Source: Desulfatiglandales bacterium (GTDB lineage: Bacteria > Desulfobacterota > DSM-4660 > Desulfatiglandales > Desulfatiglandaceae). From it: 64,000 nt of DNA. Made by a program: the position numbers and the translations under genes. Shown here in pieces: positions 1-64,000 of this stretch (position 1 is its first letter; each line of letters opens with the position of its first letter). The stretch is taken from the NCBI GenBank assembly GCA_963666345.1, contig OY762721.1, positions 2,880,001 through 2,944,000 of the forward strand, written 5' to 3'. The notes beneath the pieces are model-generated. The model ran no database searches and was not told where the DNA came from. It saw only the letters and a list, made by a program, of their open reading frames with translations.

Positions 1-1
1 A

Positions 2-1225
2 GATGTCCCTGTAGCGGATATCGCAGCACGGATGGGTACCCCGCTTTATCTCTATTCCCACGCAACCCTGGTGCAGCATTTCAAGGCCTTTGACGGTGCC
101 TTTGAGGGAATGGACCACTTGACCTGCTTTTCGGTGAAATCCAACTCGAACGTGGCGATATTGAAACTCTTTGCCAAAGAAGGCGGAGGCATGGATATCG
201 TATCGGCGGGAGAGCTGTTCAGGGCTTTAAGGGCAGGTGTGGACCCCCGAAAAATCGTTTATTCAGGGGTGGGGAAAAAGGAAGCGGACCTGGAATACGC
301 ACTGTCATCCAATATCCTTTTGTTTAACATAGAATCCGTTCAGGAGATAAGGAAATTAAATGAGATAGCGGCAGGGATGGGAATAAAAGCCGGTGTCTCA
401 TTCAGGGTAAACCCGGATGTCGATCCGAAGACCCATCCCTATATATCCACCGGGCTTAAGGAAAACAAGTTCGGCATAGACATAAAAGAGGCGGTCGATC
501 ACTACAAGATGGCTTCAGGGCTTTCGAATGTCGCGGTTAAAGGAGTATCCTGTCATATAGGCTCCCAGCTTACACAGGTATCACCTTTTGTGGATGCCCT
601 GAAAAAGGTTGAAGGGCTGATAGACGACCTTGCCGGGGAGGGAATCAAGATAGAATTTCTGGATCTGGGTGGAGGCCTCGGTATCACCTATGATAAGGAG
701 ACCCCTCCTAATCCGAAGGATTATGCCGGGTCAATAGAAAATGAACTGGGAGGCAGGGGTATCAAGCTTATCTTGGAACCCGGGCGGGTTATAATGGGAA
801 ATGCCGGCATATTTGTCAGCAGGGTCCTTTATACGAAATCATCCGGAGAGAAAAATTTCTTTGTCGTAGACGGGGCCATGAATGATCTTATGAGACCCAG
901 CCTTTACAATTCATTTCATGCCATACAGGAGGTAAACCTTTCGGGGCGTGAAACGGTCAAGGCGGATGTGGTCGGTCCGATCTGCGAGTCGGGCGATTTC
1001 CTGGCAAAATCAAGGGAGATGAAAAGGCTTGAACCGGGAGAACTTATAGCGGTTATGAGTGCCGGCGCCTACGGTTTCAGCATGTCCTCCAATTACAACT
1101 CAAGGCCAAGGGTCTGCGAGGTGATGGTGAAGGGGGATCGTTTTTACACCATAAGATCGAGAGAGAATCTTGAAGACCTCGTTAGGGGAGAGGTTATTCC
1201 CGAGTTTTTGATGGGAGAAAACTGA
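2..1225 (+). CDS. lysA: Diaminopimelate decarboxylase (5' end outside window)
   Basis: GTPLYLYS, FSVKSN (PLP lysine), HIGSQ, DLGGG, EPGR, GPICESGD, GAYG motifs; frame is open to the window edge. Confidence 0.96.
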   Translation, partial: DVPVADIAARMGTPLYLYSHATLVQHFKAFDGAFEGMDHLTCFSVKSNSNVAILKLFAKEGGGMDIVSAGELFRALRAGVDPRKIVYSGVGKKEADLEYALSSNILLFNIESVQEIRKLNEIAAGMGIKAGVSFRVNPDVDPKTHPYISTGLKENKFGIDIKEAVDHYKMASGLSNVAVKGVSCHIGSQLTQVSPFVDALKKVEGLIDDLAGEGIKIEFLDLGGGLGITYDKETPPNPKDYAGSIENELGGRGIKLILEPGRVIMGNAGIFVSRVLYTKSSGEKNFFVVDGAMNDLMRPSLYNSFHAIQEVNLSGRETVKADVVGPICESGDFLAKSREMKRLEPGELIAVMSAGAYGFSMSSNYNSRPRVCEVMVKGDRFYTIRSRENLEDLVRGEVIPEFLMGEN

Positions 1226-1228
1226 GAC

Positions 1229-2050
1229 ATGGAACAGATCGAATTCTGGAAGATGAGCGGTAGCGGAAATGATTTCATCATTATCGATAACAGGGATCGA
1301 CATATAAAAGATAAGGATATGTCCCGAATCGTTTCAAGGGCCTGCAGACGGAGGGAATCGGTAGGCGCTGACGGGGTTATATTCGTAGTCGATTCGGATT
1401 CTTCCGATTTTGCCTGGCGGTTTTTCAACGCCGACGGCGGGGAGGTTGAAATGTGCGGAAACGGCAGCCGGTGCGTGGCCCGTTTCGCCTATTTGAAGGG
1501 CATTGCCGGGCAGGAAATGACATTCGATACCATGAACGGTCCTGTCTCGGCGCGGGTCGAAGGAAGAAGGGTAAAGGTCCTGATGCCCAAGCCGACCGGC
1601 CTGTCGATTGATATACCCGTTAAGCACAAAGAGGGCTGGAAAAGCGCCGATTTTATCGATACCGGGGTCCCGCATCTGGTGGTGGAGGTCGGTGACCTGA
1701 AGGACCATCCGGTTTTTGAACAGGGAAGGACTGCCAGATATGACGAATTCTTCGCCCCTTCAGGCACAAACGTCGATTTCATGAAAAAGGCCGGCGAAGA
1801 TCACCTGGAGATAAGGACATATGAGAGGGGAGTGGAAGATGAGACGCTGGCCTGCGGTACCGGTTGCATCGCCTGTGCGCTTGTTTCTTCCCTCAAAGGG
1901 GCCGTGAAATCCCCTGTGAGCGTAACCACGAAAAGCGGCGAGGATCTTATCATAAGCTTTTCACGAAACCGGGAATCTTTTGAAGAGGTATGGATGGAGG
2001 GTAATACCTCTATCATTTACCGAGCCGGCCTTGACCATGAGGCCCTTTGA
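1229..2050 (+). CDS. dapF: Diaminopimelate epimerase
   Basis: KMSGSGNDF, EMCGNG, TYERGVEDETLACGTG. Confidence 0.97.
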   Translation: MEQIEFWKMSGSGNDFIIIDNRDRHIKDKDMSRIVSRACRRRESVGADGVIFVVDSDSSDFAWRFFNADGGEVEMCGNGSRCVARFAYLKGIAGQEMTFDTMNGPVSARVEGRRVKVLMPKPTGLSIDIPVKHKEGWKSADFIDTGVPHLVVEVGDLKDHPVFEQGRTARYDEFFAPSGTNVDFMKKAGEDHLEIRTYERGVEDETLACGTGCIACALVSSLKGAVKSPVSVTTKSGEDLIISFSRNRESFEEVWMEGNTSIIYRAGLDHEAL

Positions 2051-2084
2051 TCAAGGCATCGCACGAATGCGGGAAAATCTCACA

Positions 2085-2120
2085 CCCGGAAAAGGGAAAT
2101 CATGATTTCCCTTTTCCGGG
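2085..2120. repeat. Perfect 36-bp palindrome between dapF and dapA
   Basis: cccggaaaagggaaatcatgatttcccttttccggg equals its own reverse complement. Confidence 0.85.
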
Positions 2121-2148
2121 CTAACAATATTTTTTATAGGAGGACATC

Positions 2149-3021
2149 ATGTTTAAAGGATCTATAGTTGCCATTGTTACACCCTTTAAAGAGGGCAGGG
2201 TGGATGAGGACTCCTTTAGAGACCTGATAGAATTCCAGATCGAAAACGGAACCAGCGGGATAGTGCCCTGCGGTACCACGGGGGAATCAGCGACCCTGAC
2301 GGTGGAAGAGCATGGCCGGGTCATAGATATAACGGTTGAAGCGGTTAAAGGAAGGGTTCCGGTCATTGCGGGAACAGGCGGAAACAGTACGGCCGAGGCA
2401 ATTGAACTTACAGGGCACGCAAAGGCGTCAGGAGTCGATGCAACGCTTCAGGTGACCCCCTATTATAACAAACCTACCCAGGAGGGCCTTTATCAACATT
2501 TCAAGGCAATCGCCGAGGCGGTCTCTCTTCCCCAGATACTTTACAATATACCTGGAAGAACGGGCGTGAATATGCTGCCCGAGACAATCGCCCGGCTTGC
2601 GGACATCCCGGAGGTGGTGGCCGTCAAGGAGGCATCCGGCAGCCTTGCTCAGATGGCCGAGGTGGTTCAGCTTGCAGGAGAAAAGATAACCCTCCTTGCA
2701 GGTGATGACAATGTTATCCTTCCGGTACTTTCATTGGGAGGAAAGGGTGTCATCTCCGTTATAGCAAACATGGTGCCCGGGCAGACCGCGGATATTATCA
2801 GGACTTGGGAAGAGGGGGATATAAACAGGGCAAGAGATCTTTTCTACGGACTTCTTCCCCTGTGCAGGGCCATGTTTTACGAGACAAACCCTATCCCTGT
2901 AAAGACCTCACTGGCGCTTATGGGAAAAATTAAGGGGGAATTCAGGCTTCCTATGACTCCGATGCTTCCTGAAAATCTCGAAAGACTCAAAAAGGCCTTG
3001 TCCGAATTCGGTCTTATCTGA
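2149..3021 (+). CDS. dapA: 4-hydroxy-tetrahydrodipicolinate synthase
   Basis: GTTGES, TPYYNKPTQEG, LYNIPGRT, KEASG, NPIPVK. Confidence 0.97.
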   Translation: MFKGSIVAIVTPFKEGRVDEDSFRDLIEFQIENGTSGIVPCGTTGESATLTVEEHGRVIDITVEAVKGRVPVIAGTGGNSTAEAIELTGHAKASGVDATLQVTPYYNKPTQEGLYQHFKAIAEAVSLPQILYNIPGRTGVNMLPETIARLADIPEVVAVKEASGSLAQMAEVVQLAGEKITLLAGDDNVILPVLSLGGKGVISVIANMVPGQTADIIRTWEEGDINRARDLFYGLLPLCRAMFYETNPIPVKTSLALMGKIKGEFRLPMTPMLPENLERLKKALSEFGLI

Positions 3022-3090
3022 GGATGTTTTGGGGAGACATGTAAAAGAAAGCCGGTTGTTTCCGGTTGCGATATGAGGGAGGAATCTTAG

Positions 3091-3894
3091 ATGGCAAATG
3101 TAGCCGTGGCAGGTGCCGCCGGAAGGATGGGGGTGCGGATTATAAATCTTATCAGCCAGAATGACGCTCTTCTGCTTGCCGGCGCACTTGAGCGACCGGG
3201 GCATCCGAGGCTGGGAGAGGATGCAGGCCTTGTTGCAGGCCTTGGACAAACCGGCGTGGTAATATCTTCATCTCTTGAAGATGTCATTGACAGGGCTGAT
3301 GTGCTGATAGATTTTACCGAGGCCGGAGCCACTGTTCAAAACGCCCGGATCGTATCCTCCCTCAACAAATCCATGGTAATAGGCACTACCGGCATAACCG
3401 GTGAGATGCGCATTGAGATTGAAGCCTTGTGTCAGGACATGAGATGCGTCATGGCCCCCAACATGAGCGTGGGGGTGAATGTCATGTTCAAGATAGCAGG
3501 GGAAATGGCGCGAATACTGGGCAATGATTACGATCTGGAGGTTATAGAGGCCCATCACAGGTTTAAAAAGGATGCCCCCAGCGGCACGGCCGTTCATCTT
3601 GGAAGGCTTCTTTCCGAGGCGGTGGGGCGCGATTTTGACGAGGTGGCGGTTTTTGAACGAAATGGTATTACCGGGCAAAGGAGCGAAAGGGAGATAGGTC
3701 TTCAAAGCGTAAGGGCCGGAGACATAACCGGGGATCATACTGTTATCTTCGGTGGCATAGGAGAAAGGCTGGAACTGATTCACAGGGCCCATAACCGTGA
3801 CAACTTTGCCAAAGGCGCCTTGAGGGCCGCTGAATGGGTGGTTTCTCAGCCTAACGGCCTCTACAGTATGCAGGATGTACTGGGGCTTAAATGA
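3091..3894 (+). CDS. dapB: 4-hydroxy-tetrahydrodipicolinate reductase
   Basis: GAAGRMG, IGTTG, EAHHRFKKDAPSGTA. Confidence 0.97.
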   Translation: MANVAVAGAAGRMGVRIINLISQNDALLLAGALERPGHPRLGEDAGLVAGLGQTGVVISSSLEDVIDRADVLIDFTEAGATVQNARIVSSLNKSMVIGTTGITGEMRIEIEALCQDMRCVMAPNMSVGVNVMFKIAGEMARILGNDYDLEVIEAHHRFKKDAPSGTAVHLGRLLSEAVGRDFDEVAVFERNGITGQRSEREIGLQSVRAGDITGDHTVIFGGIGERLELIHRAHNRDNFAKGALRAAEWVVSQPNGLYSMQDVLGLK

Positions 3895-3956
3895 CCCGAT
3901 GGGTCTTTGGAACCCAAGTTAAAGAAGAACCACAAATCAGAAAGGGATTTCTACAG

Positions 3957-5129
3957 ATGGGGATATTTGAAAAGGCAGAAAGATTAAAGAAACTTCCACC
4001 TTATCTTTTCAAGGAGATAGATCGTAAAAAGGATGAAATAAGGGGCAGGGGGATCGATATCATAGATCTGGGAGTAGGGGATCCCGATCTGCCCACGCCG
4101 GGTAACATCATAGCCGCCCTCAAGGAGGCCTCGGAGGATCGCGCGAATCACCGTTACCCTTCCTATTCAGGAATGAATGATTTCAAGACCGCTGTTGCCG
4201 AGTGGTATGATAAGAGATTCGGTGTCGATCTTGATGAGAAAAGCGAGGTGGTTTCACTTATCGGCAGCAAGGAAGGCATAGCGCATTTTCCTCTGGCATT
4301 TATAAATCCGGGGGATATCGCCCTTGTCCCGTCTCCTGCCTATCCGGTCTATAACGTGGCGACCCTGTTTGCGGGGGGGGAGTCCTGTTTCATGCCTCTT
4401 TTGAGGGAAAATCGCTTTCTTCCCGACCTCGACTCCATACCGGAGGATGTCTGCTCAAGGGCAAGGATCATGTTCATAAACTACCCGAATAATCCTACCT
4501 CCGCTGTCGCCGATGTTGCATTTTTTTCCCGGGTCGTCCGGTTTGCAAAAGAAAACAATATAATAGTGTGCCATGATGCCGCATACTCCGAGATGGCCTT
4601 TGACGGCCATAAACCGATGAGCTTCCTTGAGGTCGAAGGCGCAAAAGATGTGGGGATCGAGTTCCATTCTCTGTCCAAGACCTACAACATGACAGGGTGG
4701 AGGATAGGCTTTGCCGTGGGTAACCGGGAGGCCGTCGAGGGGCTCGGGACTGTAAAGAGCAACATAGACTCGGGTATTTTTCAGGCCGTCCAGATGGCGG
4801 GGATAGAGGCCCTTAGAGGTGATCAGGCCTGCGTTGGAGAAGTTATAGAGGTATATACACGCAGGAGAGATCTTATGGTAAAGGGCCTGAGAGAGGCGGG
4901 GTTTGAGCTTGAGACACCCAGTGCCACCTTTTACCTCTGGGTAAGGGTGCCTGAAGGCTACACATCGGCTGCGATCACCGAGCGCCTGCTTGAGGAGGCG
5001 GGTGTGGTGGTCACCCCTGGTAACGGTTTCGGTGAGCCGGGTGAGGGATATTTCCGCATCGCCCTTACCCAGACAAGGGAAAGGCTTGAAGATGCGATCG
5101 GTCGGATTAAGGGCCTTAATCTAATGTGA
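3957..5129 (+). CDS. dapL: LL-diaminopimelate aminotransferase (class I/II PLP enzyme); likely ATG at 3957
   Basis: LPPYLF, DLGVGDPD, NYPNNPT, SLSKTYNMTGWRIG; position in the dap operon. Confidence 0.88.
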   Translation: MGIFEKAERLKKLPPYLFKEIDRKKDEIRGRGIDIIDLGVGDPDLPTPGNIIAALKEASEDRANHRYPSYSGMNDFKTAVAEWYDKRFGVDLDEKSEVVSLIGSKEGIAHFPLAFINPGDIALVPSPAYPVYNVATLFAGGESCFMPLLRENRFLPDLDSIPEDVCSRARIMFINYPNNPTSAVADVAFFSRVVRFAKENNIIVCHDAAYSEMAFDGHKPMSFLEVEGAKDVGIEFHSLSKTYNMTGWRIGFAVGNREAVEGLGTVKSNIDSGIFQAVQMAGIEALRGDQACVGEVIEVYTRRRDLMVKGLREAGFELETPSATFYLWVRVPEGYTSAAITERLLEEAGVVVTPGNGFGEPGEGYFRIALTQTRERLEDAIGRIKGLNLM

Positions 5130-5136
5130 CAAACAG

Positions 5137-5599
5137 GGATCATCTCCCGATTAGTTGGTTTTAAACAGGGCTAAATAAAGAAATCCTTCTTATTTAAGCG
5201 GGTTAGACCTCGTAGGATTCAAGGGGTCGAGGATTCAAGGATTCCAGTGCTCCATTGAAACGGCGGATAAAACCGCTAAAGCATAACAAAGATTTAAAGC
5301 TGTTGCATAAATCCTGCGAACGCTTTTTCAGGTATATAGAATAAATGAAGAATTCTCAAATAACATGAGCTACACAGAGATCGATAAATTGTTAAAAATG
5401 CTGATAAAGTCTTTAGAAAACAAACCCTTGACCCCTTGACCCCTTGAAACCGGGAACCCGCTGCGAAGCAGTGGGACTGAGCAAAGCGCAAGCGGAGCAA
5501 AGAAACCGGGAACCCGCTGCGAAGCAGTGAGACTGAGCTGAGCTAAGCGAGGGTGAAAAATCCTTGGACCCTCTTCGCCAACTAAGTTGGGGAAGAACC
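5137..5599 (+). mobile_element. MITE family A copy 1 (imperfect 22-bp TIRs, internally deleted four-helix-bundle remnant, octamer repeats)
   Basis: Ends ggatcatctcccgattagttgg / ccaactaagttggggaagaacc; flanks acaaacag/ataaatag (degenerate 8-bp TSD); homologous to 10579-10920. Confidence 0.8.
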
Positions 5600-5640
5600 A
5601 TAAATAGTAATTTGCGTTACGGCCCGGACAGGTATTATCT

Positions 5641-6141
5641 ATGGCGACTTCCGCCTTTATCGGGATCGGCTCAAATCTGGGAGACAGGGTCAAAAACTGC
5701 CTTGACGCGATAGAATCAATAAGAGATATCCCCGGGTGCGCTGTTGAGTCGAGATCCGATCTTTTCACTACAGAGCCTCAGGGAGTCAGGGACCAGGACT
5801 GGTTTGTCAACGGGGTGGTTTCCGTTTATACCTGTCTGGGGGCGTCTCAACTTCTTTCCGGTCTCATGGCTATCGAAAGTGTCATGGGAAGGGTGAGGGA
5901 GAAAAAATGGGGACCCAGGAATATCGATCTTGACATCCTTTTTTTTGGTCGGGAGATAATAGAAACGGAGGATCTGATCGTTCCTCACCCCATGGTCCAG
6001 GAGCGCAGGTTCGTGCTTGTGCCTATGGTGCAGCTGGCACCCGATTTCAAACATCCGCTGCTCATGAAGAGTATGGCCGATTTGCTGGATGATCTTAACA
6101 AGGACGGGCAGGCCGTTTTCCCCTTAAAGGAGGAACCTTGA
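5641..6141 (+). CDS. folK: 2-amino-4-hydroxy-6-hydroxymethyldihydropteridine diphosphokinase
   Basis: IGIGSNLGD, KWGPRNIDLDIL, VPHP, RRFVLVP. Confidence 0.96.
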   Translation: MATSAFIGIGSNLGDRVKNCLDAIESIRDIPGCAVESRSDLFTTEPQGVRDQDWFVNGVVSVYTCLGASQLLSGLMAIESVMGRVREKKWGPRNIDLDILFFGREIIETEDLIVPHPMVQERRFVLVPMVQLAPDFKHPLLMKSMADLLDDLNKDGQAVFPLKEEP

Positions 6142-6425
6142 TAAAGCTTATAGTGATAGGTTTTCTCGTGTGGCTTGTCTACAGGACCCTTAAGGGAATT
6201 TTTTCAGTCAAGAAGGAACAGGGCAGCGTAAATGAGCAGATAAGTGAAATGGTTCAGGATCCATCCTGCCTGACCTTTATTCCCAAAACAGATGCCAGAA
6301 GGCGGGTGATCAACGGCAAGACCTATTATTTCTGCAGTGATGAGTGCGCGGCCAGGTTCGAAAAGGCTGGAAAGGTGCGGGAGCAAATTAGTATAAATGA
6401 CAATAAACAGCAGGAGGATTTATGA
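6138..6425 (+). CDS. YHS/TRASH-domain membrane-anchored protein
   Basis: N-terminal hydrophobic segment; MVQDPSC...YYFCSDEC. Confidence 0.8.
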
Positions 6426-7063
6426 AATTTTTTATTGATACTGCCAATGTGGAAGAGATCAAAAAGGCGAGCGCCCTTGGAATGGTGGACGGGGTGACGA
6501 CAAATCCCTCGCTTGTGTCAAAAGAGGGACGTGAATTTAAAGGACTTATCAAAGAGATATGCGGGATCGTGGATGGTCCCGTGAGCGCGGAGGTCGTGAG
6601 CGTTGATTCGGACGGAATGGTGGCTGAGGCGCGTGACCTTGTAAAAATTGCGGATAACATAGTGGTAAAGATCCCGCTTCTGGAAGAAGGGTTAAAGGCG
6701 GTAAAGATCCTGGCGGAAGAAGGTATACGCACCAATGTCACACTCTGCTTTTCTCCCGTGCAGGCTCTTATGGCGGCAAAGGCGGGGGCTGCCTACATCA
6801 GTCCTTTCGTTGGAAGGCTGGATGATATCAGCCATCAGGGAATGGAGCTGGTTGAGCAGATTATCACCATCTACGATAACTATGGTTTCGAAACAGAGGT
6901 CATAGTCGCAAGTGTGAGAAATCCCCTCCATGTCGTGGATGCGGCCCTCATGGGGGCGGACATAGCCACCATCCCCTTTAAGGTTATAAGCCAGCTTGTA
7001 AAGCACCCCCTTACGGATATCGGCCTTGAAAAGTTCCTGGCTGACTGGAAAAAACAGGGATAA
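6422..7063 (+). CDS. fsa: Transaldolase / fructose-6-phosphate aldolase family
   Basis: [33 protein letters not shown]. Confidence 0.93.
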
Positions 7064-7064
7064 T

Positions 7065-7649
7065 ATGGCTCTGAAGTCTTTTGCAGGCATTTTAACAGTG
7101 GCCTTTGTCCTGATATCATACATGGTGCCTCCTGCCTATGGTGATATATATCGGTATAAGGACAAAAATGGAGTCGTACATTTTGCCAATGTAAAAAGCG
7201 ACAAGCGCTACAGGATCTATATAAGGACAATCAAAAAGACGCCTGCCCAGTATATAAATCAATATGAGGGTATAATAAAGCAGGCGGCAAAGAGGTTCGG
7301 CGTCGACCGTAATCTGATAAAGGCGGTCATAAAGGCCGAGTCGGATTTCAATCACAAGGCCGTTTCCAGAAAAGGTGCCCAGGGGCTTATGCAGCTCATG
7401 CCCGGGACCGCAGATGAAATGGACGTGGATAATCCCTTTAATGCCGAGGAAAATATATTCGGAGGCACCCGTTATCTCAGCCTTCTTTTGAAGCGTTTCA
7501 AGGGCGATACCCGTCTGGCCCTGGCGGCCTACAATGCCGGACCCGAGGCGGTCGAGTCGAACAATAGAATTCCACGGATACCTGAGACTCAGGAATTCGT
7601 CAAAAAGGTGATGCGTTATTTTGAGATCTACCGATCCAAGAGGGGTTAG
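7065..7649 (+). CDS. Lytic transglycosylase (SLT) with N-terminal DUF4124-like segment
   Basis: AVIKAES, GAQGLMQLMP, ALAAYNAG; IYRYKDKNGVVHF. Confidence 0.9.
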   Translation: MALKSFAGILTVAFVLISYMVPPAYGDIYRYKDKNGVVHFANVKSDKRYRIYIRTIKKTPAQYINQYEGIIKQAAKRFGVDRNLIKAVIKAESDFNHKAVSRKGAQGLMQLMPGTADEMDVDNPFNAEENIFGGTRYLSLLLKRFKGDTRLALAAYNAGPEAVESNNRIPRIPETQEFVKKVMRYFEIYRSKRG

Positions 7650-7662
7650 AAAAGGGGCGGAA

Positions 7663-8247
7663 ATGATGGACTCGGAGTTCAAAAAAAGTATCTCTAATAT
7701 ACCCAATACCCTCACGATAATGAGGCTTGCCTCTATCCCGCTTATCCTGGTATGTCTTTTATTTGAGGGACGGGTGGGGAGTTTTCTGGGAGGGCTTTTT
7801 TTTACGATAGCATCGGTCACGGATATCCTGGACGGCTATGTTGCAAGGAAATATAATTCCGTTACGGTTCTGGGTAAATTTCTTGACCCCCTTGCGGACA
7901 AACTGCTCGTATCAATGACCATGATCATGCTTATTCCACTTGGTCGTATTCCTTTCTGGGTGGTTATGGTCATAGTGGCCAGAGAGATGGCGGTTACGGG
8001 GTTAAGGGGGATCGCAGTTACCGAGGGAATAGTCCTTCAGGCAAGCCCGCTGGGAAAATTCAAGACCATCTTTCAGTCCGTCGCCATTGCGGGTCTGTGC
8101 CTTCATTACGAATACCTGGGCCTTGTCGATACGCATGTGGTGGGCATGTTCTTTCTGTGGTGTGCCCTGGTATTGACGCTTTGGTCCGGGTATGATTATT
8201 TCAGCCAGTTCAGCCATGTTCTTCACAAAAAACCTGATCCGGACTGA
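7663..8247 (+). CDS. pgsA: CDP-diacylglycerol--glycerol-3-phosphate 3-phosphatidyltransferase
   Basis: NIPNTLT, DILDGYVAR, GKFLDPLADKLL; followed by tRNA-Gly/Cys. Confidence 0.95.
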   Translation: MMDSEFKKSISNIPNTLTIMRLASIPLILVCLLFEGRVGSFLGGLFFTIASVTDILDGYVARKYNSVTVLGKFLDPLADKLLVSMTMIMLIPLGRIPFWVVMVIVAREMAVTGLRGIAVTEGIVLQASPLGKFKTIFQSVAIAGLCLHYEYLGLVDTHVVGMFFLWCALVLTLWSGYDYFSQFSHVLHKKPDPD

Positions 8248-8279
8248 TTTATAATTTGTTTGTTTCCAGAGTTTTTCTG

Positions 8280-8307
8280 TTGACAAAACAGAAGCGTGTA
8301 GTAAAAT
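8280..8307 (+). promoter_or_regulatory. Sigma70-like promoter for tRNA genes
   Basis: TTGACA-16 nt-TAAAAT just upstream of tRNA-Gly. Confidence 0.6.
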
Positions 8308-8320
8308 ATAGAGTCTCTTT

Positions 8321-8396
8321 GCGGGAATAGCTCAGCTGGTAGAGCTCTACGTTGCCAACGTAGTTGTCGCGGGTTCAAGTCCCGTTTCCCGCTCCA
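8321..8396 (+). tRNA. tRNA-Gly(GCC)
   Basis: Cloverleaf gcgggaa...ttcccgc-tcca, anticodon loop ttGCCaa, GGTTCAAGTCC T-arm. Confidence 0.97.
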
Positions 8397-8407
8397 TAAG
8401 TTAAAAA

Positions 8408-8483
8408 GGCGGCATAGCCAAGTTGGTAAGGCAGCGGTCTGCAAAACCGTTATTCACCAGTTCAAATCTGGTTGCCGCCTCCA
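8408..8483 (+). tRNA. tRNA-Cys(GCA)
   Basis: ggcggca...tgccgcc-tcca, anticodon loop ctGCAaa. Confidence 0.96.
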
Positions 8484-8493
8484 TCATTTAGGA

Positions 8494-8531
8494 AGGGGTC
8501 TGCATCGTATATGTGTGCAGGCCCCTTTTTT
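8494..8531 (+). terminator. Intrinsic terminator after tRNAs
   Basis: aggggtctgca...tgcaggcccct hairpin followed by T run. Confidence 0.75.
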
Positions 8532-8594
8532 ATTTTCTGCTACCATTTTGCTACCACTTTGGGCAAAAACTGCATTTCCCAGTATAGTTATCAA

Positions 8595-8687
8595 TCATTT
8601 AGGGATGACATCGAGGTCGTACCGCTCGATAAGTGCCGAATACCCTGCAGGTTTGAGTATCGATTTATTCTGTTTGTTTTCAATCAT
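8595..8687 (-). pseudogene. Probable N-terminal fragment of a Fic-family gene
   Basis: PAGYSALIERYDLDVIP resembles, from recall, the N-terminus of a Fic-family subgroup; truncated after 30 codons. Confidence 0.4.
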
Positions 8688-8921
8688 AATTTTCTCTTGA
8701 AAAATAGTTATATTCCCGAAAAATTGATTGCAAATCGGGCTATCGGGAGATTTTTTGTTACGCTGTGTGTCCAAGGTCAGCCCACTCCCGATCACGTTGC
8801 CTGCCCTGGCAGACCGCCCTGTTTCCGTACATATCCCGCTTAGGGGTACGATAAGTTTTAAATGAGTCGTAAGGCCGGCACGGGGGAAGGAAAATCCTGT
8901 ATTTCAACGGCGGGCGGTTTA

Positions 8922-10502
8922 TCAGTCATCAAGCAGTAGCAGGGGAATCCAGGGCATATCTTTATTATCCGGTTTATCCTTGAAAAAGGCCTTTATGTTG
9001 ACATTGGTGTTACCATAGTAGTCGGTTACATCCTCGAAATCACTTCCATTGTAACTTATAAAGCTTTCTCCGGGATTTGCGCTTGTTACCGCATAGCCGC
9101 CTATGGGTCTTTCAATAGGGATAGGGGTTTTGTTTTCTTCTCCTGGGGGGTCTGTGAATTTTATCACCACGCAAAACGGATCATTTCCCGATACCTCTAC
9201 CGGTGCCGGCAGCAGGACCGTATAGTAGCCCCTGTATTCAACCTGACCGGATACGGCGGTACCCAGCAGAGGGTCTGAAAAATGAACATCAGGGGAGACT
9301 CCCGTCATGGTATCATATATCTGTATCTCATAGTCCATCCCTGATGTGGGGGCATAAAGGCCTATTCCGGTAATGGTTCCGTCCGCCGCCGGGGTAAAAC
9401 GATTCGCGCCCCAGCCGTCCCTCTGAGTGCCATAGCCGATGGTACCGGTCCATCCCAGGGGATCGTACTGAAGTATGCTGTCGAATGAAAGGAGGGAGTC
9501 ATCAGTGTCTTGATAATAGCCAAGCGATGTGAACCCTATACTCTCATCGTAATAAGACACGTAAAAGTAGCCGTCCTCCCCCCATGCGTCTCCCCAGGAA
9601 TTTCTGACTATAAAGGCGCCCGGCTGGGAGGCGCCCGTAACCTTATCATCGTCCCAGCCCACGATGGTGACGCAGTGGTTGGAGTTATTGAAGGAATCGG
9701 TCGGATCATCGTAATAAAAGGTATGGTCTGTTTCGTTGAAATTTCCCTCAGACCATTCTATTGAAGTATGAAGCGCCCCATGCCCGGAAATTGCATCCTT
9801 TATATAGTCGATGCTTGAGGCCGGGTCTGAGCGTACCGGCAGGAAAACTCCATTGTCTATGTATCGAGTAGGATCGCAGCCGGTACAATAGGAGGTGTCC
9901 GTGCAGGCCTCGGCGTCATATGGATCATCCGTCTCCATTACTGGGCCCGCATACCTTGCAAAATAGGCCAAACCCATTTCCATGTTACCGCCGTCATCCG
10001 GGCCGTATGCGAATCCATGGGCGCGGCTCAGATGCTTTTCGGAATAATCGTTTGAATTATCTGAAAGGCCGAACTCGGCCTTAAGGTGGCTTTCCACTAC
10101 ACCGTAGGTAGTAAATGCCCAGCAGGTATTACACTGCCCCTGATTCCTTACAGGCGTAAGGAGGCTGTCTGACGTGTCCCCGTCGCCATCTGGGTCCCTC
10201 ATGTCATATTCGGCGTCACCGGCTGAAGCCCCACACGGTGCGAGTCCCTCAATTTCAAGCTGTGTGTCGGGCTCATGAATTTCAGGTGCGATCGGGCCGG
10301 GTATGTATCCAAGGCCGAAACCGTTTTCAGCCGCCCCGTATGCCCTTAATAGAAGATCTTCCTCTTTCTGATGGAATGCCGTAAAGGCCGGGTTAACAGG
10401 GGCGAGCATTGATTCCGGCCTCTGGGCGCAGGCATTCTGTAAAGCCATCGGTGCTATGGTGCCTGAAATAAAGTAAAAGGCGCAAAGGATAATCAGTCTC
10501 AT
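8922..10502 (-). CDS. Secreted papain-family (C1A) cysteine protease with lectin-like C-terminal domain; tail MPWIPLLLLDD
   Basis: Signal peptide; VRNQGQCNTCWAF (catalytic Cys), NHCVTIVGWDD (His), RNSWG (Asn); QYDPLGW start of the accessory domain. Confidence 0.9.
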   Translation of the reverse strand: MRLIILCAFYFISGTIAPMALQNACAQRPESMLAPVNPAFTAFHQKEEDLLLRAYGAAENGFGLGYIPGPIAPEIHEPDTQLEIEGLAPCGASAGDAEYDMRDPDGDGDTSDSLLTPVRNQGQCNTCWAFTTYGVVESHLKAEFGLSDNSNDYSEKHLSRAHGFAYGPDDGGNMEMGLAYFARYAGPVMETDDPYDAEACTDTSYCTGCDPTRYIDNGVFLPVRSDPASSIDYIKDAISGHGALHTSIEWSEGNFNETDHTFYYDDPTDSFNNSNHCVTIVGWDDDKVTGASQPGAFIVRNSWGDAWGEDGYFYVSYYDESIGFTSLGYYQDTDDSLLSFDSILQYDPLGWTGTIGYGTQRDGWGANRFTPAADGTITGIGLYAPTSGMDYEIQIYDTMTGVSPDVHFSDPLLGTAVSGQVEYRGYYTVLLPAPVEVSGNDPFCVVIKFTDPPGEENKTPIPIERPIGGYAVTSANPGESFISYNGSDFEDVTDYYGNTNVNIKAFFKDKPDNKDMPWIPLLLLDD

Positions 10503-10578
10503 AAAAGAAAACCTTATTATGGATGGATGGAAAAGCCCCGGTAAATGGATGCCGGTATCTTGGAAACATTAAAATTTA

Positions 10579-10920
10579 GGATCATCTCCCGATTAGTTGG
10601 TGTTAAACAGGGCTAAGCAATGAAATCCTTCTTATTTAAGCGGCTGAGAGCTAGTAGGGTTCAAGGATTCCAGTGTTCCATTGAAACGGCGGATAAAACC
10701 CCTAAAGCATTACAAAGATTTAAAGCTGTTGCAGAAATCCTGCGAATGCCTTTCAGGTATATAGAATAAATGAAAAATTCTCAAATAACATGAGGTACAC
10801 AGAGATCGATAAATTGCTAAAAATGCCTATAAAGTCTTTAGAAAACAAACACTTGACCCCTTGACCCCTTGACCCCTTGGGTCCTTGGACCCTCTTGGCC
10901 AACTAAGTTGGAGAAGGACC
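10579..10920 (+). mobile_element. MITE family A copy 2
   Basis: Same TIRs as copy 1; perfect 8-bp TSD aaaattta on both sides. Confidence 0.88.
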
Positions 10921-11324
10921 AAAATTTAAAATGCCTGTTATCGGATTTTCAGGTAAAGGAAAAAGGTATTTTGCGGAATAGTATAGACATTCCCTCAGAA
11001 TCTGTCACCACAGAAAATGTGAAATTTGTCTGTTTAGACCCCTGTCTGCCGTTTCTTAGGAAATCTTTATCCTGGTGGATATAGATATGGGCCACAAAAA
11101 AGAAAACGGGGCGGTCGTATGTCATTTAACCTGTCGATATATCAATAAAGAAAATTGGTGCTACCTGATTTTGTTAAGTGTTTTATAGGCATTAATTTGG
11201 TATATATTCCAAATTAATTTTAAAGAAGATAAAAGAGGTGCTGTTGACATTTAATGAAGAGTTGTGATACCTGATAATATCTCAAAATATTCATATAGTT
11301 TCCAGCATTTGGTTTTAATCACAC

Positions 11325-11400
11325 TGTGAAAAAGCCAAACCCCGAGCAATCGAGGGACGGAAAGCCACGGGTCTTGAAAAGACAGCCGGGTTGCCGAAAG
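11325..11400 (+). ncRNA. c-di-GMP-I (GEMM-I) riboswitch, copy 1
   Basis: GCCAAACC...GCAA tetraloop...GGGACGGAAAGCC.CGGGTCT...AGACAGCCGGGTTGCCG matches the GEMM-I consensus. Confidence 0.9.
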
Positions 11401-11419
11401 GTGGCCCGGCTTTTTGTTT
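11385..11419 (+). terminator. Riboswitch expression-platform terminator
   Basis: gccgggttgcc-gaaa-ggtggcccggc + tttttgttt; overlaps the aptamer 3' strand. Confidence 0.85.
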
Positions 11420-11972
11420 GTGCGCCCGGCAGGGCGCACTCACTTGGAGGTGAAAGTCCTCTACACGCCCGTCAGGGGGAAGTGTTAGCTGAACGGCAAC
11501 TGCGTCACCGTGAGGTGAGGTGGGGAGGAAGCTGAAGGCAAAGCGCTGGCCCGACGAACAGGAATCGCATATTAGGCGGTCATGCCGGATGAGGAGGCAA
11601 ATATCTCTAAAGTCCAATACCTGACCGGAAGGCATGGGCGTATATGCGGCGGGCATAAGCGTGAAGGTGGGTGTGCATTACCCGGGGAGACCTCATGGTA
11701 TGCCGTGAGTGCTACTTCTGCCGAGAGGCAGAGGGATGTGCCGTGAGGAGTCAGCCGAGGCCATAGTAGTCCAAACGACCATGGGTGAAGGGCCGAACCT
11801 TATGTTAACGACAGGGTCTTTAGCTGTGCGAGCGAGAGTAGACATAGAAGGTTATGCTGAGATGCATGGCGCTACAGGGAAGTGTACCGGGCGGAACCCG
11901 GGAGTGGTCTTTGGTAGTGTGTCAAAGCGCCCATTGGCGGAAGGGAACCCTGTTGACGAGCAAGCGCAACTG

Positions 11973-13235
11973 ATGGAGCGAGTGGTCGAACGCTCGAACA
12001 TGCAACAGGCCTATCGACGTGTGAAGGTAAATAGAGGAGCACCAGGAGTTGATGGTATGAGTACGGATCGTCTTGGTGCATATTTATGTAAACACTGGCC
12101 TGAGATCAAGCAACGATTGTGTAAGGGCAGTTACAAACCGATGCCAGTAAGGCGAGTACAGATTCCAAAGGCAAATGGTGGAGTCCGCCTACTTGGCATT
12201 CCAACTGTATTAGATAGACTTATTCAGCAGGCATTGCATCAGGTGTTGAGTCCATTGTATGAGCCGGGATTCTCGGAGCACAGCTATGGATTCCGTAAAG
12301 GTCGCAGTGCTCATCAGGCGGTGGTTGCAGAGCAGAAGTACCAGCATGAGGGCAAACGCTGGGTAGTTGATATGGACCTGGCGCAGTTTTTCGATGAAGT
12401 AAATCACGACAAACTGATGTCTCGATTAGGAGCGAAGGTCAGGGATCAGAGGGTAAAGGGTTTGATCCGTAGCTACCTTCGAGCTGGGGTGCTTCTGGGC
12501 GGAGTGGTGTCAGTTCAGAGCAAAGGAACGCCGCAAGGCGGTCCTATCTCTCCCCTGCTGTCCAACATTGTGCTGGATGAACTGGATAAGGAGTTGGAGA
12601 AGCGAGGCCATAGGTTCTGCCGCTATGCCGACGACTGCAATATCTACGTAGGCAGTCGTCGAAGCGGGGATCGTGTAATGGCGTCTGTGACACGTTTTGT
12701 TGAGGAGAGGCTGAAGCTGAGGGTAAACAGGCAAAAGAGTGCTGTAGCAAGGCCATGGCAGCGCAAATTTCTTGGTTATACGTTCAGCTGGCACAGGAAG
12801 AGTCGAATCCGTGCAGCCGCAGAATCGATAAAGCGGCTCAGAGCTAATTTGAAGGCGTTGTTCCGTAAGGGCAGGGGCCGCAATGTAAAGCGGTTTATCC
12901 AGGAGGAACTCAACCCTGTTGTCAGGGGATGGAGTAACTACTTCAGACTGTCGGAGTTTCTAGGATTTGCAAGGGAACTTGATCAGTGGGTTCGTCGTCA
13001 CCTTAGATGTATTCTATGGCGACAATGGAAGAGACCCTGGAAACGGTTTCAGATGCTTATGGATTTGGGACTGTCTGAGCAACAGGCCGCTTATTCTGCT
13101 TTTAATCAGAGAGGGGCATGGTTCAATGCAGGTGCAGCGCATATGAACCGGGCCATACCCAAACGTTACCTTGATCAGCTTGGACTAGTATCTACGCTCG
13201 ATACACTGCGCAGGCTTGGAGGAAAATTAACTTAA
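11973..13235 (+). CDS. ltrA: Group II intron reverse transcriptase/maturase, no endonuclease domain (start may be further upstream; frame open from 11709)
   Basis: GAPGVDG, RLLGIPTVLDRLIQQA, SYGFR, GTPQGGPISPLLSNI, RYADD, LNPVVRGWSNYF. Confidence 0.95.
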   Translation: MERVVERSNMQQAYRRVKVNRGAPGVDGMSTDRLGAYLCKHWPEIKQRLCKGSYKPMPVRRVQIPKANGGVRLLGIPTVLDRLIQQALHQVLSPLYEPGFSEHSYGFRKGRSAHQAVVAEQKYQHEGKRWVVDMDLAQFFDEVNHDKLMSRLGAKVRDQRVKGLIRSYLRAGVLLGGVVSVQSKGTPQGGPISPLLSNIVLDELDKELEKRGHRFCRYADDCNIYVGSRRSGDRVMASVTRFVEERLKLRVNRQKSAVARPWQRKFLGYTFSWHRKSRIRAAAESIKRLRANLKALFRKGRGRNVKRFIQEELNPVVRGWSNYFRLSEFLGFARELDQWVRRHLRCILWRQWKRPWKRFQMLMDLGLSEQQAAYSAFNQRGAWFNAGAAHMNRAIPKRYLDQLGLVSTLDTLRRLGGKLT

Positions 13236-13297
13236 GGAACCGCCGTGGTACGTGGACCGTATGCCCGGTGGTGTGAGCTTACTATTACCCATAAGTA

Positions 13298-14743
13298 TCA
13301 TAGCTGATCCGCCAGTTTCAAGCCTTCACTCAGATCTGCAAGACGCTTCCATCCTCTCCATAATGTGATAGTACCAGGAGGCCCATCGTTTTTTCGGGCT
13401 AGGTGACCTCCTAGTTTTGCAATCCAGATGACTACAATACCAATGGTTGGTGGCTTTTTCGGTATAGGTTTGTTTATATTTGCATGCAGGAAAAGGGCTT
13501 TCCACTCCTGATCGGTAAGGAAAGTTGAGCAGGGTGTTGTCGGATCGGTACGAGCGATCAAGGTAATCATGAAGATCCTCCAAGCTACAATGCTCATAAC
13601 TGTGAGGTATTTTGCCAGCCGATCGGCATGCCCTAGCCGACATGATTCGACCCTAAAACCGGACTTTAAGACCTTGAAGTACATTTCAATTCGCCAGCGT
13701 AAGCAGTACCACAAAACTTTTTCATAAGCATCTTCATACGACATGACTGGAAGATTGGTCAGGAGCATCCACTCGATAGCTTCCTCGCTATCAGGCGGAT
13801 TTGTTTCTATAACATAGACTGCGTGCATCTCAATGTCTGGAAGTTTCTCAGTGCTGTGCCTGATACTATTGCGGGGAGGATTGAGGGTAAAAGAGCCGAA
13901 ACGTACAGAGACCATCGCGGTGCGTGCTTCCCTTTCTTTGGCATGCTTCGACTTAGACCTTTTCGCGATTTCTACCACGTAAGAACCTGAATCAGGCTGT
14001 TTTCGCATATTCTCCCAAAGTTTTTCGACATTCTTTTCTGCATAACGGGATTTACGATTTATAATCCTATCTACGTTTGCTCGAACGAGGACAGGGGCAT
14101 TGATTTGATGGCTACGCATAAAGAAATCGTATAGATCGGCTTCTCGATCGCAGACTGTGACGATTCGGGTACAACCTGTTAATTCCTTAGTGTTTTCTAA
14201 TGCCTCAAGCCATCTATAGCTTTCCTTTTCCTCTATCGGGAGATTGGCGTGAGGTTTTGCTTTTTTGTTATCCTTTTTCCGGAGTTTCCGTGAAAATATT
14301 TTTTGATCCAACAGTCCGAGTGGGAGGCCTTTAGTTGTTACAGCCAGACATGTATGCATTATCAGGCCGTTGGAATAGATATTTTTCACGTTTTTACCCT
14401 TCTTTAAAGACATCTTCCCGAGTCCTTCGGTCTTCGGATGGTCAGTATAGACAAAATAACTGGTATCTTGGAGTGCAAGAACCGTTTTGTGTTCCTTAGT
14501 ACGCTGAGCTGTTTTACATCGGTGGGCCGCCAACATCTTACCAACCTCAACTTTGTTGTTTTGAAAAAAACGATAAGCAGCTTTGGTCTCTGCCCAATCC
14601 ACGCATGCTTGGTTGATGGGGCTCTCTGGAGCATCCGAAAATCTATCACACAGCTTAATCAGCCTTGCATCGAGTCTTTTATCTCCGAGCTTGACCTCTG
14701 CAAACTCTTCCGCCGCCCAACTTGATCTATTTTTTGGGTTCAT
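13298..14743 (-). CDS. IS4-family DDE transposase
   Basis: WAAEEF..LGDKRL, QDTS, VCDREAD, YCLRWRIEMYFKVLKSG (YREK), GPPG..LWRGW. Confidence 0.95.
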   Translation of the reverse strand: MNPKNRSSWAAEEFAEVKLGDKRLDARLIKLCDRFSDAPESPINQACVDWAETKAAYRFFQNNKVEVGKMLAAHRCKTAQRTKEHKTVLALQDTSYFVYTDHPKTEGLGKMSLKKGKNVKNIYSNGLIMHTCLAVTTKGLPLGLLDQKIFSRKLRKKDNKKAKPHANLPIEEKESYRWLEALENTKELTGCTRIVTVCDREADLYDFFMRSHQINAPVLVRANVDRIINRKSRYAEKNVEKLWENMRKQPDSGSYVVEIAKRSKSKHAKEREARTAMVSVRFGSFTLNPPRNSIRHSTEKLPDIEMHAVYVIETNPPDSEEAIEWMLLTNLPVMSYEDAYEKVLWYCLRWRIEMYFKVLKSGFRVESCRLGHADRLAKYLTVMSIVAWRIFMITLIARTDPTTPCSTFLTDQEWKALFLHANINKPIPKKPPTIGIVVIWIAKLGGHLARKNDGPPGTITLWRGWKRLADLSEGLKLADQL

Positions 14744-14824
14744 TGAACGCCTCCCATTAAAAGTTGACATTTGTATAGTAGACGTATTATATACGTCTAC
14801 TATTACGATAGGGAGGTGTCAAGG

Positions 14825-15136
14825 ATGAATCCTGTCAAAAAACGAAATGATCTTTTAAAAAAATTAGCCCAATTCCCTGAATTTGTTCGCGGGTCGATTA
14901 CAAGCGTTTGTTCCACATGCAACAGAGCGAGATGCATATGCTCAAAAAAGTCATCCCGGATGGCATATCGGCTGACCTATAAGGATAGCCAACAAAAAAC
15001 ACGTAGCGTTTATGTTAAAAGAGACCAGTTAACCAGAATGCGAAAGATGATCGCCAATTATGCCCGACTAAGGAAACTGATCGAGCAACTTGTTGAGGCA
15101 AATATTGAGGCTTTTAAGGAAGAAACTCGGCGATAA
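14825..15136 (+). CDS. Small IS passenger protein, Cys-cluster (DUF6788-like)
   Basis: RBS gggagg; RGSITSVCSTCNRARCIC; lies inside the IS TIRs, divergent from the transposase. Confidence 0.7.
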   Translation: MNPVKKRNDLLKKLAQFPEFVRGSITSVCSTCNRARCICSKKSSRMAYRLTYKDSQQKTRSVYVKRDQLTRMRKMIANYARLRKLIEQLVEANIEAFKEETRR

Positions 15137-15403
15137 AATCGTCTAGACTTATGGGTAATAGTAAGGTGGTGTGAGAGAGGGAGGTCGCGAGGCCTCCCCC
15201 TACTCGATTGTGCTTTGGAGATGTATGTTTTTCGAATAACGCTGAATCACCTTTAACAAAACGGATTAATCCAAGGCAAATAACGGCGTATATAATAGGT
15301 CTCTAATGCTAATAGGCATAAAACAGCAATACAGAGTGGATGTTTGGATCTAACTGAATCGAAGGACTAATCCACTGGCATGCCAGTGGCATGAATCGGG
15401 AGA

Positions 15404-18400
15404 TTGAAAATGGTACGTGTTAGGAAATGGATGCTGTTATCACTTTCAGCCGTAATTTTGTTCTCTCTAGTGTTCTATGTGAATGCTGAACCTGTAGCGG
15501 AAAAAATGGCTCAGAGCGCAGCGCAGTCTTTCCTTCATAAAGAGCAGAGAACTCTGCCCAAAATGGTGACTAAGGCAAAGGCTGAGCATTTTGTCAGCGA
15601 TATGGCTAGTGGTCTTACTATTGGAGAGCTTCATCCTATAAAAGATAGCCATGGTGAAATACTTGCATATATTCAGGAACTGGAACCTGAGGGATTCATC
15701 ATTACTTCAGCCGATGATAGCATAAGGCCGGTTCTTGGTTTTTCGTTCTCAGGAGAATTCTCTTATGATGCACACAATCCATTGCTTAATCTTATAAAGA
15801 CAGATACCAAAACCCGCCTAAGACTTTTGTCTTATGGTGGGGAAAAGGCGCAAAATATGATTAAGTTGAGCGGAGAACAATGGATAGCCGATACTTCATA
15901 TACGTTAGAACTGGACACATCCCTACTTTCAAAGTCAATCTCAACCCTGTCAGAGACTATATGGGGTGACGAAAACGGTTACATTCAGACAGAATGGAAT
16001 CAAAGAAATCCCTGGAACGCACAATGCCCATATAAAGTCGAAGACGATATCGGTGGCTCTAGACGACCTGTTGGGTGTGTAGCAACGGCAACAGCACAGA
16101 TAATAAACTTCTGGGAATACCCAAAGAGTGTGTCAATTTCTGATAATGACTATATAAATATAGATGGCACATCGCACTACATAAGTACATCTTCAGGTTA
16201 CGGGCTACCATCAGTGTCAGAACTTAGAAGCGAAATGGGATCACTCCTTTATGGAGCTCCCGATACTGATGAACAAGCTTATTTGTGTCTTACCGCAGGG
16301 CTTAAACTTCATATGAACTACAGATCTAAAACAACTCAGCATGGCGGTATTGAATACGGCTCTGCAGCTAGTACCTCAAGTGTTGGAGAAGTCCTCACGA
16401 GCAATTTTTTGTATGGAAGTGCCGATATGGATAAATGGGGTAATGTTTGGTCGGAAAATTACAGCACAATTGTTGATAATATGAAAAATGCTCAGCCTGT
16501 TCAAATCGGAATCAAGAATTCAGGAAAGACAGGCGGGCATTCCGTAATCGTAGATGGATATCGTGAGGGGGACCATTTTTTTCATGTAAATTTCGGTTGG
16601 TCAGATTCTGGTAATTCTAATACATGGTACAATATTCCAAACTTTGAGCCACAACCATATTGGGAGGATTATTATTATGATGTAGTGCACACCGTTGTAT
16701 TCAATATTGCCAAATACCAGGGGTGGAACCAATATGGTGCAAATGCACAAAATACATTTGGAACTATCTATGCGGCACCATATAAGAAAAACGAAATCAA
16801 ACAGAAATGGCGTGCTACCTGCCCATCTGAATTTGCCTTCAGGCATATCGCGATCGGAACTTCCAATCATATTTATGCCGCTGTTTCCCCTAACGCTTCT
16901 ACCGGCCACTCGTTTATATATGTAATAGATCAATTTGGTACTAAATTAAAAGAAATCGAAATAAATCGGGACGGCAAAATTGATTTTATGTGCCAAGATG
17001 AAGCCGGAGACCTATTTGTAGCAGTTGAGGATGGATACATCTATCGAGTTGATCCAGAAACAAGTTCAGCAGTTCAGATTTTTGAAGAACCTTATGGGGG
17101 ACAAATCAATACGCTCAAGATTGATAAAGATGGTTGGCTTTTCGCTGTTACGTTTGATCGCGTTTATGCCCTTACACGGTCTGGCACCTCTCGTTGGCCC
17201 TCCCCATTTGTCGTACCGTCAGGATCAATGTTCATGGGGAGTCGGTCGATTCCAGCGATTGACGTGTCCCGGCAGCGAATTTATGCTACTTACTACAACA
17301 GCACCACGGATCATGCTTACCTCGTGGCGATAAATAGGCTAAACGGGGAGATCGTGCAGGTACGAGATTTTGCGGCAATATCAGTGCCACTTATGAAAGT
17401 TCCTTCCATTGGCCCTGATGGTACGGTCTACATCGGTATGCCAGGCATACTATATGCTTTGAATCCGGATGATTTTCTTGGCACTCCTAAATGGACAAAG
17501 TCACTGCTTATTAGCCATACGCCTGCGGTAGGCCGCGATGGTACTTTATATTTCCCTTACTGGGAGCAAATTGCCGATATATGGTACAATAAATTGGGCG
17601 CTTTTGATCCATCAAATTGTGCGGAGCGATGGAGCATACCATTTCAACTAGACACCTCAGAAGAGTCTATATTCCAACCCTATATCGGCGGTAACGGTGT
17701 TGTTCTTTTCACAATAGAGCACGACGGATCACCTAAAACATACACTCTGCATGGATACAAGGACAACGGCTCAAGCTCTGAGGAACTATGGGATTACAAT
17801 GCAGGAAGCTCTGGAGGTAACTATGCATTCGGCCCTGGTCGGACAGTGTATGCATGGGGAATGACAGGTTTGGCGAAAACAATCTATGCGCTTACCGATG
17901 GGGAAATTGGTGACCCCTACGGAGCAGGGATGGATTTTGAGAACAATAATACTCCTATTCCTGCATCTAATCCGAGCCCTGCAGATGGTGCCGTGGAGCA
18001 ATCCTTCACAAGTGTTCAACTTTCGTGGAGTTGCTCTGATCCTGATGGGCATGATCTGAAATATGATATTTATGGCTGTGCCTTAGTGGAGGGAGAAGAA
18101 GCGGCTATGGTGCCTCTGGTAACTCAGTTAACTGAAAATTCATACACTTTGTCGAATTTGCAAGGAGGAACGGAATATCTTTGGATGGTCGTTGCTACTG
18201 ACGGGCAGGCCATTGCAGAAGGACCTACATGGAGTTTTACAACAGAAATAGAAGATTTATGCCCCGATGATCCAAACAAAACAGAACCCGGGATATGCGG
18301 CTGTGGAGTACCAGATACAGATACAGACGGAGATGAAACGGCCGACTGTATAGATGCCTTTCCAAGTGATCCAACTGAATGGGCTGATAACGATAATGAT

Positions 18401-18616
18401 AATATAGGCGACAATGCTGATACAGACGATGATGATGATGGTATGCCCGATGTATGGGAAGAACAATATGAAGGTCTGAATCCCCTCGTAGATGATGCTT
18501 CCGATGATCTGGATGGTGATGGAATCCTAAATCTAACAGAATACCAGAATGGAACAGATCCCGCTCGGTTTAATTCGAAGTATCTGCCCTTTATACCATT
18601 ACTTTTGGGGGATTAG
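15404..18616 (+). CDS. Secreted streptopain-family (C10) cysteine protease with propeptide, PQQ-like beta-propeller, FN3-like domain and Asp-rich TSP3-like stalk; tail LPFIPLLLGD
   Basis: Signal peptide; GFIITSADD..PVLGFS (Spi/propeptide-like), WNQRNPWN, VGCVATATAQI, GHSVIVDGY, HVNFGW; PSIGPDGTVY propeller repeats; DxDxD repeats. Confidence 0.88.
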   Translation: MKMVRVRKWMLLSLSAVILFSLVFYVNAEPVAEKMAQSAAQSFLHKEQRTLPKMVTKAKAEHFVSDMASGLTIGELHPIKDSHGEILAYIQELEPEGFIITSADDSIRPVLGFSFSGEFSYDAHNPLLNLIKTDTKTRLRLLSYGGEKAQNMIKLSGEQWIADTSYTLELDTSLLSKSISTLSETIWGDENGYIQTEWNQRNPWNAQCPYKVEDDIGGSRRPVGCVATATAQIINFWEYPKSVSISDNDYINIDGTSHYISTSSGYGLPSVSELRSEMGSLLYGAPDTDEQAYLCLTAGLKLHMNYRSKTTQHGGIEYGSAASTSSVGEVLTSNFLYGSADMDKWGNVWSENYSTIVDNMKNAQPVQIGIKNSGKTGGHSVIVDGYREGDHFFHVNFGWSDSGNSNTWYNIPNFEPQPYWEDYYYDVVHTVVFNIAKYQGWNQYGANAQNTFGTIYAAPYKKNEIKQKWRATCPSEFAFRHIAIGTSNHIYAAVSPNASTGHSFIYVIDQFGTKLKEIEINRDGKIDFMCQDEAGDLFVAVEDGYIYRVDPETSSAVQIFEEPYGGQINTLKIDKDGWLFAVTFDRVYALTRSGTSRWPSPFVVPSGSMFMGSRSIPAIDVSRQRIYATYYNSTTDHAYLVAINRLNGEIVQVRDFAAISVPLMKVPSIGPDGTVYIGMPGILYALNPDDFLGTPKWTKSLLISHTPAVGRDGTLYFPYWEQIADIWYNKLGAFDPSNCAERWSIPFQLDTSEESIFQPYIGGNGVVLFTIEHDGSPKTYTLHGYKDNGSSSEELWDYNAGSSGGNYAFGPGRTVYAWGMTGLAKTIYALTDGEIGDPYGAGMDFENNNTPIPASNPSPADGAVEQSFTSVQLSWSCSDPDGHDLKYDIYGCALVEGEEAAMVPLVTQLTENSYTLSNLQGGTEYLWMVVATDGQAIAEGPTWSFTTEIEDLCPDDPNKTEPGICGCGVPDTDTDGDETADCIDAFPSDPTEWADNDNDNIGDNADTDDDDDGMPDVWEEQYEGLNPLVDDASDDLDGDGILNLTEYQNGTDPARFNSKYLPFIPLLLGD

Positions 18617-18623
18617 GCAGTAC

Positions 18624-18676
18624 TGTAAATGGTCGTTTAAAAGTGAGCCATTTTGGGTCGTGAAAACTGAGTCACC
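18624..18676 (+). mobile_element. IS21-like terminal remnant
   Basis: TGT start followed by two tandem ggtcg..aaaa(g/c)tgag(c/t)ca repeats, the architecture seen at the IS21 ends at 55122/57574. Confidence 0.55.
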
Positions 18677-18681
18677 TTATC

Positions 18682-19599
18682 CTAATCTTCCAAGAGCAAC
18701 TGTAACCATGGCATAAATTTAGGTTCAGGCGGATCAACCGGAAGGCTCAGATCAGATAAATCCGGGACCCCATCTCCGTCTGTATCATTGGTATCCTGAA
18801 TTATAACCAGCCACTTCTGGTAGTCCGGCCAGGAAGTATCAAGATCACCATCAGAAAGCTCAACTAATGCAGTATATGTATTGCCATCTCGTGAAAAAAT
18901 TGTGGCAGGGAATGATTCCACCGCATTTATTCTGATGTTATCTTCATCTATTATATCGTAAGTGGCTTCATAAGTTTCTTCAGATTGCATCAAAGTCGAA
19001 GTATATGCAACTGTGATACTGTTACTTGTTTTTGAGTAATCAAGAGTGCCAGATAGTTCTCCAACAGTGTAATTTCCTGACATACTCATATCACCGGCAT
19101 AATAGGTATTATGCGCCGTCAAACTGTATGTTCCTATAGCGGAATTTGCAGCTTTGCTAAGAGATCCGCTTATGAGCCCGCCTGTATTATTTTGGCTGTA
19201 CCAATTCCCTGTGATATTTTTGTTAAACGGCATTGATTTTTCACAGACATCATCAATACCATTACCGTTAACGTCATCAGAACCAAGATTAAGGGAAATT
19301 TCACCGTAATCACCGACAGTATAAGTATCTACTATCATTAAATAATCTGTTTTATATAGACTTCCAACCTTTTTTAATTCCTGACTGTAATAATAATATC
19401 CGTTATCATAATCATATAACGGCATAGAGTATCTATTACCGTCATAAGTAGTAAAGTATGTTTCAAGTAGATGGTACTCTATATAAGAGGAACATTTTTC
19501 AAGGCTGATGGAATACGAAATCCCGCCAATACTTGCAGTATTGGCAAACGCTGAAGACGTGACAATTAAAACCGCGAATACCAAGCTGAAGTATTTCAT
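18682..19599 (-). CDS. Secreted hypothetical beta-rich protein; tail MPWLQLLLED
   Basis: Signal peptide (SSAFA); Tyr/Ser/Thr-rich; DTNDTDGDGVPD Ca-binding motif before a Pro linker and the tail. Confidence 0.8.
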   Translation of the reverse strand: MKYFSLVFAVLIVTSSAFANTASIGGISYSISLEKCSSYIEYHLLETYFTTYDGNRYSMPLYDYDNGYYYYSQELKKVGSLYKTDYLMIVDTYTVGDYGEISLNLGSDDVNGNGIDDVCEKSMPFNKNITGNWYSQNNTGGLISGSLSKAANSAIGTYSLTAHNTYYAGDMSMSGNYTVGELSGTLDYSKTSNSITVAYTSTLMQSEETYEATYDIIDEDNIRINAVESFPATIFSRDGNTYTALVELSDGDLDTSWPDYQKWLVIIQDTNDTDGDGVPDLSDLSLPVDPPEPKFMPWLQLLLED

Positions 19600-19960
19600 T
19601 TTTTATGCTCCAAAACACAAGTCTATTTCTTTAAGCTGGATTGAAAACAAGTGGCTTCTTCTGCCCTATTGTAACCGTCCACTAAAATAGTACCAGCAAA
19701 AAGTGGAGGATTGCGTTACCCCTGAGACTGTGAGTCGGAGCGAAGCGGCGCTGGTATTTTTAAACTGTTGTTGTAGCTATGGTAAAGTCGTCGCTGCCTG
19801 ATTTTATTATGTTTTTTATAGGTAACATTTTGGTATATATTTTTACATTGATTTCAAAAAATACGAAAAAGGTGTTATTGATATTTAATGAATAATTATA
19901 GTGCTTAATATTCCGTCTCAAAATATTCATATAGATTCCAGCATTTGGTTTTAATCATAC

Positions 19961-20050
19961 TGTGAAAAAGCCAAACCCCGAGTGATCGAGGGATGGAAAG
20001 CCACGGGTCTTAAATAGACAGCCGGGTTGCCGAGAGGTGGCCCGGCTGTC
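19961..20050 (+). ncRNA. c-di-GMP-I (GEMM-I) riboswitch, copy 2
   Basis: Near-identical to 11325-11410: gccaaaccccga-gtga-tcgagggatggaaagccacgggtct...agacagccgggttgccg. Confidence 0.85.
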
Positions 20051-20310
20051 TGTTGCTCAATGCCATATCTTTAATTTCTTAATAGTATCGATTCAATGCT
20101 TTAGCGGTTTTATCCGCCGTTTCAATGGAGCACTTGAATCCTTGGCCCCTTGAAACCGGGAACCCGCTGCGAAGCAGTGGGACTGAGCGAAGCGCAAGCG
20201 GAGCAAAGAAACCGGGAACCCGCTGCGAAGCAGTGGGACTGAGCGAAGCTAAGCTAAGCGAGGGCGAAGAATCCTACGAGTTATCAGCCGCTTAAATAAT
20301 AAAGATTTCT

Positions 20311-20756
20311 GGATCATCTCCAAAAGAGTTGGTCTAAATGAAGGATTCGAGGGTTCAAGGGGCCGCGGGTTCGAGTGAAAAGCTTAAAGATCATAGGCGG
20401 TTAAACGTTATGCAAAAATCGTATACACCTTGTTTGCATATGTATAAAGAAACGAAACGTCTTTTTAAAGATGAGCAATAGGGTCTTATCCGAGGTTTCC
20501 ATACCATGGAATATCGTCTGAGAATATGTGAGATTTCTCTATATTGCATATGGTTCAGGCTGTGAACCGGAAATCCTGATCCATGATACCGGGTGAGTCG
20601 GGTTATCCTTGAAACTGGGAACCCGCCCCGAGCTTGTCGAGGGGTGGGACTGAGCGAAGCGTAAGCGGAGCAAAGAACCCTTGAACCCTTGAACCCTTGA
20701 ACCCTTGAATCCTGGAACCCTTGGACCCTCTTCGACAACTAAGTTGGAGAAGAACC
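20311..20756 (+). mobile_element. MITE family A-related copy 4 nested inside copy 3
   Basis: TIRs ggatcatctccaaaagagttgg / caactaagttggagaagaacc; perfect 8-bp TSD agatttct. Confidence 0.88.
20378..20610 (+). pseudogene. Decayed four-helix-bundle (23S rRNA IVP-like) gene
   Basis: Hand translation across stops/frameshifts: LKDHRRLNVMQKSY..CLHMYKETK.LFKDEQ*GL / VSIPWNI / EYVRFLYIAYGSGCE. Confidence 0.7.
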
Positions 20757-20876
20757 AGATTTCTTTATTCAGCCCTGTTTAACACCAACTAATCGGGAGG
20801 TGGTCCTAAAAAGGTAATTGAGTAGATATTGGTGGCTGTGTATAACGGAAATATTCAGTATCTACAACCACTTAAA

Positions 20877-20948
20877 CTAACGTTCACCCATAAAACAAGG
20901 TTTATGGTTTAAGGCTGTCAGCAATCAGCTTTCAGCTGTCAGCAAAAC
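20877..20948. repeat. MITE/repeat family B, partial copy
   Basis: tcagcaatcagctttcagctgtcagc heptamer array; homologous to the reverse complement of 26410-26489. Confidence 0.6.
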
Positions 20949-21041
20949 TGATGTTTACCCCATTTAGTGGACACCCAGAAAAGATAAATGTAAAATTAAC
21001 ACATAGGAAGTGTGTCCATGGAAAATGGGAGAAGACGCCGC
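20949..21041 (+). mobile_element. IS3-family left-end remnant
   Basis: TGATGTTTACCCCATTTAGTGGACAC resembles the IS3 IRL, followed by a short orfA-like start (MENGRRRR) that breaks off. Confidence 0.55.
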
Positions 21042-21346
21042 AGGCCCTATGATCGGTAAGAATTGTGTGATAGGCTCGACCCCATGATTCCCGATGCATC
21101 CGGTGACATATAACCACTGTCAGGCCGGTTCCCAAAAATTTTTGTCGGATGCTGATTCCTTGAATCAAAATGATCCCGGGCCTCGGGCGTTGCCTTGGGC
21201 CCTTATATTATTCGGAGAATAGCCCACTTTTTAAGAGGCCATCATTTTTAAATGGGCACGGCTCGCAATGATATGGGCAGAGCAAGGATTTCTTGAATAG
21301 CGGGTAAATCAACGAAATCATAAATCCACATTAAGAGGTCGCAGCC

Positions 21347-24300
21347 TTGCGCAAGTATACCGTTTATCTCTGTCTTGCTATGTTGATGCTGCTGTTTGGG
21401 GCGGAAATCGTTTTTGCCGCCCTGAAAAGCGCTGAAACAAGTGTTCCGGGCCAAAAGGCTGTGATAGTGGCCGGCACGGAGGCGAGCGTACTCATCCGTT
21501 CGCCTGAGACAGAGCATCTGTTTGACGCAAGCGACACCGAAAGCACCGGGGTCATAATCATTCAACCCGGTCCCGCAGCTGCGCCCGGAGATTCCTTACC
21601 AGGTGAAGACTATGCATTGTGGGACTGGAGTGGTTCGATATCTATTCCTGACGGTCCGGACGGTTCGTGGGTAGGCGTCAACAACACACCGACATCGCCG
21701 CCCGATGGGTGCCAGGTAACGAAAATCACAATTCGCCACGCGGTGACCCACACCTATATCGGTGATTTGGAGTGCAAGGTATATAACGACAGCGGGCACT
21801 CATGGATGGTTCGTGACAATGAAGGGGTCTCTGCGGATGACTTTGATGAGACCGAGACTGAATACACGATCTTTGACGGGGATAATCCCAAACAGAACTG
21901 GTCCTATAGTGTTCGCGACACGGTCGAAGACGATACTGGTACCCTCGATATCGTGCAGCTATATGTTTACTATGAAACCACGGAGCCGGACATCCGAGTT
22001 GAGCCCACGACGCTCAATTTTAACGACAACCCTGAGCCCTCCATCTCTTCGTTCAAGTCGACACTTGCTCCGCTGGAGTTTGCAGCTACGGCAAGCGACG
22101 GTTCTCTGTCTGTAACCATCGAAAGCGGCGCCTTGAACATAAACCCCGCCGGTGATTATGTGGCCTTAAGCATGGATGGCTATGATACGCGCATGTCGCC
22201 CGGCGATCCCATGCTCCCTTTGCGTGTCGTGCGTATGGCCCTGCCGCCGGACGCCGATCTCGATACGGTGACTGTCTCCCATTCAGTCCTTGCCGCAAGA
22301 GTACTGGACTCTACCTATTCGGTTGCCCCTGCACCTCCTATGGCGACATGGGAGGGAACCCAGACGATCATCGATTGGGGCGAGGGCAAGGACATCGTCG
22401 ACGGCCGCAACATGAACGTCTACGGCTCGGACGCCTTTTTCGTGGCCGAATCCGTCAAACCCGAGCCTTACAGCCGGTTGCGTAAATGGAAGATGGCCCG
22501 GTTTTTCTTTTATCCTGTCCAATATAACCCGGTCACCGGCAAACTGCGCGTTATCGATAGTGTCAAGGTCGATATTACGTACGACCTTGAGTCCGAAGCT
22601 AAAAGTGCGCTGAACTCCTCGTCGGCAGATGACGGCATGGAAGCCGCGGCTTCCCTACTCATCGATAACTATGACCAGGCCAAGCCCTGGTACCTCTATG
22701 AAGCTAAACTAAGCCCATCGGTTGCTTACGATTACGTCATCGTAACCACCGAGGACATTTTCGATAACGCTTCTTACCTCGATGACTTTGAGACCTTTAA
22801 GGAGAACCAGGGTTATAACGTGGCGACTGTCACAGAAAGCGGTTTCTACACATCGGTCGGTGGTTCGAGCAGTGACTCGGGCTGGGGCGGAGGCACGGGC
22901 GATGCGGCGGCCGAGAACATTCGATCCTGGCTCCAGGGCAACTACTTATCCCTGGGAATCGACTATGTCCTGCTTATTGGCGATCCAAGCCCCGCCTCCG
23001 GGGACGTGCCGATGAAAATGTGCTGGCCGCGTAAGGGTGCTACGATCGAACCGGACTATGATGAAGCGCCCACGGATTACTATTATGCTGAACTTACCGG
23101 AAACTGGGATCTGGATGGCGACGGAGATTATGGGGAATACGACGGCGATTTCGGCTCGGGTGGCATCGACACGAATGTGGAAATCTATGTCGGCCGCATT
23201 CCCGTTTACTCCTCATCCATGACCGCCCTCGACGGCATCTTGCAGAAGACCATAGACTATGGAACCGAGTCAGGTGATCTTGGCTGGCGTGAAAAGGTTC
23301 TGCTTCCCATGGAGCCGTCCGATTCGTCAACTCACGGCTGGCCCCTGGCCGAAAACATCCGCAGCGACTACGCCAATCCGGCGGGTTGGGATTCCTATCG
23401 CATCTATGATGAGGATTACGACAAGAGCCCAGAGCAAACGCCGTGCAACATGACCAACGTCCAAAACGAATGGCAGAACTTCTACGGGCTTGTTACATGG
23501 TGGACACACGGCTCGGAGACCAGCGCTGCAGACGTCTTTAGCAGCAGCCTGTGCGGCAATCTCGATGACGATCATCCAGCCTTCACGTTCCAGTGCTCAT
23601 GCAACAACGGCTATCCTGAAAATACCGGCAATCTCGGCTACTCGTTGCTCGAAAACGGTGCCATCGGAACGATTTCCGCAACACGCGTTTCGTGGTACTA
23701 CGTAGGCGACTCAAACTGGGAAATGAGTGGCGGCAACTCGTACATGGCCGACAGGTACTCGGAAAAGATCATCAACACGGATCGATCCGGTAAGGCCCTC
23801 TTCGATATGAAGATGGCAGCATCTCACAGTGATATGGACCAATGGATGAATTTTCTGGTTTTTAATCTCTACGGCGATCCCGCTCTGAAAATTGACGACA
23901 CCGGCGGCTCGACTCCACCCGGAGATGGTGAATTCGGGATCTACAACGACGGAACGGATACGCTTGAAGTCAGCAGCATTACTAAAAGCAAGAGCTGGCT
24001 GCTCCTTGATACCGCAGGACCTCTTACGATCTCAGAGGGCGAAAACCATATTGTTTCTGCTTCGGTGGATTGGGACCAGGTTCCGGCAGGAGGGGATTCC
24101 GATACCATTCAGGTCAATTCAAACGATCCTGACGAGGGGACGGTCAACGTCGCCGTGACTGCTATTCAGCCTCGCAGTTTATCGGTCTCATCGAGCAGCG
24201 GCGGCTTGGTTTCACAGCCTGGCGAAGGTTATTTTGAATACACATTGGGGGCTGTAGTCTCTCTTGTGGTATTGGCAGATTCTGACTGGCACTTTGACCG

Positions 24301-25735
24301 GTGGACAGGGACTGCGGTTGATGCGGGCAGGGTAGGGGACCCGGATTCCGGGGCTACGACGGTCACGATGGATGGTGACTATACCCTTTATGCAAACTTT
24401 GCCATTGATCAGCATGAGCTGCAGATATCGTCAAGCGCAGGGGGATCGGTTACGACGCCGGGTGAGGGCGAGCTGCATTACGATCACGGGACAGTGGTAA
24501 CGATTGAGGCGACAGGTGATGCCAACTTTCATTTTGTAAACTGGACGGGAACGGCGGTTGACGCGGGCAGGGTAGGGGATGCGGATTCCGGGGCTACGAC
24601 GGTCACGATGGATGGTGACTATACGCTTTATGCGAACTTTGCCATTGATCAGCACGCGCTGCAGATATCGTCAAGCGCAGGGGGATCGGTTACGACGCCG
24701 GGTGAGGGCGAGCTGCATTACGATCACGGGACAGTGGTAACGATTGAGGCGACAGGTGATGCCAACTTTCATTTTGTAAACTGGACGGGAACGGCGGTTG
24801 ACGCGGGCAGGGTAGGGGATGCGGATTCCGGGGCTACGACGGTCACGATGGATGGTGACTATACGCTTTATGCGAACTTTGCCATTGATCAGCACGAGTT
24901 GCAGATATCGTCAAGCGCAGGGGGATCGGTTACGACGCCGGGTGAGGGCGAGCTGCATTACGATCACGGGACAGTGGTAACGATTGGGGCGGCATCTGAT
25001 GCCGATTTTCATTTTGTAAACTGGACGGGAACGGCGGTTGACGCGGGCAGGGTAGGGGATGCGGATTCCGGGGCTACGACGGTCACGATGGATGGTGACT
25101 ATACGCTTTATGCGAACTTTGCCATTGATCAGCACGAGTTGCAGATATCGTCAAGCGCAGGGGGATCTGTTACGACGCCGGGTGAGGGCGAGCTGCATTA
25201 CGATCACGGGACAGTGGTAACGATTGAGGTGGCATCTGATGCCAATTTTCATTTTGTAAACTGGACGGGAACGGCGGTTGACGCGGGCAGGGTAGGGAAC
25301 CCGGATTCCGGGGCTACGACGGTTACGATGGATGGTGACTATACCCTTTATGCGAATTTTGCCATCGATGATGAAGATGAAGACGGCGTTCCGGATTTAA
25401 CTGATAATTGCCCGGTGACACCGAATTCGGATCAAGCGGACTCTGATGGAGATGAGGTCGGGGATGCCTGCGATCAATGCCCTGATGATTCCAACAAGAG
25501 TAATCCAGGCGTTTGTGGATGTGGAGAACCTGATACTGACAGCGAACCTGATGGAATGGTTGATTGCTGGGAATGGGAATACGGTCTTGATCCTTCAGTG
25601 AATGACGCTGGAGAAGATATTGATGGGGATGGATTTTCAAACCTCATAGAATTTCAGCGAGGAACAGATCCCGGTGATTATTATTCTACCCCTCCAATCG
25701 TTATGCCCTGGATACCACTGCTTTTGGGTGATTAG
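21347..25735 (+). CDS. Secreted gingipain-family (C25) cysteine protease with P-domain, C25 propeptide, five InlB-B-like repeats and TSP3-like stalk; tail MPWIPLLLGD
   Basis: Signal peptide; HTYIGDL (proprotein convertase P-domain), PGDPMLP and YPVQYNPVTGKL (propeptide), YVLLIGD, TDYYYA, VGRIP, THG (His), CSC (Cys), NLYGDP. Confidence 0.88.
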   Translation: MRKYTVYLCLAMLMLLFGAEIVFAALKSAETSVPGQKAVIVAGTEASVLIRSPETEHLFDASDTESTGVIIIQPGPAAAPGDSLPGEDYALWDWSGSISIPDGPDGSWVGVNNTPTSPPDGCQVTKITIRHAVTHTYIGDLECKVYNDSGHSWMVRDNEGVSADDFDETETEYTIFDGDNPKQNWSYSVRDTVEDDTGTLDIVQLYVYYETTEPDIRVEPTTLNFNDNPEPSISSFKSTLAPLEFAATASDGSLSVTIESGALNINPAGDYVALSMDGYDTRMSPGDPMLPLRVVRMALPPDADLDTVTVSHSVLAARVLDSTYSVAPAPPMATWEGTQTIIDWGEGKDIVDGRNMNVYGSDAFFVAESVKPEPYSRLRKWKMARFFFYPVQYNPVTGKLRVIDSVKVDITYDLESEAKSALNSSSADDGMEAAASLLIDNYDQAKPWYLYEAKLSPSVAYDYVIVTTEDIFDNASYLDDFETFKENQGYNVATVTESGFYTSVGGSSSDSGWGGGTGDAAAENIRSWLQGNYLSLGIDYVLLIGDPSPASGDVPMKMCWPRKGATIEPDYDEAPTDYYYAELTGNWDLDGDGDYGEYDGDFGSGGIDTNVEIYVGRIPVYSSSMTALDGILQKTIDYGTESGDLGWREKVLLPMEPSDSSTHGWPLAENIRSDYANPAGWDSYRIYDEDYDKSPEQTPCNMTNVQNEWQNFYGLVTWWTHGSETSAADVFSSSLCGNLDDDHPAFTFQCSCNNGYPENTGNLGYSLLENGAIGTISATRVSWYYVGDSNWEMSGGNSYMADRYSEKIINTDRSGKALFDMKMAASHSDMDQWMNFLVFNLYGDPALKIDDTGGSTPPGDGEFGIYNDGTDTLEVSSITKSKSWLLLDTAGPLTISEGENHIVSASVDWDQVPAGGDSDTIQVNSNDPDEGTVNVAVTAIQPRSLSVSSSSGGLVSQPGEGYFEYTLGAVVSLVVLADSDWHFDRWTGTAVDAGRVGDPDSGATTVTMDGDYTLYANFAIDQHELQISSSAGGSVTTPGEGELHYDHGTVVTIEATGDANFHFVNWTGTAVDAGRVGDADSGATTVTMDGDYTLYANFAIDQHALQISSSAGGSVTTPGEGELHYDHGTVVTIEATGDANFHFVNWTGTAVDAGRVGDADSGATTVTMDGDYTLYANFAIDQHELQISSSAGGSVTTPGEGELHYDHGTVVTIGAASDADFHFVNWTGTAVDAGRVGDADSGATTVTMDGDYTLYANFAIDQHELQISSSAGGSVTTPGEGELHYDHGTVVTIEVASDANFHFVNWTGTAVDAGRVGNPDSGATTVTMDGDYTLYANFAIDDEDEDGVPDLTDNCPVTPNSDQADSDGDEVGDACDQCPDDSNKSNPGVCGCGEPDTDSEPDGMVDCWEWEYGLDPSVNDAGEDIDGDGFSNLIEFQRGTDPGDYYSTPPIVMPWIPLLLGD
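24173..25372 (+). repeat. Five tandem 240-bp (80-aa) coding repeats
   Basis: Units start at 24173, 24413, 24653, 24893 and 25133; units 2-5 nearly identical at DNA level (HELQISSSAGGSVTTPGEG...YTLYANFAID). Confidence 0.95.
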
Positions 25736-25805
25736 GATCTGAGTATTTTTAAAAGGCCAGTGTTTGAAGCCTTTTGCCCTGATGACGCTGCTCAGGGGCA
25801 CATGG

Positions 25806-26192
25806 TCAATGCCGGGGTTCCCCTTTCCACCAAAAGTCGTTGTTGTCCACAGGGTCATAACACTTCTTTTTCCCATAAACATAAATCTCAGGTGAATATT
25901 TGAGCTCATCTCTGCCGCATCTTATTAGCCGATCACAGGTCATTAGCCAACCCAGGATGATGCCATGCTCCTTAAGGCAATGCAGGCTGTAGGAGGAACA
26001 ACCGGGGTACATGGGACATTCCGATCTTTTCACTGCCTTTAGGTGATTTAAAGGCCCCTGATAAAACCGGATAAGTGCTGTCAACGGGTTTAAGCATGCC
26101 GGTGAACCCTTTCCTGCCGCGCCCTTGTGGGCACAGCCTGAAAGGCAGAGCAGGAAAAGCAGCGTAAGAGAGAGGGTCTTGAAAATTCCCAT
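25806..26192 (-). CDS. yidD: YidD-like (membrane protein insertion efficiency factor) protein with lipoprotein-type signal
   Basis: LIRFYQ...CPMYPGCSSY...HG..LGW....DRLIRC; LSGC lipobox. Confidence 0.75.
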   Translation of the reverse strand: MGIFKTLSLTLLFLLCLSGCAHKGAAGKGSPACLNPLTALIRFYQGPLNHLKAVKRSECPMYPGCSSYSLHCLKEHGIILGWLMTCDRLIRCGRDELKYSPEIYVYGKKKCYDPVDNNDFWWKGEPRH

Positions 26193-26330
26193 TTATTAAC
26201 ACCCGCCGGGCCTGATTAATACGCAAACAATTCAGTTTTAAGCCCGCCTGTAAAGTGATCGACTCAAAAAGCCCCTGTCCTTTGAGCTTTCATTTTTGTT
26301 GGTGTCTATCCATTAATGGGAGGACACTAT

Positions 26331-26489
26331 CAGTACCCATCCAGAAATTGCTCACTTCCGGATACTGTTTTCAGCCGTCAGCTATCAGCAAGTAGCCAAT
26401 AGGTTGATATCCCTAACATTTTACTGACAGCTGAGAGCTGATTGCCGATAGCGTTAGCCCGTAAATCTTGATTAATGGATGAGCACCAG
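26331..26489. repeat. MITE/repeat family B
   Basis: Ends cagtacccatccagaaat / attaatggatgagcaccag; internal inverted tcagc/gctga heptamer arrays; homologous to 44371-44497. Confidence 0.7.
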
Positions 26490-26498
26490 GCGATATGT

Positions 26499-28193
26499 CT
26501 ATTGCTGAGTGATTCTGAATACCTCTTCTATCGTGGTTATTCCATCCAATACCTTTTGAGCGCCATCTTGCCTGAGGGTATCCATTCCCTCACTTATGGC
26601 CAGGTTTTTTATCGCATTTGAATCAGAGGTCTTCAGGATCATGCTCCTGATACTGTCACTTAAGATCATTAACTCAAAGATGCCTGTTCTCCCCCTGTAT
26701 CCGGTATTAAGGCATGACGGACATCCCCTTCCTCTGCAAACGGTTTTTCCTGCGAGCACTTCCGGGTCTATTCCGATATTGCGGAGTGATTCATCATCGG
26801 GGATATAATGCTCCTTGCAATCTTCACAGATAACTCTCACAAGCCGCTGGGCAAGAATCGCGAGCACGGATGAAGTAACCAGAAAAGGCTCTATTCCCAT
26901 ATCAATAAGCCGGGTAACGGCACTTGCCGAGTCATTGGTATGAAGGGTCGAGAAAACGAGATGACCCGTAAGCGCGGACTGAATGGCTATCTCAGCCGTT
27001 TCAAGATCCCTGATCTCTCCTACCAATATTACGTCGGGGTCCTGCCTTACTATTGAGCGCAACCCATTAGCAAAGGTAAGATCTATCTTGGGATTTATCT
27101 GTATCTGCCCTATGCCTTCAATCTGGTATTCGATCGGATCTTCGATAGTGATGATGTTTATATCTGGGGTGTTTATGGTGGAAAGCGCACCGTAAAGGGT
27201 GGTTGTCTTGCCGCTGCCTGTCGGGCCTGTGACAAGGACTATGCCATGGGCGGAGCGTATTATCCCGTCAAAGACCTTTCTCCTGTTTTTGGGCATGCCG
27301 AGGTCCGATACCTCTAGGAGCACGCTGCTCTTATCCAGCAGCCTCAGCACCACCCTCTCTCCGAATGCCGTAGGAAGAGTCGATACCCTTATGTCGACAT
27401 TTTTATCGGCGATCCTGATCTCTATCCTGCCGTCCTGCGGCAGCCTTTTTTCGGCTATGTTAAGCTTTGCCATTATTTTTATTCGAGATATAAGTGGAGA
27501 CTGTATATGTTTGGGGGGGGTTAATTTGTTATACAGGATTCCATCCACACGGTACCTGATTTTGAGTTTAGTTTGAGAGGGTTCAATGTGGATGTCACTT
27601 GCCCGCTCTTTTACAGCCTGAGAAAGCATCAAATTAACCAGTTTTATTATAGGGGCGTTACTTGTATCCTCCAGCAAATCTCCGGTCTCTTCGATCTCTG
27701 AAATGATCCGGTCCGTGTCATCCTCATGCATGCCCTCTATGACCTGCTCGGCAGAATCCCTGCTCATATCATAGGCAAAATTTATCACTGAGACAATCGC
27801 CGAGGAGGGAGACAGAACAACTTGAGCCTCCTTTAGATCCAGTAAAAGGCAGAGGTCATCCATCGGCTGGAATAAAAGAGGATCATTTACGGCAATTTCA
27901 ACACGCTCCTCTGTTATCACGGGGACCATCTTGAATTTCTTGAGAAACATTATGGGCACCCTTTCAGCAAACTCCGTATTGAGGCCCTCTGTCTGCAGGG
28001 TTTTCCTGAAGGGTATTTTGAACTGAGCGCTCAGTATCTTCAGGATATCACTTTCAAGAAGCCCATCCTGATTTTGAAGAATTTCCCCTATCCTGCCGCC
28101 CTTTTCTTGTTGGAATTTTATCGCCTTTTCAAGTGTCTCTTCAGAAATCTTTCCACGCTCAGATGCAATCTCCCCAAACAGCTTTCTTTCCAT
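26499..28193 (-). CDS. gspE: T2SS ATPase GspE
   Basis: ASDIHIEP, EKRLPQDGR, GPTGSGKTTTLY, RQDPDVILVGEIRD, LTGHLVFSTLHTND, two CxxC. Confidence 0.95.
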   Translation of the reverse strand: MERKLFGEIASERGKISEETLEKAIKFQQEKGGRIGEILQNQDGLLESDILKILSAQFKIPFRKTLQTEGLNTEFAERVPIMFLKKFKMVPVITEERVEIAVNDPLLFQPMDDLCLLLDLKEAQVVLSPSSAIVSVINFAYDMSRDSAEQVIEGMHEDDTDRIISEIEETGDLLEDTSNAPIIKLVNLMLSQAVKERASDIHIEPSQTKLKIRYRVDGILYNKLTPPKHIQSPLISRIKIMAKLNIAEKRLPQDGRIEIRIADKNVDIRVSTLPTAFGERVVLRLLDKSSVLLEVSDLGMPKNRRKVFDGIIRSAHGIVLVTGPTGSGKTTTLYGALSTINTPDINIITIEDPIEYQIEGIGQIQINPKIDLTFANGLRSIVRQDPDVILVGEIRDLETAEIAIQSALTGHLVFSTLHTNDSASAVTRLIDMGIEPFLVTSSVLAILAQRLVRVICEDCKEHYIPDDESLRNIGIDPEVLAGKTVCRGRGCPSCLNTGYRGRTGIFELMILSDSIRSMILKTSDSNAIKNLAISEGMDTLRQDGAQKVLDGITTIEEVFRITQQ

Positions 28194-28208
28194 TGATTTA
28201 ACCTCTGC

Positions 28209-30326
28209 CTACTCGGAGGTCCTGTCTTCTTTTTTCTTATACATCTTAATCACTCCCTCTTTGACCTTGTCTATCTGTTCTTTTTTCACCTTATACACTT
28301 CATCTGCCTCCTCGGGGTTCTCAATTATATGGGGGGTAAGAAAAATAAACAGATTGGTCTGTTCATTCGCTTTGGACATGGACTGAAAGGCCTTCCCAAT
28401 GATAGGCACACTTCCCAGACAGGGGACCTCATAATCTACATTTGTTGTATCATCCCCGATGAGTCCGCCTATTACAACCGTATTGCCGTCCTTTATGATT
28501 ACCGTTGTCTGGGTAGAGCGCTTAAATGTGGTGGGTCTACCCTCACCCAGACCTTCGGCCTCTATAAGCCGGGTAACCTCCTGAAACAGGTTCAAACGAA
28601 CGAAACGTTCCTGGTTTATCTGCGGGGTAATCTTCAGGGTAACGCCGACATCCTTATATTCATAACTTGTATAATCAACATTTGCCGAAGAGGTGTCCTG
28701 CCTTGTGATATAAGGGACATTCTTTCCCACGGTTATCTCCGCCTCTTCATTGTCAGTTGTCATAATCTGAGGTGTTGACAGTATGTGGACATCATTGTCT
28801 TTCTGGTACGCACGCAGTACCGCGCCAAGGGTCGGGAAAAAAAGGCTGCCTATTTTTATCCCCTCACCCAGGACGCCTACCGAAAACGCCGATGGGAAGG
28901 CCAGGGTCGTGCCTGTGGTAACAGTACCAGGAAAGATGCTGTAAGCGCCGTCCGCCCCTCCTCCACCTGACCCGGCAAAAACTCCGATTGCTCCGTCGTC
29001 ATGACTTCCACTCTGGTCTCCTATACGCCACTCCACGCCCAAGGAAAAATCCTTGTTCACATTGACCTCCATTATGAGGGCCTCTATGTAAACCATACGC
29101 CTGGGAATATCCAGTTTGCCTATCACTTCTTCAAGTACCAGGAAATCATCCTTTTTGGCTGTAATAACAAGGGCATTAGTGGCCTTGTCCGCGACAATTT
29201 GAACGTCTTTGGATATGACCGGGGTCTTTCCCTCTTTCTTGCCGTCGCTGGTTGGAATAGCAGACAGGACCTTTGACAATTCCTCGGCGTCGGCATTCTG
29301 GAGGTAATAGACATGAATATCACCTTCACCCTTTGGGGGTTCTTTGTCCAGAAGGGCAATCAATTCCTTTATTCTTTGGGCCGCATCCTCAGAGGCCATT
29401 ATGATGAGGGCGTTTGTCCTTTCATCCGCAACAATTTTTATCCCCGGCTCAGAAAGCGTACCCTTTTGAGCCGTTCTTTCCCTTTTCTGAAAAAGGGTTG
29501 TCAGTGATTTTGCCAGGGCTTCAGCCGTTGCATGTTCAAGCGGCACCACGGAAATCTCCTCACCTATCCCCCCCACGTCGATGACTTCTATTATTTTGAT
29601 AAGCCTCTTTATATTTGAAAGGACGTCGGTGACTATAAGCATACCAGTGGGTGAATAAGACACCATGACGCTGCTTTTGGAAACAAGCGGTGTAAAAAGT
29701 CGCTTTATCTGTTCCGGATCGGCAAATCTCAGGGGAATGATCTGGGTGACGATCCTGTCTTCTCTACCTTTCGCCTGGCCCATAAGCATTGTGGCCACAT
29801 CTTTTGAACGTGCCACTGCAGCCGGAACTACCTTTATGATGCTCCCGGCAGGTACTGTTGTAAAACCATGAACCTCCAAAACCGATTCAAATACCCGATA
29901 TGCCTCTTTTATACTGATTTTGGTCGGCGATATTATTGTGACATTGCCCTTGACGGCCTTATCGACGACAAAATTCTTGCCTGTGAGTTCGCTTATGAAT
30001 TTTATGAAAACATTCAGGTCAACATTGTTAAAATCTATGGTCACATATCTTTCATCTGAGGCTTCTGCTTTTTGAGCCCTTTCCGCCCTTTTGCGGACTT
30101 TGACAACCTGACCGGATCTTTCTTCAACCGCGGGCCTGATTTTTTTCGAGGCCTTTGGGAGAGTTTTTATCTCTTTTACCGGCCTGTCGCTTTTCACCGA
30201 ACCGCCTGAGCTGATGACACCTTCTTCACCCGTAACCCTTGCTGCAAAGGATTGGGAACCAACCTCTGACACGAATAGAAATATAACAAAACAAATAAAA
30301 AAAATTATACTTTTTCTATATTTCAT
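28209..30326 (-). CDS. gspD: T2SS secretin GspD
   Basis: IDFNNVDL..FIKFISELTGKNF (N0), ADERTNALI repeats, ILSTPQI, VGVTLKITPQIN, LFIFLTPHII. Confidence 0.95.
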   Translation of the reverse strand: MKYRKSIIFFICFVIFLFVSEVGSQSFAARVTGEEGVISSGGSVKSDRPVKEIKTLPKASKKIRPAVEERSGQVVKVRKRAERAQKAEASDERYVTIDFNNVDLNVFIKFISELTGKNFVVDKAVKGNVTIISPTKISIKEAYRVFESVLEVHGFTTVPAGSIIKVVPAAVARSKDVATMLMGQAKGREDRIVTQIIPLRFADPEQIKRLFTPLVSKSSVMVSYSPTGMLIVTDVLSNIKRLIKIIEVIDVGGIGEEISVVPLEHATAEALAKSLTTLFQKRERTAQKGTLSEPGIKIVADERTNALIIMASEDAAQRIKELIALLDKEPPKGEGDIHVYYLQNADAEELSKVLSAIPTSDGKKEGKTPVISKDVQIVADKATNALVITAKKDDFLVLEEVIGKLDIPRRMVYIEALIMEVNVNKDFSLGVEWRIGDQSGSHDDGAIGVFAGSGGGGADGAYSIFPGTVTTGTTLAFPSAFSVGVLGEGIKIGSLFFPTLGAVLRAYQKDNDVHILSTPQIMTTDNEEAEITVGKNVPYITRQDTSSANVDYTSYEYKDVGVTLKITPQINQERFVRLNLFQEVTRLIEAEGLGEGRPTTFKRSTQTTVIIKDGNTVVIGGLIGDDTTNVDYEVPCLGSVPIIGKAFQSMSKANEQTNLFIFLTPHIIENPEEADEVYKVKKEQIDKVKEGVIKMYKKKEDRTSE

Positions 30327-30361
30327 AATAATTATATGCCTTTATGCTAATTGTGGTATGA

Positions 30362-31030
30362 TTATTTATGCTTATCAACTCTATTTATCATTTGTTCAAA
30401 TTCCGAAATGCCCTTCAGATTCATGAAATCAGCATCTTCCTTAGCCCAAAGTCTTGTAACAGGATCAATGCTGACAGCCTTTTTCAGATAATGAATGCTG
30501 GCTGAAATTTCCCCTTTTATGGCATAGAGACAAGCCAGATTGTAAAGGGAGTCCACGTAAGACGGCCTTAAATGAATAGCCTTTTCAAGAAGCCTCTGAG
30601 CTGAATTGTGCTCTTTTTCACTCATATGCACGACAGCCAGATTATTCAGCGCCTTCACATCACCCGGGTCTTTACTCAAGATCTTTCCGTATATTGCTTG
30701 TGCCTTGTTGAATTCTCGATTTTTTATAAAGACCTTCGCCCTTTCATTAAGATCATCCGGATCAAAAGAGGCAACCCTGTTTTTCTTCTCCGGTAGAGCC
30801 CTTGCTGTCTTGACCCGTTCAGTCCGATTTTCTGCCGGCATAATATCCAGCCATGAATATATGACTACAGCAAAGATAATGGCTGCTGCGATAAGGGCCG
30901 GGCCCTTAGCCGACCTTTTATTCAAGAATGTCTTTTTGGCATTATCTACGGATACCACCCGGGCACCGGCCCTGTTAAAATTATCCTTTTCTTTCTGTGC
31001 CTTTTTCAGGGCCTCATGGATATAGCTCAT
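30362..31030 (-). CDS. GspB/ExeB-like membrane protein with C-terminal TPRs
   Basis: MSYIHEALKKAQ N-terminus (GspB-type), single TM, TPR motifs (ALNNLA, YNLACLYA); overlaps the exeA stop. Confidence 0.7.
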   Translation of the reverse strand: MSYIHEALKKAQKEKDNFNRAGARVVSVDNAKKTFLNKRSAKGPALIAAAIIFAVVIYSWLDIMPAENRTERVKTARALPEKKNRVASFDPDDLNERAKVFIKNREFNKAQAIYGKILSKDPGDVKALNNLAVVHMSEKEHNSAQRLLEKAIHLRPSYVDSLYNLACLYAIKGEISASIHYLKKAVSIDPVTRLWAKEDADFMNLKGISEFEQMINRVDKHK

Positions 31031-32600
31031 ATTTTTCAGCCATCTGATATAAGAGCGCCAAAGTCTTTGAACCTGGTATGCCGTCGGCATTCAGACCGAA
31101 ATCCTTTTGAAACCTGGTCAGCTCTTTTAATGTCTTTTGATCGAAAAATCCGCTCGTATCCAAAAGATATCCCCGTTCACCAAGTATCTTCTGGATCATC
31201 AACACGGCTGGAGAGGTCGTTCCGATATTGCTGTCTATTTCAAGAAAGGGAAATATGCAGGAAACACTCCCATCCCATTTCCTCATAAGAAATTTCCGCT
31301 CTATTCTTCGTTTTTTCCCTGATGAGTCTTCAACCAGAACACCGTCTTTTTCTACAGAACAGACTACAAGATATAATGAAGAGGAAGGCTTTTTATTATT
31401 GCCTGAGCAAACCCTTACCCTGAACGGTTTATTAAACGTGACATAATATTCAGGTTTTATGTCGAAGGAAACAAGCTTCCAGTCAATATCTGAATCAGAG
31501 ATGCCTTCAGCGGCAGCCTCCCGGGAGAAGTTTGTAAAAAGTGCCGATATGCTGCTTTGAGCATCCATGTAAATGTCCGCCAATTTTCCGCCTTTATATT
31601 TTTTCGGATATTTAACCGGGGCAGAAAATTTAGGCTCATTGACCCCTATATTTTCCGTTGAAAACAGTTCGATATCGCCCATCATTATCCATCCGGCGCA
31701 TGTGCCTACTATAACAAGGATAAAAATCAAAACGCACTGGAAAAGGGATACTTTTTTTAACTGATCTGAAAAAGAGATCCCAAACCCTTTTTCCCCTTTA
31801 ATATCCTTGATCGCCTTTTTTGTGATATCCCCTGAAATGTCCTTTTTTTCAAGCGTATACGCTACAAGAAGTGATCTGTCACCTATCGTATTAATACGTC
31901 TTGGATTACCTTTCGAAAAATTGTATATCTCATCGATAGCACTGTCCCTGAACAGGACTGATCCATCGTTGCCTGCCACCGTCATCCGATGTTCAACATA
32001 TCCTCTGGTATCATTTCGACTCAAAGAGGTTAGTTCATAGCTGACAGTGATTCTTTCATTAAGCTGTCTAAGCGAAGGGCTGCTAAGGATAACTCCCAGT
32101 TCAGGTTGACCAACAAGGACTATCTGTATAAGCTTTTCTCTCTCCGTTTCAAGATTTGACAGCATTCTAATCTGCTCGAGGACCTTGTGGGATAGGTTCT
32201 GCGCCTCATCCAGGATCAAAACCGCGTTTCCACCCATACTGAATGTTTCAAGGAGAAACCCGTTTAACAAATCTACAAGGTTTTTTTTCGTACATTCCCC
32301 TATGGGTGTCTCAATTCCAAATTCTTGATTTAATGTCCTGAGCAGTTCAAAATCATCAAGAAATGAACTAAAGACCAGCGCACTTTTGGTGTTCTCATCC
32401 AGCTGGCCAAGCAGTGCCCTGCAAATAGTCGTTTTTCCGGTGCCTATTCCGCCTATGATTGATATGAAGCCTTTTCTTTCGTTTATCCCGTATAAAAGAT
32501 GATCTATCGCCTCCCTGTGGTTGCTGCTTAAAAAGAGATAGCGAGGATCAGGGGTCAGATTGAAGGGGTTTTCCCTAAAACCAAAAAATGAATTATACAC
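31014..32600 (-). CDS. gspA: ExeA/GspA AAA ATPase with peptidoglycan-binding domain
   Basis: YNSFFGFRENPFNLTPDPRYLF, GGIGTGKT, LDEAQNL, VGQPEL; FQKDFGLNADGIPG PG-binding tail. Confidence 0.9.
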   Translation of the reverse strand: MYNSFFGFRENPFNLTPDPRYLFLSSNHREAIDHLLYGINERKGFISIIGGIGTGKTTICRALLGQLDENTKSALVFSSFLDDFELLRTLNQEFGIETPIGECTKKNLVDLLNGFLLETFSMGGNAVLILDEAQNLSHKVLEQIRMLSNLETEREKLIQIVLVGQPELGVILSSPSLRQLNERITVSYELTSLSRNDTRGYVEHRMTVAGNDGSVLFRDSAIDEIYNFSKGNPRRINTIGDRSLLVAYTLEKKDISGDITKKAIKDIKGEKGFGISFSDQLKKVSLFQCVLIFILVIVGTCAGWIMMGDIELFSTENIGVNEPKFSAPVKYPKKYKGGKLADIYMDAQSSISALFTNFSREAAAEGISDSDIDWKLVSFDIKPEYYVTFNKPFRVRVCSGNNKKPSSSLYLVVCSVEKDGVLVEDSSGKKRRIERKFLMRKWDGSVSCIFPFLEIDSNIGTTSPAVLMIQKILGERGYLLDTSGFFDQKTLKELTRFQKDFGLNADGIPGSKTLALLYQMAEKYELYP

Positions 32601-32604
32601 GGCC

Positions 32605-33453
32605 CTATCTGAATCTGTAGGTTAATGTTTTGCTTTCACCGTTTCTCAACATCTCCAGGGAAACATCGGAGCCAGCTTTGAGATTGCTATATAGTTCTAC
32701 CAAATCATCCGGGCCTGATACGGCCTTTCCATTAACACCCTTTATTATGTCTCCCCTTTCAAGGCCGAGCGAGGAAAAAATGGAACCATCCTCTACATGG
32801 ATCACAGATAAACCGTCAGGTTTTCCGTTCCTGAAATGGGGTTTTATGCGGACCTTAGAAAGAAGGTCATTCATGTTTTCAAGGGGGTTCTCCATTTTTG
32901 CGCGATCCACATCAATTGTGGAGGACCTCCTGCGGACGGCCCTTGGGGGGCTGGACCTTCTCTTTTTGGATATGGGGACCTCTTGAATGGTAAGTATTTC
33001 ATCCTTGTTACCAACTCTTAGTATCACTTTTCCTCTTAGAATCATTTTAATGAATGCATTCTGAATAGAGTCGCCCACCCTGTAAATACCCTGCTCCTTT
33101 TTGCTTCCCTGTTCTTTTATAATCGCGCAGATGTTTTTTTTGTCTCCCGTGACAGTTCCTAACAGGGCGATCTTGAGACTTGTTGGGTCGAGTGTGTCAA
33201 GTCCCTTCATATCTAACTTTTTATCATCAGGTTTATCCTGTGAACCAAACAGGCTCCTTTCCGATACGATCTTGAAGCCGGAAAGCGGTTCCTTTTTTGT
33301 TCTATTGTTTTGGGTCGAATGCTGATAGACTATTTCTGCCTTTTTTACCTGCCAAAAGTTTATGTCAACAATCCTGTAAAATATGTCCACCCCGATATAT
33401 ATACATAGCGTAAGGGCAAAAATATTAAAAATAGTTGTATAATATTTTGTCAT
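32605..33453 (-). CDS. gspC: T2SS protein GspC (PDZ)
   Basis: N-terminal TM, LLGTV HR domain, C-terminal PDZ (LGLERGDIIKGVNG). Confidence 0.88.
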   Translation of the reverse strand: MTKYYTTIFNIFALTLCIYIGVDIFYRIVDINFWQVKKAEIVYQHSTQNNRTKKEPLSGFKIVSERSLFGSQDKPDDKKLDMKGLDTLDPTSLKIALLGTVTGDKKNICAIIKEQGSKKEQGIYRVGDSIQNAFIKMILRGKVILRVGNKDEILTIQEVPISKKRRSSPPRAVRRRSSTIDVDRAKMENPLENMNDLLSKVRIKPHFRNGKPDGLSVIHVEDGSIFSSLGLERGDIIKGVNGKAVSGPDDLVELYSNLKAGSDVSLEMLRNGESKTLTYRFR

Positions 33454-33548
33454 ATTGTCTCGTATTTGCTAAATTAAAAACATGCCGTCGCACTTAAATT
33501 TGCTTCTGCAAATATCACCCGAGGCAAAAAGCTCCTGAAAAATTGCCT

Positions 33549-34445
33549 CTATGTAAAATTAAATCTGGGGGATTCGAAAGTACCTGAAATTCTAAAGGAA
33601 AGCCTTCCGTTTCTCAGGCGGCGCCTCAAAAGCTTCATGGAACGGGAACCTGATCCGAGCCTGCTCACCAAACCGCCCATGGGTTCCACAGTTCCCCTTA
33701 TATTCAGGGAGCTGTTGGAGATATCCTCCTTTAGTATAATGTTACCGGAAAGCGACCCTTGGATCTCCCGCCCTTTTATCTCTACCTCTCTGAGTTCCAC
33801 CCGTCCTTTTTCAATAAGTAGGTTCATTAAAAGGTTATCGAAATTAACAGAGTTTATTCCAATAATAGGCTTGACAACCTCCAGCCTTCCTTTTGAAATT
33901 GTTAGATTTATCTCCCCTTTTCCGTCAAAAAAAACGATTCCATGGTCTTTGATATCAATCCTGCCATTGAGAATGCCTTTTATTTCATGGCCCAACATTT
34001 TTGAAAAAACGGGGTATTTTTCAAGATCTATATCTGAAATACTTATTGAAGTGTCATAAATCGGTTCCGTGTTTGTTTCTTTGATACCAAAATACCCTGA
34101 TATATTGCCTTCATAGGCGGTGCAGTCAAATCTGAATCTCTGTCTGTCTCTAAATAGAGAAATTAAATCCGGCCTTGTCTTGAGATGTTTAGTTTCAAAA
34201 AATGCTATTTCAGGCAGGTGGTTTTTAAAAACCCGGGCATTAAGAAAACTGATCCCAGGTGGGAAATCAATGTCAGTTTTCTCAATAGAGAGGGTGTATC
34301 CTGGATATTTTTTTTGGAAGGTGGACTCAATATGGTTCATCAGTGCCGTTGAAGGAAAACGGTAATATAACAGAAAGAACATAAGCAGCATGCCGTATAT
34401 TATATATACAAGTAGGGCCCTTTTTTTTGTCCTTGTTTCCTGCAT
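33549..34445 (-). CDS. gspN: T2SS protein GspN
   Basis: TM followed by YRFP, beta-rich body, ISGTFESPRF end; position after gspM. Confidence 0.75.
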   Translation of the reverse strand: MQETRTKKRALLVYIIYGMLLMFFLLYYRFPSTALMNHIESTFQKKYPGYTLSIEKTDIDFPPGISFLNARVFKNHLPEIAFFETKHLKTRPDLISLFRDRQRFRFDCTAYEGNISGYFGIKETNTEPIYDTSISISDIDLEKYPVFSKMLGHEIKGILNGRIDIKDHGIVFFDGKGEINLTISKGRLEVVKPIIGINSVNFDNLLMNLLIEKGRVELREVEIKGREIQGSLSGNIILKEDISNSSLNIRGTVEPMGGLVSRLGSGSRSMKLLRRRLRNGRLSFRISGTFESPRFNFT

Positions 34446-34523
34446 ATTAATACCGTCTTGATAAGCTTATGAGTGACTAAATTTGTTTTTTGTTAATAAT
34501 GCGCTTGGTCTTTACCGGCCCTT

Positions 34524-35039
34524 TTACTGAAGGGTAAGCACCTGCACTATAGCGTCCAGGCAGCTTTTTTCTTTTTTGCTTTGCTTAATTGACATCCTCT
34601 TGATATGTATTACATTTTCAGGAGATTCAATCCTGTAGAGATATCCCACCAGCTGATCCAGGGTAATCCCTTCAAGTTTCATTTCCACCATGGATTCCTT
34701 GTAAGGCCCGGCACTTTCCGCCACTGATGGTTTCATATATTTAATTCTATCTTTTACCTTGGCTGTCCCAGCCTCTTTTTCCAGAAAGGAAAAAAGGGTA
34801 AAGCCCTTTCTCCGTTTATCAAGGAGGCGTGTGAGTGCCTGAGTGCCTTTCTCGCTGTTCCTGTATCTTGAACTCAATACAACCATTTCTTCTATTCCCT
34901 TCTCCCTGATCTTGATACCCCTTTTGAGTCTTTCTCTTTTATCAAAAAAGGGAAACAGAAGGGTTTGAAACAGCAGAAAGGCTGAAACGGCACAACCTAT
35001 TAATATTGAAAGATATTTCTCTCGTTTCGCAAGCTTCAT
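34524..35039 (-). CDS. gspM: T2SS protein GspM
   Basis: LAKREK + TM, coiled coil, LDQLVGYLYRIE. Confidence 0.8.
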   Translation of the reverse strand: MKLAKREKYLSILIGCAVSAFLLFQTLLFPFFDKRERLKRGIKIREKGIEEMVVLSSRYRNSEKGTQALTRLLDKRRKGFTLFSFLEKEAGTAKVKDRIKYMKPSVAESAGPYKESMVEMKLEGITLDQLVGYLYRIESPENVIHIKRMSIKQSKKEKSCLDAIVQVLTLQ

Positions 35040-35046
35040 AGTAGAC

Positions 35047-36558
35047 CTAACCTATATCCTTCCTCCTTACTCGCCGAAGTTTTAGTTCAAACCGGACCTG
35101 CTTTCCGTTACGGTCAAGATTTGCAGCGCTTATGACCACAGAGTCAAAAAAATCGGATTGTTTGAGCGCGCCCTTTACGGCATCTACGTTGTTGAAATTA
35201 TCTGTTTTGCCGCTCATTCTTATAGATTCATCATCTATCGTCATTGATGTAATGATGACCGTCAGTGACTCAGGCAGCCTCACTGAGATATCCTTGAGCA
35301 GATCAAGGACCTTGGCATTTCCATATGGGGAAAGCTCCTGACCGGAGGCACCATTGAGTTCCCTCACCTTGATTTTCATCTGCTGAAGCGGATCAACTAT
35401 CCTTTTTACTTCAGGGAAGGTGGCTTTTAGTATGTCCGTCATCCCCCGCCCCAAGCGGGTGTGTTTCTTTTCCAGGAAATAATAATCAACACCAAAATCA
35501 ACAGCCAGCAAGGCTGCTATAATGAAAAGGAAAACAGAGGCCTTTTTCAGCTGCCTTTTAAACCCTGCATAATGTTTTTTTACCTCGAACTCTCCTTTTC
35601 TGAAATTGAAACCCTGATCTGTTTTTCCATCTCGAAGAGCAAGCGCCAGTGCTCCATCCATCAGTGGATGCCACCTTTCCCTGATGCTTTCTGAAATGTC
35701 GACCTTTGGATCAGTGCTCACGTCTACCAATGTGACGGGAAGGTCCAGATACCTTTCGAATAATTCATCTAATCCAGGGAAGTCAGAACCCAGACCCGCG
35801 ATATAGGCCTTTTCAGGACGAGAGATATTTCCATTTTGCCATATATTTGCATGTAGAGTTACCCTGACTTTATGACAAACGGTTTTTAGCTCTTCAGAAT
35901 TGATGGCCGCTTTTGCAGGATCAGAAGGCATCGAATGCGCTTCAGAGAGGGCTTCTAAAAATGTTTTTCCATCAAATGAGAAAACTCTAATAAGATTTAT
36001 TCGTCTTTTTACGCTAAATATGAGCGAAGCACTTTTCTCCTGCAGGTACAGGAGCATGAAATTAACCGGTGTTTCAGATTGTTTTATTAGCCAAGAAGCC
36101 AGAGGGACCCCACTTATTTCAAGGACATTCGGATCGATTCCATAATTATTAAAATGGGCAAGATAGCTTGAAATCACCTCTTTTTTGACCGATGCCGCCA
36201 CTATTTTGTTCTGTTCATCACCTTTGGTGACAAGGAAATCAGAACTCAGCTCTTCGATAGGGAAAGGAATAACAGTTTCAATTTCAAAGGGAAGAGTCTG
36301 TACTATCTTTTTTTTCTCCTTAAAAGGCATTTGAAGGTTATGGTAGGATAAGATGGTGGACGGGATCGCCGCTATACAAGAATCACTTCGAAGATCAAAG
36401 CTAACCGAGAGTTCTTTTAATGCATCACCAAAAAATTCCTTCCCCTTTAGCGGGACGCAGGCGCATGCGGTAATTTCATAACCCTTCAGTCCGCTCTTTA
36501 ACTGAACCGCGGTAACAGAGCTCTCAGATATTTCAAGGCCTAATATTTTACCTGGCAT
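35047..36558 (-). CDS. gspL: T2SS protein GspL (PilM/PilN-like fusion)
   Basis: ILGLEISESSV actin-like N-terminus, LPFEIE, FNFRKGEF, TM, periplasmic ferredoxin-like domain. Confidence 0.85.
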   Translation of the reverse strand: MPGKILGLEISESSVTAVQLKSGLKGYEITACACVPLKGKEFFGDALKELSVSFDLRSDSCIAAIPSTILSYHNLQMPFKEKKKIVQTLPFEIETVIPFPIEELSSDFLVTKGDEQNKIVAASVKKEVISSYLAHFNNYGIDPNVLEISGVPLASWLIKQSETPVNFMLLYLQEKSASLIFSVKRRINLIRVFSFDGKTFLEALSEAHSMPSDPAKAAINSEELKTVCHKVRVTLHANIWQNGNISRPEKAYIAGLGSDFPGLDELFERYLDLPVTLVDVSTDPKVDISESIRERWHPLMDGALALALRDGKTDQGFNFRKGEFEVKKHYAGFKRQLKKASVFLFIIAALLAVDFGVDYYFLEKKHTRLGRGMTDILKATFPEVKRIVDPLQQMKIKVRELNGASGQELSPYGNAKVLDLLKDISVRLPESLTVIITSMTIDDESIRMSGKTDNFNNVDAVKGALKQSDFFDSVVISAANLDRNGKQVRFELKLRRVRRKDIG

Positions 36559-36646
36559 TACAAATAATTACCCTAGGAAGGCCTGTAGTTAAGCAGCCTT
36601 TTGAATAATATAGGTAAATTTAAAAAAATATGCCAAAATTATAATT

Positions 36647-37621
36647 CTACTCGATCTTCCAGTATTTCATGTCGAATTCTTCACCCTTTCTTTCCACATG
36701 AGCTGTTACTGCTTTTTCCATGCCATCAAAAGCTGCTATAGACTGTATCTCAAAAAATGCGCTTGATGTCTTGATTAATTCTCCCGTAATTTCGATTCCG
36801 CTCATTCCCGGAACATCCTTATACCAGGTAGGAGAACTAAGGTCTGCTTCATCCTCCTGACGATAAGATGCCAATCCTTCAGCCATTTCCTGATCTATTT
36901 GATCCGACAGGGAACGAATCACAATCGGATCAGCAGTATTTATGTTTATTTTTCCATCTCCGTATACAGTCAAAAAGTGCAGGATTCCGGGTTGAACCTC
37001 ACCTCCGTATATCAATCCTTCTGTAACGCCTCTGACCAGCAGGAGTTCCTCCAACGTTTCAATCGGCCCGTTTCTACAGAAATAGGGACTTTCAAGGGAC
37101 GTATAATAGCTTTTCTCCGCTCCAAACCTGGTGACTTCGTCATCCCTGTCTATCCAGTCCTTTATAGCATCTATTATGTTTCCTATATCTTCTTCATTCA
37201 GATTGAACTCCTCCAGGCTCAGGAACTTTCTCAAGAGGCCATCCTGGGTTTCATTGTATTCTCCGGTTTCACCTATAAGCTTGTTGATGTTTATCCTGCC
37301 TGAATGATCGATTATACTCACCCGAAGCTTTCCCTTATCAAAAAGGGCATCCGCCCCGGAGGATAGGACCGCCGGATCAGCCCAAAACTCACTCAATGCG
37401 TCAAAGTCACTTTCAAGGCCGTCTTCATGAAGAACTGCGAGGCAGTAATCAAATCCTGATCTTGCCATTGAATCCAGGATTACGGCCTCTCCAAAATTAG
37501 TGGCTTCTGTAAGATCAGATCTCATTTCCTTATTGAAATCAATAGTCAATGCAACCAGGAGACTTACGATCATGATAGTTAGAATTAGAGCAAAGCCGTT
37601 TTTATTCCTAAATAAGCTCAT
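36647..37621 (-). CDS. gspK: T2SS minor pseudopilin GspK
   Basis: GFALILTI, GRININKL, DWID, EELLLVRGVT, KININTA. Confidence 0.93.
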   Translation of the reverse strand: MSLFRNKNGFALILTIMIVSLLVALTIDFNKEMRSDLTEATNFGEAVILDSMARSGFDYCLAVLHEDGLESDFDALSEFWADPAVLSSGADALFDKGKLRVSIIDHSGRININKLIGETGEYNETQDGLLRKFLSLEEFNLNEEDIGNIIDAIKDWIDRDDEVTRFGAEKSYYTSLESPYFCRNGPIETLEELLLVRGVTEGLIYGGEVQPGILHFLTVYGDGKININTADPIVIRSLSDQIDQEMAEGLASYRQEDEADLSSPTWYKDVPGMSGIEITGELIKTSSAFFEIQSIAAFDGMEKAVTAHVERKGEEFDMKYWKIE

Positions 37622-38312
37622 TTTTGGCCTTTGCCATCGGTATACGAACAGAAGTAAAAAACTTGAGTGTTGATCCAGGCGCTGCGCTATTCGAAAATTC
37701 CATTTCTATGGAAACCAGATTCGGCAACCTGTCTTTGAATTCCTCGCCCTCGGAATCCCATCTATCATATTCCATACCCTGCTCATCATAATAGGTGAAA
37801 TTCAACGAGATGAGGTTGTCGCACAGAAGAAAACCTGAGGTAGCTTTTTCAGGTGCTTCCTGAAAGATATGAGTGTCTGAACGAAAGAGCGACAGAAAAC
37901 CTTTTTCAGCTGACTGTAGCAAATAATACTCTATCTCGGAGGCATCGGGTTCAATACTTTCCTCTTCAAATATGATATGGGATCTTGAAAAAAATACGAT
38001 GCTATCGGCCCGATTGTTTTTTATTTCGCCATTTTCGCCCTTAAAGAAGGGTTTTTTCAACTGACTGTTATCTGATATTTCACCGCTCAAAGAACCAGCG
38101 ATATACGAAGACTCCAGATCCTCCCTGATTCTCTCGGATGCTATCCTCGCCATTGAGTAGATGTCACTTTGGGATTGAGTTTCATTAATAATTCTTATCC
38201 CTCCGGTATATGCGGTGAACACTATTGATACAATAACTGCCAGGATGGCAGTTGCGATGAGTATCTCGATCAGAGTAAAACCACGGGACTCTTTTTTTCC
38301 TGAAAAGATCAT
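37608..38312 (-). CDS. gspJ: T2SS minor pseudopilin GspJ
   Basis: RGFTLIEILIA prepilin motif; WDS..LP..V C-terminus. Confidence 0.85.
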   Translation of the reverse strand: MIFSGKKESRGFTLIEILIATAILAVIVSIVFTAYTGGIRIINETQSQSDIYSMARIASERIREDLESSYIAGSLSGEISDNSQLKKPFFKGENGEIKNNRADSIVFFSRSHIIFEEESIEPDASEIEYYLLQSAEKGFLSLFRSDTHIFQEAPEKATSGFLLCDNLISLNFTYYDEQGMEYDRWDSEGEEFKDRLPNLVSIEMEFSNSAAPGSTLKFFTSVRIPMAKAKNELI

Positions 38313-38316
38313 CCTC

Positions 38317-38775
38317 CTATCCTGTTTTCTGAAAAAAAAGATAACGTCTCAAGTTATATTGATATCTCTTATCTTCACCCCAATATACTGTAAGATCTAT
38401 CTGCTTTAGATAATCGGAAACTTTTTTAGGCTCGTAAAAAAAGGCGTCCTTTATTGTGATTTCCCAGACATAACCGCAAAAATCATCTCCAAAATCCCCG
38501 GAACCGCTGGAGAGTTTTTCAAGATCCGTGGAAGCCACTTCCGCTATCCTGCTCTGAGCCAGAAGAGCTGCAGTCGTGTTGAATTTTGCATCAGCGGCCA
38601 GATAAACGCTTTGGGACTGAGAACCCAATACGGCCGACAGGGCAATGGCGATTATAGACATGGCTACCATTACCTCCAGCAATGTGAACCCCGGCTGTAA
38701 TAGGTCCCCTTTTTTATTCCTGATGTAAGAACTTTTGTTATAGGTCCTCAAAATCCACATACCCATCCAGGACAC
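38317..38775 (-). CDS. gspI: T2SS minor pseudopilin GspI (start uncertain)
   Basis: GFTLLEVMVAMSI prepilin motif; gene order. Confidence 0.82.
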   Translation of the reverse strand: MSWMGMWILRTYNKSSYIRNKKGDLLQPGFTLLEVMVAMSIIAIALSAVLGSQSQSVYLAADAKFNTTAALLAQSRIAEVASTDLEKLSSGSGDFGDDFCGYVWEITIKDAFFYEPKKVSDYLKQIDLTVYWGEDKRYQYNLRRYLFFQKTG

Positions 38776-39241
38776 TTACCCCCGGCATAAAGGGACCAAT
38801 CAAAAGGGTGATGGTCCGTTCCCCCTGGTTGCTTAAGTGTATTGCCGTCTGCTGTGCGTAGCCCTTTCTATTGTACCTCATTACAACCTCGCCCATTACC
38901 TTTTTACCTGTGCCCCGCAACCAGATATCCTGGAATTCCACACCAACCGGAAGGGATGAAGCGTCTTCCCTTGCAGCAATTCGATCTTCCTCAGTCATAT
39001 CAGGTGATCCAACCCAATACATGTTGGAGTCAAGATCGATAAAGAGGAGTGTGGGTCTGTATTCCCTTACCGACTCACCCCTCAGAGTATTTATGACCGA
39101 AATTAACCTGCGGGTTGAACTTTTGAGACTGTCTGTCAAAAGAGTTGAGCGAACCCTCGGAACGGCTAAAGATAAAAAGACGCCTATCAAAATAACAACA
39201 ACCGTTAATTCAATGAAGGTGTATCCCCTGTTATCCTTCAT
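38738..39241 (-). CDS. gspH: T2SS minor pseudopilin GspH
   Basis: RGYTFIELTVV prepilin motif; follows gspG. Confidence 0.82.
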   Translation of the reverse strand: MKDNRGYTFIELTVVVILIGVFLSLAVPRVRSTLLTDSLKSSTRRLISVINTLRGESVREYRPTLLFIDLDSNMYWVGSPDMTEEDRIAAREDASSLPVGVEFQDIWLRGTGKKVMGEVVMRYNRKGYAQQTAIHLSNQGERTITLLIGPFMPGVSVLDGYVDFEDL

Positions 39242-39263
39242 TGCGTTGAACTCAAAAAGGGAC

Positions 39264-39725
39264 TTATTCCAAGTCCCAGTTGTTAACGTCCTTATCTTCA
39301 CCATCTCCTCCAGGTTGTCCGTCAGGTCCGTAGGAAGTTAGGTCAAAATACCCGTGCATTCCCGGGCTGAGATATATGTAGTCATTTCCCCATGGGTCGG
39401 CGGGAACCTTTCCCTTTTCCAGATACCCTCCCTCTCTCCAGTTTTTCGGAAGAACTCCCACAGTGGGCGGTTCTATAAGGGCCTGAAGACCCTGCTCTGT
39501 AGTCGGGTATGCACCGCTATCCAGTTTGTAAAGCTTAAGTGCGGTCTCAATGCTCTCGATCTGCACCTTTGCCTTCATTCTTCTTGCCTCCTCGGGTCGT
39601 CCCATAATCCTGGGAATTATAAGTCCGGCAAGGATGCCCAGGATAACAATCACAACCATAAGCTCGATCAGGGTAAATCCCTTCAAGAATATATCTCCTT
39701 GAAAGGGTCCTTTTTGTCTTATCAT
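39264..39725 (-). CDS. gspG: T2SS major pseudopilin GspG
   Basis: [45 protein letters not shown]. Confidence 0.96.
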
Positions 39726-39761
39726 TATTTTTTCCCTCCAGGATTCCGGATTTCAGCTGCA

Positions 39762-40988
39762 TTATCGTATCATCTGGTTCATTTCAAATATCGGCAAGAG
39801 TATCGACACTACTATAAAACCGACAACCAGCCCCATTACCAAAATCATTACCGGCTCAAGCATCGATGTCATTGCCATAATTTTGGACTCCGTTTCTCCT
39901 TCATAAATATCTGCTACCTTGTCCAGCATGCCTTCGATCTCACCGCTCTGCTCACCAACGGAAATCATCTGAACAGCAATACCGGGGAACCATCTGCTTA
40001 AAGACAGGGGAGCGGAAAGGCTTTTACCTGCCTCAATCTCTTCCATGGCGTTATCAACCACTTCTGCTATCAGAACATTGTTCACTATATTTTTGACAAT
40101 CCTGAGTGAGGTTATAAGTGGGACTCCGCTTCTAAGGAGACTCGCAAGTGTCCTTGAAAACCGGACCATTGCCATTTTTGTGTTGATAGCGCCAAGAACG
40201 GGCATACGCAACTTGATATCATCCCAGATGTGTCTACCCCTTGATGTCTTAATCAGTCCCCGTATTCCAAACCACGCAAGGCCTATGACACCGAGAAGCG
40301 CCCACCAAAAATACTTTAAAAATGAACTTATGCCTATCATTATTATGGTTACAAGGGGGAGGGTCTGCTTCATCTCCGTGAATATCCCCGTAATATTAGG
40401 CACAATGAATGTTATCAGAAAAAAGAGTATTAACGCTCCGATAAGAAACATAAACACCGGGTAGGCCATTGCAGCCTTGAAACGTCCTCTGAGTGCCTGC
40501 TGGCGTTCGCTGAAATCGGCAAGCCTTGAAAGTACCAGATCAAGTGAACCGGAGGCCTCACCCGCTTTAACCATATTGATATAGACCTGCGAAAAAACTT
40601 TCTTGTGCTGTGATAGTGCAAAAGCAAGACTGTTTCCTTCGTTCACCGATTCTTTGATCTGGGCCATAACCCTTTTTAGGAGTGGGTTGGAAATTTGGGA
40701 GATCAGTGCATCAAGTGAACCTACCAGTGTAACCCCCGCTCCAAGAAGAATTGCCAACTGCCTTGTTGTGACGGATAATTCGGCAGGCCTGATCCTTTTG
40801 AAAATTCCGGAAAAAGAGACCTGTTTTGAAACAATATCCTTTGGTTTTGAAGTCGTCTCCTTTATCTCTACCGGAAATGCACCCCTCCCTCTCAGCTTCT
40901 GTCTGGCAGCAACAGCGCTGTCCGCGTCAATAATTCCCTTTTTATTCTTGCCCGCCTTATCAAGTGCGGTATATTCATAAACAGGCAT
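39762..40988 (-). CDS. gspF: T2SS inner membrane protein GspF
   Basis: MPVYEYTA, TRQLAILL, AGEASGSL, AMAYP, GEQSG, LEP..I..MG. Confidence 0.95.
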   Translation of the reverse strand: MPVYEYTALDKAGKNKKGIIDADSAVAARQKLRGRGAFPVEIKETTSKPKDIVSKQVSFSGIFKRIRPAELSVTTRQLAILLGAGVTLVGSLDALISQISNPLLKRVMAQIKESVNEGNSLAFALSQHKKVFSQVYINMVKAGEASGSLDLVLSRLADFSERQQALRGRFKAAMAYPVFMFLIGALILFFLITFIVPNITGIFTEMKQTLPLVTIIMIGISSFLKYFWWALLGVIGLAWFGIRGLIKTSRGRHIWDDIKLRMPVLGAINTKMAMVRFSRTLASLLRSGVPLITSLRIVKNIVNNVLIAEVVDNAMEEIEAGKSLSAPLSLSRWFPGIAVQMISVGEQSGEIEGMLDKVADIYEGETESKIMAMTSMLEPVMILVMGLVVGFIVVSILLPIFEMNQMIR

Positions 40989-40994
40989 AATTAG

Positions 40995-41219
40995 TTAGTT
41001 TTCATCCATAAAAGGCTCTTTTTCACAATCTCTGCGTCAATCTGCAGGATCACTTGTGCGGCGTAGTCCACTACGCCTCCGCGCAATTACTTGATTTTCT
41101 TTGCTGGGCTCAGTTTCACCCCTTGACAGGCTCCCGGTTTCTTGATTTTAGACAAGATTTTTCATTCCTGATCCGGAAACTTGTCAGAGCCCTTTATTTG
41201 ATTCATGGATGGGCTAATT
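40995..41219. repeat. MITE-like element with catccat/atggatg ends and internal gcgtag-tcca-ctacgc hairpin
   Basis: Ends ttagttttcatccataaa / ttcatggatgggctaa resemble family B termini. Confidence 0.5.
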
Positions 41220-41679
41220 ATAAAAATTGTAAAATTTGTTTTTCATACTACAACTTATTAATATTACTGTTTATTTAGTGAAAAGTCAATTTTATTCCAT
41301 CACCTAGCATTTCACGCATTTAATTGATTATCAGCTTTATTTTGTTATCTAATTTAGCCTTTATGATTGATTTTTTGAACCTATGAAAATTTTTGTCATT
41401 ATATGAAAACAAGAGGTTGTAATAATATCGGATATATATCCGCTTAATCAAGGGAATGTTAAACTTGTGTTGGCAATGGCATATTGATATTAATTTTTTG
41501 AAAAACAAGAAGGATAGGTCCATCTATGCCGCTTGGCTTGACTTCTCGGTCTCCCTTAGATAATTTTTATAAAAATGACTATCCCTGTTTTGCCAGCAAC
41601 ATTCAAGAGCCATGCTGGATATTTGATCTGAAATGACGGCGCAATTATAATTATCAAGTCCTCTTGGGGGAATGGTTTT

Positions 41680-42615
41680 ATGTCAGAGTATATACGCAAA
41701 AATACATCCCTTTATGTAATTGTGCTGATGGCCCTTATCCTTTTCTGTCCTCCTGCTTATTCAGAGCGAATCATCCTAGACAGTGAAGAGATATTTTCTT
41801 CAGCTCAGTCCCATATTGAGGGGGGTGATTTCAAAGAGGGCCTTGGCGAGCTGGAAACATTCGTCCATTTTTTCCCTAAAAATAAAAAGATGGAAGAGGC
41901 ACTTTACCTTATTGGAGTCTGTTATCTGGAAATAGGCCTTCACGAAAAGGCAAGAGACTTATTTTCCAGGGTGCTAATGTCCTCTAAAAAGAAAGAGCTC
42001 AACACCAGGACCCTTTTTATGACCGGTGAATCCTATTATCAGCAGCGAATATACGCGGAAGCTGAATTTTATTTTACCAGGGTCATCAATTCTTCTCCAT
42101 CAAAAGAACTAAAAAATGCATCGTTTTACAGACTGGCGTGGACAAGAGTGCAGCAGGATAAATGGGAAGAAGCATCCTCCTTTTTCAAGAGAGTAGAAAA
42201 AGGCGACAACTACCATCCTTTATCTCAAAAACTGGCTGAAGAGAGCCTCAAAGGGAAAATCCTGATGCAAAAAGATCCTATAGCAGGCGGAACGCTGGCA
42301 GCCATGCTTCCCGGTCTGGGTCATGCCTATTGCTATCGTTATCGTGATGCCTTAATATCCTTTTTTTTAAATGGCCTGTTCATATGGGCGGCAGTTGAGT
42401 CCTTTGACGAGGACCATGACGCGCTGGGAGGGGTATTATCCTTTCTCGAACTCGGCTGGTATAGCGGTAACATTTACAGCGCTGTCAATGTCGCCCATAA
42501 ACATAACAAAAAGGTGCGGGAGGATTTTAAAAAAGGTCTTGAAGACAGGGTCGAGCTGCATTTTTTTACAGGAAAAAGTAATACAGCGGGTATAGCCTTT
42601 AGAGTTAACTTCTGA
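41680..42615 (+). CDS. Exported tetratricopeptide-repeat protein with hydrophobic C-terminal region
   Basis: Signal peptide, BamD/CpoB-like TPRs, LPGLGHAY TM2-like motif. Confidence 0.75.
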   Translation: MSEYIRKNTSLYVIVLMALILFCPPAYSERIILDSEEIFSSAQSHIEGGDFKEGLGELETFVHFFPKNKKMEEALYLIGVCYLEIGLHEKARDLFSRVLMSSKKKELNTRTLFMTGESYYQQRIYAEAEFYFTRVINSSPSKELKNASFYRLAWTRVQQDKWEEASSFFKRVEKGDNYHPLSQKLAEESLKGKILMQKDPIAGGTLAAMLPGLGHAYCYRYRDALISFFLNGLFIWAAVESFDEDHDALGGVLSFLELGWYSGNIYSAVNVAHKHNKKVREDFKKGLEDRVELHFFTGKSNTAGIAFRVNF

Positions 42616-42663
42616 AACGCCCCCCTCAAATTCCTTCGTATTTCATCAGGCTTAGGAGTTATG

Positions 42664-43043
42664 ATTAAAAATTGTGTATAGAGGTAAAAGCGGTATATCC
42701 GCCGGTTGATTGTTTAGGCGCAGACGACCGGCCACATCAAAATCCTGGTTAATTTAACTACAGATGGATTTATGCCCCAAGTAGACGATACAGCTGACCG
42801 ATGGACTAATCCTAGGACATTTTATTTGAGTAATACAATCAGGTAAGGCTGGCTGGGCTACTGTACTGATGGCGTATTCTTTGGGAAAGACCTTATGGTT
42901 ACGCATGGTATCTACAGAACCAGGTTCTTTAATTACTATCGTCCATATTAATGATTAGTTATCTCTGCTGTCCCAAGGTTTTTGGATGACGCATGCCAGG
43001 TGGTATGAAAGGGGGAGGTCGTGAGACCTCCCCCTATTAGGTT
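42664..43043 (+). pseudogene. Fossil group II intron 3' part (maturase fragments + D5/D6)
   Basis: gcatgccaggtggtatgaaagggggaggtcgtgagacctcccccta parallels D5/D6 of the intron at 11420-15208; peptide relics LKIVYRGKSG, IR*GWLGY, WRILWERP. Confidence 0.65.
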
Positions 43044-43051
43044 CAGCGGCC

Positions 43052-44227
43052 TTAAACCGAGACCGAAGGAAGCGGTTCTATGGGTTCCGAAAAAAAGAAT
43101 TTTCCTTCCTCCAACCACTGCCTGAGTATCTGAGCAATCTCTTTTGCCATCATGTATGAGGAAAGCGGGACAGTTGGGACATCCTTGTCGGCGAAACGAA
43201 TCGAGCCGCTTTTGAGCTCTGCATAGCTGACCTTCCGGAGACATTTCGCTTCCCCTTTCGGATAATCTTTCCCGTAATCTATCAGCTGGGTATAGATGTC
43301 ATCATCTGAGACACCTGTAAAACGGGCGATTTTTTCATTCAAGATAGGTATTGGTATGCCGATTCCTACCGCCAGGGAGCAGCCGTAGCCGAGCATGCTT
43401 ATCCCGACCAGCCATTTAGGATCCATTTCCTTGAGCTCTCCCTTTACCATGAGTGTGCCTCCCGGTGTAAGGGGTACTCCGTTTGCGCCTCTTTTTACGT
43501 CCGGATTGTGCTGAGTTCCGGGGCCTATCACATGACCTATGGCACCCCCCAGAAAGATACGGGTTCCCATTCCGATAGTCATGTAATAGGGGTCGTTCAA
43601 AAGAGGGCTCAATTGACCCGAGGTCGAGTAATTGGCATTGCCCCCGTTAGGTTTCAGGACTCCCATATAGGTATAAACGGTCTTTTTTGAAAGATTTATG
43701 GCACAGTTGTAATTCTGGTAACAGTTACGTGGGCTTACAAGCGCTGCAAAGGGCAGGTCCGACAATGTGAGTTTTTTCTTTGCCTCTTTGTTCGGATAAC
43801 AGTCCGTGCCGTATGATGTCGCCCTGAGCTCAACCCTTTTCCCTGCCAGCAGATCCTGAATGACATGACCTCCTCCGTATTTGAACTGCCCGGGGTGCAC
43901 CATGTTCAGCGGGTCGTCTTCCGCAGGCTCGGTTGCTCCTATGTAGGTGTCTACGGCCGCCAGTCCGCCATAGGCGGGAACGCCGTTTAACCATACGCGT
44001 GAGGCCCTTATCGCAGGTTTTGTATGACCGAAATTTATGAATGCCCCGGAAGAACACATCGGCGCAAATGTCCCTGTGGTTACAACATCGATTTCCTTTG
44101 CAGCTTTTTGGGGACCCTTTTTCCTTACAAGATCCGTCATTTCATCCGCTGTTATGATTACGGCCTTGCCCTGTTTCAGGCGGCGGTTGATTTCCTGAAT
44201 CGTTTTGGAATTCTTGCGTTCGGCCAT
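43052..44227 (-). CDS. Homocysteine biosynthesis protein (L-aspartate semialdehyde sulfurtransferase, DUF39/MA1821-like)
   Basis: KTIQEIN, DVVTTGTFAPMCSSG, GGGHVI, PRNCYQNY, GQLSPLLNDP, GIGIPIPILNE. Confidence 0.85.
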   Translation of the reverse strand: MAERKNSKTIQEINRRLKQGKAVIITADEMTDLVRKKGPQKAAKEIDVVTTGTFAPMCSSGAFINFGHTKPAIRASRVWLNGVPAYGGLAAVDTYIGATEPAEDDPLNMVHPGQFKYGGGHVIQDLLAGKRVELRATSYGTDCYPNKEAKKKLTLSDLPFAALVSPRNCYQNYNCAINLSKKTVYTYMGVLKPNGGNANYSTSGQLSPLLNDPYYMTIGMGTRIFLGGAIGHVIGPGTQHNPDVKRGANGVPLTPGGTLMVKGELKEMDPKWLVGISMLGYGCSLAVGIGIPIPILNEKIARFTGVSDDDIYTQLIDYGKDYPKGEAKCLRKVSYAELKSGSIRFADKDVPTVPLSSYMMAKEIAQILRQWLEEGKFFFSEPIEPLPSVSV

Positions 44228-44370
44228 AAGATGCCCACTCCCTTTGAGATGATTTAAGAAGTGATGATAGTGCTTCTGTTTTTACATGACAAGCAAAACT
44301 TAAGAACCATACTGCATGAATTTGACTCAGGCTGATTTATTTTAAGCTTGGGTGAAATGATTTTCCCTGA

Positions 44371-44497
44371 CTAGTGTTTGTCACTCACGCTATCAGCAAT
44401 CAGCTCTCAGCAAAAGATCCGTAATATCAACTTATTGGCCGTTTACTGATTGCTGACAGCGACATCAGGAAATGAACCATTTCCGGATTGGCACTAA
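44371..44497. repeat. MITE/repeat family B (inverted relative to 26331)
   Basis: cgctatcagcaatcagctctcagc...atatcaacttattggc...atttccggattggcacta matches the reverse complement of 26331-26460. Confidence 0.7.
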
Positions 44498-44737
44498 CTT
44501 AGGTTTCGACAAAGAGGCCCCTTAAACCAAGGCGGATAACCGATTGAGGCCGTATTATTTGATCCTGTTTGCAGTCATTCTGTTAGGGCGCACCGTAATA
44601 GATTATTTGAACAGGATGGGGTGGGTGATGGAACTTATGCCGGTTATGCCCTGGGGGTGACCCTGGGGCGGAAATATTGACTTTCTCCATCCCTTCCTAT
44701 AACAATACCTAGAAAAATAAGTATTGAAGCCTGGCGG

Positions 44738-45565
44738 ATGGAGACAATGGAAGAGCTATTTGATATAGGCAACTACAGGATCGGAAAAGGCGGACCTTTT
44801 TTCCTTATTTCAGGCCCCTGTGTGATAGAAAACAGGGATATTACCCTTGAAACAGCCGAGTTTTTAAAAGAAACCGCCGGAGATCTGGATATCCCGGTGA
44901 TATTCAAATCCTCCTATGATAAGGCAAACAGGACTTCCGTTACCTCATACAGGGGACCGGGCATCAAACAGGGTCTCGAGATCTTAAGTGAGGTGAAAAG
45001 GCTTACCGGACTTCCGGTCATATCCGACATACATGGTAGAGACGAAATTGAGAGAGCTTCGGATGTCCTTGACGTCATACAGATCCCGGCTTTTTTATGC
45101 CGTCAGACCGATCTGTTGCTTGAGGCCGGCCGTACGGGGGTCCCGGTGAATCTCAAAAAGGGCCAGTTTCTGTCTCCCTGGGACATGAAACAGGCGCTTG
45201 ACAAGGTGACTTCCACCGGCAATCGGTCAGTGCTGTTGACGGAACGAGGGACTTGCTTTGGTTATAATAACCTGGTCGTTGACATGAGGGCGATCCCGAT
45301 TATGGGCGATTCCGGTTTTCCGGTGGTTTTTGATGCTACTCACAGTGTCCAGCTACCCGGAGGTGAGGGAACATGTTCCGGGGGGCAGCGTGAATACGTG
45401 ACGCATCTTGCAAGGGCTGCAGTTTCAGCGGGTGCTGATGGGGTTTTTATGGAGGTTCATCCTGATCCTGACAAGGCACTTTGTGACGGCCCTAATTCTT
45501 TGCCTCTCAGCGAACTTAGGCCCCTCCTTCGCGTGCTCAAGCAAATCCATGGTTTAGTAAGGTAG
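44738..45565 (+). CDS. kdsA: KDO-8-phosphate synthase
   Basis: GPCVIE, FKSSYDKANRTS, QIPAFLCRQTDLL, KKGQFLSP, FDATHSVQ. Confidence 0.97.
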   Translation: METMEELFDIGNYRIGKGGPFFLISGPCVIENRDITLETAEFLKETAGDLDIPVIFKSSYDKANRTSVTSYRGPGIKQGLEILSEVKRLTGLPVISDIHGRDEIERASDVLDVIQIPAFLCRQTDLLLEAGRTGVPVNLKKGQFLSPWDMKQALDKVTSTGNRSVLLTERGTCFGYNNLVVDMRAIPIMGDSGFPVVFDATHSVQLPGGEGTCSGGQREYVTHLARAAVSAGADGVFMEVHPDPDKALCDGPNSLPLSELRPLLRVLKQIHGLVR

Positions 45566-45708
45566 AGCCCCCCCCGGTCTCCCTGTTCGGTTTTCGATTA
45601 TGAGTCTTATCCCGCAGGGGGCCTATTGGATCGTATTTATGCATTAAGTTAACCCGCCAGGGCATCCTTTACGAAGCAGTATTAATTTTTTTGATATCTT
45701 TGAGGTAA

Positions 45709-46209
45709 ATGACAATGAGCGGTTTTGATATGTCCGGAATAAAAATGCTGATTCTCGATGTGGACGGAGTGCTGACCGATGGAAAAATATTTATCAACCC
45801 CAGGGGGGAGGAGACAAAATCCTTTAATACGAGGGATGGCCTGGGCATAAAGATGCTGATCAAAAGCGGGGTCGAGGTGGCTATCATATCCGGCAGAAGC
45901 TCGGCAGCTGTTGATTTCCGGGCAAAGGAACTGGGGATCAAGGAGGTCCACCAGGGTATAAAGGACAAAAAGGGCGTCTGTATCAGGCTCATGAAGGACA
46001 GGGGGCTCAAGAAAGGAGAGGCGGCCGCTGTTGGCGACGATATAGTTGATCTGGATATGTTTGATGAATCAGGTCTCGGAATTGCGGTTGCCGATGCCCC
46101 TAAAGAGATCCTCGATGCAGCTGATCTGGTTACAGGCAGAAAGGGCGGCGAAGGAGCTGTGAGAGAAGTGTGTGAGTGGATACTCAAAGGCCATACTGAC
46201 GGAGGCTGA
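45709..46209 (+). CDS. kdsC: KDO-8-phosphate phosphatase
   Basis: LDVDGVLTDG, GDDIVD, GGEGAVREVCE. Confidence 0.93.
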   Translation: MTMSGFDMSGIKMLILDVDGVLTDGKIFINPRGEETKSFNTRDGLGIKMLIKSGVEVAIISGRSSAAVDFRAKELGIKEVHQGIKDKKGVCIRLMKDRGLKKGEAAAVGDDIVDLDMFDESGLGIAVADAPKEILDAADLVTGRKGGEGAVREVCEWILKGHTDGG

Positions 46210-46272
46210 AAATGCCCCTTGAAAATAGGCTTTGCAGAATAAATTTTGCACTGATATACTCAAAATTCTTAT

Positions 46273-46845
46273 ATGAAAAGGTTTTTTAAAAGACACTGGC
46301 CGCTTCTTGCCATAGGCGCCTTTCTCCTGGTAATTTCTTTGTATGCCCTTAGATCCGGCCTGGAGTTTGACACGGAAAAACCGTCGGATGTGACATCTGT
46401 CAAGGAGGGGCTGACACTTACAGAGGTGCATTATGTCCAGGACGATCAGGACAGGGGGCTGCACTGGGTTCTGGACGCGACTGATGTGCGGCTCTCAAGC
46501 GATAATAACGATATCGCATTCGACCGTTTTACCCTCAAAGTTGACAAAAAGGATACGACCAGCTTTGTCCTGAAGGGGGATCGCGGGGATTATTCAAGGA
46601 AAACCGGGGTGATAAACCTGTGGGGCAATGTACAGGGTGCCTCAGAGCGGGGATATAAGGTGATAAGCGAGCATTTTTTGATAAATGACAAAAAAGGTTT
46701 TATACAGACCGAGCAGCTAGTCAATCTGAAAGGCCCGTTTTTTGCCGTTTCAGGCAAGGGGCTTTTTATTGATCTTGAAACAGAGGATTTGAAGATCTTC
46801 TCAAAAGTGCATACTCTGATAGATGAAAAAAGAATGAATTTGTGA
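46273..46845 (+). CDS. lptC: LPS export periplasmic protein LptC
   Basis: N-terminal TM, beta-jellyroll-like body, position kdsC-lptC-lptA. Confidence 0.8.
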   Translation: MKRFFKRHWPLLAIGAFLLVISLYALRSGLEFDTEKPSDVTSVKEGLTLTEVHYVQDDQDRGLHWVLDATDVRLSSDNNDIAFDRFTLKVDKKDTTSFVLKGDRGDYSRKTGVINLWGNVQGASERGYKVISEHFLINDKKGFIQTEQLVNLKGPFFAVSGKGLFIDLETEDLKIFSKVHTLIDEKRMNL

Positions 46846-46983
46846 AGGGCCTAGGGCAAGGCGATTTAAAAGGTAACTAAGGTGCAGAGGCGTCAAAAAT
46901 TTGATTGAAATGCCCGAAAGATACAGCCTTACACCCCTGACGGTAAAGCCCTTCTGTTAAACGAAACCGGAGAAAAACCAGCT

Positions 46984-47517
46984 ATGAAAATCAAGTATCG
47001 CGTTTTTTTTTCTTCTTTCTTCCTGCTTGCATCCCTTCTGGTTCCAGGAAGCGCCTTTTCCCAGGTCTTGGAAAATGAGGTAAAAAAGGCCGAAACCCTT
47101 TCAATCACCTCAGATACCCTTGAGGTTAAGCATGACAGTCAGGAGGTCATATTTAAAGGAGATGTTACCGCCAAAAAAAGCGAGTTCGTGATAAATTGTA
47201 AAGAGTTGGTAGTTCGTTATGCAGAGGACGAACCGGGAAAGAAAAGCGGTTCAACAGGCTCCTACAGAATAGACAGGGTGATCGGAACGGGCAACGTAAG
47301 GATAACACGCAAAAAAGGCGGTGTGGCTACGGCTGATAAGGCGATATACATTCAGGAGGGAGAACGACTTCTCCTTTCGGGTAATCCGGTTATACATCAT
47401 GGAGATGACATGGTCGAAGGAGACCGGATAACGCTTTTTCTAAAGGAAAACAGAAGTATCGTGGAGAGTTCGGGGGAAAAAAAGGTCAGGGCGGTTATAT
47501 TCCCAAGGGGCAAATAA
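46984..47517 (+). CDS. lptA: LPS transport periplasmic protein LptA
   Basis: Signal peptide, ITSD.LE, FKGDV, LSGNP, GDRIT, VRAVI. Confidence 0.85.
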   Translation: MKIKYRVFFSSFFLLASLLVPGSAFSQVLENEVKKAETLSITSDTLEVKHDSQEVIFKGDVTAKKSEFVINCKELVVRYAEDEPGKKSGSTGSYRIDRVIGTGNVRITRKKGGVATADKAIYIQEGERLLLSGNPVIHHGDDMVEGDRITLFLKENRSIVESSGEKKVRAVIFPRGK

Positions 47518-47529
47518 AAGAAGAATTCA

Positions 47530-48318
47530 ATGGAGCAACTCAACCTCCTTTATGAAAATAAAAAAACGGGCGGTATCTCCTCGTTGGTATATTCAAGCAA
47601 AACGCTACGGGCCGAAAACCTGAGTAAGTTATATGGTAAAAAGAAGGTCGTAGACGGAATAAATATTGAGACCAAGAGATCCGAGATAGTCGGGCTTCTG
47701 GGGCCAAACGGGGCCGGAAAGACAACCACTTTTTATATGATGGTTGGGCTCACGAGACCCAACGGAGGGAGTGTCTTCCTCGATAGTGAGAATATCACCG
47801 GTGATCCTGTCTATATCAGGGCAAGAAAAGGGATCAATTATCTTGCCCAGGAACCCTCTGTCTTCAGGAAATTGACGGTAGAGGAAAATCTTCTGGCTAT
47901 CCTTGAAACTCTTGATATTACTCGGGAAGAGCGTGAAAAACGGCTTGAATCTCTTCTGGCCGAATTAAAGATCTCGCATCTTGCCAAACAGAAGGCAGCT
48001 TCTTTATCAGGGGGTGAACGACGCAGGTTGGAAATAACGAGGTCTCTGGTCACGGAACCCGAATTTATTTTGCTTGATGAGCCTTTCGCAGGGATAGATC
48101 CTCTCGCAATCAATGATATCCAGCAGATAATCAAACAGTTGAAAGACAGGGGTTTGGGTATTATTATATCTGACCACAATGTGAGAGAGACCTTGAACGT
48201 TTGTGACAGGGCCTATATCGTAAGCGAAGGAAAGATAATAGAGCATGGGGTGCCGGAAGAAATAGTAGAAAGTGAGGTTGCAAAGTGTGTCTATCTGGGG
48301 GAAAATTTTAATCTTTGA
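47530..48318 (+). CDS. lptB: LPS export ABC ATPase
   Basis: [53 protein letters not shown]. Confidence 0.96.
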
Positions 48319-48427
48319 TACCCGTTTCAGGCAAAGGAATATATCGGGATAGCTGATATCGGCCGGCGCTCTTTAAAAGGTAATAAAATTATTTTAACCT
48401 GTTTTACTAGGGATCAAATTTAACGAC

Positions 48428-49867
48428 ATGGCCTTGGAATTGAGACAATCACTAAGCCTAACCCAGCAGCTTATCATGACACCGCAGCTGCAGCAGGCCA
48501 TTAAACTTCTTCAGCTATCAAGGCTCGAACTCCTTGAAAGCATTAATGAGGAAATGGAGGCAAATCCGATACTTGAAGAACAAGCTCCATCCGATTCCGA
48601 GGATGACGACTTCGATTATGATAAGCCTAATGAGCCTGAAAACAAACAGTCCGAGCTTAAGGAGGTAACTGTTGAAGAGCGGGCCAGAGATGATGTCGAC
48701 TGGGAGAATTATATCTCCGAATACAGCACGGTCAGGGCCGAGACACCCTACGAGGAAAGAGAGGGCCCTCCTCTTGAAAACATGTCCACGACAAAGACCT
48801 CTTTGCATTCGCATCTCCTGTGGCAGTTAAATATGAGCGATTTCGATGATGAGCAAAAGGAGATCGGTTTTTACATCATCGGGAATGTTGACGGGGACGG
48901 TTACCTGGATTTAGGCGTCGAAGAGATAGCCCGTGACACGGGACGTACTGTTGAAAAGGTTTCAGAGACCCTTAACCTTATAAAACATTTTGACCCTGTC
49001 GGTGTTGCATCAACCGACATGCGCGAGTGCCTGCTTACCCAGACAAGGTTTCAGAATCTTAGCGGTACTATCGTAGAAAAAATAATCGAAAACCATCTCG
49101 CTGATCTCGAATATAGAAAGTATGACCGTATAGCCAAGAAACTTTCCGTGCCCCTGGATGAGGTCTATTCGGCCGTTAATATTATCCTGGGTATGGAACC
49201 GAGGCCGGGAAGCATCTTTTCATCTGAAGAGACCATTTATATAACCCCGGATATCTATGTTTTTAAGGTGGGCGATGATTATGAAATCGTTCAGAATGAA
49301 GACGGAATGCCCAAGCTGCGGATAAATTCCTATTATAAGGAGGTGCTAAGCAACAAGGCCGCTCTTTCCGATAATGTCAAGGATTATATACATGAAAAGT
49401 TGAGATCGGCGGCGTGGCTCATAAAGAGCATTCATCAGAGGCAGAGGACCATATTTAAGGTCACGGAAAGCATTATCAAATTTCAGAGAGATTTTCTGGA
49501 CAATGGAATAACCAGCCTTAAACCGCTTGTGCTGAGAGATGTGGCGGAAGATATCGAGATGCATGAATCTACCGTCAGCAGGGTTACAACCAACAAATAT
49601 GTCCACACACCTCAAGGCCTTTTTGAGCTCAAATTTTTCTTTAACAGCTCTATAAGCAGTATCGAGGGAGACGCCGTTGCATCGGAGAGCGTAAAGGCGC
49701 ATATAAAAAACATCATAAAAGCGGAGAACAAAGCAAAACCCTACAGCGATCAGGACGTGGCTGATTTGCTTAAGAACCTGAATATAAAGGTGGCTCGCAG
49801 GACCGTCGCCAAGTATAGAGAGACGATGGGGATACTTCCATCAAGAAGGAGAAAGACCCCATACTGA
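48428..49867 (+). CDS. rpoN: RNA polymerase sigma-54 factor
   Basis: MTPQLQQAIKLLQL, HESTVSRV, ARRTVAKYRE RpoN box. Confidence 0.98.
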   Translation: MALELRQSLSLTQQLIMTPQLQQAIKLLQLSRLELLESINEEMEANPILEEQAPSDSEDDDFDYDKPNEPENKQSELKEVTVEERARDDVDWENYISEYSTVRAETPYEEREGPPLENMSTTKTSLHSHLLWQLNMSDFDDEQKEIGFYIIGNVDGDGYLDLGVEEIARDTGRTVEKVSETLNLIKHFDPVGVASTDMRECLLTQTRFQNLSGTIVEKIIENHLADLEYRKYDRIAKKLSVPLDEVYSAVNIILGMEPRPGSIFSSEETIYITPDIYVFKVGDDYEIVQNEDGMPKLRINSYYKEVLSNKAALSDNVKDYIHEKLRSAAWLIKSIHQRQRTIFKVTESIIKFQRDFLDNGITSLKPLVLRDVAEDIEMHESTVSRVTTNKYVHTPQGLFELKFFFNSSISSIEGDAVASESVKAHIKNIIKAENKAKPYSDQDVADLLKNLNIKVARRTVAKYRETMGILPSRRRKTPY

Positions 49868-49931
49868 GGATTTCGAGCCACCCACACGGGCCTGGTTTAG
49901 CTGTTTTAATCCCTGGCTTTAGGAGGTTTAA

Positions 49932-50471
49932 ATGGAAATAACCGTAACATTCAGACACACTGAACCGATGGAAAGCCTTAAGAAATATGCAGAGGAAAAG
50001 GTATCAAAATTAAAAAAGTATCTTGATATCCCTGTGGAGGCTCATATAGTCCTTAGCGTGGAGAAATTCAGGCATCAGGCGGATATAACCCTCAGCCTGA
50101 ACGGGACAAGGATCAAGGCTGTAGAGGAAACAGAGGATATGTATTCCGCTATTGATCAGGTCATGGACAAGATCGAGAAACAGGTAAAGAGACATATCTC
50201 CAAGACAAGGGACCACAGGCCGGAAAGTACAAGGGATGAGGACAGTTCAATGAACGATCTGGCTGAGCAGGATTCGGTTCTGGCCCAGGACGAGCCTGTT
50301 ATTGAGGTGGAAAAGATGGTGGCAAAGCCGATGGACCCTGAAGAGGCCGCCATGCAGCTCAACTTGTCAAAACAGGATTTCCTGGTTTTCAGAAATTCAA
50401 GGTCCAATGAGATAAATGTTATCTACAGGCGGGGAGATAACGATCTGAAACTGATAGAGCCGGGTAATTAG
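49932..50471 (+). CDS. hpf: Ribosome hibernation promoting factor (long HPF)
   Basis: DMYSAID..DKIEKQ; KPMDPEEAAMQL, INVIYRR. Confidence 0.93.
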   Translation: MEITVTFRHTEPMESLKKYAEEKVSKLKKYLDIPVEAHIVLSVEKFRHQADITLSLNGTRIKAVEETEDMYSAIDQVMDKIEKQVKRHISKTRDHRPESTRDEDSSMNDLAEQDSVLAQDEPVIEVEKMVAKPMDPEEAAMQLNLSKQDFLVFRNSRSNEINVIYRRGDNDLKLIEPGN

Positions 50472-50612
50472 AATCAGGCTGTTGTTATACGGCTGAGCTG
50501 TTTGCTCAGCCCTGTCTTTTATTTTTTTCTGCGGAAGATATATATGCACGCTTTTATTCTTCTGCGACTCCCGCATTTGGGGGGGGGGAATCCACGTTAC
50601 AGGTCTATAAAG

Positions 50613-51074
50613 ATGAAATTAGGCGATATCATAAGAGAAGATTTTATAATTCCCGAATTAAGAGCAAAGGACAAGAAGGGAGTATTGGAAGAATTGGCCG
50701 AGGTTATCTGCAGCCACGGTGAATCGATTGAGAAGGCCTCTCTTGTCAAAGTCCTTGTGGAAAGGGAACGTCTCGGCACGACCGGAATAGGTGACGGGGT
50801 TGCAATCCCTCATGGAAAGCTGCCTGATCTGGATCAGCCGGTCGTGTCTTTCGGCAGATCCAAAAAGGATCTCGATTTTGACGCGATCGACGGTCAGCCC
50901 GTGCACCTTTTCTTTCTTCTTGTAGCACCGGAGAATTCTTCGGGTGCGCATCTTCAGGTACTTGCAAAGATAGCAAGAATACTTAAGAATAGTGCATTCA
51001 GAAAAAGGCTTTTAGAGGCCGAGACCAGACAGGATATTTATCAAACGATCATTCAAACCGACGAAGAAACTTAG
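50613..51074 (+). CDS. ptsN: PTS IIA(Ntr)-like protein
   Basis: ERERLGTTGIGDGVAIPHGK, FDAIDGQPVHLFF. Confidence 0.9.
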   Translation: MKLGDIIREDFIIPELRAKDKKGVLEELAEVICSHGESIEKASLVKVLVERERLGTTGIGDGVAIPHGKLPDLDQPVVSFGRSKKDLDFDAIDGQPVHLFFLLVAPENSSGAHLQVLAKIARILKNSAFRKRLLEAETRQDIYQTIIQTDEET

Positions 51075-51092
51075 CGTTGTATAAGGGATATC

Positions 51093-51494
51093 ATGATCGG
51101 ACTGCTTATTATTTCGCATTGTGACCTGGGCAAGGAGTTCCTGAATGCGGCAGAACTCATTTTAGGCAAGATTGAAAATGCCGATGCCATTTCCATAACC
51201 CAGACAACTGAGAGCGAGGAGAAGCTTAAGGAAATATCGGATAAAATAGGTGCCCTGGACAAAGGTAAGGGGGTGCTTGTTATGACGGATATGTTTGGCG
51301 GGACACCTTCAAACCTGAGCCTTTCTTTCCTGAAGGAAGAGAGGGTTGAAGTCCTTACCGGTATAAATCTGCCGATGCTCGTGGCTGTTGCACAGGATAG
51401 GAAAAGGCTTAACCTGAGCGAATTGGGAGAAAAGGCTCAACTGGCCGGCAGAAGAAGCATCGCGCTTGCAGGGAAATTGCTCAAGCCGGAATGA
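51093..51494 (+). CDS. PTS mannose/fructose-type IIA component
   Basis: IISH, TDMFGGTPSN, GINLPML. Confidence 0.9.
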   Translation: MIGLLIISHCDLGKEFLNAAELILGKIENADAISITQTTESEEKLKEISDKIGALDKGKGVLVMTDMFGGTPSNLSLSFLKEERVEVLTGINLPMLVAVAQDRKRLNLSELGEKAQLAGRRSIALAGKLLKPE

Positions 51495-51985
51495 TCACGC
51501 TGGTTGAAATAGATGCGGGCAACCTTTCGGGATTTCAGAAAGATATAATGAAAATCGAAAGGTCCTCTTTCCCTTCACCCTGGAGTTTAAGGGCGTTTTG
51601 GGAGGAGGTGCGCAACCCCCTGGCTTACTTTTTGGGGATGAAGTTTTCCGACAGATTTGCCGGTTATGCCTGCTTCTGGATGTTTTGTTCCGAGCTTCAT
51701 CTTCTCAATTTTGCCGTTAGAGGCGAATTCAGGGGTCAGGGCCTTGGGTCCTATCTCCTGAAGGTTATAATTGACAACGCAGTCGAACGTAAAGTGGAGA
51801 AGGCCTGGCTTGAGGTCAGGCCTTCCAACACCCCGGCCAGGAAGCTTTACAAAAAGGCCGGTTTTAAGGAAATAGCACGTAGGCCGCGTTATTACAGCGA
51901 TACCGATGAAGATGCCATTGTGATGTCGCTCGGCCTTGACGAAGAATTTTTAAATCATATAGAACCGCTCCAGGACTCTTGCTGA
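51491..51985 (+). CDS. rimI: Ribosomal protein S18 alanine N-acetyltransferase
   Basis: IERSSFPSPW, FRGQGLG, LEVRPSN..A..LY..GF, RPRYY, EDAIVM. Confidence 0.9.
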   Translation: MITLVEIDAGNLSGFQKDIMKIERSSFPSPWSLRAFWEEVRNPLAYFLGMKFSDRFAGYACFWMFCSELHLLNFAVRGEFRGQGLGSYLLKVIIDNAVERKVEKAWLEVRPSNTPARKLYKKAGFKEIARRPRYYSDTDEDAIVMSLGLDEEFLNHIEPLQDSC

Positions 51986-52035
51986 TCAACAGATGAAGTC
52001 GAGAGGGTTCTTTTCAATTTCAAGGAGGAAAAGAG

Positions 52036-53034
52036 ATGTCGTTAAAGGTGGCAATCAATGGTTTCGGACGAATAGGCAGGATGGTCTTCAGGGCGGGATA
52101 TAAAAACGGCGATATCGATTTTATGGCAATAAATGATCTTACCGATCCCAGAACGCTCGCATATCTGCTTAAACATGATTCCGTCCATGGCGTATTGGAT
52201 TCGGAAATTACAAGTACGGATCACTCGATAATCGTTGACGGAAAAGAGATAGAGATCCTATCGCAAAGAGATCCCGCGGCGCTTCCCTGGGGCGAGCTGG
52301 GAGTGGAGACGGTTTTTGAGTGTACCGGTCTTTTCAGGGAGAGGGACAAGGCAGCTGCTCACCTGGAAGCGGGCGCGAAAAAAGTGATTATATCTGCACC
52401 GGCCAAAGGCCCTGATGTCACCATTGTCATGGGGGTCAACCATGAAGAATACGACCCTGAAAAACACCATGTAATATCTAATGCCTCCTGCACCACAAAC
52501 TGCCTCGCGCCGTGCTGCAAGGTCCTTCTGGACAGCTTTGGTATTGAAAAGGGGCTTATGACGACGACTCATTCCTATACCGGGGATCAGAGACTTCTGG
52601 ACTTCCCGCACAAGGACCTTAGAAGGGCGAGGGCGGCGGCGCTTTCCATGATACCGACTACGACCGGGGCGGCAAAGGCTGTATCACTAGTTCTGCCTCA
52701 GCTTAAAGGCAAACTTAACGGTATGGCCATCAGGGTTCCTACTCCGAATGTCTCTGTCGTTGATCTGGTCGCCCAGCTCGGTAAACCGGCATCAGTAGAA
52801 GAGATCAATAATGCCTTCAAAGAGGCCTCTGAAAATGAACTAAAGGGAATCCTCGCATATAGTGAGGAACCTCTCGTGTCTTCGGATTTCAACGGAACCA
52901 CGGTTTCCTCCACTGTAGACGGGCTTTGCACTATGGTCACGGGTGATATGGTCAAGGTGCTGGCCTGGTATGACAATGAATTCGGCTATTCCAGCCGCAT
53001 GGTTGATCTTGCCTTATACATGGCGGGTAAATAG
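52036..53034 (+). CDS. gap: Glyceraldehyde-3-phosphate dehydrogenase (type I)
   Basis: [26 protein letters not shown]. Confidence 0.98.
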
Positions 53035-53084
53035 GCCGGTAACAGGGAATTATTGCGGGCAGCGCCAGATTAGGGAGTTATCAT

Positions 53085-53849
53085 ATGACAGACCGAAGAC
53101 CGATGATCGCGGGCAACTGGAAGATGAACCTGGGCGGGGATGAGGCTGCGGTCCTTGTAAAAGATATATCTGAAGGCATAAAAGGGGTTCAAGGTGTTGA
53201 AGTCCTGGTAGCCCCCCCGTTTACGCTTTTGCAAACGGTAAGGGAGGCGATAGGAAGCTCGCCTGTTTTCCTGGCCGGGCAGAACATGCACTGGGAGCCC
53301 AGAGGTGCCTTTACCGGCGAGATTTCAGGAAGGATGCTTCAGGAGTCAGGTTGCACCCACGTCATACTGGGGCACTCGGAAAGGCGAAGCCTTTTTGGTG
53401 AGACCAGTGAAGATATAGACAAAAAGGCAAAGACAGCGGTCCTTTTAGGCCTTATCCCGGTCATCTGCATAGGTGAAACCCTGGAAGAGCGTGAGACCGG
53501 AAGGACTTTTAAGGTTATCAAGGATCAGCTTGACAGGTCTCTTGCCAATTTTATAAAGGACGGTCTGCTTCTGCCTTCCACGATCCTTGCGTATGAACCG
53601 GTCTGGGCCATAGGCACCGGTAAAACCGCCACTCCTGAGCAGGCTCAGGATGTCCATTCTTTTATAAGAAAATGGGTGGCGGATAATTTCAATACCGGCA
53701 CTGCCCAGCATGTGAGGATTCTTTACGGGGGAAGCGTCAAGCCCTCAAACGTCTCTGAGCTGATGTCTCAGACCGATATAGACGGGGCACTGGTGGGCGG
53801 GGCAAGCCTGACGGCTGATAATTTTATCCCTATTGTCTGCTATAAATAG
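53085..53849 (+). CDS. tpiA: Triosephosphate isomerase
   Basis: AGNWKMN, GHSERR, AYEPVWAIGTG, YGGSVK, LVGGASL. Confidence 0.98.
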   Translation: MTDRRPMIAGNWKMNLGGDEAAVLVKDISEGIKGVQGVEVLVAPPFTLLQTVREAIGSSPVFLAGQNMHWEPRGAFTGEISGRMLQESGCTHVILGHSERRSLFGETSEDIDKKAKTAVLLGLIPVICIGETLEERETGRTFKVIKDQLDRSLANFIKDGLLLPSTILAYEPVWAIGTGKTATPEQAQDVHSFIRKWVADNFNTGTAQHVRILYGGSVKPSNVSELMSQTDIDGALVGGASLTADNFIPIVCYK

Positions 53850-53976
53850 TCCAATCAGGCTTTTCGGCTTATTTTATTTTGTTTTCGGGGCATGTTTTCT
53901 ATTGCAAAAAAAATAATTTCAGGTACAATGCAGTGCTTTAAATAAATATCCCCCGGCAAACGTTTCTGAGGTTTTT

Positions 53977-54309
53977 ATGCAAGCAGTCTTTATCTTTTTA
54001 CATATAGCCGCGTGCCTGGCGCTCATATTCATAGTCCTTCTTCAGAAGGGAAAAGGCGCCGGTATGGGAGCCGCATTTGGAGGGTCGAGCCAGACGGTAT
54101 TCGGAAGTTCGGGAGCGACATCTCTTTTACACAAGGTTACTACATTTGTTGCTATAATTTTTATGGTGACGTCCCTTGGGCTGACACTGTTTTTCGGGCA
54201 GGGCAAGACCACTTCCGTCATGGAGGGGGTCGAACAGACCGGTACCCCGCCGGCAGCCCAGACCGGTGAAGCCCCGAGTGCGCCTGCAGCAGAGGGGCAG
54301 AGCAAGTGA
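53977..54309 (+). CDS. secG: Preprotein translocase subunit SecG
   Basis: VLLQKGKGAGMGAAFGG; tpiA-secG-tRNA-Leu order. Confidence 0.95.
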   Translation: MQAVFIFLHIAACLALIFIVLLQKGKGAGMGAAFGGSSQTVFGSSGATSLLHKVTTFVAIIFMVTSLGLTLFFGQGKTTSVMEGVEQTGTPPAAQTGEAPSAPAAEGQSK

Positions 54310-54319
54310 TTTCCAATGT

Positions 54320-54406
54320 GCCGAAGTGGTGGAACCTGGTAGACACGCTATCTTGAGGGGGTAGTGGCCGACGGCCGTGCGGGTTCAAGTCCCGCCTTCG
54401 GCACCA
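54320..54406 (+). tRNA. tRNA-Leu(GAG)
   Basis: gccgaag...cttcggc-acca, anticodon loop ttGAGgg, long variable arm. Confidence 0.96.
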
Positions 54407-54425
54407 TTTTTCCTATAATTTCAAG

Positions 54426-55121
54426 CTACTTATCAATCGTCCTTCCATTTAAAATCATGTGCAGATGATGTGCAGGTCGGTGCAGGTTATTTGACTGTCC
54501 TCTTATCTTAGCTGTAGCTTGCCTTTGACGCACTGCATCAACCAATAGATAGCGGTCAAAGGCTTTATTGGTTTTGTGCTCTGTGAGTTCCATTCTTATT
54601 TCTTCTGGACTCATGCCTACCTCAAACCGGGCGGCAGTGGTCGTCGAATGTTTTGTGCCGGGATAGACCGATACGCCGTCAATTCCGAGATTTTGGCAGG
54701 CTTTCCTCCAATATTTATAAAAATAGTCTTTGCCAAACATCCCTCCAGCTTTAAGCAATTTCGCTGATACACCTTTCCGCTTCTCATGCCTGAAAAATGG
54801 CATTGAGGGAACACCTCTTACGCATCCCTTGATAAATTCTACATCTTCAGGTAGGAGATAGAGCTTTTTTTCCTCGCCGGTCTTGGTCTTAGATACTTTT
54901 ATTTCACCCACCTGAAGGTTGATATCTCCTTCCTTGATCTGCCTTAACTCCCCTGGCCTTACCTTAGGATAACTCGCCAGGAGAAATACCCCGAACCATA
55001 TTTTAGGATTAAAGGCTGTGATCCGCTTGACCTCATCTATAATCTCGCCCTGGGTTTTTTTATCTACTAACTCCCGGTAACCTAATTCATAATTCACAGT
55101 AGGAAACTCCGGTGTTTCTGT
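54426..55121 (-). pseudogene. Tyrosine integrase, C-terminal catalytic part; 5' portion lost at the IS21 boundary
   Basis: VRPGEL (Arg I), KTKTG, YPGTKHS, EH.T..AFDRY (Tyr); points toward the tRNA-Leu 3' end. Confidence 0.8.
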
Positions 55122-55224
55122 TGTCAATAGGCGTTGAAAATTGACCCATCATCGGCGTCCAAAATTGACCCACCCCTGAGAAAAAAATATGGTTAAATAG
55201 TTGAGTAGTTGATCCCTTCTTTAT

Positions 55225-55956
55225 CTATGAAGCTGCGTGTTTCATTCTCCAGCTTTCGTTACCTGTTTCTATAATTTCACAATGATGAGTCAACCGATCA
55301 AGCATGGCCGTAGTCATTTTTTTATCTCCAAAGACTTGGGGCCATTCACCGAAGGTCAAGTTGGTGGTGATTACTATGGATGTCTGTTCGTAGAGTTTTG
55401 ATATAAGATGAAAGAGCAGTTGACTGCCGTTTTTGGAAAAAGGCAGATAACCCAGTTCATCGAGGACCACAAGATCAAATCGAAGTAGTCTTGCTGTGAT
55501 TTTGCCGGCCAATCCAATCATTTTCTCCTGCTCAAGCTCATTTGCCAGATCCACCAGGTTATAAAACTTGCACTTCCTGCCATTCCTTATGGCCTGGGCC
55601 GCTATAGTTATGGCTAAATGGGTTTTGCCCGTACCGGTGCCACCTACAAAAATCAGGTTGATATGTTCGGCTATAAAATCACCCTGATAAATAGACCTAA
55701 TCTGGGCTTCATCAACACAGGCCCCGTTAAAATCAAAGCCATCGATATCTTTAAGGACAGGAAACCTGGCCTGTCCCATACGATATCGGATACTCCTTAT
55801 ATATCTTTCGGCAGCTTCAGCCTTGAGCAGTTCCAGGATTACCTTTTCAGGCGTTGAATGGCTCTTGCGTCCATTGGAGACAACTTCATCATAAATGGAC
55901 TGCATACCCCGCAACTTTAGTTTTTCCATCTGGTCCATGATATCATTGCGCAGCAT
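55225..55956 (-). CDS. istB: IS21 helper ATPase
   Basis: [38 protein letters not shown]. Confidence 0.96.
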
Positions 55957-57460
55957 GGTATCCCTCCCTTACCAAACGTTCATAGCGGCGGCAGTCTGCT
56001 ATGGGCTCTTGCTTGAGAATCAGATGGGAGGGGATACCCAAATCAGGCGTGCAATCCTGATCCTGATCCCTGTTTAAAAGATTGAGAACCACCTCTTTAC
56101 TTACGGCCCTTATCTTTAGGGCCTCCTTACAGGCTTTACTTACAGCCTCAAGTCCGTAGAAAGGAACAGCATTTAGAATGGCCACAAACTGACGGTCCCA
56201 GTCGGAAAAACGGTTTTGAAGCCCATTTAGGACGCCTTCGACAGGATCGGGAAGTTGCCAGTCTTTAAAGGGGGCTCCATTACGGAGAGCCCCGGGCTTA
56301 CGTTCAAGGACCGGGACATAATGCCAGGGATTAAAAATAGTCTTGTTCTTTCCAAAATGCCTATCATGCTCTCCTACGATACAACCGTTATTTACTATCA
56401 CTATCCGATCGGCATATACTCTCATATAGACCGCTTTACCCACCTGGCTGCAATTAACGCTGTATCGGTTCCGGTCATAGGTTACAAGTGAGCTGGGGGT
56501 AACCCTGGCTGGACGTTGTGCATATCCATCAAAGAGAGGTGGTAGATTTATCAGATAGGGTCTCTCTTCACTGTAGACCTGCCAAACCGTCTTATCAGAT
56601 ATTGTTGGATGCTTACGGGTCTTTGCCCAGGTGATGCATTGTTCTCTAAGCAGCTCGTTTAGGTGTGTGAAATCCCTGGCCTTGATTCGGGGAGTGAAAA
56701 ATCTCCTTCTGACCACACCTACCTGGTTTTCCACCTGACCCTTTTCCCAACCTGCAGCAGGGGTGCAGCTTACCGGTTCAAATAAATAATGGGAACACAG
56801 TTGGCTGAAGCGGCTGTTGAACTGTCTTTCCCTTCCTCCCAGGATCTTGTTAACCACTGTTTTGAGATTGTCATAGATGCCTTTACGGCAAACTCCCCCA
56901 AAAAACTCAAAGGCCCTGATATGGGCATCAAACACCATCTCCTGGGTTTCTCTGGGGTAGGCAATACAAAGGAAGTAGCGGCTGTGACATAACCTTATAT
57001 GTGCAACCTTTGCCTTTACTCTGCTTCCGTCCAGATCTACCCACTCATGACTCCAGTCAAACTGAAAGGCTTCTGCAGGATCAAATACCAAAGGTATAAA
57101 TACCTCCTTTGGCAAGCTCCTTTGATCCTGGCGCCATCTTTGAACATATCTCCGTACGCTGTCATAGCCACCTTCGTAGCCGTTGAGTTGCAGCTCTTCA
57201 AAAAGTATCTGGGCTGTCCTGCGCAGTTTTTTGGGCAGTTTCTCGTCTTCTTCCAGAAAGCCTTTCAGCATGTCTATAAACGGCCCCAGCTTGGGTCTTG
57301 GCTGGTTGCTTCGTTCGTACTGAAAAGATGTTTCTCCGCTCCTTATCGCCTTTTTTACTGTATTTTTGCTAAGGCGCAGATCCTTCGCTGTCTGACGTAT
57401 GGATTTGCCATCTCTGAGAACAGCTAATCGTATCTTACGGATTGTTTCCACTGTGAGCAT
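55943..57460 (-). CDS. istA: IS21 transposase
   Basis: N-terminal [22 protein letters not shown]. Confidence 0.96.
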
Positions 57461-57574
57461 CCCTTTCCGCCTCCTTCTACCATAGTCACAGCAGAATAGA
57501 AGGCTTTCAGGGGTGGGTCAATTTTGGACGCCGATTCGCCCTATAGGTGGGTCATTTTTGCATGCCGATTCACA

Positions 57575-57769
57575 GACCAGGTCTATCTCAAAGATTTCAC
57601 ACAACCGGGCCAGGGTTTCAATTGTAGGGTTTACCAGGCCTCGTTCCATCTTTCCGTAATAGCGGTAGGAGAAACCCCAGGTTTCCAGGTCTTCCTGTTT
57701 CAGGCCTTTGGCCATTCGCAATGCCTTGAGGCGATAGCCCAGTTGTCTTTTAAGGTTTTCCTTGTCCAT
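57575..57769 (-). pseudogene. XRE-family HTH regulator, C-terminus cut by IS21
   Basis: LGYRLKALRMAKGLKQEDL..YYGKMERG..NPTIETLARL; frame runs into the IS end at 57574. Confidence 0.8.
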
Positions 57770-57824
57770 ATCTGGCCTCCTTTGACTTTATACTGGTTTA
57801 AAGGGACCTGATACAGGCATTCAT

Positions 57825-57865
57825 AGGTAATATTAACCTTGACAATATTACCTTAAAGTAATATT
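57825..57865. promoter_or_regulatory. Operator-like inverted repeats overlapping TTGACA
   Basis: aggtaatatt-9 nt-aatattacct perfect IR, plus a second IR aatattac-6 nt-gtaatatt; TTGACA at 57839. Confidence 0.6.
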
Positions 57866-57915
57866 TATTGCCTCAGTTAATTATTAATCATGGCTTTTCC
57901 CATGAGGCAAGAAAT

Positions 57916-58662
57916 ATGAAGATCGATATCAACAGGGCTGAAAAGACCCTTGCTGACTATGATGATTTAATAAGTTCAGCTATCGAGTTAATCGATCAGT
58001 TTAACCGGCTCGATATATGGAATGACTATCAGAAACACATAAATAGAAAGTTCACTGCCTCGAAAAAATTGATTGAGGCTTATGAAGCAAGCGGCCTTTA
58101 CAATAGTTATGACATCCTGAGGATAGCTGGATTTGTTGCAACTGAAGAGAGTCTGAGTAATGCCGTTGCATCCCTGCTGGACCCCAATAGACCTCACCAA
58201 CTTGGAATAGTACCCCTTAAAAGCCTGCTGACGAGCTTAAGAAACAGGAAAAAGGAAACCATCTCTGCCATCTTGAAAATCCTTGATGATCCATGGATCA
58301 AGATCAAAGTTCAGAGGGAGTTACACTTAAGAAATACCATCCCTGACATCGTAATAGAATCAAAGGATTTTATAATCTTTATTGAAAACAAGCTCAGGGG
58401 AAATGTTGAGACCGGAAACGGTACCCAAACCATACGTCAATGGGAGGCCCTTAAATTACGTGGCCAGAGATATGGGATATCAAATCTCCTTGGAATTTTC
58501 CTAACCCCTGAAGGCAAGTCTCCCAGTTCAAAAGACTTTATTCCCTTATCTGTCCATGAACTGGTATCAGCCCTTAGGAAGGTCTTGGAAAAACCAAAAG
58601 CCCCTGACCACATGGACATAATTTATGCTTTTTTAGGATTCTACGACTGGCATGATTGCTAA
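57916..58662 (+). CDS. PD-(D/E)XK nuclease family protein
   Basis: E..LS..VA.LLDP...H.LG; IPDIVI...IFIENK; Q..R; IFLTP.G. Confidence 0.8.
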   Translation: MKIDINRAEKTLADYDDLISSAIELIDQFNRLDIWNDYQKHINRKFTASKKLIEAYEASGLYNSYDILRIAGFVATEESLSNAVASLLDPNRPHQLGIVPLKSLLTSLRNRKKETISAILKILDDPWIKIKVQRELHLRNTIPDIVIESKDFIIFIENKLRGNVETGNGTQTIRQWEALKLRGQRYGISNLLGIFLTPEGKSPSSKDFIPLSVHELVSALRKVLEKPKAPDHMDIIYAFLGFYDWHDC

Positions 58663-58672
58663 GGAGGATACC

Positions 58673-59284
58673 ATGACTGAGTTTACAGGAGACAAAGGGC
58701 TGAATTTTGTTATTGACCATTACAAAAATATTGAAGCCATAAATGAAATCTACAAGACGGCTAAGACCAAACTACCGGAGCGTGTAAACTTAGCAATCGT
58801 TGATAGCATAAAAGGCTTGGAGAACTATTTTCATTCAAAAAAGCTTATCTGTGAAACTATTGATGGCCAAATTTACTGGTTTGATCCTGACCTTTACGAC
58901 ACTCAAGCTGGACTAGGACTATTTTTGGCATTTGATTATATTTCTAGTTGGGCTGAATTAAGCCCAGAAGGCTATGAACCTGATCGGCCGTTCTTATATG
59001 CCTGTTATGAACCATCAGGAAAGACCAAAGCAGACCGAAAAGAGGATTTAAATAGATGGAAAAATGAAATTAAAAAACATAAGTCCAGCTTATTAAAAAA
59101 AGACATTTTTTTAGCCAAACCTGATGATGATGATCCCGGATGGCTGGTGACATATTATATCGATAAAGAAGTGAATATTGAAGTTTTGAAAACCCCGGGG
59201 GAACTAAGAAAAAAAGTCCAGACGGCTGTCAAGAATTTTACCTCGACAATCTTGCCAATCATTAGAAAGATCGCAAAAACCTAG
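58673..59284 (+). CDS. Hypothetical protein, closely coupled to the nuclease gene
   Basis: Long ORF, RBS ggagg before ATG 58673 (alternative start 58652 overlaps the nuclease stop). Confidence 0.7.
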   Translation: MTEFTGDKGLNFVIDHYKNIEAINEIYKTAKTKLPERVNLAIVDSIKGLENYFHSKKLICETIDGQIYWFDPDLYDTQAGLGLFLAFDYISSWAELSPEGYEPDRPFLYACYEPSGKTKADRKEDLNRWKNEIKKHKSSLLKKDIFLAKPDDDDPGWLVTYYIDKEVNIEVLKTPGELRKKVQTAVKNFTSTILPIIRKIAKT

Positions 59285-59359
59285 CATTTATTATAGCCGT
59301 ATCAATCACTATTATCCATTTCACCATCAATCCTACCAAAAGGTAAGAAAGGAGGAGCT

Positions 59360-60151
59360 ATGCCCAGCTATAGAGAAGCAAAAGCAAGATCTGAAAGAAA
59401 GCTTCAGAAGGCTTTTAAGCTTGGTGAGGTACCCAAGGTTTATGAAGTCAATTGCCCTTATTATGGACAAAAAAAGTTTTCAAGACCTGGTAAAAGAAAA
59501 ATCAAAATCTGTAGTTTCCACAGGCCAGATCAAGGAATAGAATTATTTGAATACACTGAGCTAAGAAATACCCCTATAAAAGAACTCCATCAATCCTATT
59601 GCCAGCTTGATAACGACAGGATCAAAGATGGAAAAAATAACAGCTTTATGATAGAAGTCCGAGTGGAATTTCCAAGGAAATTAACTATACTAGCAGGCTA
59701 TGAGTGGGCCTTTCTTGGAAGGCTGACAACTGGGGATAAATTCTTGGCCGTCTTAAAGCTTAAGGTAAGAAAAATTTTTAGGGGTTGCGGGTTGTCAAGT
59801 TTGATCAAGTTTAAAGAGCTTGACCTTGCAAGAAAACAAACTTGTGATTTTATCCAGACATACCATGCGGCAGATAACCCCTATTTTCTTTCAGCAATCA
59901 CCCCCAGCCTGAACCAGGGCTTTGTCCTTTATCATGGAAGACCCACCGGGATCGAAGCCTATGAAGAGGAAGGCTATATCCACTTAAGGAAATACCTCAA
60001 AAGGAAAACAAGACCTGACATTAAAGTTACCTTCAAAGACGGCACAGTCTTTAAATCCAATAAGGAAAACCATCTTATCCTTGAGCATTTGAAAAATGCT
60101 AAAGGCCTGCCTGGAAGGCATATCCTTAAGATTGAAGAATATGGGGAATAG
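59360..60151 (+). CDS. Hypothetical protein with GNAT-like acetyl-CoA motif
   Basis: RBS ggagg; LKVRKIFRGCGLSSLI motif A. Confidence 0.6.
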   Translation: MPSYREAKARSERKLQKAFKLGEVPKVYEVNCPYYGQKKFSRPGKRKIKICSFHRPDQGIELFEYTELRNTPIKELHQSYCQLDNDRIKDGKNNSFMIEVRVEFPRKLTILAGYEWAFLGRLTTGDKFLAVLKLKVRKIFRGCGLSSLIKFKELDLARKQTCDFIQTYHAADNPYFLSAITPSLNQGFVLYHGRPTGIEAYEEEGYIHLRKYLKRKTRPDIKVTFKDGTVFKSNKENHLILEHLKNAKGLPGRHILKIEEYGE

Positions 60152-60719
60152 AAATATCAAAGGGAGATTGATCTTAAAACTTCATATAGCTTCACTCACT
60201 TTTTCTCGCAATTCTAATTTTTTTGCAATTTTTTTCGCTTTTTTCTTTTTGAACCTTCCTTAAGCCTCCTTTTCGAATTAATTTCACAATTATTCTAAGG
60301 CCTTACAGAATAGAAAAAGCTTGACATTCCAACCTAAATTTATTAATATTTTAACATAAATTATAGAGTTTATTATTATTGATTTTCGATCAAAGTTTTT
60401 CACAATATTTCCAGCTATCGCCACCTTGGAAATTTTTCTTTTCTTAGTAAAGCCTCCAAACCTAAAGTCCTTTTATCTAAATATTTATCTAAGAATAATT
60501 CCTGTCAAAACCACACTATAACTTTGCCATTCATAATTTGACTTTGTACCAAGTAAATATATTTGGAAGGGAGATGGAACAACCAAGATAATATAGAAAT
60601 TTGCAAAGAATATTTCTATTTAAACCGCCACGCCTCGGGAGTTTTTCAGATATGTTCCGGGGCGTTTCTGCGTTTTGGAGATTTGGCTATTTTCCAATAA
60701 AGGAGAAAGGAGAAAAATT

Positions 60720-62939
60720 ATGCCTTTGAAAAGAAACAGAAGGAAGAGAAGAAATATCGTAAGGGCCGAGCAGCCATCCGATCTAACTGATATGTTCGTG
60801 ATCAAGAAGACAGCAACTTATCTTTATCGTCACCTTGCTGCCTTTCCCTGCACTGAACTTGATGAGGAATTTTTTGATTTACTTTCATTTGGAATGAACG
60901 AAAGCCTTGAGGGGATAATAGAACGGAGTTTAAATCGGTTCGAAAGCCCGAGGAAAGACCAGTATTTACCTATTGTCCAAAAATGCCTTGATTCAAACAG
61001 CAGGTTCAATGACATCATACCCTGTATCCTCGAAAGGGCACCGAACGCCTTTTGTGTAGCTATCAGGCAATCCATTCTTGAAGCATTAAAAAATAGTATT
61101 GAAAAGCATAAATACAGGTGTAAATCTGATCTGGAAAAAAATCTTTACAGGATAAAAAAGACTTTTAAGTTGAATAAAGCTGAGGTTGAGTTTGCCCTTT
61201 TTCTTTATATAATATTTTGCAACTCAAAGCTTGATACTTTCTTTATAGATGAACTTCATTGCCAGAGGCTGAGTGGAAAGAAGTACCTGGCAAATGTCCT
61301 AGAATTGACTAGAGGAGAGTTAGATCAGGTTATGAACGGCACCCTTAAAAAGATTGATTTCTTCTCTTTTGACATGGAGGGTCTGGTAGTTGAATCCGAA
61401 TTTGTTAACATCTTTGAGTATGGCACACTGTCTGATCCCTCTCGGTTATATTTCAATAAAATCAAAAGACCTGCTATTCCTCTTGATTACCATTTAACCG
61501 TTCAAAAGGTGATTCCTCATATAATCAGTTTATTTAAGAAAAAGCCTGTGTCATCAACTCATATATTGCTGTATGGAGCCCCAGGAACGGGAAAGACATC
61601 CTTTGCTGAGGGTCTGGCAAAAGAATTGAAAATACCAGCATATACCATCACAAAAGATGCTGACAACAAGACTAAGCGTGCGAGACTTGCAATTATGGCC
61701 TGCTTAAACATTACAAACAGTGGAGATGGGTCCCTGGTAGTCGTAGATGAGGCTGACAACCTCCTTAACACAAGGTTCTCATGGTTTTCAAGGGGTGAGA
61801 CTCAAGATAAGGGCTGGCTAAATAAACTGATGGAAGAGCCAGGGGTAAGGATGATCTGGATAACCAATGAGATAGATGACATTGCCCCATCGGTTTTAAG
61901 GAGATTTTCCTATAGCCTACACTTTAAACCCTTTAACAAGCGTCAGAGAGTGCTTCTATGGGAGAACATCTTAAGATATAACAGGGTCAAGAGGTTTTTC
62001 ACCAGTGATGAGGTAAATAGCCTTGCCGTCAGGTATAGGGTAAATGCCGGGGTCATAGATCTAGCGGTCAAGAAGGCTAAAGAGACGGGTATTACATCAA
62101 AGCCTGATTATCAAAATGCCTTAAGACTTGCCTTGGATGCCTACCTGGCTTTGGAAAATGGCGGGGAGAAGGAAATAGACAGGGAAAGAATCGAAGAAAC
62201 CTATTCCTTGGAGGGTCTTAATATCAAGGGGGATCTTAAAGGAGCCTTAGGTCAGCTGGAAGCCTTTGATCAGTTTTTAAGGAAGGCTGATGATGACAGG
62301 GTATTAACCATTAATCTCTTGCTTTATGGACCACCTGGTACTGGAAAGAGCGAGTTTGCCAGATACCTTGGAAGGCACCTTGATAGGGAAATTATTGTCA
62401 AACGGATAAGTGACCTACAGAGCAAATGGGTAGGTGATTCAGAGAAGAATATCAGGGATGCCTTTTATGAAGCAGAAAGAGAAGAGGCAATCCTTATCAT
62501 GGATGAGGCAGATAGCTTGGTTTTTAGCAGGGATTATGCCCTTCACTCATGGGAGATATCATTTACCAATGAATTTTTGGCCAGGTTGGAAAGGTTCAAA
62601 GGGATTCTTATTTGCACTACCAATAGGCTGAAAGACCTTGATCAGGCGAGTATCAGGCGGTTTCAGCATAAGCTTGGGTTTGATTATCTGGATGCTGAAG
62701 GTAATCTGATTTTCTATCAAAAGCTTTTAGAAGGGCTGGTTGATGAACCATTGGATGATGAGAATATCGCTAAGCTAAAAGATATCCGTAACCTTGCTCC
62801 AGGAGATTTTAAGACGGTAAGGGATAGGTTTATCTTTATTTCCGATGATGGCCTGAACCATCAGACCCTTGTTGAGGCTTTAAGAAATGAGTCTGAAATC
62901 AAGAAGGTCTTCCTTAAAACCGGCTCGATTGGCTTTTAA
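60720..62939 (+). CDS. Double AAA+ ATPase (SpoVK/Ycf46/Vps4-like)
   Basis: Two Walker A (GAPGTGKT, GPPGTGKS), two DEAD Walker B, RRF Arg fingers, C-terminal IGF. Confidence 0.9.
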   Translation: MPLKRNRRKRRNIVRAEQPSDLTDMFVIKKTATYLYRHLAAFPCTELDEEFFDLLSFGMNESLEGIIERSLNRFESPRKDQYLPIVQKCLDSNSRFNDIIPCILERAPNAFCVAIRQSILEALKNSIEKHKYRCKSDLEKNLYRIKKTFKLNKAEVEFALFLYIIFCNSKLDTFFIDELHCQRLSGKKYLANVLELTRGELDQVMNGTLKKIDFFSFDMEGLVVESEFVNIFEYGTLSDPSRLYFNKIKRPAIPLDYHLTVQKVIPHIISLFKKKPVSSTHILLYGAPGTGKTSFAEGLAKELKIPAYTITKDADNKTKRARLAIMACLNITNSGDGSLVVVDEADNLLNTRFSWFSRGETQDKGWLNKLMEEPGVRMIWITNEIDDIAPSVLRRFSYSLHFKPFNKRQRVLLWENILRYNRVKRFFTSDEVNSLAVRYRVNAGVIDLAVKKAKETGITSKPDYQNALRLALDAYLALENGGEKEIDRERIEETYSLEGLNIKGDLKGALGQLEAFDQFLRKADDDRVLTINLLLYGPPGTGKSEFARYLGRHLDREIIVKRISDLQSKWVGDSEKNIRDAFYEAEREEAILIMDEADSLVFSRDYALHSWEISFTNEFLARLERFKGILICTTNRLKDLDQASIRRFQHKLGFDYLDAEGNLIFYQKLLEGLVDEPLDDENIAKLKDIRNLAPGDFKTVRDRFIFISDDGLNHQTLVEALRNESEIKKVFLKTGSIGF

Positions 62940-63532
62940 TGTTTTTTCTTTTGGAGATGTGAGTTTACGGGAAAGGGATTAAATATCCTAGGCATACATG
63001 CAACATTTTGCTTTAGCTAAATACTGGCATAACTTAGAGATATCAATGGTTTTGCTGCTTTTCGGGTACATGGCAAATATCTCAGGTCTGCCCATCTAAC
63101 ATTTTAAGGCAAAACATGTCCCTTCTGGCCAATAAAAAAAGCCGTGTCTATCAAACATATCGCAGGATTTCAGTGCGGCTGATATCTTGGTGTGTACAGG
63201 GCGTATCACAAGAAGAGTATATTCTGAATGAAGAAGGTATTGTACGGGTTTATGGTGGCAAGTCGATCTGAAATCCCATTCTGCCAAAGCGATCTATAAT
63301 ATTTTCGGGATTTTGAAATTAAACTTATTTTGATGTATAGTAGAGACCATATTTGAACGGTTTTAGTAATCATCAGTATTATTGAATCTGCTTGGGCTCA
63401 AAAATGATGCAAGAATGGCTGGGTTTTCAAAGGCCCAAAAAAATCAATGATACAGCGAGTATGCTTGACACTCAAAAGCCCCATTTATTCAAACAAAATA
63501 AAGTCAAGGCTTGATGTAGAGGGGAGAGCACT

Positions 63533-64000
63533 ATGGTAGCGATTCAGACAGACCAGATATTCGAAGATATCGTAGAGACAATACGCGAACCCCTTTTGGT
63601 GCTGGCTTCAGACCTGAGGGTTATCTCAGCAAACCGAAGTTTCTATGATTTATTCAAGGTAAATCCTGAAAAGACCGTGGGGCAGCTTATCTATGACCTC
63701 GGCAATAAACAGTGGGATATCCCTAAGCTGCGGGAGCTGTTGGAAAACATCCTTCCCGAAAAGACAAGCTTTGACAACTATGAGGTTGAACACGACTTTG
63801 CCACCATCGGCAGGCGCGTCATGTTGTTGAATGCCCGGCAGATTGAACAAGCGATGGGCAAGGAGCGGATCATCCTGTTGGCCATTGAGGACATTACCGA
63901 GCGCAGGCAATTAGAAGACCTGCTGGAAGAGTCTGCAGAACAAGTACTCAAAGAATCAGAAGAAAGGTATAGGATAATATTTGAAGGAGCTACAGAGGGC
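63533..64000 (+). CDS. PAS-domain sensor protein, N-terminal part (runs off window)
   Basis: Hand translation: IVETIREPLLVL..DLRVISANRSFY...QWDIPKLRELLE...LLAIEDITER...SEERYRIIFE; not in the ORF track because it has no stop in the window. Confidence 0.88.
   Translation, partial: MVAIQTDQIFEDIVETIREPLLVLASDLRVISANRSFYDLFKVNPEKTVGQLIYDLGNKQWDIPKLRELLENILPEKTSFDNYEVEHDFATIGRRVMLLNARQIEQAMGKERIILLAIEDITERRQLEDLLEESAEQVLKESEERYRIIFEGATEG

Follow-up and report, generated by a model that had tools for sequence, protein, structure and literature searches.

The genome of a sulfate-reducing bacterium assigned to the Desulfatiglandales carries, in the window (the whole stretch of DNA analysed, 64,000 nucleotides; GCA_963666345.1 OY762721.1:2880001-2944000), an island at positions 8922-25735 in which papain-, streptopain- and gingipain-type proteases lie together and adjoin a type II secretion system (T2SS) operon. 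As part of an overall explanation to which we give slightly less than even confidence, we read the region as an accessory island that has two tRNA genes on one side and, on the other, the end of a T2SS operon that is core in the family; the island's products would be Sec-exported cysteine proteases of families C1, C10 and C25 and one exported protein without a known family. The features are listed below by position in the window and strand.

8321..8483, + strand: tRNA-Gly(gcc), tRNA-Cys(gca); the putative accessory island has its left edge here (Rfam tRNA matches; aragorn)
8922..10502, - strand: C1A papain-type protease with a lectin-like domain (Cwp84-like), 526 aa, here C1 (Pfam; PDB 4d59)
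8925..8957, - strand: tail of the C1 protease, last 11 residues (motif reading and tail alignment)
11325..11421, + strand: predicted GEMM-I (c-di-GMP-I-GGC) riboswitch and hairpin, original leader of C10a (RF03167, 70.2 bits; hairpin, fold and leader alignment)
11418..15210, + strand: group II intron, end coordinate approximate, with an RT/maturase ORF at 11709-13235 (RF02001, RF01998; TIGR04416, 409.7 bits; junctions)
13278..15165, - strand: IS4 element, 1888 bp, with transposase (13298-14770) and DUF6788 ORF (14771-15136)
15404..18616, + strand: C10a, 1070 aa, with I69 propeptide, C10 protease, propeller-like region, fn3, Cys/Asp-rich TSP3-type stalk and tail LPFIPLLLGD (Pfam; SpeB alignment; homologues)
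18682..19599, - strand: 305-aa exported protein without a known family; it has a short Asp stretch and ends in the tail MPWLQLLLED
19961..20035, + strand: second predicted GEMM-I (c-di-GMP-I-GGC) riboswitch, leader of the C25 gene (RF03167, 66.7 bits)
20036..21346, + strand: 1.3-kb leader from riboswitch to C25 start, full of dispersed repeats (313 blastn matches in the genome)
21347..25735, + strand: C25, 1462 aa, with P-domain, C25 propeptide, gingipain-fold protease, five InlB B-repeats, TSP3 stalk and tail MPWIPLLLGD (Pfam; alignment; model; Foldseek)
25806..26192, - strand: YidD-like ORF, 128 aa, between the island and gspE (Pfam YidD, 50.1 bits)
26499..40988, - strand: complete T2SS operon (TIGR02533 and TIGR02517 over cut-off; Pfam)

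The N-termini of all four island proteins (C1, C10a, the 305-aa protein and C25) look like signal peptides. For the 305-aa protein there was no Pfam or NCBIfam match and no usable match in the ESM Atlas. The IS4 element shows inverted repeats together with a 10-bp target duplication; two further copies in the genome are 100% identical to it. In Desulfosarcina alkanivorans, tblastn likewise places a YidD-like ORF after gspE.

A reading made from the sequence alone had placed the C1A, C10 and C25 families in one island and named Pfam assignment as a check; Pfam finds all three, and the further claim of intact catalytic motifs is supported, with the C1 and C10 residues aligning with solved relatives and the putative catalytic histidine and cysteine of C25 invariant in homologues. 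The C1 protein matches Peptidase_C1 (PF00112, 99.7 bits against a cut-off of 20.7) and Lectin_like (128 bits) in Pfam, and its Q121, C127 (in QGQCNTCWAF), H276 (in NHCVTIVGWDD) and N301 (in NSW) are in register with C. difficile Cwp84 (4d59, E 1.5e-25, residues 113-506), an entry that has Ala in the catalytic Cys column. In C10a, Inhibitor_I69 (PF13734, 38.1 bits against 25) and Peptidase_C10 (PF01640, 103.3 bits against 26) were found together with an fn3 match below cut-off, and C225 and H379 align with the Cys and His motifs of SpeB (1pvj, E 3.4e-14; VGCVATATAQI and GGHSVIVDG in C10a against TGCVATATAQI and GGHAFVIDG in SpeB). C25 combines P_proprotein, Propeptide_C25 (PF08126, 37.8 bits), Peptidase_C25 (PF01364, 134.9 bits against 23), five Flg_new_2 repeats and a TSP_3 match below cut-off. 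A phmmer search of C25 against the PDB gave no match, gingipains included; all 23 aligned homologues share the candidate dyad residues H721 and C752, and in Foldseek the AF2 model (pLDDT 87) matches RgpB (1cvr, E 3.8e-18, TM 0.64 on the target), Kgp and the RgpB prodomain (4ief_C, E 3.6e-12). Zymogen propeptides are kept in C10a and C25, and an I69 propeptide was not found in the paralogue C10b by the Pfam/NCBIfam profile scan. To judge from these alignments, the island proteases look catalytically competent.

All four proteins share the ending [MLF]P[WF][IL]xLLL[GLE]D-stop, which reads PWIPLLLLDD in C1, PFIPLLLGD in C10a, PWLQLLLED in the 305-aa protein and PWIPLLLGD in C25. This tail of about 11 residues (Met/Leu-Pro-Trp/Phe-Ile/Leu-x-Leu-Leu-Leu(-Leu), one or two acidic or Gly residues, stop) has 3-5 Leu and an acidic end, and contains no membrane helix, basic cluster or Cys; no Pfam or NCBIfam model matches it, and a literature search did not find the sequence in papers. 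Of the six ORFs that bear it genome-wide, four belong to the island and lie no more than 17 kb from gspE. The earlier claim that an Asp-rich stalk plus the PWIPLLL tail occupies the position of a type IX secretion system (T9SS) C-terminal domain (CTD) holds, as to the pairing of stalk and tail, for only part of the set: all four proteins have the tail, and the stalk was seen in C10a, in C25 and, as a short stretch, in the 305-aa protein, with none in C1, where the tail MPWIPLLLLDD directly abuts the lectin domain. Because C1 lacks a stalk, the stalk does not belong to the putative signal.

Membership among T9SS cargo was rejected: neither PF18962 nor TIGR04183 matches any of the four island proteins (Pfam, NCBIfam), and the absence of T9SS genes, proposed earlier as a check, is supported, with GldK reaching at best 72.9 bits in the genome against a cut-off of 350 and SprA giving no match in a search that is weak, its control having matched nowhere. 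A PEP-CTERM/exosortase assignment was rejected on the 3-5 Leu and acidic end of the tail and on the lack of a PF09721 match in the genome; exosortase likewise had no match in 9 of the 14 tail-bearing genomes of the family, some of them incomplete. GlyGly-CTERM/rhombosortase was rejected as well, since the tail sequence does not fit and TIGR03902 reaches only 28.1 bits in the genome against a cut-off of 84.

The proposal that the protease modules had been re-addressed from T9SS fits C10 and is not supported for C1 and C25. The nearest C10 homologues outside the genome (P0003-P0006; identity 52-56%, query coverage 86-89%) have the I69-C10-propeller-fn3 body in common with C10a and end in a T9SS CTD (PF18962, ...KKMVLLK) where C10a has stalk and tail; PF18962 is listed for 19 of 50 C10 matches, and the tail is confined, among those 50, to the two copies from this genome. 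An anchor swap in C10 is supported by these comparisons of predicted proteins. None of the 120 listed C25 homologues has PF18962; the nearest (73% identity) is source-named Desulfococcus sp., and further ones with a named source belong to Armatimonadota and Chloroflexota. For C1, PF18962 occurs on only 2 of 120 listed homologues, and the nearest come from Desulfobacterales metagenome-assembled genomes (MAGs), two of them sharing the architecture and tail of C1; vertical inheritance with the same architecture had been named beforehand as the case against re-addressing, and C1 is such a case. The tail may direct its bearers to another secretion route.

Among 105 genomes of the same family, a DNA pattern for MPW[LIV]xLLL gave 37 matches against 2 with the reversed control, and about 14 genomes (at least 14) carry the tail, as do other, mostly Desulfobacterota, genomes. 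In 19 of 30 loci read, a long ORF has the motif as its end or close to it: 15 of these motifs are terminal, 3 precede an acidic/Pro extension of 17-18 residues, and 1 is internal. In a wider contig scan, true tails made up about 23 of 121 sampled loci among the matches listed, 18 of these 23 in records titled Desulfobacterota or deltaproteobacteria, and one MAG has at least 14 consecutive genes with tail variants in one island. In related Desulfobacterota the tail closes exported hydrolases and adhesins that are mutually unrelated (passengers include GH18, GDSL lipase, Kelch, beta-helix, metalloprotease-like and DUF11 proteins). By a crude hydropathy test, 20 of the 24 tail ORFs whose 5' end is complete have a hydrophobic, signal-peptide-like N-terminus, and a choice-of-anchor Q domain (over cut-off) directly precedes the tail in 2 of 23 scanned tail proteins.

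This distribution bears on whether the ending has a function at all. The island could encode ordinary nutritional proteases with a functionless linker or cassette remnant spread by paralogue recombination, and the similar Cys/Asp stalks of C10a, C10b and C25, the three promoter-riboswitch leaders as near-identical duplicates, and the wealth of mobile and repeated DNA in the island would agree with that. We nevertheless regard a remnant as very improbable, because the tail is found on unrelated passengers in several orders and on the stalk-less C1, its codons differ synonymously among copies with the peptide kept, 15 of the 19 ORFs read that contain the motif finish with it, and it replaces known anchors after the choice-of-anchor domain as well as the T9SS CTD in C10 homologues. 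The tail is a real, portable and undescribed ending, and looks like a novel address label on exported proteins.

Thirty-two aligned tails give the consensus KAMPWIPLLLL, mostly with a basic residue and then Ala, Ser or Gly before MPW; the rows were picked by a motif regex, so that conservation within the motif is partly by construction. Such a junction would suit a removable C-terminal pro-piece, cut between [KR]-[AS] and M-P-W by a periplasmic or surface protease, which might hold the enzymes inactive or membrane-associated and would have no routing role. Zymogens with N-terminal propeptides among the cargo are consistent with it, as are the proteins that run past the motif (by 5 to 18 extra residues, or with the motif internal), which is expected of a processing site. 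The four proteins in the window, however, have D-M, Y-L, F-M and V-M at the junction and no K-A, no candidate processing enzyme recurs beside tail genes, and the regex-based choice of rows also counts against it; we consider the pro-piece distinctly unlikely.

The adjoining T2SS operon comprises gspE with an MshEN N-domain (29.2 bits against a cut-off of 23.1), gspD, a TPR protein, a GspA-like AAA+PG-binding protein, gspC with a PDZ domain, two proteins without a known family, gspL, K, three pseudopilins, gspG and gspF. GspD scores 518 bits against 351 (TIGR02517) and GspE 686.8 against 630 (TIGR02533), and Pfam finds T2SSC, T2SSF, T2SSG, T2SSK_1st, T2SSL/PilM/PilN and N_methyl. The tail could be a linear recognition tag for the T2SS itself, bound for example by the GspC PDZ domain or another periplasmic part and selecting proteins for outer-membrane transport, which we judge to be unlikely. 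Pointing towards it are the closeness of four of the genome's six tail genes to gspE, the PDZ domain of the local GspC, and an 88-aa tail protein directly downstream of a gspD-like gene in one relative (G015). PMC12369372 describes the PDZ domain of V. cholerae EpsC as needed for secretion of one substrate, VesB, but places the PDZ-dependent information in an Ig fold of VesB and not in a terminal peptide. G015 is also the only case of T2SS genes near a tail among 19 tail loci of family genomes, the other 18 lacking such adjacency; in D. alkanivorans and MAG G123, tail sites and GspD matches lie at distant coordinates or on separate contigs, and no protease genes were found at 9 gspD-gspE loci in relatives, with ~14 kb fetched downstream of gspE. 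With GspD over cut-off in 86 of 105 family genomes, the T2SS is core in the family and the tail occurs in about 14, so that their co-occurrence is uninformative. Nor does the window's GspC-PDZ type track the tail: it was not found in tail-bearing G005 and G015 and is present in many tail-less genomes. Since some tails are extended or internal, a free C-terminus right after the acidic residues is not obligatory, which counts against PDZ-type binding of such a terminus. Finally, one tail protein is encoded on an Anaerolineales chromosome that gave no match to the secretin GspD. If the T2SS does read it, the tail would count as a linear secretion signal, a rare thing for a system with unsolved substrate recognition.

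Covariance models predict three leaders in the genome to be cyclic-dinucleotide riboswitches, placed by Rfam in the GGC variant (RF03167, 70.2, 66.7 and 71.8 bits against a gathering score of 59; RF01051, 69.1, 63 and 70.9 bits against 35). They are the only GEMM-I (c-di-GMP-I-GGC) riboswitches in the genome, precede C10a, C25 and C10b (3 of 3 before tail-bearing genes), and have leaders ~95% identical across ~125 nt. In the C10a leader, the aptamer (11325-11399) overlaps a terminator-like hairpin (11384-11411), which is followed by a T-run; from the use of the 3' part of the aptamer by this terminator-like stem we infer ON switches, a clear T-run being missing at two of the three hairpins. 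The 5' end of the group II intron (GTGCG) comes immediately after the T-run, and the IS4 element interrupts the intron's 3' part. C10a is separated from its riboswitch by this intron with its IS4 and is probably uncoupled from its switch, because both elements occupy its leader. A search of 19 tail loci in relatives gave no riboswitch, and cysteine proteases are 0 of 23 riboswitch-downstream genes sampled in relatives, so that coupling of the riboswitch to cysteine proteases may be private to this genome.

The explanation that we favour overall, while stopping a little short of an even chance, is that of Sec-exported, tail-sorted, riboswitch-controlled cysteine proteases on an accessory island. 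High levels of a cyclic dinucleotide (c-di-GMP or a close relative) would let transcription of the protease genes proceed; the proteins would pass through Sec to the periplasm, fold there and cross the outer membrane by the T2SS, a route suggested because it is the only general one found here for folded periplasmic proteins and its ATPase has an MshEN domain of the c-di-GMP-binding type. The tail would serve as a sorting or retention handle acting after Sec export, since it is too short for a membrane span and acidic where stop-transfer anchors are basic, and would retain the enzymes at the cell surface or matrix, or position them there, a role that may be likened to those of the T9SS CTD, PEP-CTERM and MYXO-CTERM on homologous passengers. 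A likely use would be the remodelling of, or feeding on, a proteinaceous matrix in a sessile state. More tentatively still, the tail may represent an undescribed class of C-terminal sorting signal in Desulfobacterota, helix-free and post-Sec, either a linear outer-membrane address (possibly read by the T2SS) or a self-inserting surface anchor, combined here with a riboswitch regulon of only C10 and C25 proteases.

Several known systems resemble parts of this arrangement. The gingipain fold and prodomain of the C25 model are like those of PorU-dependent T9SS cargo of Bacteroidota (RgpB/Kgp), and in the nearest C10 homologues PF18962 is joined to a body plan like that of C10a, with a C-terminal add-on after the last passenger domain in both; the T9SS CTD is, however, a beta-sandwich of ~80 residues, in contrast to the 11-residue tail here. 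In GlyGly-CTERM/rhombosortase cargo such as VesB of V. cholerae, too, a C-terminal tag is found on a secreted protease, and the organism is a diderm that has a T2SS. The GlyGly-CTERM signal is tripartite, with a Gly/Ser motif, a membrane helix and a basic end. Helix and basic end set it apart from the tail, with only 3-5 Leu and an acidic end. Surface retention of VesB after T2SS export, as reported in PMC6219818, PMC13393428 and PMC12369372, would parallel the outcome proposed here. PEP-CTERM/exosortase and MYXO-CTERM/myxosortase are also portable C-terminal signals on many unrelated exported proteins of one lineage; like them the tail can come after choice-of-anchor Q domains, and several of its passengers are similar to myxosortase-dependent metalloproteases (matches below cut-off), but it has no membrane helix, Arg/Lys cluster or Cys, and the genome gave no exosortase match. 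Over both domains, the best solved relative of the C1 protein is the C1A and lectin-like Cwp84 of C. difficile (4d59, 4ci7). In the C1 protein the lectin-like domain is followed by the 11-residue tail. Cwp84 is anchored, in a monoderm, by cell-wall-binding repeats. The secreted metalloprotease ZmpI of C. difficile is under c-di-GMP riboswitch control. A cyclic-dinucleotide riboswitch before an exported protease has a precedent; here the genes under putative control encode C10 and C25 cysteine proteases, and Rfam places the riboswitches in the GGC variant of GEMM-I.

The DNA lies in a closed, 4.16-Mb genome with 48% G+C, and the nearest homologues are named by their sources as Desulfococcus, Desulfobacteraceae and Desulfobacterales. 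Four genes with exported products are found between tRNA-Gly/tRNA-Cys (8321–8483) and the last gene of an operon for a type II secretion system (T2SS), in an island where the G+C fraction ranges from 0.40 to 0.545. The features of this region, with two further genes from elsewhere in the genome, are as follows.

Features of the protease island, the adjoining operon and two distant genes (window coordinates unless marked as genome)
8922–10502, minus: C1 protease with lectin-like domain
11325–11399, plus: c-di-GMP-I-GGC riboswitch (Rfam)
11418–15210: group II intron, starting with GTGCG directly after the hairpin and T-run of the first riboswitch
13278–15165: IS4 element (1888 bp; inverted repeats; target duplication of 10 bp), inserted in the 3' part of the group II intron
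15404–18616, plus: C10 protease (C10a) with I69 propeptide
18682–19599, minus: 305-aa protein of no known family
19961–20035, plus: c-di-GMP-I-GGC riboswitch (Rfam)
21347–25735, plus: C25 protease with P-domain, C25 propeptide, five InlB-type B-repeats and TSP3-type stalk
25806–26192, minus: YidD-like ORF
26499–28193, minus: T2SS ATPase GspE with an MshEN-type (c-di-GMP-binding type) N-domain
33549–34445, minus: 298-aa protein without family match over cut-off, in the T2SS operon between gspC and gspL
34524–35039, minus: 171-aa protein without family match over cut-off, in the T2SS operon between gspC and gspL
genome 3583803–3586670: second C10 protease (C10b), tail LPFLPLLLED
genome 1965001–1966509 (5002–6510 of the locus read, L002), minus: 502-aa exported protein with three near-identical repeats of ~150 residues, ending in ILLLLLGD

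That three cysteine protease families (C1, C10 and C25) share one island, as the sequence-only reading had proposed, proved correct by Pfam, by alignment and by a model of the C25 domain. The C1 enzyme aligns with Cwp84 of C. difficile over both the protease and the lectin-like domain (4d59, E 1.5e-25), with the catalytic Gln121, Cys127, His276 and Asn301 in register. C10a matches SpeB (1pvj, E 3.4e-14) and has its Cys225 in the motif VGCVATATAQI and its His379 in GGHSVIVDG. The C25 domain scores 134.9 bits with Pfam, and when it is aligned with 22 homologues both His721 and Cys752 prove invariant. Its sequence found no PDB match by phmmer, even at E 10, and a fold search was used instead of the sequence search. 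The AlphaFold2 model (pLDDT 87, pTM 0.89) matched RgpB (1cvr, E 3.8e-18), Kgp (6i9a, E 2.6e-13) and the RgpB prodomain (4ief_C, E 3.6e-12), which suggests a catalytic geometry as in gingipains. For the 305-aa protein, a search of the ESM Atlas returned nothing.

All four island proteins end in a similar stretch of about 11 residues (MPWIPLLLLDD, LPFIPLLLGD, MPWLQLLLED and MPWIPLLLGD), here called the tail. Genome-wide, only two further ORFs have an ending of this type, C10b and the three-repeat 502-aa protein, the latter being a sixth and more divergent bearer, so that the total comes to six cargo proteins. An Asp-rich stalk and the tail had been read as one unit; this does not hold for the C1 protease, where the tail directly follows the lectin-like domain without a stalk, and the tail is therefore a separate unit. 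Identity with a T1SS signal was rejected because all six proteins have N-terminal segments resembling signal peptides. The tail was matched by no Pfam or NCBIfam model, its letters were not found in the literature searched, and the same literature yielded nothing on C-terminal sorting of secreted proteins in Desulfobacter.

Among 105 genomes of the same family, the DNA pattern for MPW[LIV]xLLL gave 37 matches, versus 2 for a reversed control. In the 30 loci that were read, the motif closed a long ORF in 15, was followed by an acidic/Pro extension of 17–18 residues in 3 and was internal in 1, the other 11 being unrelated short frames; at least 14 of the 105 genomes carry the tail. A wider scan of genome contigs with AMPWxxLLLL returned at least 121 loci, with about 23 true tails among the matches listed, as judged by reading (an automatic filter gave 19, of which 2 were false, and missed those cut by contig ends). 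Eighteen of these listed tails come from records titled Desulfobacterota or deltaproteobacteria, two of them from Desulfosarcina alkanivorans PL12, and the remaining five from Anaerolineales (2), Balneolales, a Rhodoferax MAG and a Paceibacterota MAG. Six MPW tails each were found in D. alkanivorans and in one deltaproteobacterial MAG, G123. This MAG has an island (G123:C5:26000-56500; loci L198 1–19608 and L199 1–10531) in which at least 14 genes in a row encode exported proteins that close with the tail or with degenerate variants such as TPWIPLLIME, GVHLLLLDD and NSWIHLLLLAN; among them are a GDSL lipase, several beta-helix proteins and one protein resembling glycosylhydrolases.

Alignment of 32 distinct tails gives the consensus KAMPWIPLLLL, after which come one or two residues of D, E, N or G; since the aligned tails were chosen by regular expression, the invariance within the motif is partly by construction. 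Codons vary among copies while the peptide stays constant, which argues for selection on the protein. The passengers are unrelated to each other (GH18 with BACON, GDSL lipase, Kelch propeller, beta-helix, metalloprotease-like, DUF11 and TSP3 adhesin-like proteins), and a choice-of-anchor Q domain over cut-off precedes the tail in 2 of 23 proteins in an NCBIfam scan. A hydrophobic N-terminal segment was seen in 20 of the 24 tail ORFs with complete 5' ends, by a crude hydropathy measure that leans upward because the best start was picked. Used as a protein query, the last 80 residues of C10a produced 13,192 matches driven by the TSP3-type stalk (the best stretches lie mostly in query residues 1–70), and this search is uninformative for the tail, with a tail-like end in 2 of the best 150 matches and a third regular-expression match (P0404) that has no tail. 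The motif MPW..LLLL(D/S)(D) also occurs internally with a further domain behind it (L040 in G092:C382, L088 and L118), and there it might indicate either a site of processing or a gene fusion. Taken as a whole, the tail is a candidate for a new, helix-less C-terminal signal that occurs mostly in genomes titled Desulfobacterota.

The sequence-only reading had implied an origin of all three proteases in the type IX secretion system (T9SS), with stalk and tail in the position of the C-terminal domain (CTD). For C10 this interpretation fits: the nearest proteins outside the genome (52–56% identical over 86–89% of the query) share its body and terminate in a Por_Secre_tail, PF18962 is listed for 19 of 50 matches, others closing with a membrane helix plus basic residues or with dockerin-like ends, and the tail is found among these 50 only on the two copies of this genome. 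In C10, the tail thus takes the place of the T9SS CTD. A T9SS origin does not extend to the other two families. PF18962 is listed for none of the 120 C25 homologues, 2 of which look T9SS-like by a crude end-motif regular expression; the nearest listed is 73% identical and named Desulfococcus sp., and others are named Armatimonadota, Dehalococcoidia and Vecturithrix. Of the 120 C1 homologues listed, 2 have PF18962 and 7, the query itself included, show the tail or its variant TPIIMLLLGE at the C-terminus, the nearest being Desulfobacterales proteins. Three C25 homologues (P0076, P0098 and P0100) end in (V/L/M)FLPLI(L/M/I)(K/R), a brief hydrophobic stretch closed by a basic residue, and short hydrophobic tails with charged ends may therefore be a wider phenomenon. 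The expected lack of T9SS genes was borne out for GldK, with no match over cut-off in this genome; SprA also had no match, in a search whose control gave a signal in no genome and which is hence uninformative. The view of the C-terminal module as an address unlike the CTD survives in spirit.

A complete T2SS operon (26499–40988, minus) begins 760 bases beyond the C25 stop codon, with GspD and GspE over equivalog cut-offs and GspC (with PDZ domain), F, G, K, L and pseudopilins present. The MshEN domain of GspE passes the Pfam cut-off (29.2 vs 23.1 bits) and falls 0.1 bit short for the NCBIfam c-di-GMP motif (37.9 vs 38). GspD is over cut-off in 86 of the 105 family genomes, which makes the T2SS core in the family. 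Of 19 tail loci in relatives, a single one (G015) has T2SS genes beside it. The GspC type of the window, which occurs in 3 of the 5 genomes with tails that were searched, is also present in many genomes without the tail, and one Anaerolineales chromosome has a single tail protein and no GspD match. An exosortase was found in 5 of the 14 tail-bearing family genomes and in none of the other 9, several of which are incomplete, so that the tail is independent of this enzyme; this genome itself gave no exosortase match and no rhombosortase over cut-off. By co-occurrence, the tail is associated with neither GspD, nor the GspC type of the window, nor exosortase, and all-against-all blastp of the ORFs at the 19 loci gave no recurrent candidate for a sorting enzyme. 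A complex prediction with GspC residues 151–282 and a 36-residue tail alignment gave no support and counts neither way. A link between tail and T2SS is not, then, supported by the comparative data. As the default, we infer that the T2SS is the export route, because the enzymes are folded and Sec-exported in a diderm without T9SS; the role of the tail is suggested by where it sits, by its portability and by the way it stands in for known anchors.

The island genes are absent from the ~14 kb fetched downstream of gspE at nine gspD-gspE loci of relatives (proteins 47–74% identical), so that the island is accessory and its location next to the T2SS is specific to this genome. A YidD-like ORF follows gspE also in D. 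alkanivorans (L228 4223–4591), in both cases outside the rnpA-yidC context that is usual for YidD.

Exactly three GEMM-I riboswitches were matched in the whole genome, the third ~65 nt upstream of the C10b start codon, and all three precede tail-bearing C10 or C25 genes: the entire GEMM-I set is devoted to tail-bearing cysteine proteases. The c-di-GMP-I-GGC variant was reportedly first described by Weinberg et al. in 2017. The three leaders are ~95% identical from ~45 nt upstream of the aptamer through the end of the hairpin. Since the hairpin (11384–11411, followed by a T-run that is weak in the other two copies) takes in the 3' part of the aptamer, read-through with ligand bound, i.e., an ON switch, is predicted. 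Such riboswitches are common in the family, being over cut-off in 48 of the 105 genomes. None of the genes behind 23 of the best-scoring copies encodes a cysteine protease; their products are sigma-54 activators and PAS kinases, one response regulator and one LuxR-type regulator, a flagellar rod protein, exported adhesin-like proteins and others without Pfam match. As Rfam also found no riboswitch at the 19 tail loci of relatives, the pairing of switch and protease looks private to this genome. The passages of PMC7266159 that were consulted make no mention of the GGC variant.

Mobile DNA has probably disturbed one of these pairs. Two further copies of the IS4 element, 100% identical to it, are present elsewhere in the genome. 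The island copy interrupts the group II intron in its 3' part, so that splicing has probably been lost, and C10a is probably uncoupled from its riboswitch. Dispersed repeats fill both the 1.3-kb C25 leader (20036–21346; 313 blastn matches in the genome) and the C1 leader (10503–11324; 70 matches), and ~165 bp upstream of both island riboswitches are duplicated (79% identity). One two-gene pair (proteins of ~505 and ~243 aa), presumably IS21-like, adjoins C10b (2826–5118 of its locus, L001) and recurs at window 55225–57517.

With six cargo proteins, an adjacent T2SS and a riboswitch regulon of three members linking secreted cysteine proteases with signalling by cyclic dinucleotides, this closed genome offers a defined system, suited to the question of how anaerobes remodel or digest a proteinaceous matrix in the biofilm state. 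To our knowledge, the way in which diderms choose folded periplasmic proteins for release or surface display is understood mainly for the T9SS CTD and for a small number of tripartite signals at the C-terminus. The tail, 11 residues long, helix-less and shared by dozens of otherwise unrelated hydrolases and adhesins in sulfate reducers and related bacteria, is a compact, graftable and directly testable candidate for such a signal, and on the C10 scaffold it stands in for the T9SS CTD.

Follow-up and report, generated by a model that had tools for sequence, protein, structure and literature searches.

A group IIC intron behind a c-di-GMP-I-GGC riboswitch terminator, split by an IS4-family element: a probable by-product of target choice

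When a self-splicing intron begins directly below a riboswitch, is the pair a regulatory device or the trace of a mobile element's target choice? The question is raised by a 64,000-nucleotide stretch of a Desulfatiglandales genome, referred to here as the window. The reading in which we have considerable confidence is that a group IIC intron retrohomed into the terminator of a c-di-GMP-I-GGC riboswitch ahead of a C10 protease gene, that this placement is a by-product of targeting, and that an insertion sequence (IS) later split the intron. The regulatory end of the locus contains two overlapping elements:

11325..11399, + strand: c-di-GMP-I-GGC riboswitch aptamer rs1 (Rfam RF03167: 70.2 bits, gathering score 59; model positions 1-80 covered in full)
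11384..11419, + strand: intrinsic terminator of the expression platform (terminator scan, fold and Rfam alignment)

The full-length match, scoring above the curated threshold, places the aptamer in RF03167. The terminator hairpin (11384-11411) has a 12-bp stem, AGCCGGGTTGCC-GAAA-GGTGGCCCGGCT, followed by the U-tract TTTTGTTT that extends to 11419; its folding energy is -26.2 kcal/mol (z -4.6), a stability reached by none of 200 shuffled sequences. The terminator 5' arm (11384-11395) lies entirely within the aptamer, where the Rfam alignment and the letters place it over the P2 3' strand (all 7 nt) and part of P1; aptamer and 5'-exon hairpin have 12 nt in common. In the unliganded minimum-energy fold, the terminator is formed. 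This riboswitch copy thus carries an expression platform that competes with its aptamer. Because the 5' arm is inside the aptamer, the two structures exclude each other, which upholds the earlier proposal that the terminator is conditional, and read-through into the intron should be ligand-dependent. Ligand binding would be expected to favor read-through, making rs1 a putative ON switch. Such riboswitch variants were reportedly introduced by Weinberg et al. (PNAS 2017). No statement on the ligand of the GGC variant was found in PMC5737381 or PMC7266159.

The intron that follows is defined by these features:

11417..11419, + strand: IBS1 (UUU), the final three bases of the 5' exon, pairing with EBS1 at 11599-11601
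11420..13277, + strand: 5' portion of the group IIC intron, D1 through D5 plus the opening bases of J5/6 and D6 (GTGCG at 11420; Rfam RF02001 and RF01998)
11599..11601, + strand: EBS1 (AAA), located in a loop of domain I (covaries with the 5' exon in 47 introns)
11973..13235, + strand: intact intron-encoded reverse transcriptase (RT)/maturase of 420 aa, with YADD and without an endonuclease domain (translation, Pfam, TIGR04416)
13239..13272, + strand: domain V (D5), 34 nt (bulged-hairpin fold; aligns with D5 of uninterrupted relatives)
15172..15208, + strand: domain VI (D6), whose bulged A (15202) precedes the 3' splice site by 7 nt (fold; alignment to relatives)

The intron starts at 11420 with GTGCG (GTGCGCCCGGCA), directly after the terminator U-tract, so the sequence-only reading was right to place it immediately below a riboswitch terminator, with the RF03167 aptamer, the hairpin and the U-tract all in position. 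It can be aligned to the introns of relatives from base 1-2 onward, and Rfam models for D1-D4 recognize its ribozyme at 11504-11676 (RF02001, 141 bits) and 11712-11793 (RF01998, 65 bits). At the other end, the intron terminates in CTACTCGAT at 15208, and in the alignment the relatives terminate in CTACTCGAT or CTACCCGAT. Without the IS the intron would measure 1891 nt, as compared to 1865 to 1946 nt in relatives (n=35). These borders support the letters of the exon junction proposed earlier, ttgttt joined to tgtgct, and correct its 3' coordinate: the last intron base is 15208, and the 3' exon opens with 15209 rather than 15215.

The RT contains RVT_1 and GIIM as its only Pfam domains (TIGR04416, 411 bits). 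Its best solved relatives are the GsI-IIC RT 6ar1 (3e-134, full length) and the group II intron RT/maturase 7uim (2e-109), the latter presumably the E. rectale IIC RT; matches to LtrA (2e-41) and 6me0 (6e-38) are far weaker. Identity to the best database relatives is 52-64%, and no other RT homologue occurs in the genome. Taken together, an RT without an endonuclease domain, placement after a stem-loop and a short IBS1-EBS1 pairing identify the intron, on its sequence features, as a member of bacterial class C (IIC), an assignment drawn from the best solved RT relatives and domain content rather than from a tree with curated class references. The earlier IIC identification thus stands on RT kinship, the missing endonuclease domain and the EBS1 pairing. 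The characterized introns B.h.I1, GsI-IIC and that of E. rectale share the endonuclease-less RT, the position a few nucleotides after a terminator stem-loop, the 3-4-bp IBS1-EBS1 pairing and a length of ~1.9 kb (PMC1702495, PMC10190682; 6ar1, 7uim). Unlike them, the intron described here has a conditional terminator as its target hairpin and a ribozyme interrupted between D5 and D6. A search for EBS3 by covariation gave no convincing column, the best reaching 81%.

The interruption is accounted for by a second mobile element:

13268..13277, + strand: left copy of the target-site duplication, 10 bp, GTGGTGTGAG (repeat comparison)
13278..15165, no strand assigned: IS4-family insertion sequence of 1888 bp with perfect 19-bp inverted repeats (inverted repeats and target duplication)
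13298..14770, - strand: IS4/Tn5-type DDE transposase of 490 aa (Pfam Tnp_DNA_bind, DDE_Tnp_1 and Dimer_Tnp_Tn5; NF033590, 444 bits)
14771..15136, + strand: second IS reading frame (DUF6788), likely start ATG at 14825, pointing to the protease gene (Pfam PF20586, 3.8e-16)
15166..15175, + strand: right copy of the target-site duplication (repeat comparison)

The left border of this element explains why the feature marked from the sequence alone ended exactly at 13277. Besides this copy, the genome holds two others, with 0 differences over the 1888 bp; the target duplications of the three are 10, 10 and 9 bp. Duplications in the IS4 family range from 9-12 bp, and the IS4/Tn5-type transposase, the inverted repeats and the duplication length together place the element in that family. 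It lies between D5 and D6, which are contiguous in the aligned relatives; here the two helices are 1898 nt apart (IS plus duplication). The D5-D6 model RF00029 finds no match in the window even at E<=5, versus a match in 20 of 40 relatives' loci. A complete ribozyme with contiguous D5 and D6 is therefore absent, and the intron is a disrupted member of class C. Owing to the target duplication, both helices are complete, so the split intron may retain residual hydrolytic 5' cleavage, or even splicing. From the architecture of the ribozyme, however, insertion exactly between domains V and VI would most probably have ended normal splicing and mobility.

Downstream lies the gene that the riboswitch would control, and the genome holds two paralogous riboswitches:

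15209..15403, + strand: 3' exon, the rest of the protease mRNA leader (sequence; begins TGTGCT)
15404..18616, + strand: secreted cysteine protease gene with Inhibitor_I69, Peptidase_C10 and fn3 domains (Pfam, ORF list)
19961..20035, + strand: paralogous riboswitch rs2, without an intron (RF03167, 66.7 bits)
G000:C1:3583691-3583765, in this genome (G000): third RF03167 copy, rs3 (Rfam)

By Pfam, genes for secreted cysteine proteases stand downstream of all three riboswitch copies; rs2 precedes a C25 peptidase gene (21347-25735, Peptidase_C25) and provides the comparison state for rs1. The insertions would have moved rs1 3.8 kb away from its gene. As the terminator was left intact, the riboswitch would still decide on polymerase read-through, and as the intron lies in the 5' UTR, the protease should be translatable with or without splicing. 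Splicing, which in the earlier reading would restore the protease leader, is thus not required for the protease to be translated.

If so, the double insertion might be functionally silent: a ~4 kb leader would remain unspliced, and read-through would still yield riboswitch-dependent protease expression. We consider this doubtful, at perhaps a quarter of the weight of belief. Aptamer and terminator are untouched; the protease has its own GGGAG ahead of the ATG at 15410; and terminator-like sites on the + strand are few, with one weak site in the IS (13785-13798, 5-bp stem) and one in the RT gene. On the other hand, the 3.8 kb of inserted RNA would be mostly untranslated or antisense to the transposase gene, and RNA of this kind invites Rho-dependent termination and decay. 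The outward-pointing DUF6788 frame could also bring in riboswitch-independent transcription, though a simple scan of 15209..15403 found no sigma-70-like promoter on the + strand.

How the intron came to this position, in the reading that we favor, follows from what IIC introns seek. The target would be a DNA stem-loop and an IBS1 of ~3 nt some 8-10 nt beyond it, and the riboswitch terminator, while an expression platform, would at the same time be a retrohoming site. Among 47 introns, IBS1-EBS1 complementarity reaches 98% at position -1, 100% at -2 and 91% at -3; compensatory changes include GGG/CCC and CGA/TCG. The 5' part of the intron was matched in 76 of 79 relatives' loci, 46 of which could be examined further, their 5' end being mapped and their upstream sequence no shorter than 50 nt; in 45 of these 46, a GC-rich stem-loop ends a few nucleotides before the intron, the exception being L083. 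A T-run is also present in about three-quarters of the relatives with a stem-loop, as counted by eye.

The same genome contains a second, decayed 5' copy of the intron (G000:C1:1143079, - strand), which follows an ordinary gene-end terminator. Both copies share an identical exon tail, CTTTTTGTTT, directly before GTGCG. Loosely defined, the combination of a hairpin and TTTTTGTTT occurs at 17 sites in the genome, two of them occupied by this intron. The paralogous riboswitches rs2 and rs3 have neither such a tail nor an intron; the rs2 hairpin is followed by TGTCTGTTGCTC, with no TTT at homing distance. Two other matches to GTGCGCCCGGCA in the genome (1001350 and 3625007) were set aside as chance, one of them lying in an apparent tRNA 3' end. 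Since IIC introns target terminator hairpins, a junction behind a riboswitch terminator needs no function to explain it: the placement is a by-product of IIC target choice and not evidence of a regulatory device.

Recurrence of the junction gives a mixed picture. Rfam searches found a riboswitch upstream of the intron in 0 of 40 relatives' loci. In the order (151 genomes), RF03167 matches 263 times and the first 12 bases of the intron 69 times; among the 150 RF03167 matches listed (the other 113 of the 263 fall outside the listing, hence outside this comparison by eye), coincidence with an intron start occurs only in this window. The conserved arrangement of the allosteric ribozyme type is thus lacking, with one junction among the 150 listed matches. 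At the DNA level, only short conserved pieces of this intron occur in the 40 relatives, all of which belong to other genera, the genus being represented by this genome alone.

Two further c-di-GMP-I-GGC/IIC junctions, in which an RF03167 aptamer and its terminator are joined to the same intron 5' end, occur in the unrelated metagenome contigs L107 and L112, which were found with a pattern requiring both aptamer and intron end and so come without a denominator. The survey for riboswitches upstream of IIC introns that the sequence-only reading had called for therefore came out empty among the relatives and positive in metagenomes. Because the junction recurs in these contigs, this intron subclass may prefer RF03167 hairpins. 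The riboswitch terminator is one of ~403 strong terminator-like sites counted in the genome, and the small prior for its being hit within one genome counts against the by-product reading. Nothing in these sequence comparisons points to selection for the junction.

Published systems provide both a precedent for this junction and a contrast to it. SAM-I riboswitches are usually OFF switches. Sherlock et al. (2022, RNA Biol 19:1059; PMC9481103) describe a IIC intron behind a SAM-I aptamer and, since the terminator stem is unbroken, reject the pair as a false tandem. As at the present locus, an uninterrupted riboswitch terminator stem stands directly before the intron, and the authors invoke the habit of IIC introns to settle beside intrinsic terminators (PMC9481103). 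The present case differs in having a c-di-GMP-I-GGC aptamer, a likely ON switch, a protease gene downstream and an IS-split intron. The C. difficile c-di-GMP-II/group I system, cited in the earlier reading, is a genuine precedent: within a 5' UTR, a cyclic-dinucleotide aptamer stands immediately before a self-splicing intron, lacks its own terminator and, when bound, selects the 5' splice site (PMC9481103). At the present locus, in contrast, aptamer and ribozyme are kept apart by a complete terminator, the intron belongs to the mobile group II elements, and relatives do not conserve the arrangement. By the criterion applied in PMC9481103, the ribozyme does not act as the expression platform at this locus, as a hairpin and U-tract stand between aptamer and intron.

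A co-opted device, in which the ligand controls expression of the intron or its RT and also splicing, and splicing is needed for a functional protease leader, is in our judgment quite improbable. The 12 nt shared by aptamer and 5'-exon hairpin would permit it; the hairpin matters for IIC exon ligation in vitro (PMC1702495); the junction appears again in the two metagenome contigs; and C. difficile shows that a riboswitch can control a self-splicing intron (PMC9481103). Against it are the copy of the same intron behind an ordinary terminator, the relatives' loci that lack an upstream riboswitch, the single junction among the matches listed for the order, and the 5' UTR location, which makes translation independent of splicing. 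The intron is, moreover, now split. The proposed functional coupling is weakened, too, by the published dismissal of the SAM-I/IIC junction on the same grounds (PMC9481103).

A further difficulty is that transcription and exon ligation would be controlled in opposite directions. The ligand state that would admit polymerase to the intron would also dismantle the exon hairpin needed for IIC ligation in vitro. Ligand-gated splicing, if real, would probably be inhibitory, because the 5'-exon hairpin is lost once the aptamer is bound, and B.h.I1 without its hairpin gave no ligated exons in vitro (PMC1702495). On the by-product reading, transcription of intron and RT could plausibly have been ligand-dependent in the past as a passive consequence of their position. 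A weaker addition is that the riboswitch may once, prior to the IS insertion, have made intron expression ligand-inducible while its ligand-bound aptamer withheld the hairpin for exon ligation.

The locus is a worked look-alike for riboswitch and ribozyme searches: finding an aptamer beside a self-splicing intron need not mean an allosteric ribozyme, since IIC introns home to terminator hairpins of any kind, those of riboswitches included. With three independent junctions, two of them in metagenome contigs, c-di-GMP-I-GGC becomes a second riboswitch class with a IIC junction beside the one printed SAM-I case.

An assembly artefact, with repeats wrongly joined at the riboswitch-intron or the intron-IS border, is extremely improbable: riboswitch and IS are both repeated in the genome and 11357-11459 is spanned by none of the short-read contigs listed, but the genome forms a single contig of 4.16 Mb, short-read contigs from runs X1 and X2 (which may be the source sample) cover 11460-13306 across the intron-IS border without a difference, the exon tail fits both EBS1 of the intron and the site of the second copy, and a clean 10-bp duplication surrounds the IS. 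Over 10900-15700, no contig of X1, X2, X9 or X3 joins 11419 to 15209 or 13277 to 15176, and no empty-site or IS-less variant appears in them. Runs X1 and X2 resemble mixed samples with many riboswitch relatives.

In each of the seven insertions of this IS that were examined, spread over four genomes, the element lies between D5 and D6 of a group II intron, suggesting that entry into the present intron was non-random. Three differing target sequences, GTGGTGTGRG, GATCTGTGCG and GTTCTTAGG, are used, and both orientations occur; it is therefore probably structure, not sequence, that is recognized. The D5/D6 nature of the target element in G068 rests on a helix reading, as Rfam gave no match on its three contiguous copies. 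Judged from these sites, the IS4-family element is likely a specialized parasite of group II introns that recognizes D5/D6-junction DNA, probably as a two-hairpin structure. Its insertion would separate the catalytic domain of the ribozyme from the branch-site domain. The locus would then hold three nested layers, each guided by structure: a riboswitch terminator hairpin entered by a IIC intron, and the D5/D6 hairpins of that intron entered by an IS.

The lineage seems narrowly distributed. At E<=1e-120, the transposase occurs in this genome and G055 only among 209 genomes of the class. Searches with a 13-mer from the IS end in 401 genomes of the phylum gave only chance matches outside G000, and a 16-mer gave only chance matches in viral contigs. 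Two inspected plasmid-borne IS4 relatives, distant at no more than 42% identity, have no annotated intron RT adjoining. Literature searches found no paper describing IS insertion between D5 and D6 of group II introns. The closest parallel is provided by the REP-targeting ISs, DDE-type elements that reproducibly enter small palindromic, hairpin-forming DNA (Tobes and Pareja 2006, PMC1525189); unlike theirs, the target here is a junction of two hairpins, D5 and D6, in the catalytic core of another mobile element. If true, aiming at D5/D6 would represent a target specificity new to DDE transposons, which may matter more than the riboswitch junction, and might be one way in which introns become inactivated in bacterial genomes. 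In the genome analyzed here, the IS is present in the only RT-encoding intron and in two intron remnants.

The intron lies behind a riboswitch whose terminator is conditional. The elements at this junction are:

11325-11399, plus strand: c-di-GMP-I-GGC aptamer of riboswitch rs1 (Rfam RF03167, 70.2 bits; gathering score, 59)
11384-11411, plus strand: rs1 terminator hairpin from the terminator scan (12 bp, GC-rich, GAAA loop), followed by TTTTGTTT to 11419

The terminator hairpin folds at -26.2 kcal/mol, a value equalled by none of 200 shuffles, and is present in the ligand-free minimum-energy fold of the rs1 region. Its 5' arm (11384-11395) lies entirely within the RF03167 aptamer, where it takes up the full 7-nt P2 3' strand as well as a portion of P1, making aptamer and terminator mutually exclusive. 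Such an architecture would be that of a transcriptional ON switch. The U-tract ends at 11419 and the conserved intron 5' end, GTGCGCCCGGCA, begins at 11420; both the direct abutment and the conditional terminator are thus as the sequence-only reading had described them. The intron 5' end also contains CCCGGC (11425-11430), which is identical to the terminator 3' arm (11405-11410) and complementary to the conserved GCCGGG of the aptamer (11385-11390). The first intron helix could compete for the strand used by the terminator 3' arm.

The ribozyme and its reverse transcriptase (RT) are represented by:

11504-11676, plus strand: group II ribozyme match, RF02001, 141 bits
11712-11793, plus strand: group II ribozyme match, RF01998, 65 bits
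11709-13235, plus strand: frame of the RT/maturase (420 aa, YADD intact)

The most likely RT start codon is the ATG at 11973 (MERVVERSNMQQAYRRV...). The protein scores above the TIGR04416 cut-off and, by Pfam, has RVT_1 and GIIM domains and no endonuclease domain. Its closest solved structure, by far, is the GsI-IIC RT (6ar1, 3e-134, full length), followed by 7uim (2e-109), a group II intron RT/maturase that we take to be the E. rectale IIC RT; the IIA protein LtrA (2e-41) and the maturase RT 6me0 (6e-38), presumably of class IIB, are more distant. It is the sole RT homologue in the genome.

A scan with one genome per species gave 601 relatives; 79 loci were kept, from many phyla and with 52-64% RT identity, and the intron 5' part was matched in 76 of these. 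Of the latter, 46 have a 5' end placed to within 4 nt and 50 nt or more of sequence ahead of it; in all of them except locus L083 (45/46), a GC-rich stem-loop closes a few bases 5' of the intron, joined by a T-run in about three quarters of these relatives, as judged by eye. In a 47-intron alignment, a domain I loop holds three neighbouring columns (AAA at window positions 11599-11601) whose bases complement those at exon positions -1, -2 and -3 in 98%, 100% and 91% of sequences, with many compensatory changes in these columns (for example, GGG with CCC and CGA with TCG). This covariation identifies 11599-11601 as EBS1, the intron partner of the 5'-exon IBS1, pairing with UUU at 11417-11419; EBS3, also sought in the alignment, gave no clear column. 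RT affinity, hairpin placement and EBS1 fit together indicate a class C intron, as originally claimed, at a site matching its own exon-binding sequence. At one relative's locus (L070), two IIC introns stand in tandem (689-860 and 2596-2769).

The position of the window intron behind rs1 is most simply explained by IIC retrohoming of the ordinary sort, the hairpin having chanced to offer the right IBS1. A decayed 5' fragment of the same intron, ~90% identical, lies behind an ordinary gene-end terminator on the window's own contig (G000:C1:1142888-1143079, minus strand), and its exon tail is identical to that in the window, CTTTTTGTTT followed by GTGCG. A loose scan for a hairpin followed by TTTTTGTTT found 17 places in the genome, both intron sites included. 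The two paralogous riboswitches, rs2 and rs3, have the same hairpin with different tails and are intron-free. These riboswitches and the protease genes behind all three are:

19961-20035, plus strand: rs2, tail TGTCTGTTGCTC
G000:C1:3583691-3583765: rs3, tail TGTAGCTGTTT
15404-18616, plus strand: C10 protease gene behind rs1
21347-25735, plus strand: C25 protease gene behind rs2
G000:C1:3583833-3586670: C10 protease gene behind rs3

The presence of secreted cysteine-protease genes downstream of all three supports rs1 as the original control of its C10 gene, and the ensemble looks like a riboswitch-controlled protease set. Upstream of rs1 and divergent from it is a gene for a papain-like C1 peptidase that also carries a lectin-like domain (8922-10502, minus strand). 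The leader between rs2 and the C25 gene (20060-21346) is ~1.3 kb long and contains, at ~20150-20260, direct repeats of a ~60-nt unit (gaaaccgggaacccgctgcgaagcagtgggactgagcgaagc...).

A riboswitch/IIC junction is a known kind of arrangement with published precedent. Sherlock et al. 2022 (PMC9481103) judge a SAM-I aptamer with a IIC intron behind it to be a false tandem, on the grounds that the terminator stem is uninterrupted and that IIC introns insert beside terminators. The same review names the C. difficile c-di-GMP-II/group I system as the only known natural allosteric self-splicing ribozyme, so the precedent invoked for the window is real. A survey of IIC introns for an upstream riboswitch of any kind gave none at 40 relatives' loci. 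A tRNA gene lies ~95 nt upstream of one IIC intron (L012, 758-841), and an Acido-Lenti-1 RNA motif lies on the opposite strand directly upstream of another (L048, 901-945, minus strand).

Within the order, RF03167 occurs in 95 of 151 genomes (263 matches) and the first 12 bases of the intron in 48 (69 matches), many of the latter being chance matches, as a reversed-pattern control was also frequent. When coordinates were compared by eye for 150 listed RF03167 matches of the 263, the present window was the sole coincidence with the intron among the matches listed. The window's genome has ~403 strong terminator-like sites, so that finding a single coincidence here is consistent with a random choice of terminators. 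In metagenomes, a search for the aptamer 3' motif with the intron 12-mer 14-44 nt further on returned 11 loci, two of which are bona fide successions of RF03167 aptamer, terminator and intron 5' end (L107, 72.3 bits; L112, 59.5 bits), a proportion from which enrichment cannot be read because the pattern demanded both aptamer and intron. In aptamer, hairpin and IBS1, both of these contigs carry sequences other than the window's, which argues that the junction has arisen more than once. On another metagenome contig, L115 (Ga0194125_10020396), a IIC intron stands behind a hairpin whose 5' arm, GACAGCCGGGTTGCC, resembles the aptamer 3' end. All riboswitch models upstream of it fall below threshold; the hairpin could be what is left of an aptamer, or the likeness could be due to chance.

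Read-through into the window intron should need the ligand-bound rs1 aptamer (the ligand being putative for this GGC variant), and passive ligand-dependent transcription of the intron is plausible. The sequence-only reading went further, proposing that c-di-GMP might control both transcription and splicing of the intron ahead of the C10 protease. The splicing step builds on a real result: for B.h.I1 (PMC1702495), no ligated exons formed in vitro once the terminator stem-loop had been deleted, and first-step products built up when an oligonucleotide opened the stem. Since the ligand-bound aptamer precludes the hairpin, intron transcription and exon ligation would be favoured by opposite states, barring refolding after transcription. 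Moreover, translation does not depend on splicing, given that the intron is part of the 5' UTR and the protease gene has a GGGAG and an ATG of its own. The proposal is partly right, in that a conditional terminator precedes the IIC intron and passive ligand-dependent transcription is plausible; beyond this, the evidence favours opportunistic insertion of a known kind, since disabled by an insertion sequence (IS).

That IS separates the last two ribozyme domains, V (D5) and VI (D6):

13239-13272, plus strand: D5, from alignment with uninterrupted relatives
13278-15165: IS4-family element, 1888 bp, ending in perfect 19-bp inverted repeats and flanked by the 10-bp duplication GTGGTGTGAG
~15172-15206, plus strand: D6, with bulged A at 15202 and the intron end at 15208

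Its minus strand encodes a Tn5-like DDE transposase (NF033590, 444 bits) and its plus strand a second ORF, DUF6788. The alignment places the IS exactly between D5 and D6, and, owing to the target duplication, both helices are complete and now 1898 nt apart. RF00029, the D5-D6 model, matched 20 of 40 relatives' loci and gave zero matches within the window at a limit as loose as E<=5. The intron minus the IS would measure 1891 nt, inside the span of 1865-1946 nt covered by 35 relatives. The group II D5-D6 linker is short and length-sensitive, from which we infer that normal splicing has most probably been lost. Two further copies in the genome are identical to this IS at 1888/1888 positions, and the insertions are therefore recent. 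Both are likewise bordered by a D5 and, at the opposite end, by a D6, and related sites occur in other genomes of the order:

G000:C1:3105727-3107614: IS copy 3, duplication GTGGTGTGGG, opposite orientation relative to the intron, in a 5'-truncated remnant
G000:C1:3787537-3789424: IS copy, 9-bp duplication GTTCTTAGG, RF00029 at 50 bits right at the IS border
L147 (G055:C40): IS copy, 83% identical, between D5 and D6 of an intron with an RT 52% identical to the window's
L148 (G024:C669): IS end, then D6
L149 and L151 (G068): two IS ends, then the oppositely oriented halves of an element uninterrupted elsewhere in G068

The G068 element reads as a putative D5, bearing the 2-nt bulge, and then a D6 with its bulged A; three uninterrupted copies of it had no Rfam match, so its two sites are probable only. 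A D5/D6 junction is thus found at 7/7 examined IS sites in 4 genomes (five firm, two probable), a small sample from one bacterial order that attempts at enlarging did not extend. Three target duplications are used (GTGGTGTGRG, GATCTGTGCG and GTTCTTAGG), in both orientations. Uninterrupted D5-D6 units of the same type occur in five relatives and once more in the window's genome, indicating that the IS inserted into a pre-existing target. The IS therefore has the appearance of an element targeting group II introns, and this is the part deserving follow-up. No description of D5/D6 specificity of an IS was found in the literature searched, which yielded the reverse case of introns targeting IS elements, such as RmInt1 (PMC4496777).

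Besides the window's intron, only fragments occur in the genome: a single 5' remnant and several D5-D6 remnants (G000:C1:1142888-1143079, minus strand; 3102607-3102690, plus strand; ~3105680-3105726 plus 3107615-3107660). A fragment of this IS (positions 191-453, 93% identical) lies immediately beside one of the remnants. An ORF closely upstream of the remnant with IS copy 3 (G000:C1:3105055-3105543, plus strand) has a KYHIVWCPKYR motif, which we take to be typical of IS200/IS605 TnpA.
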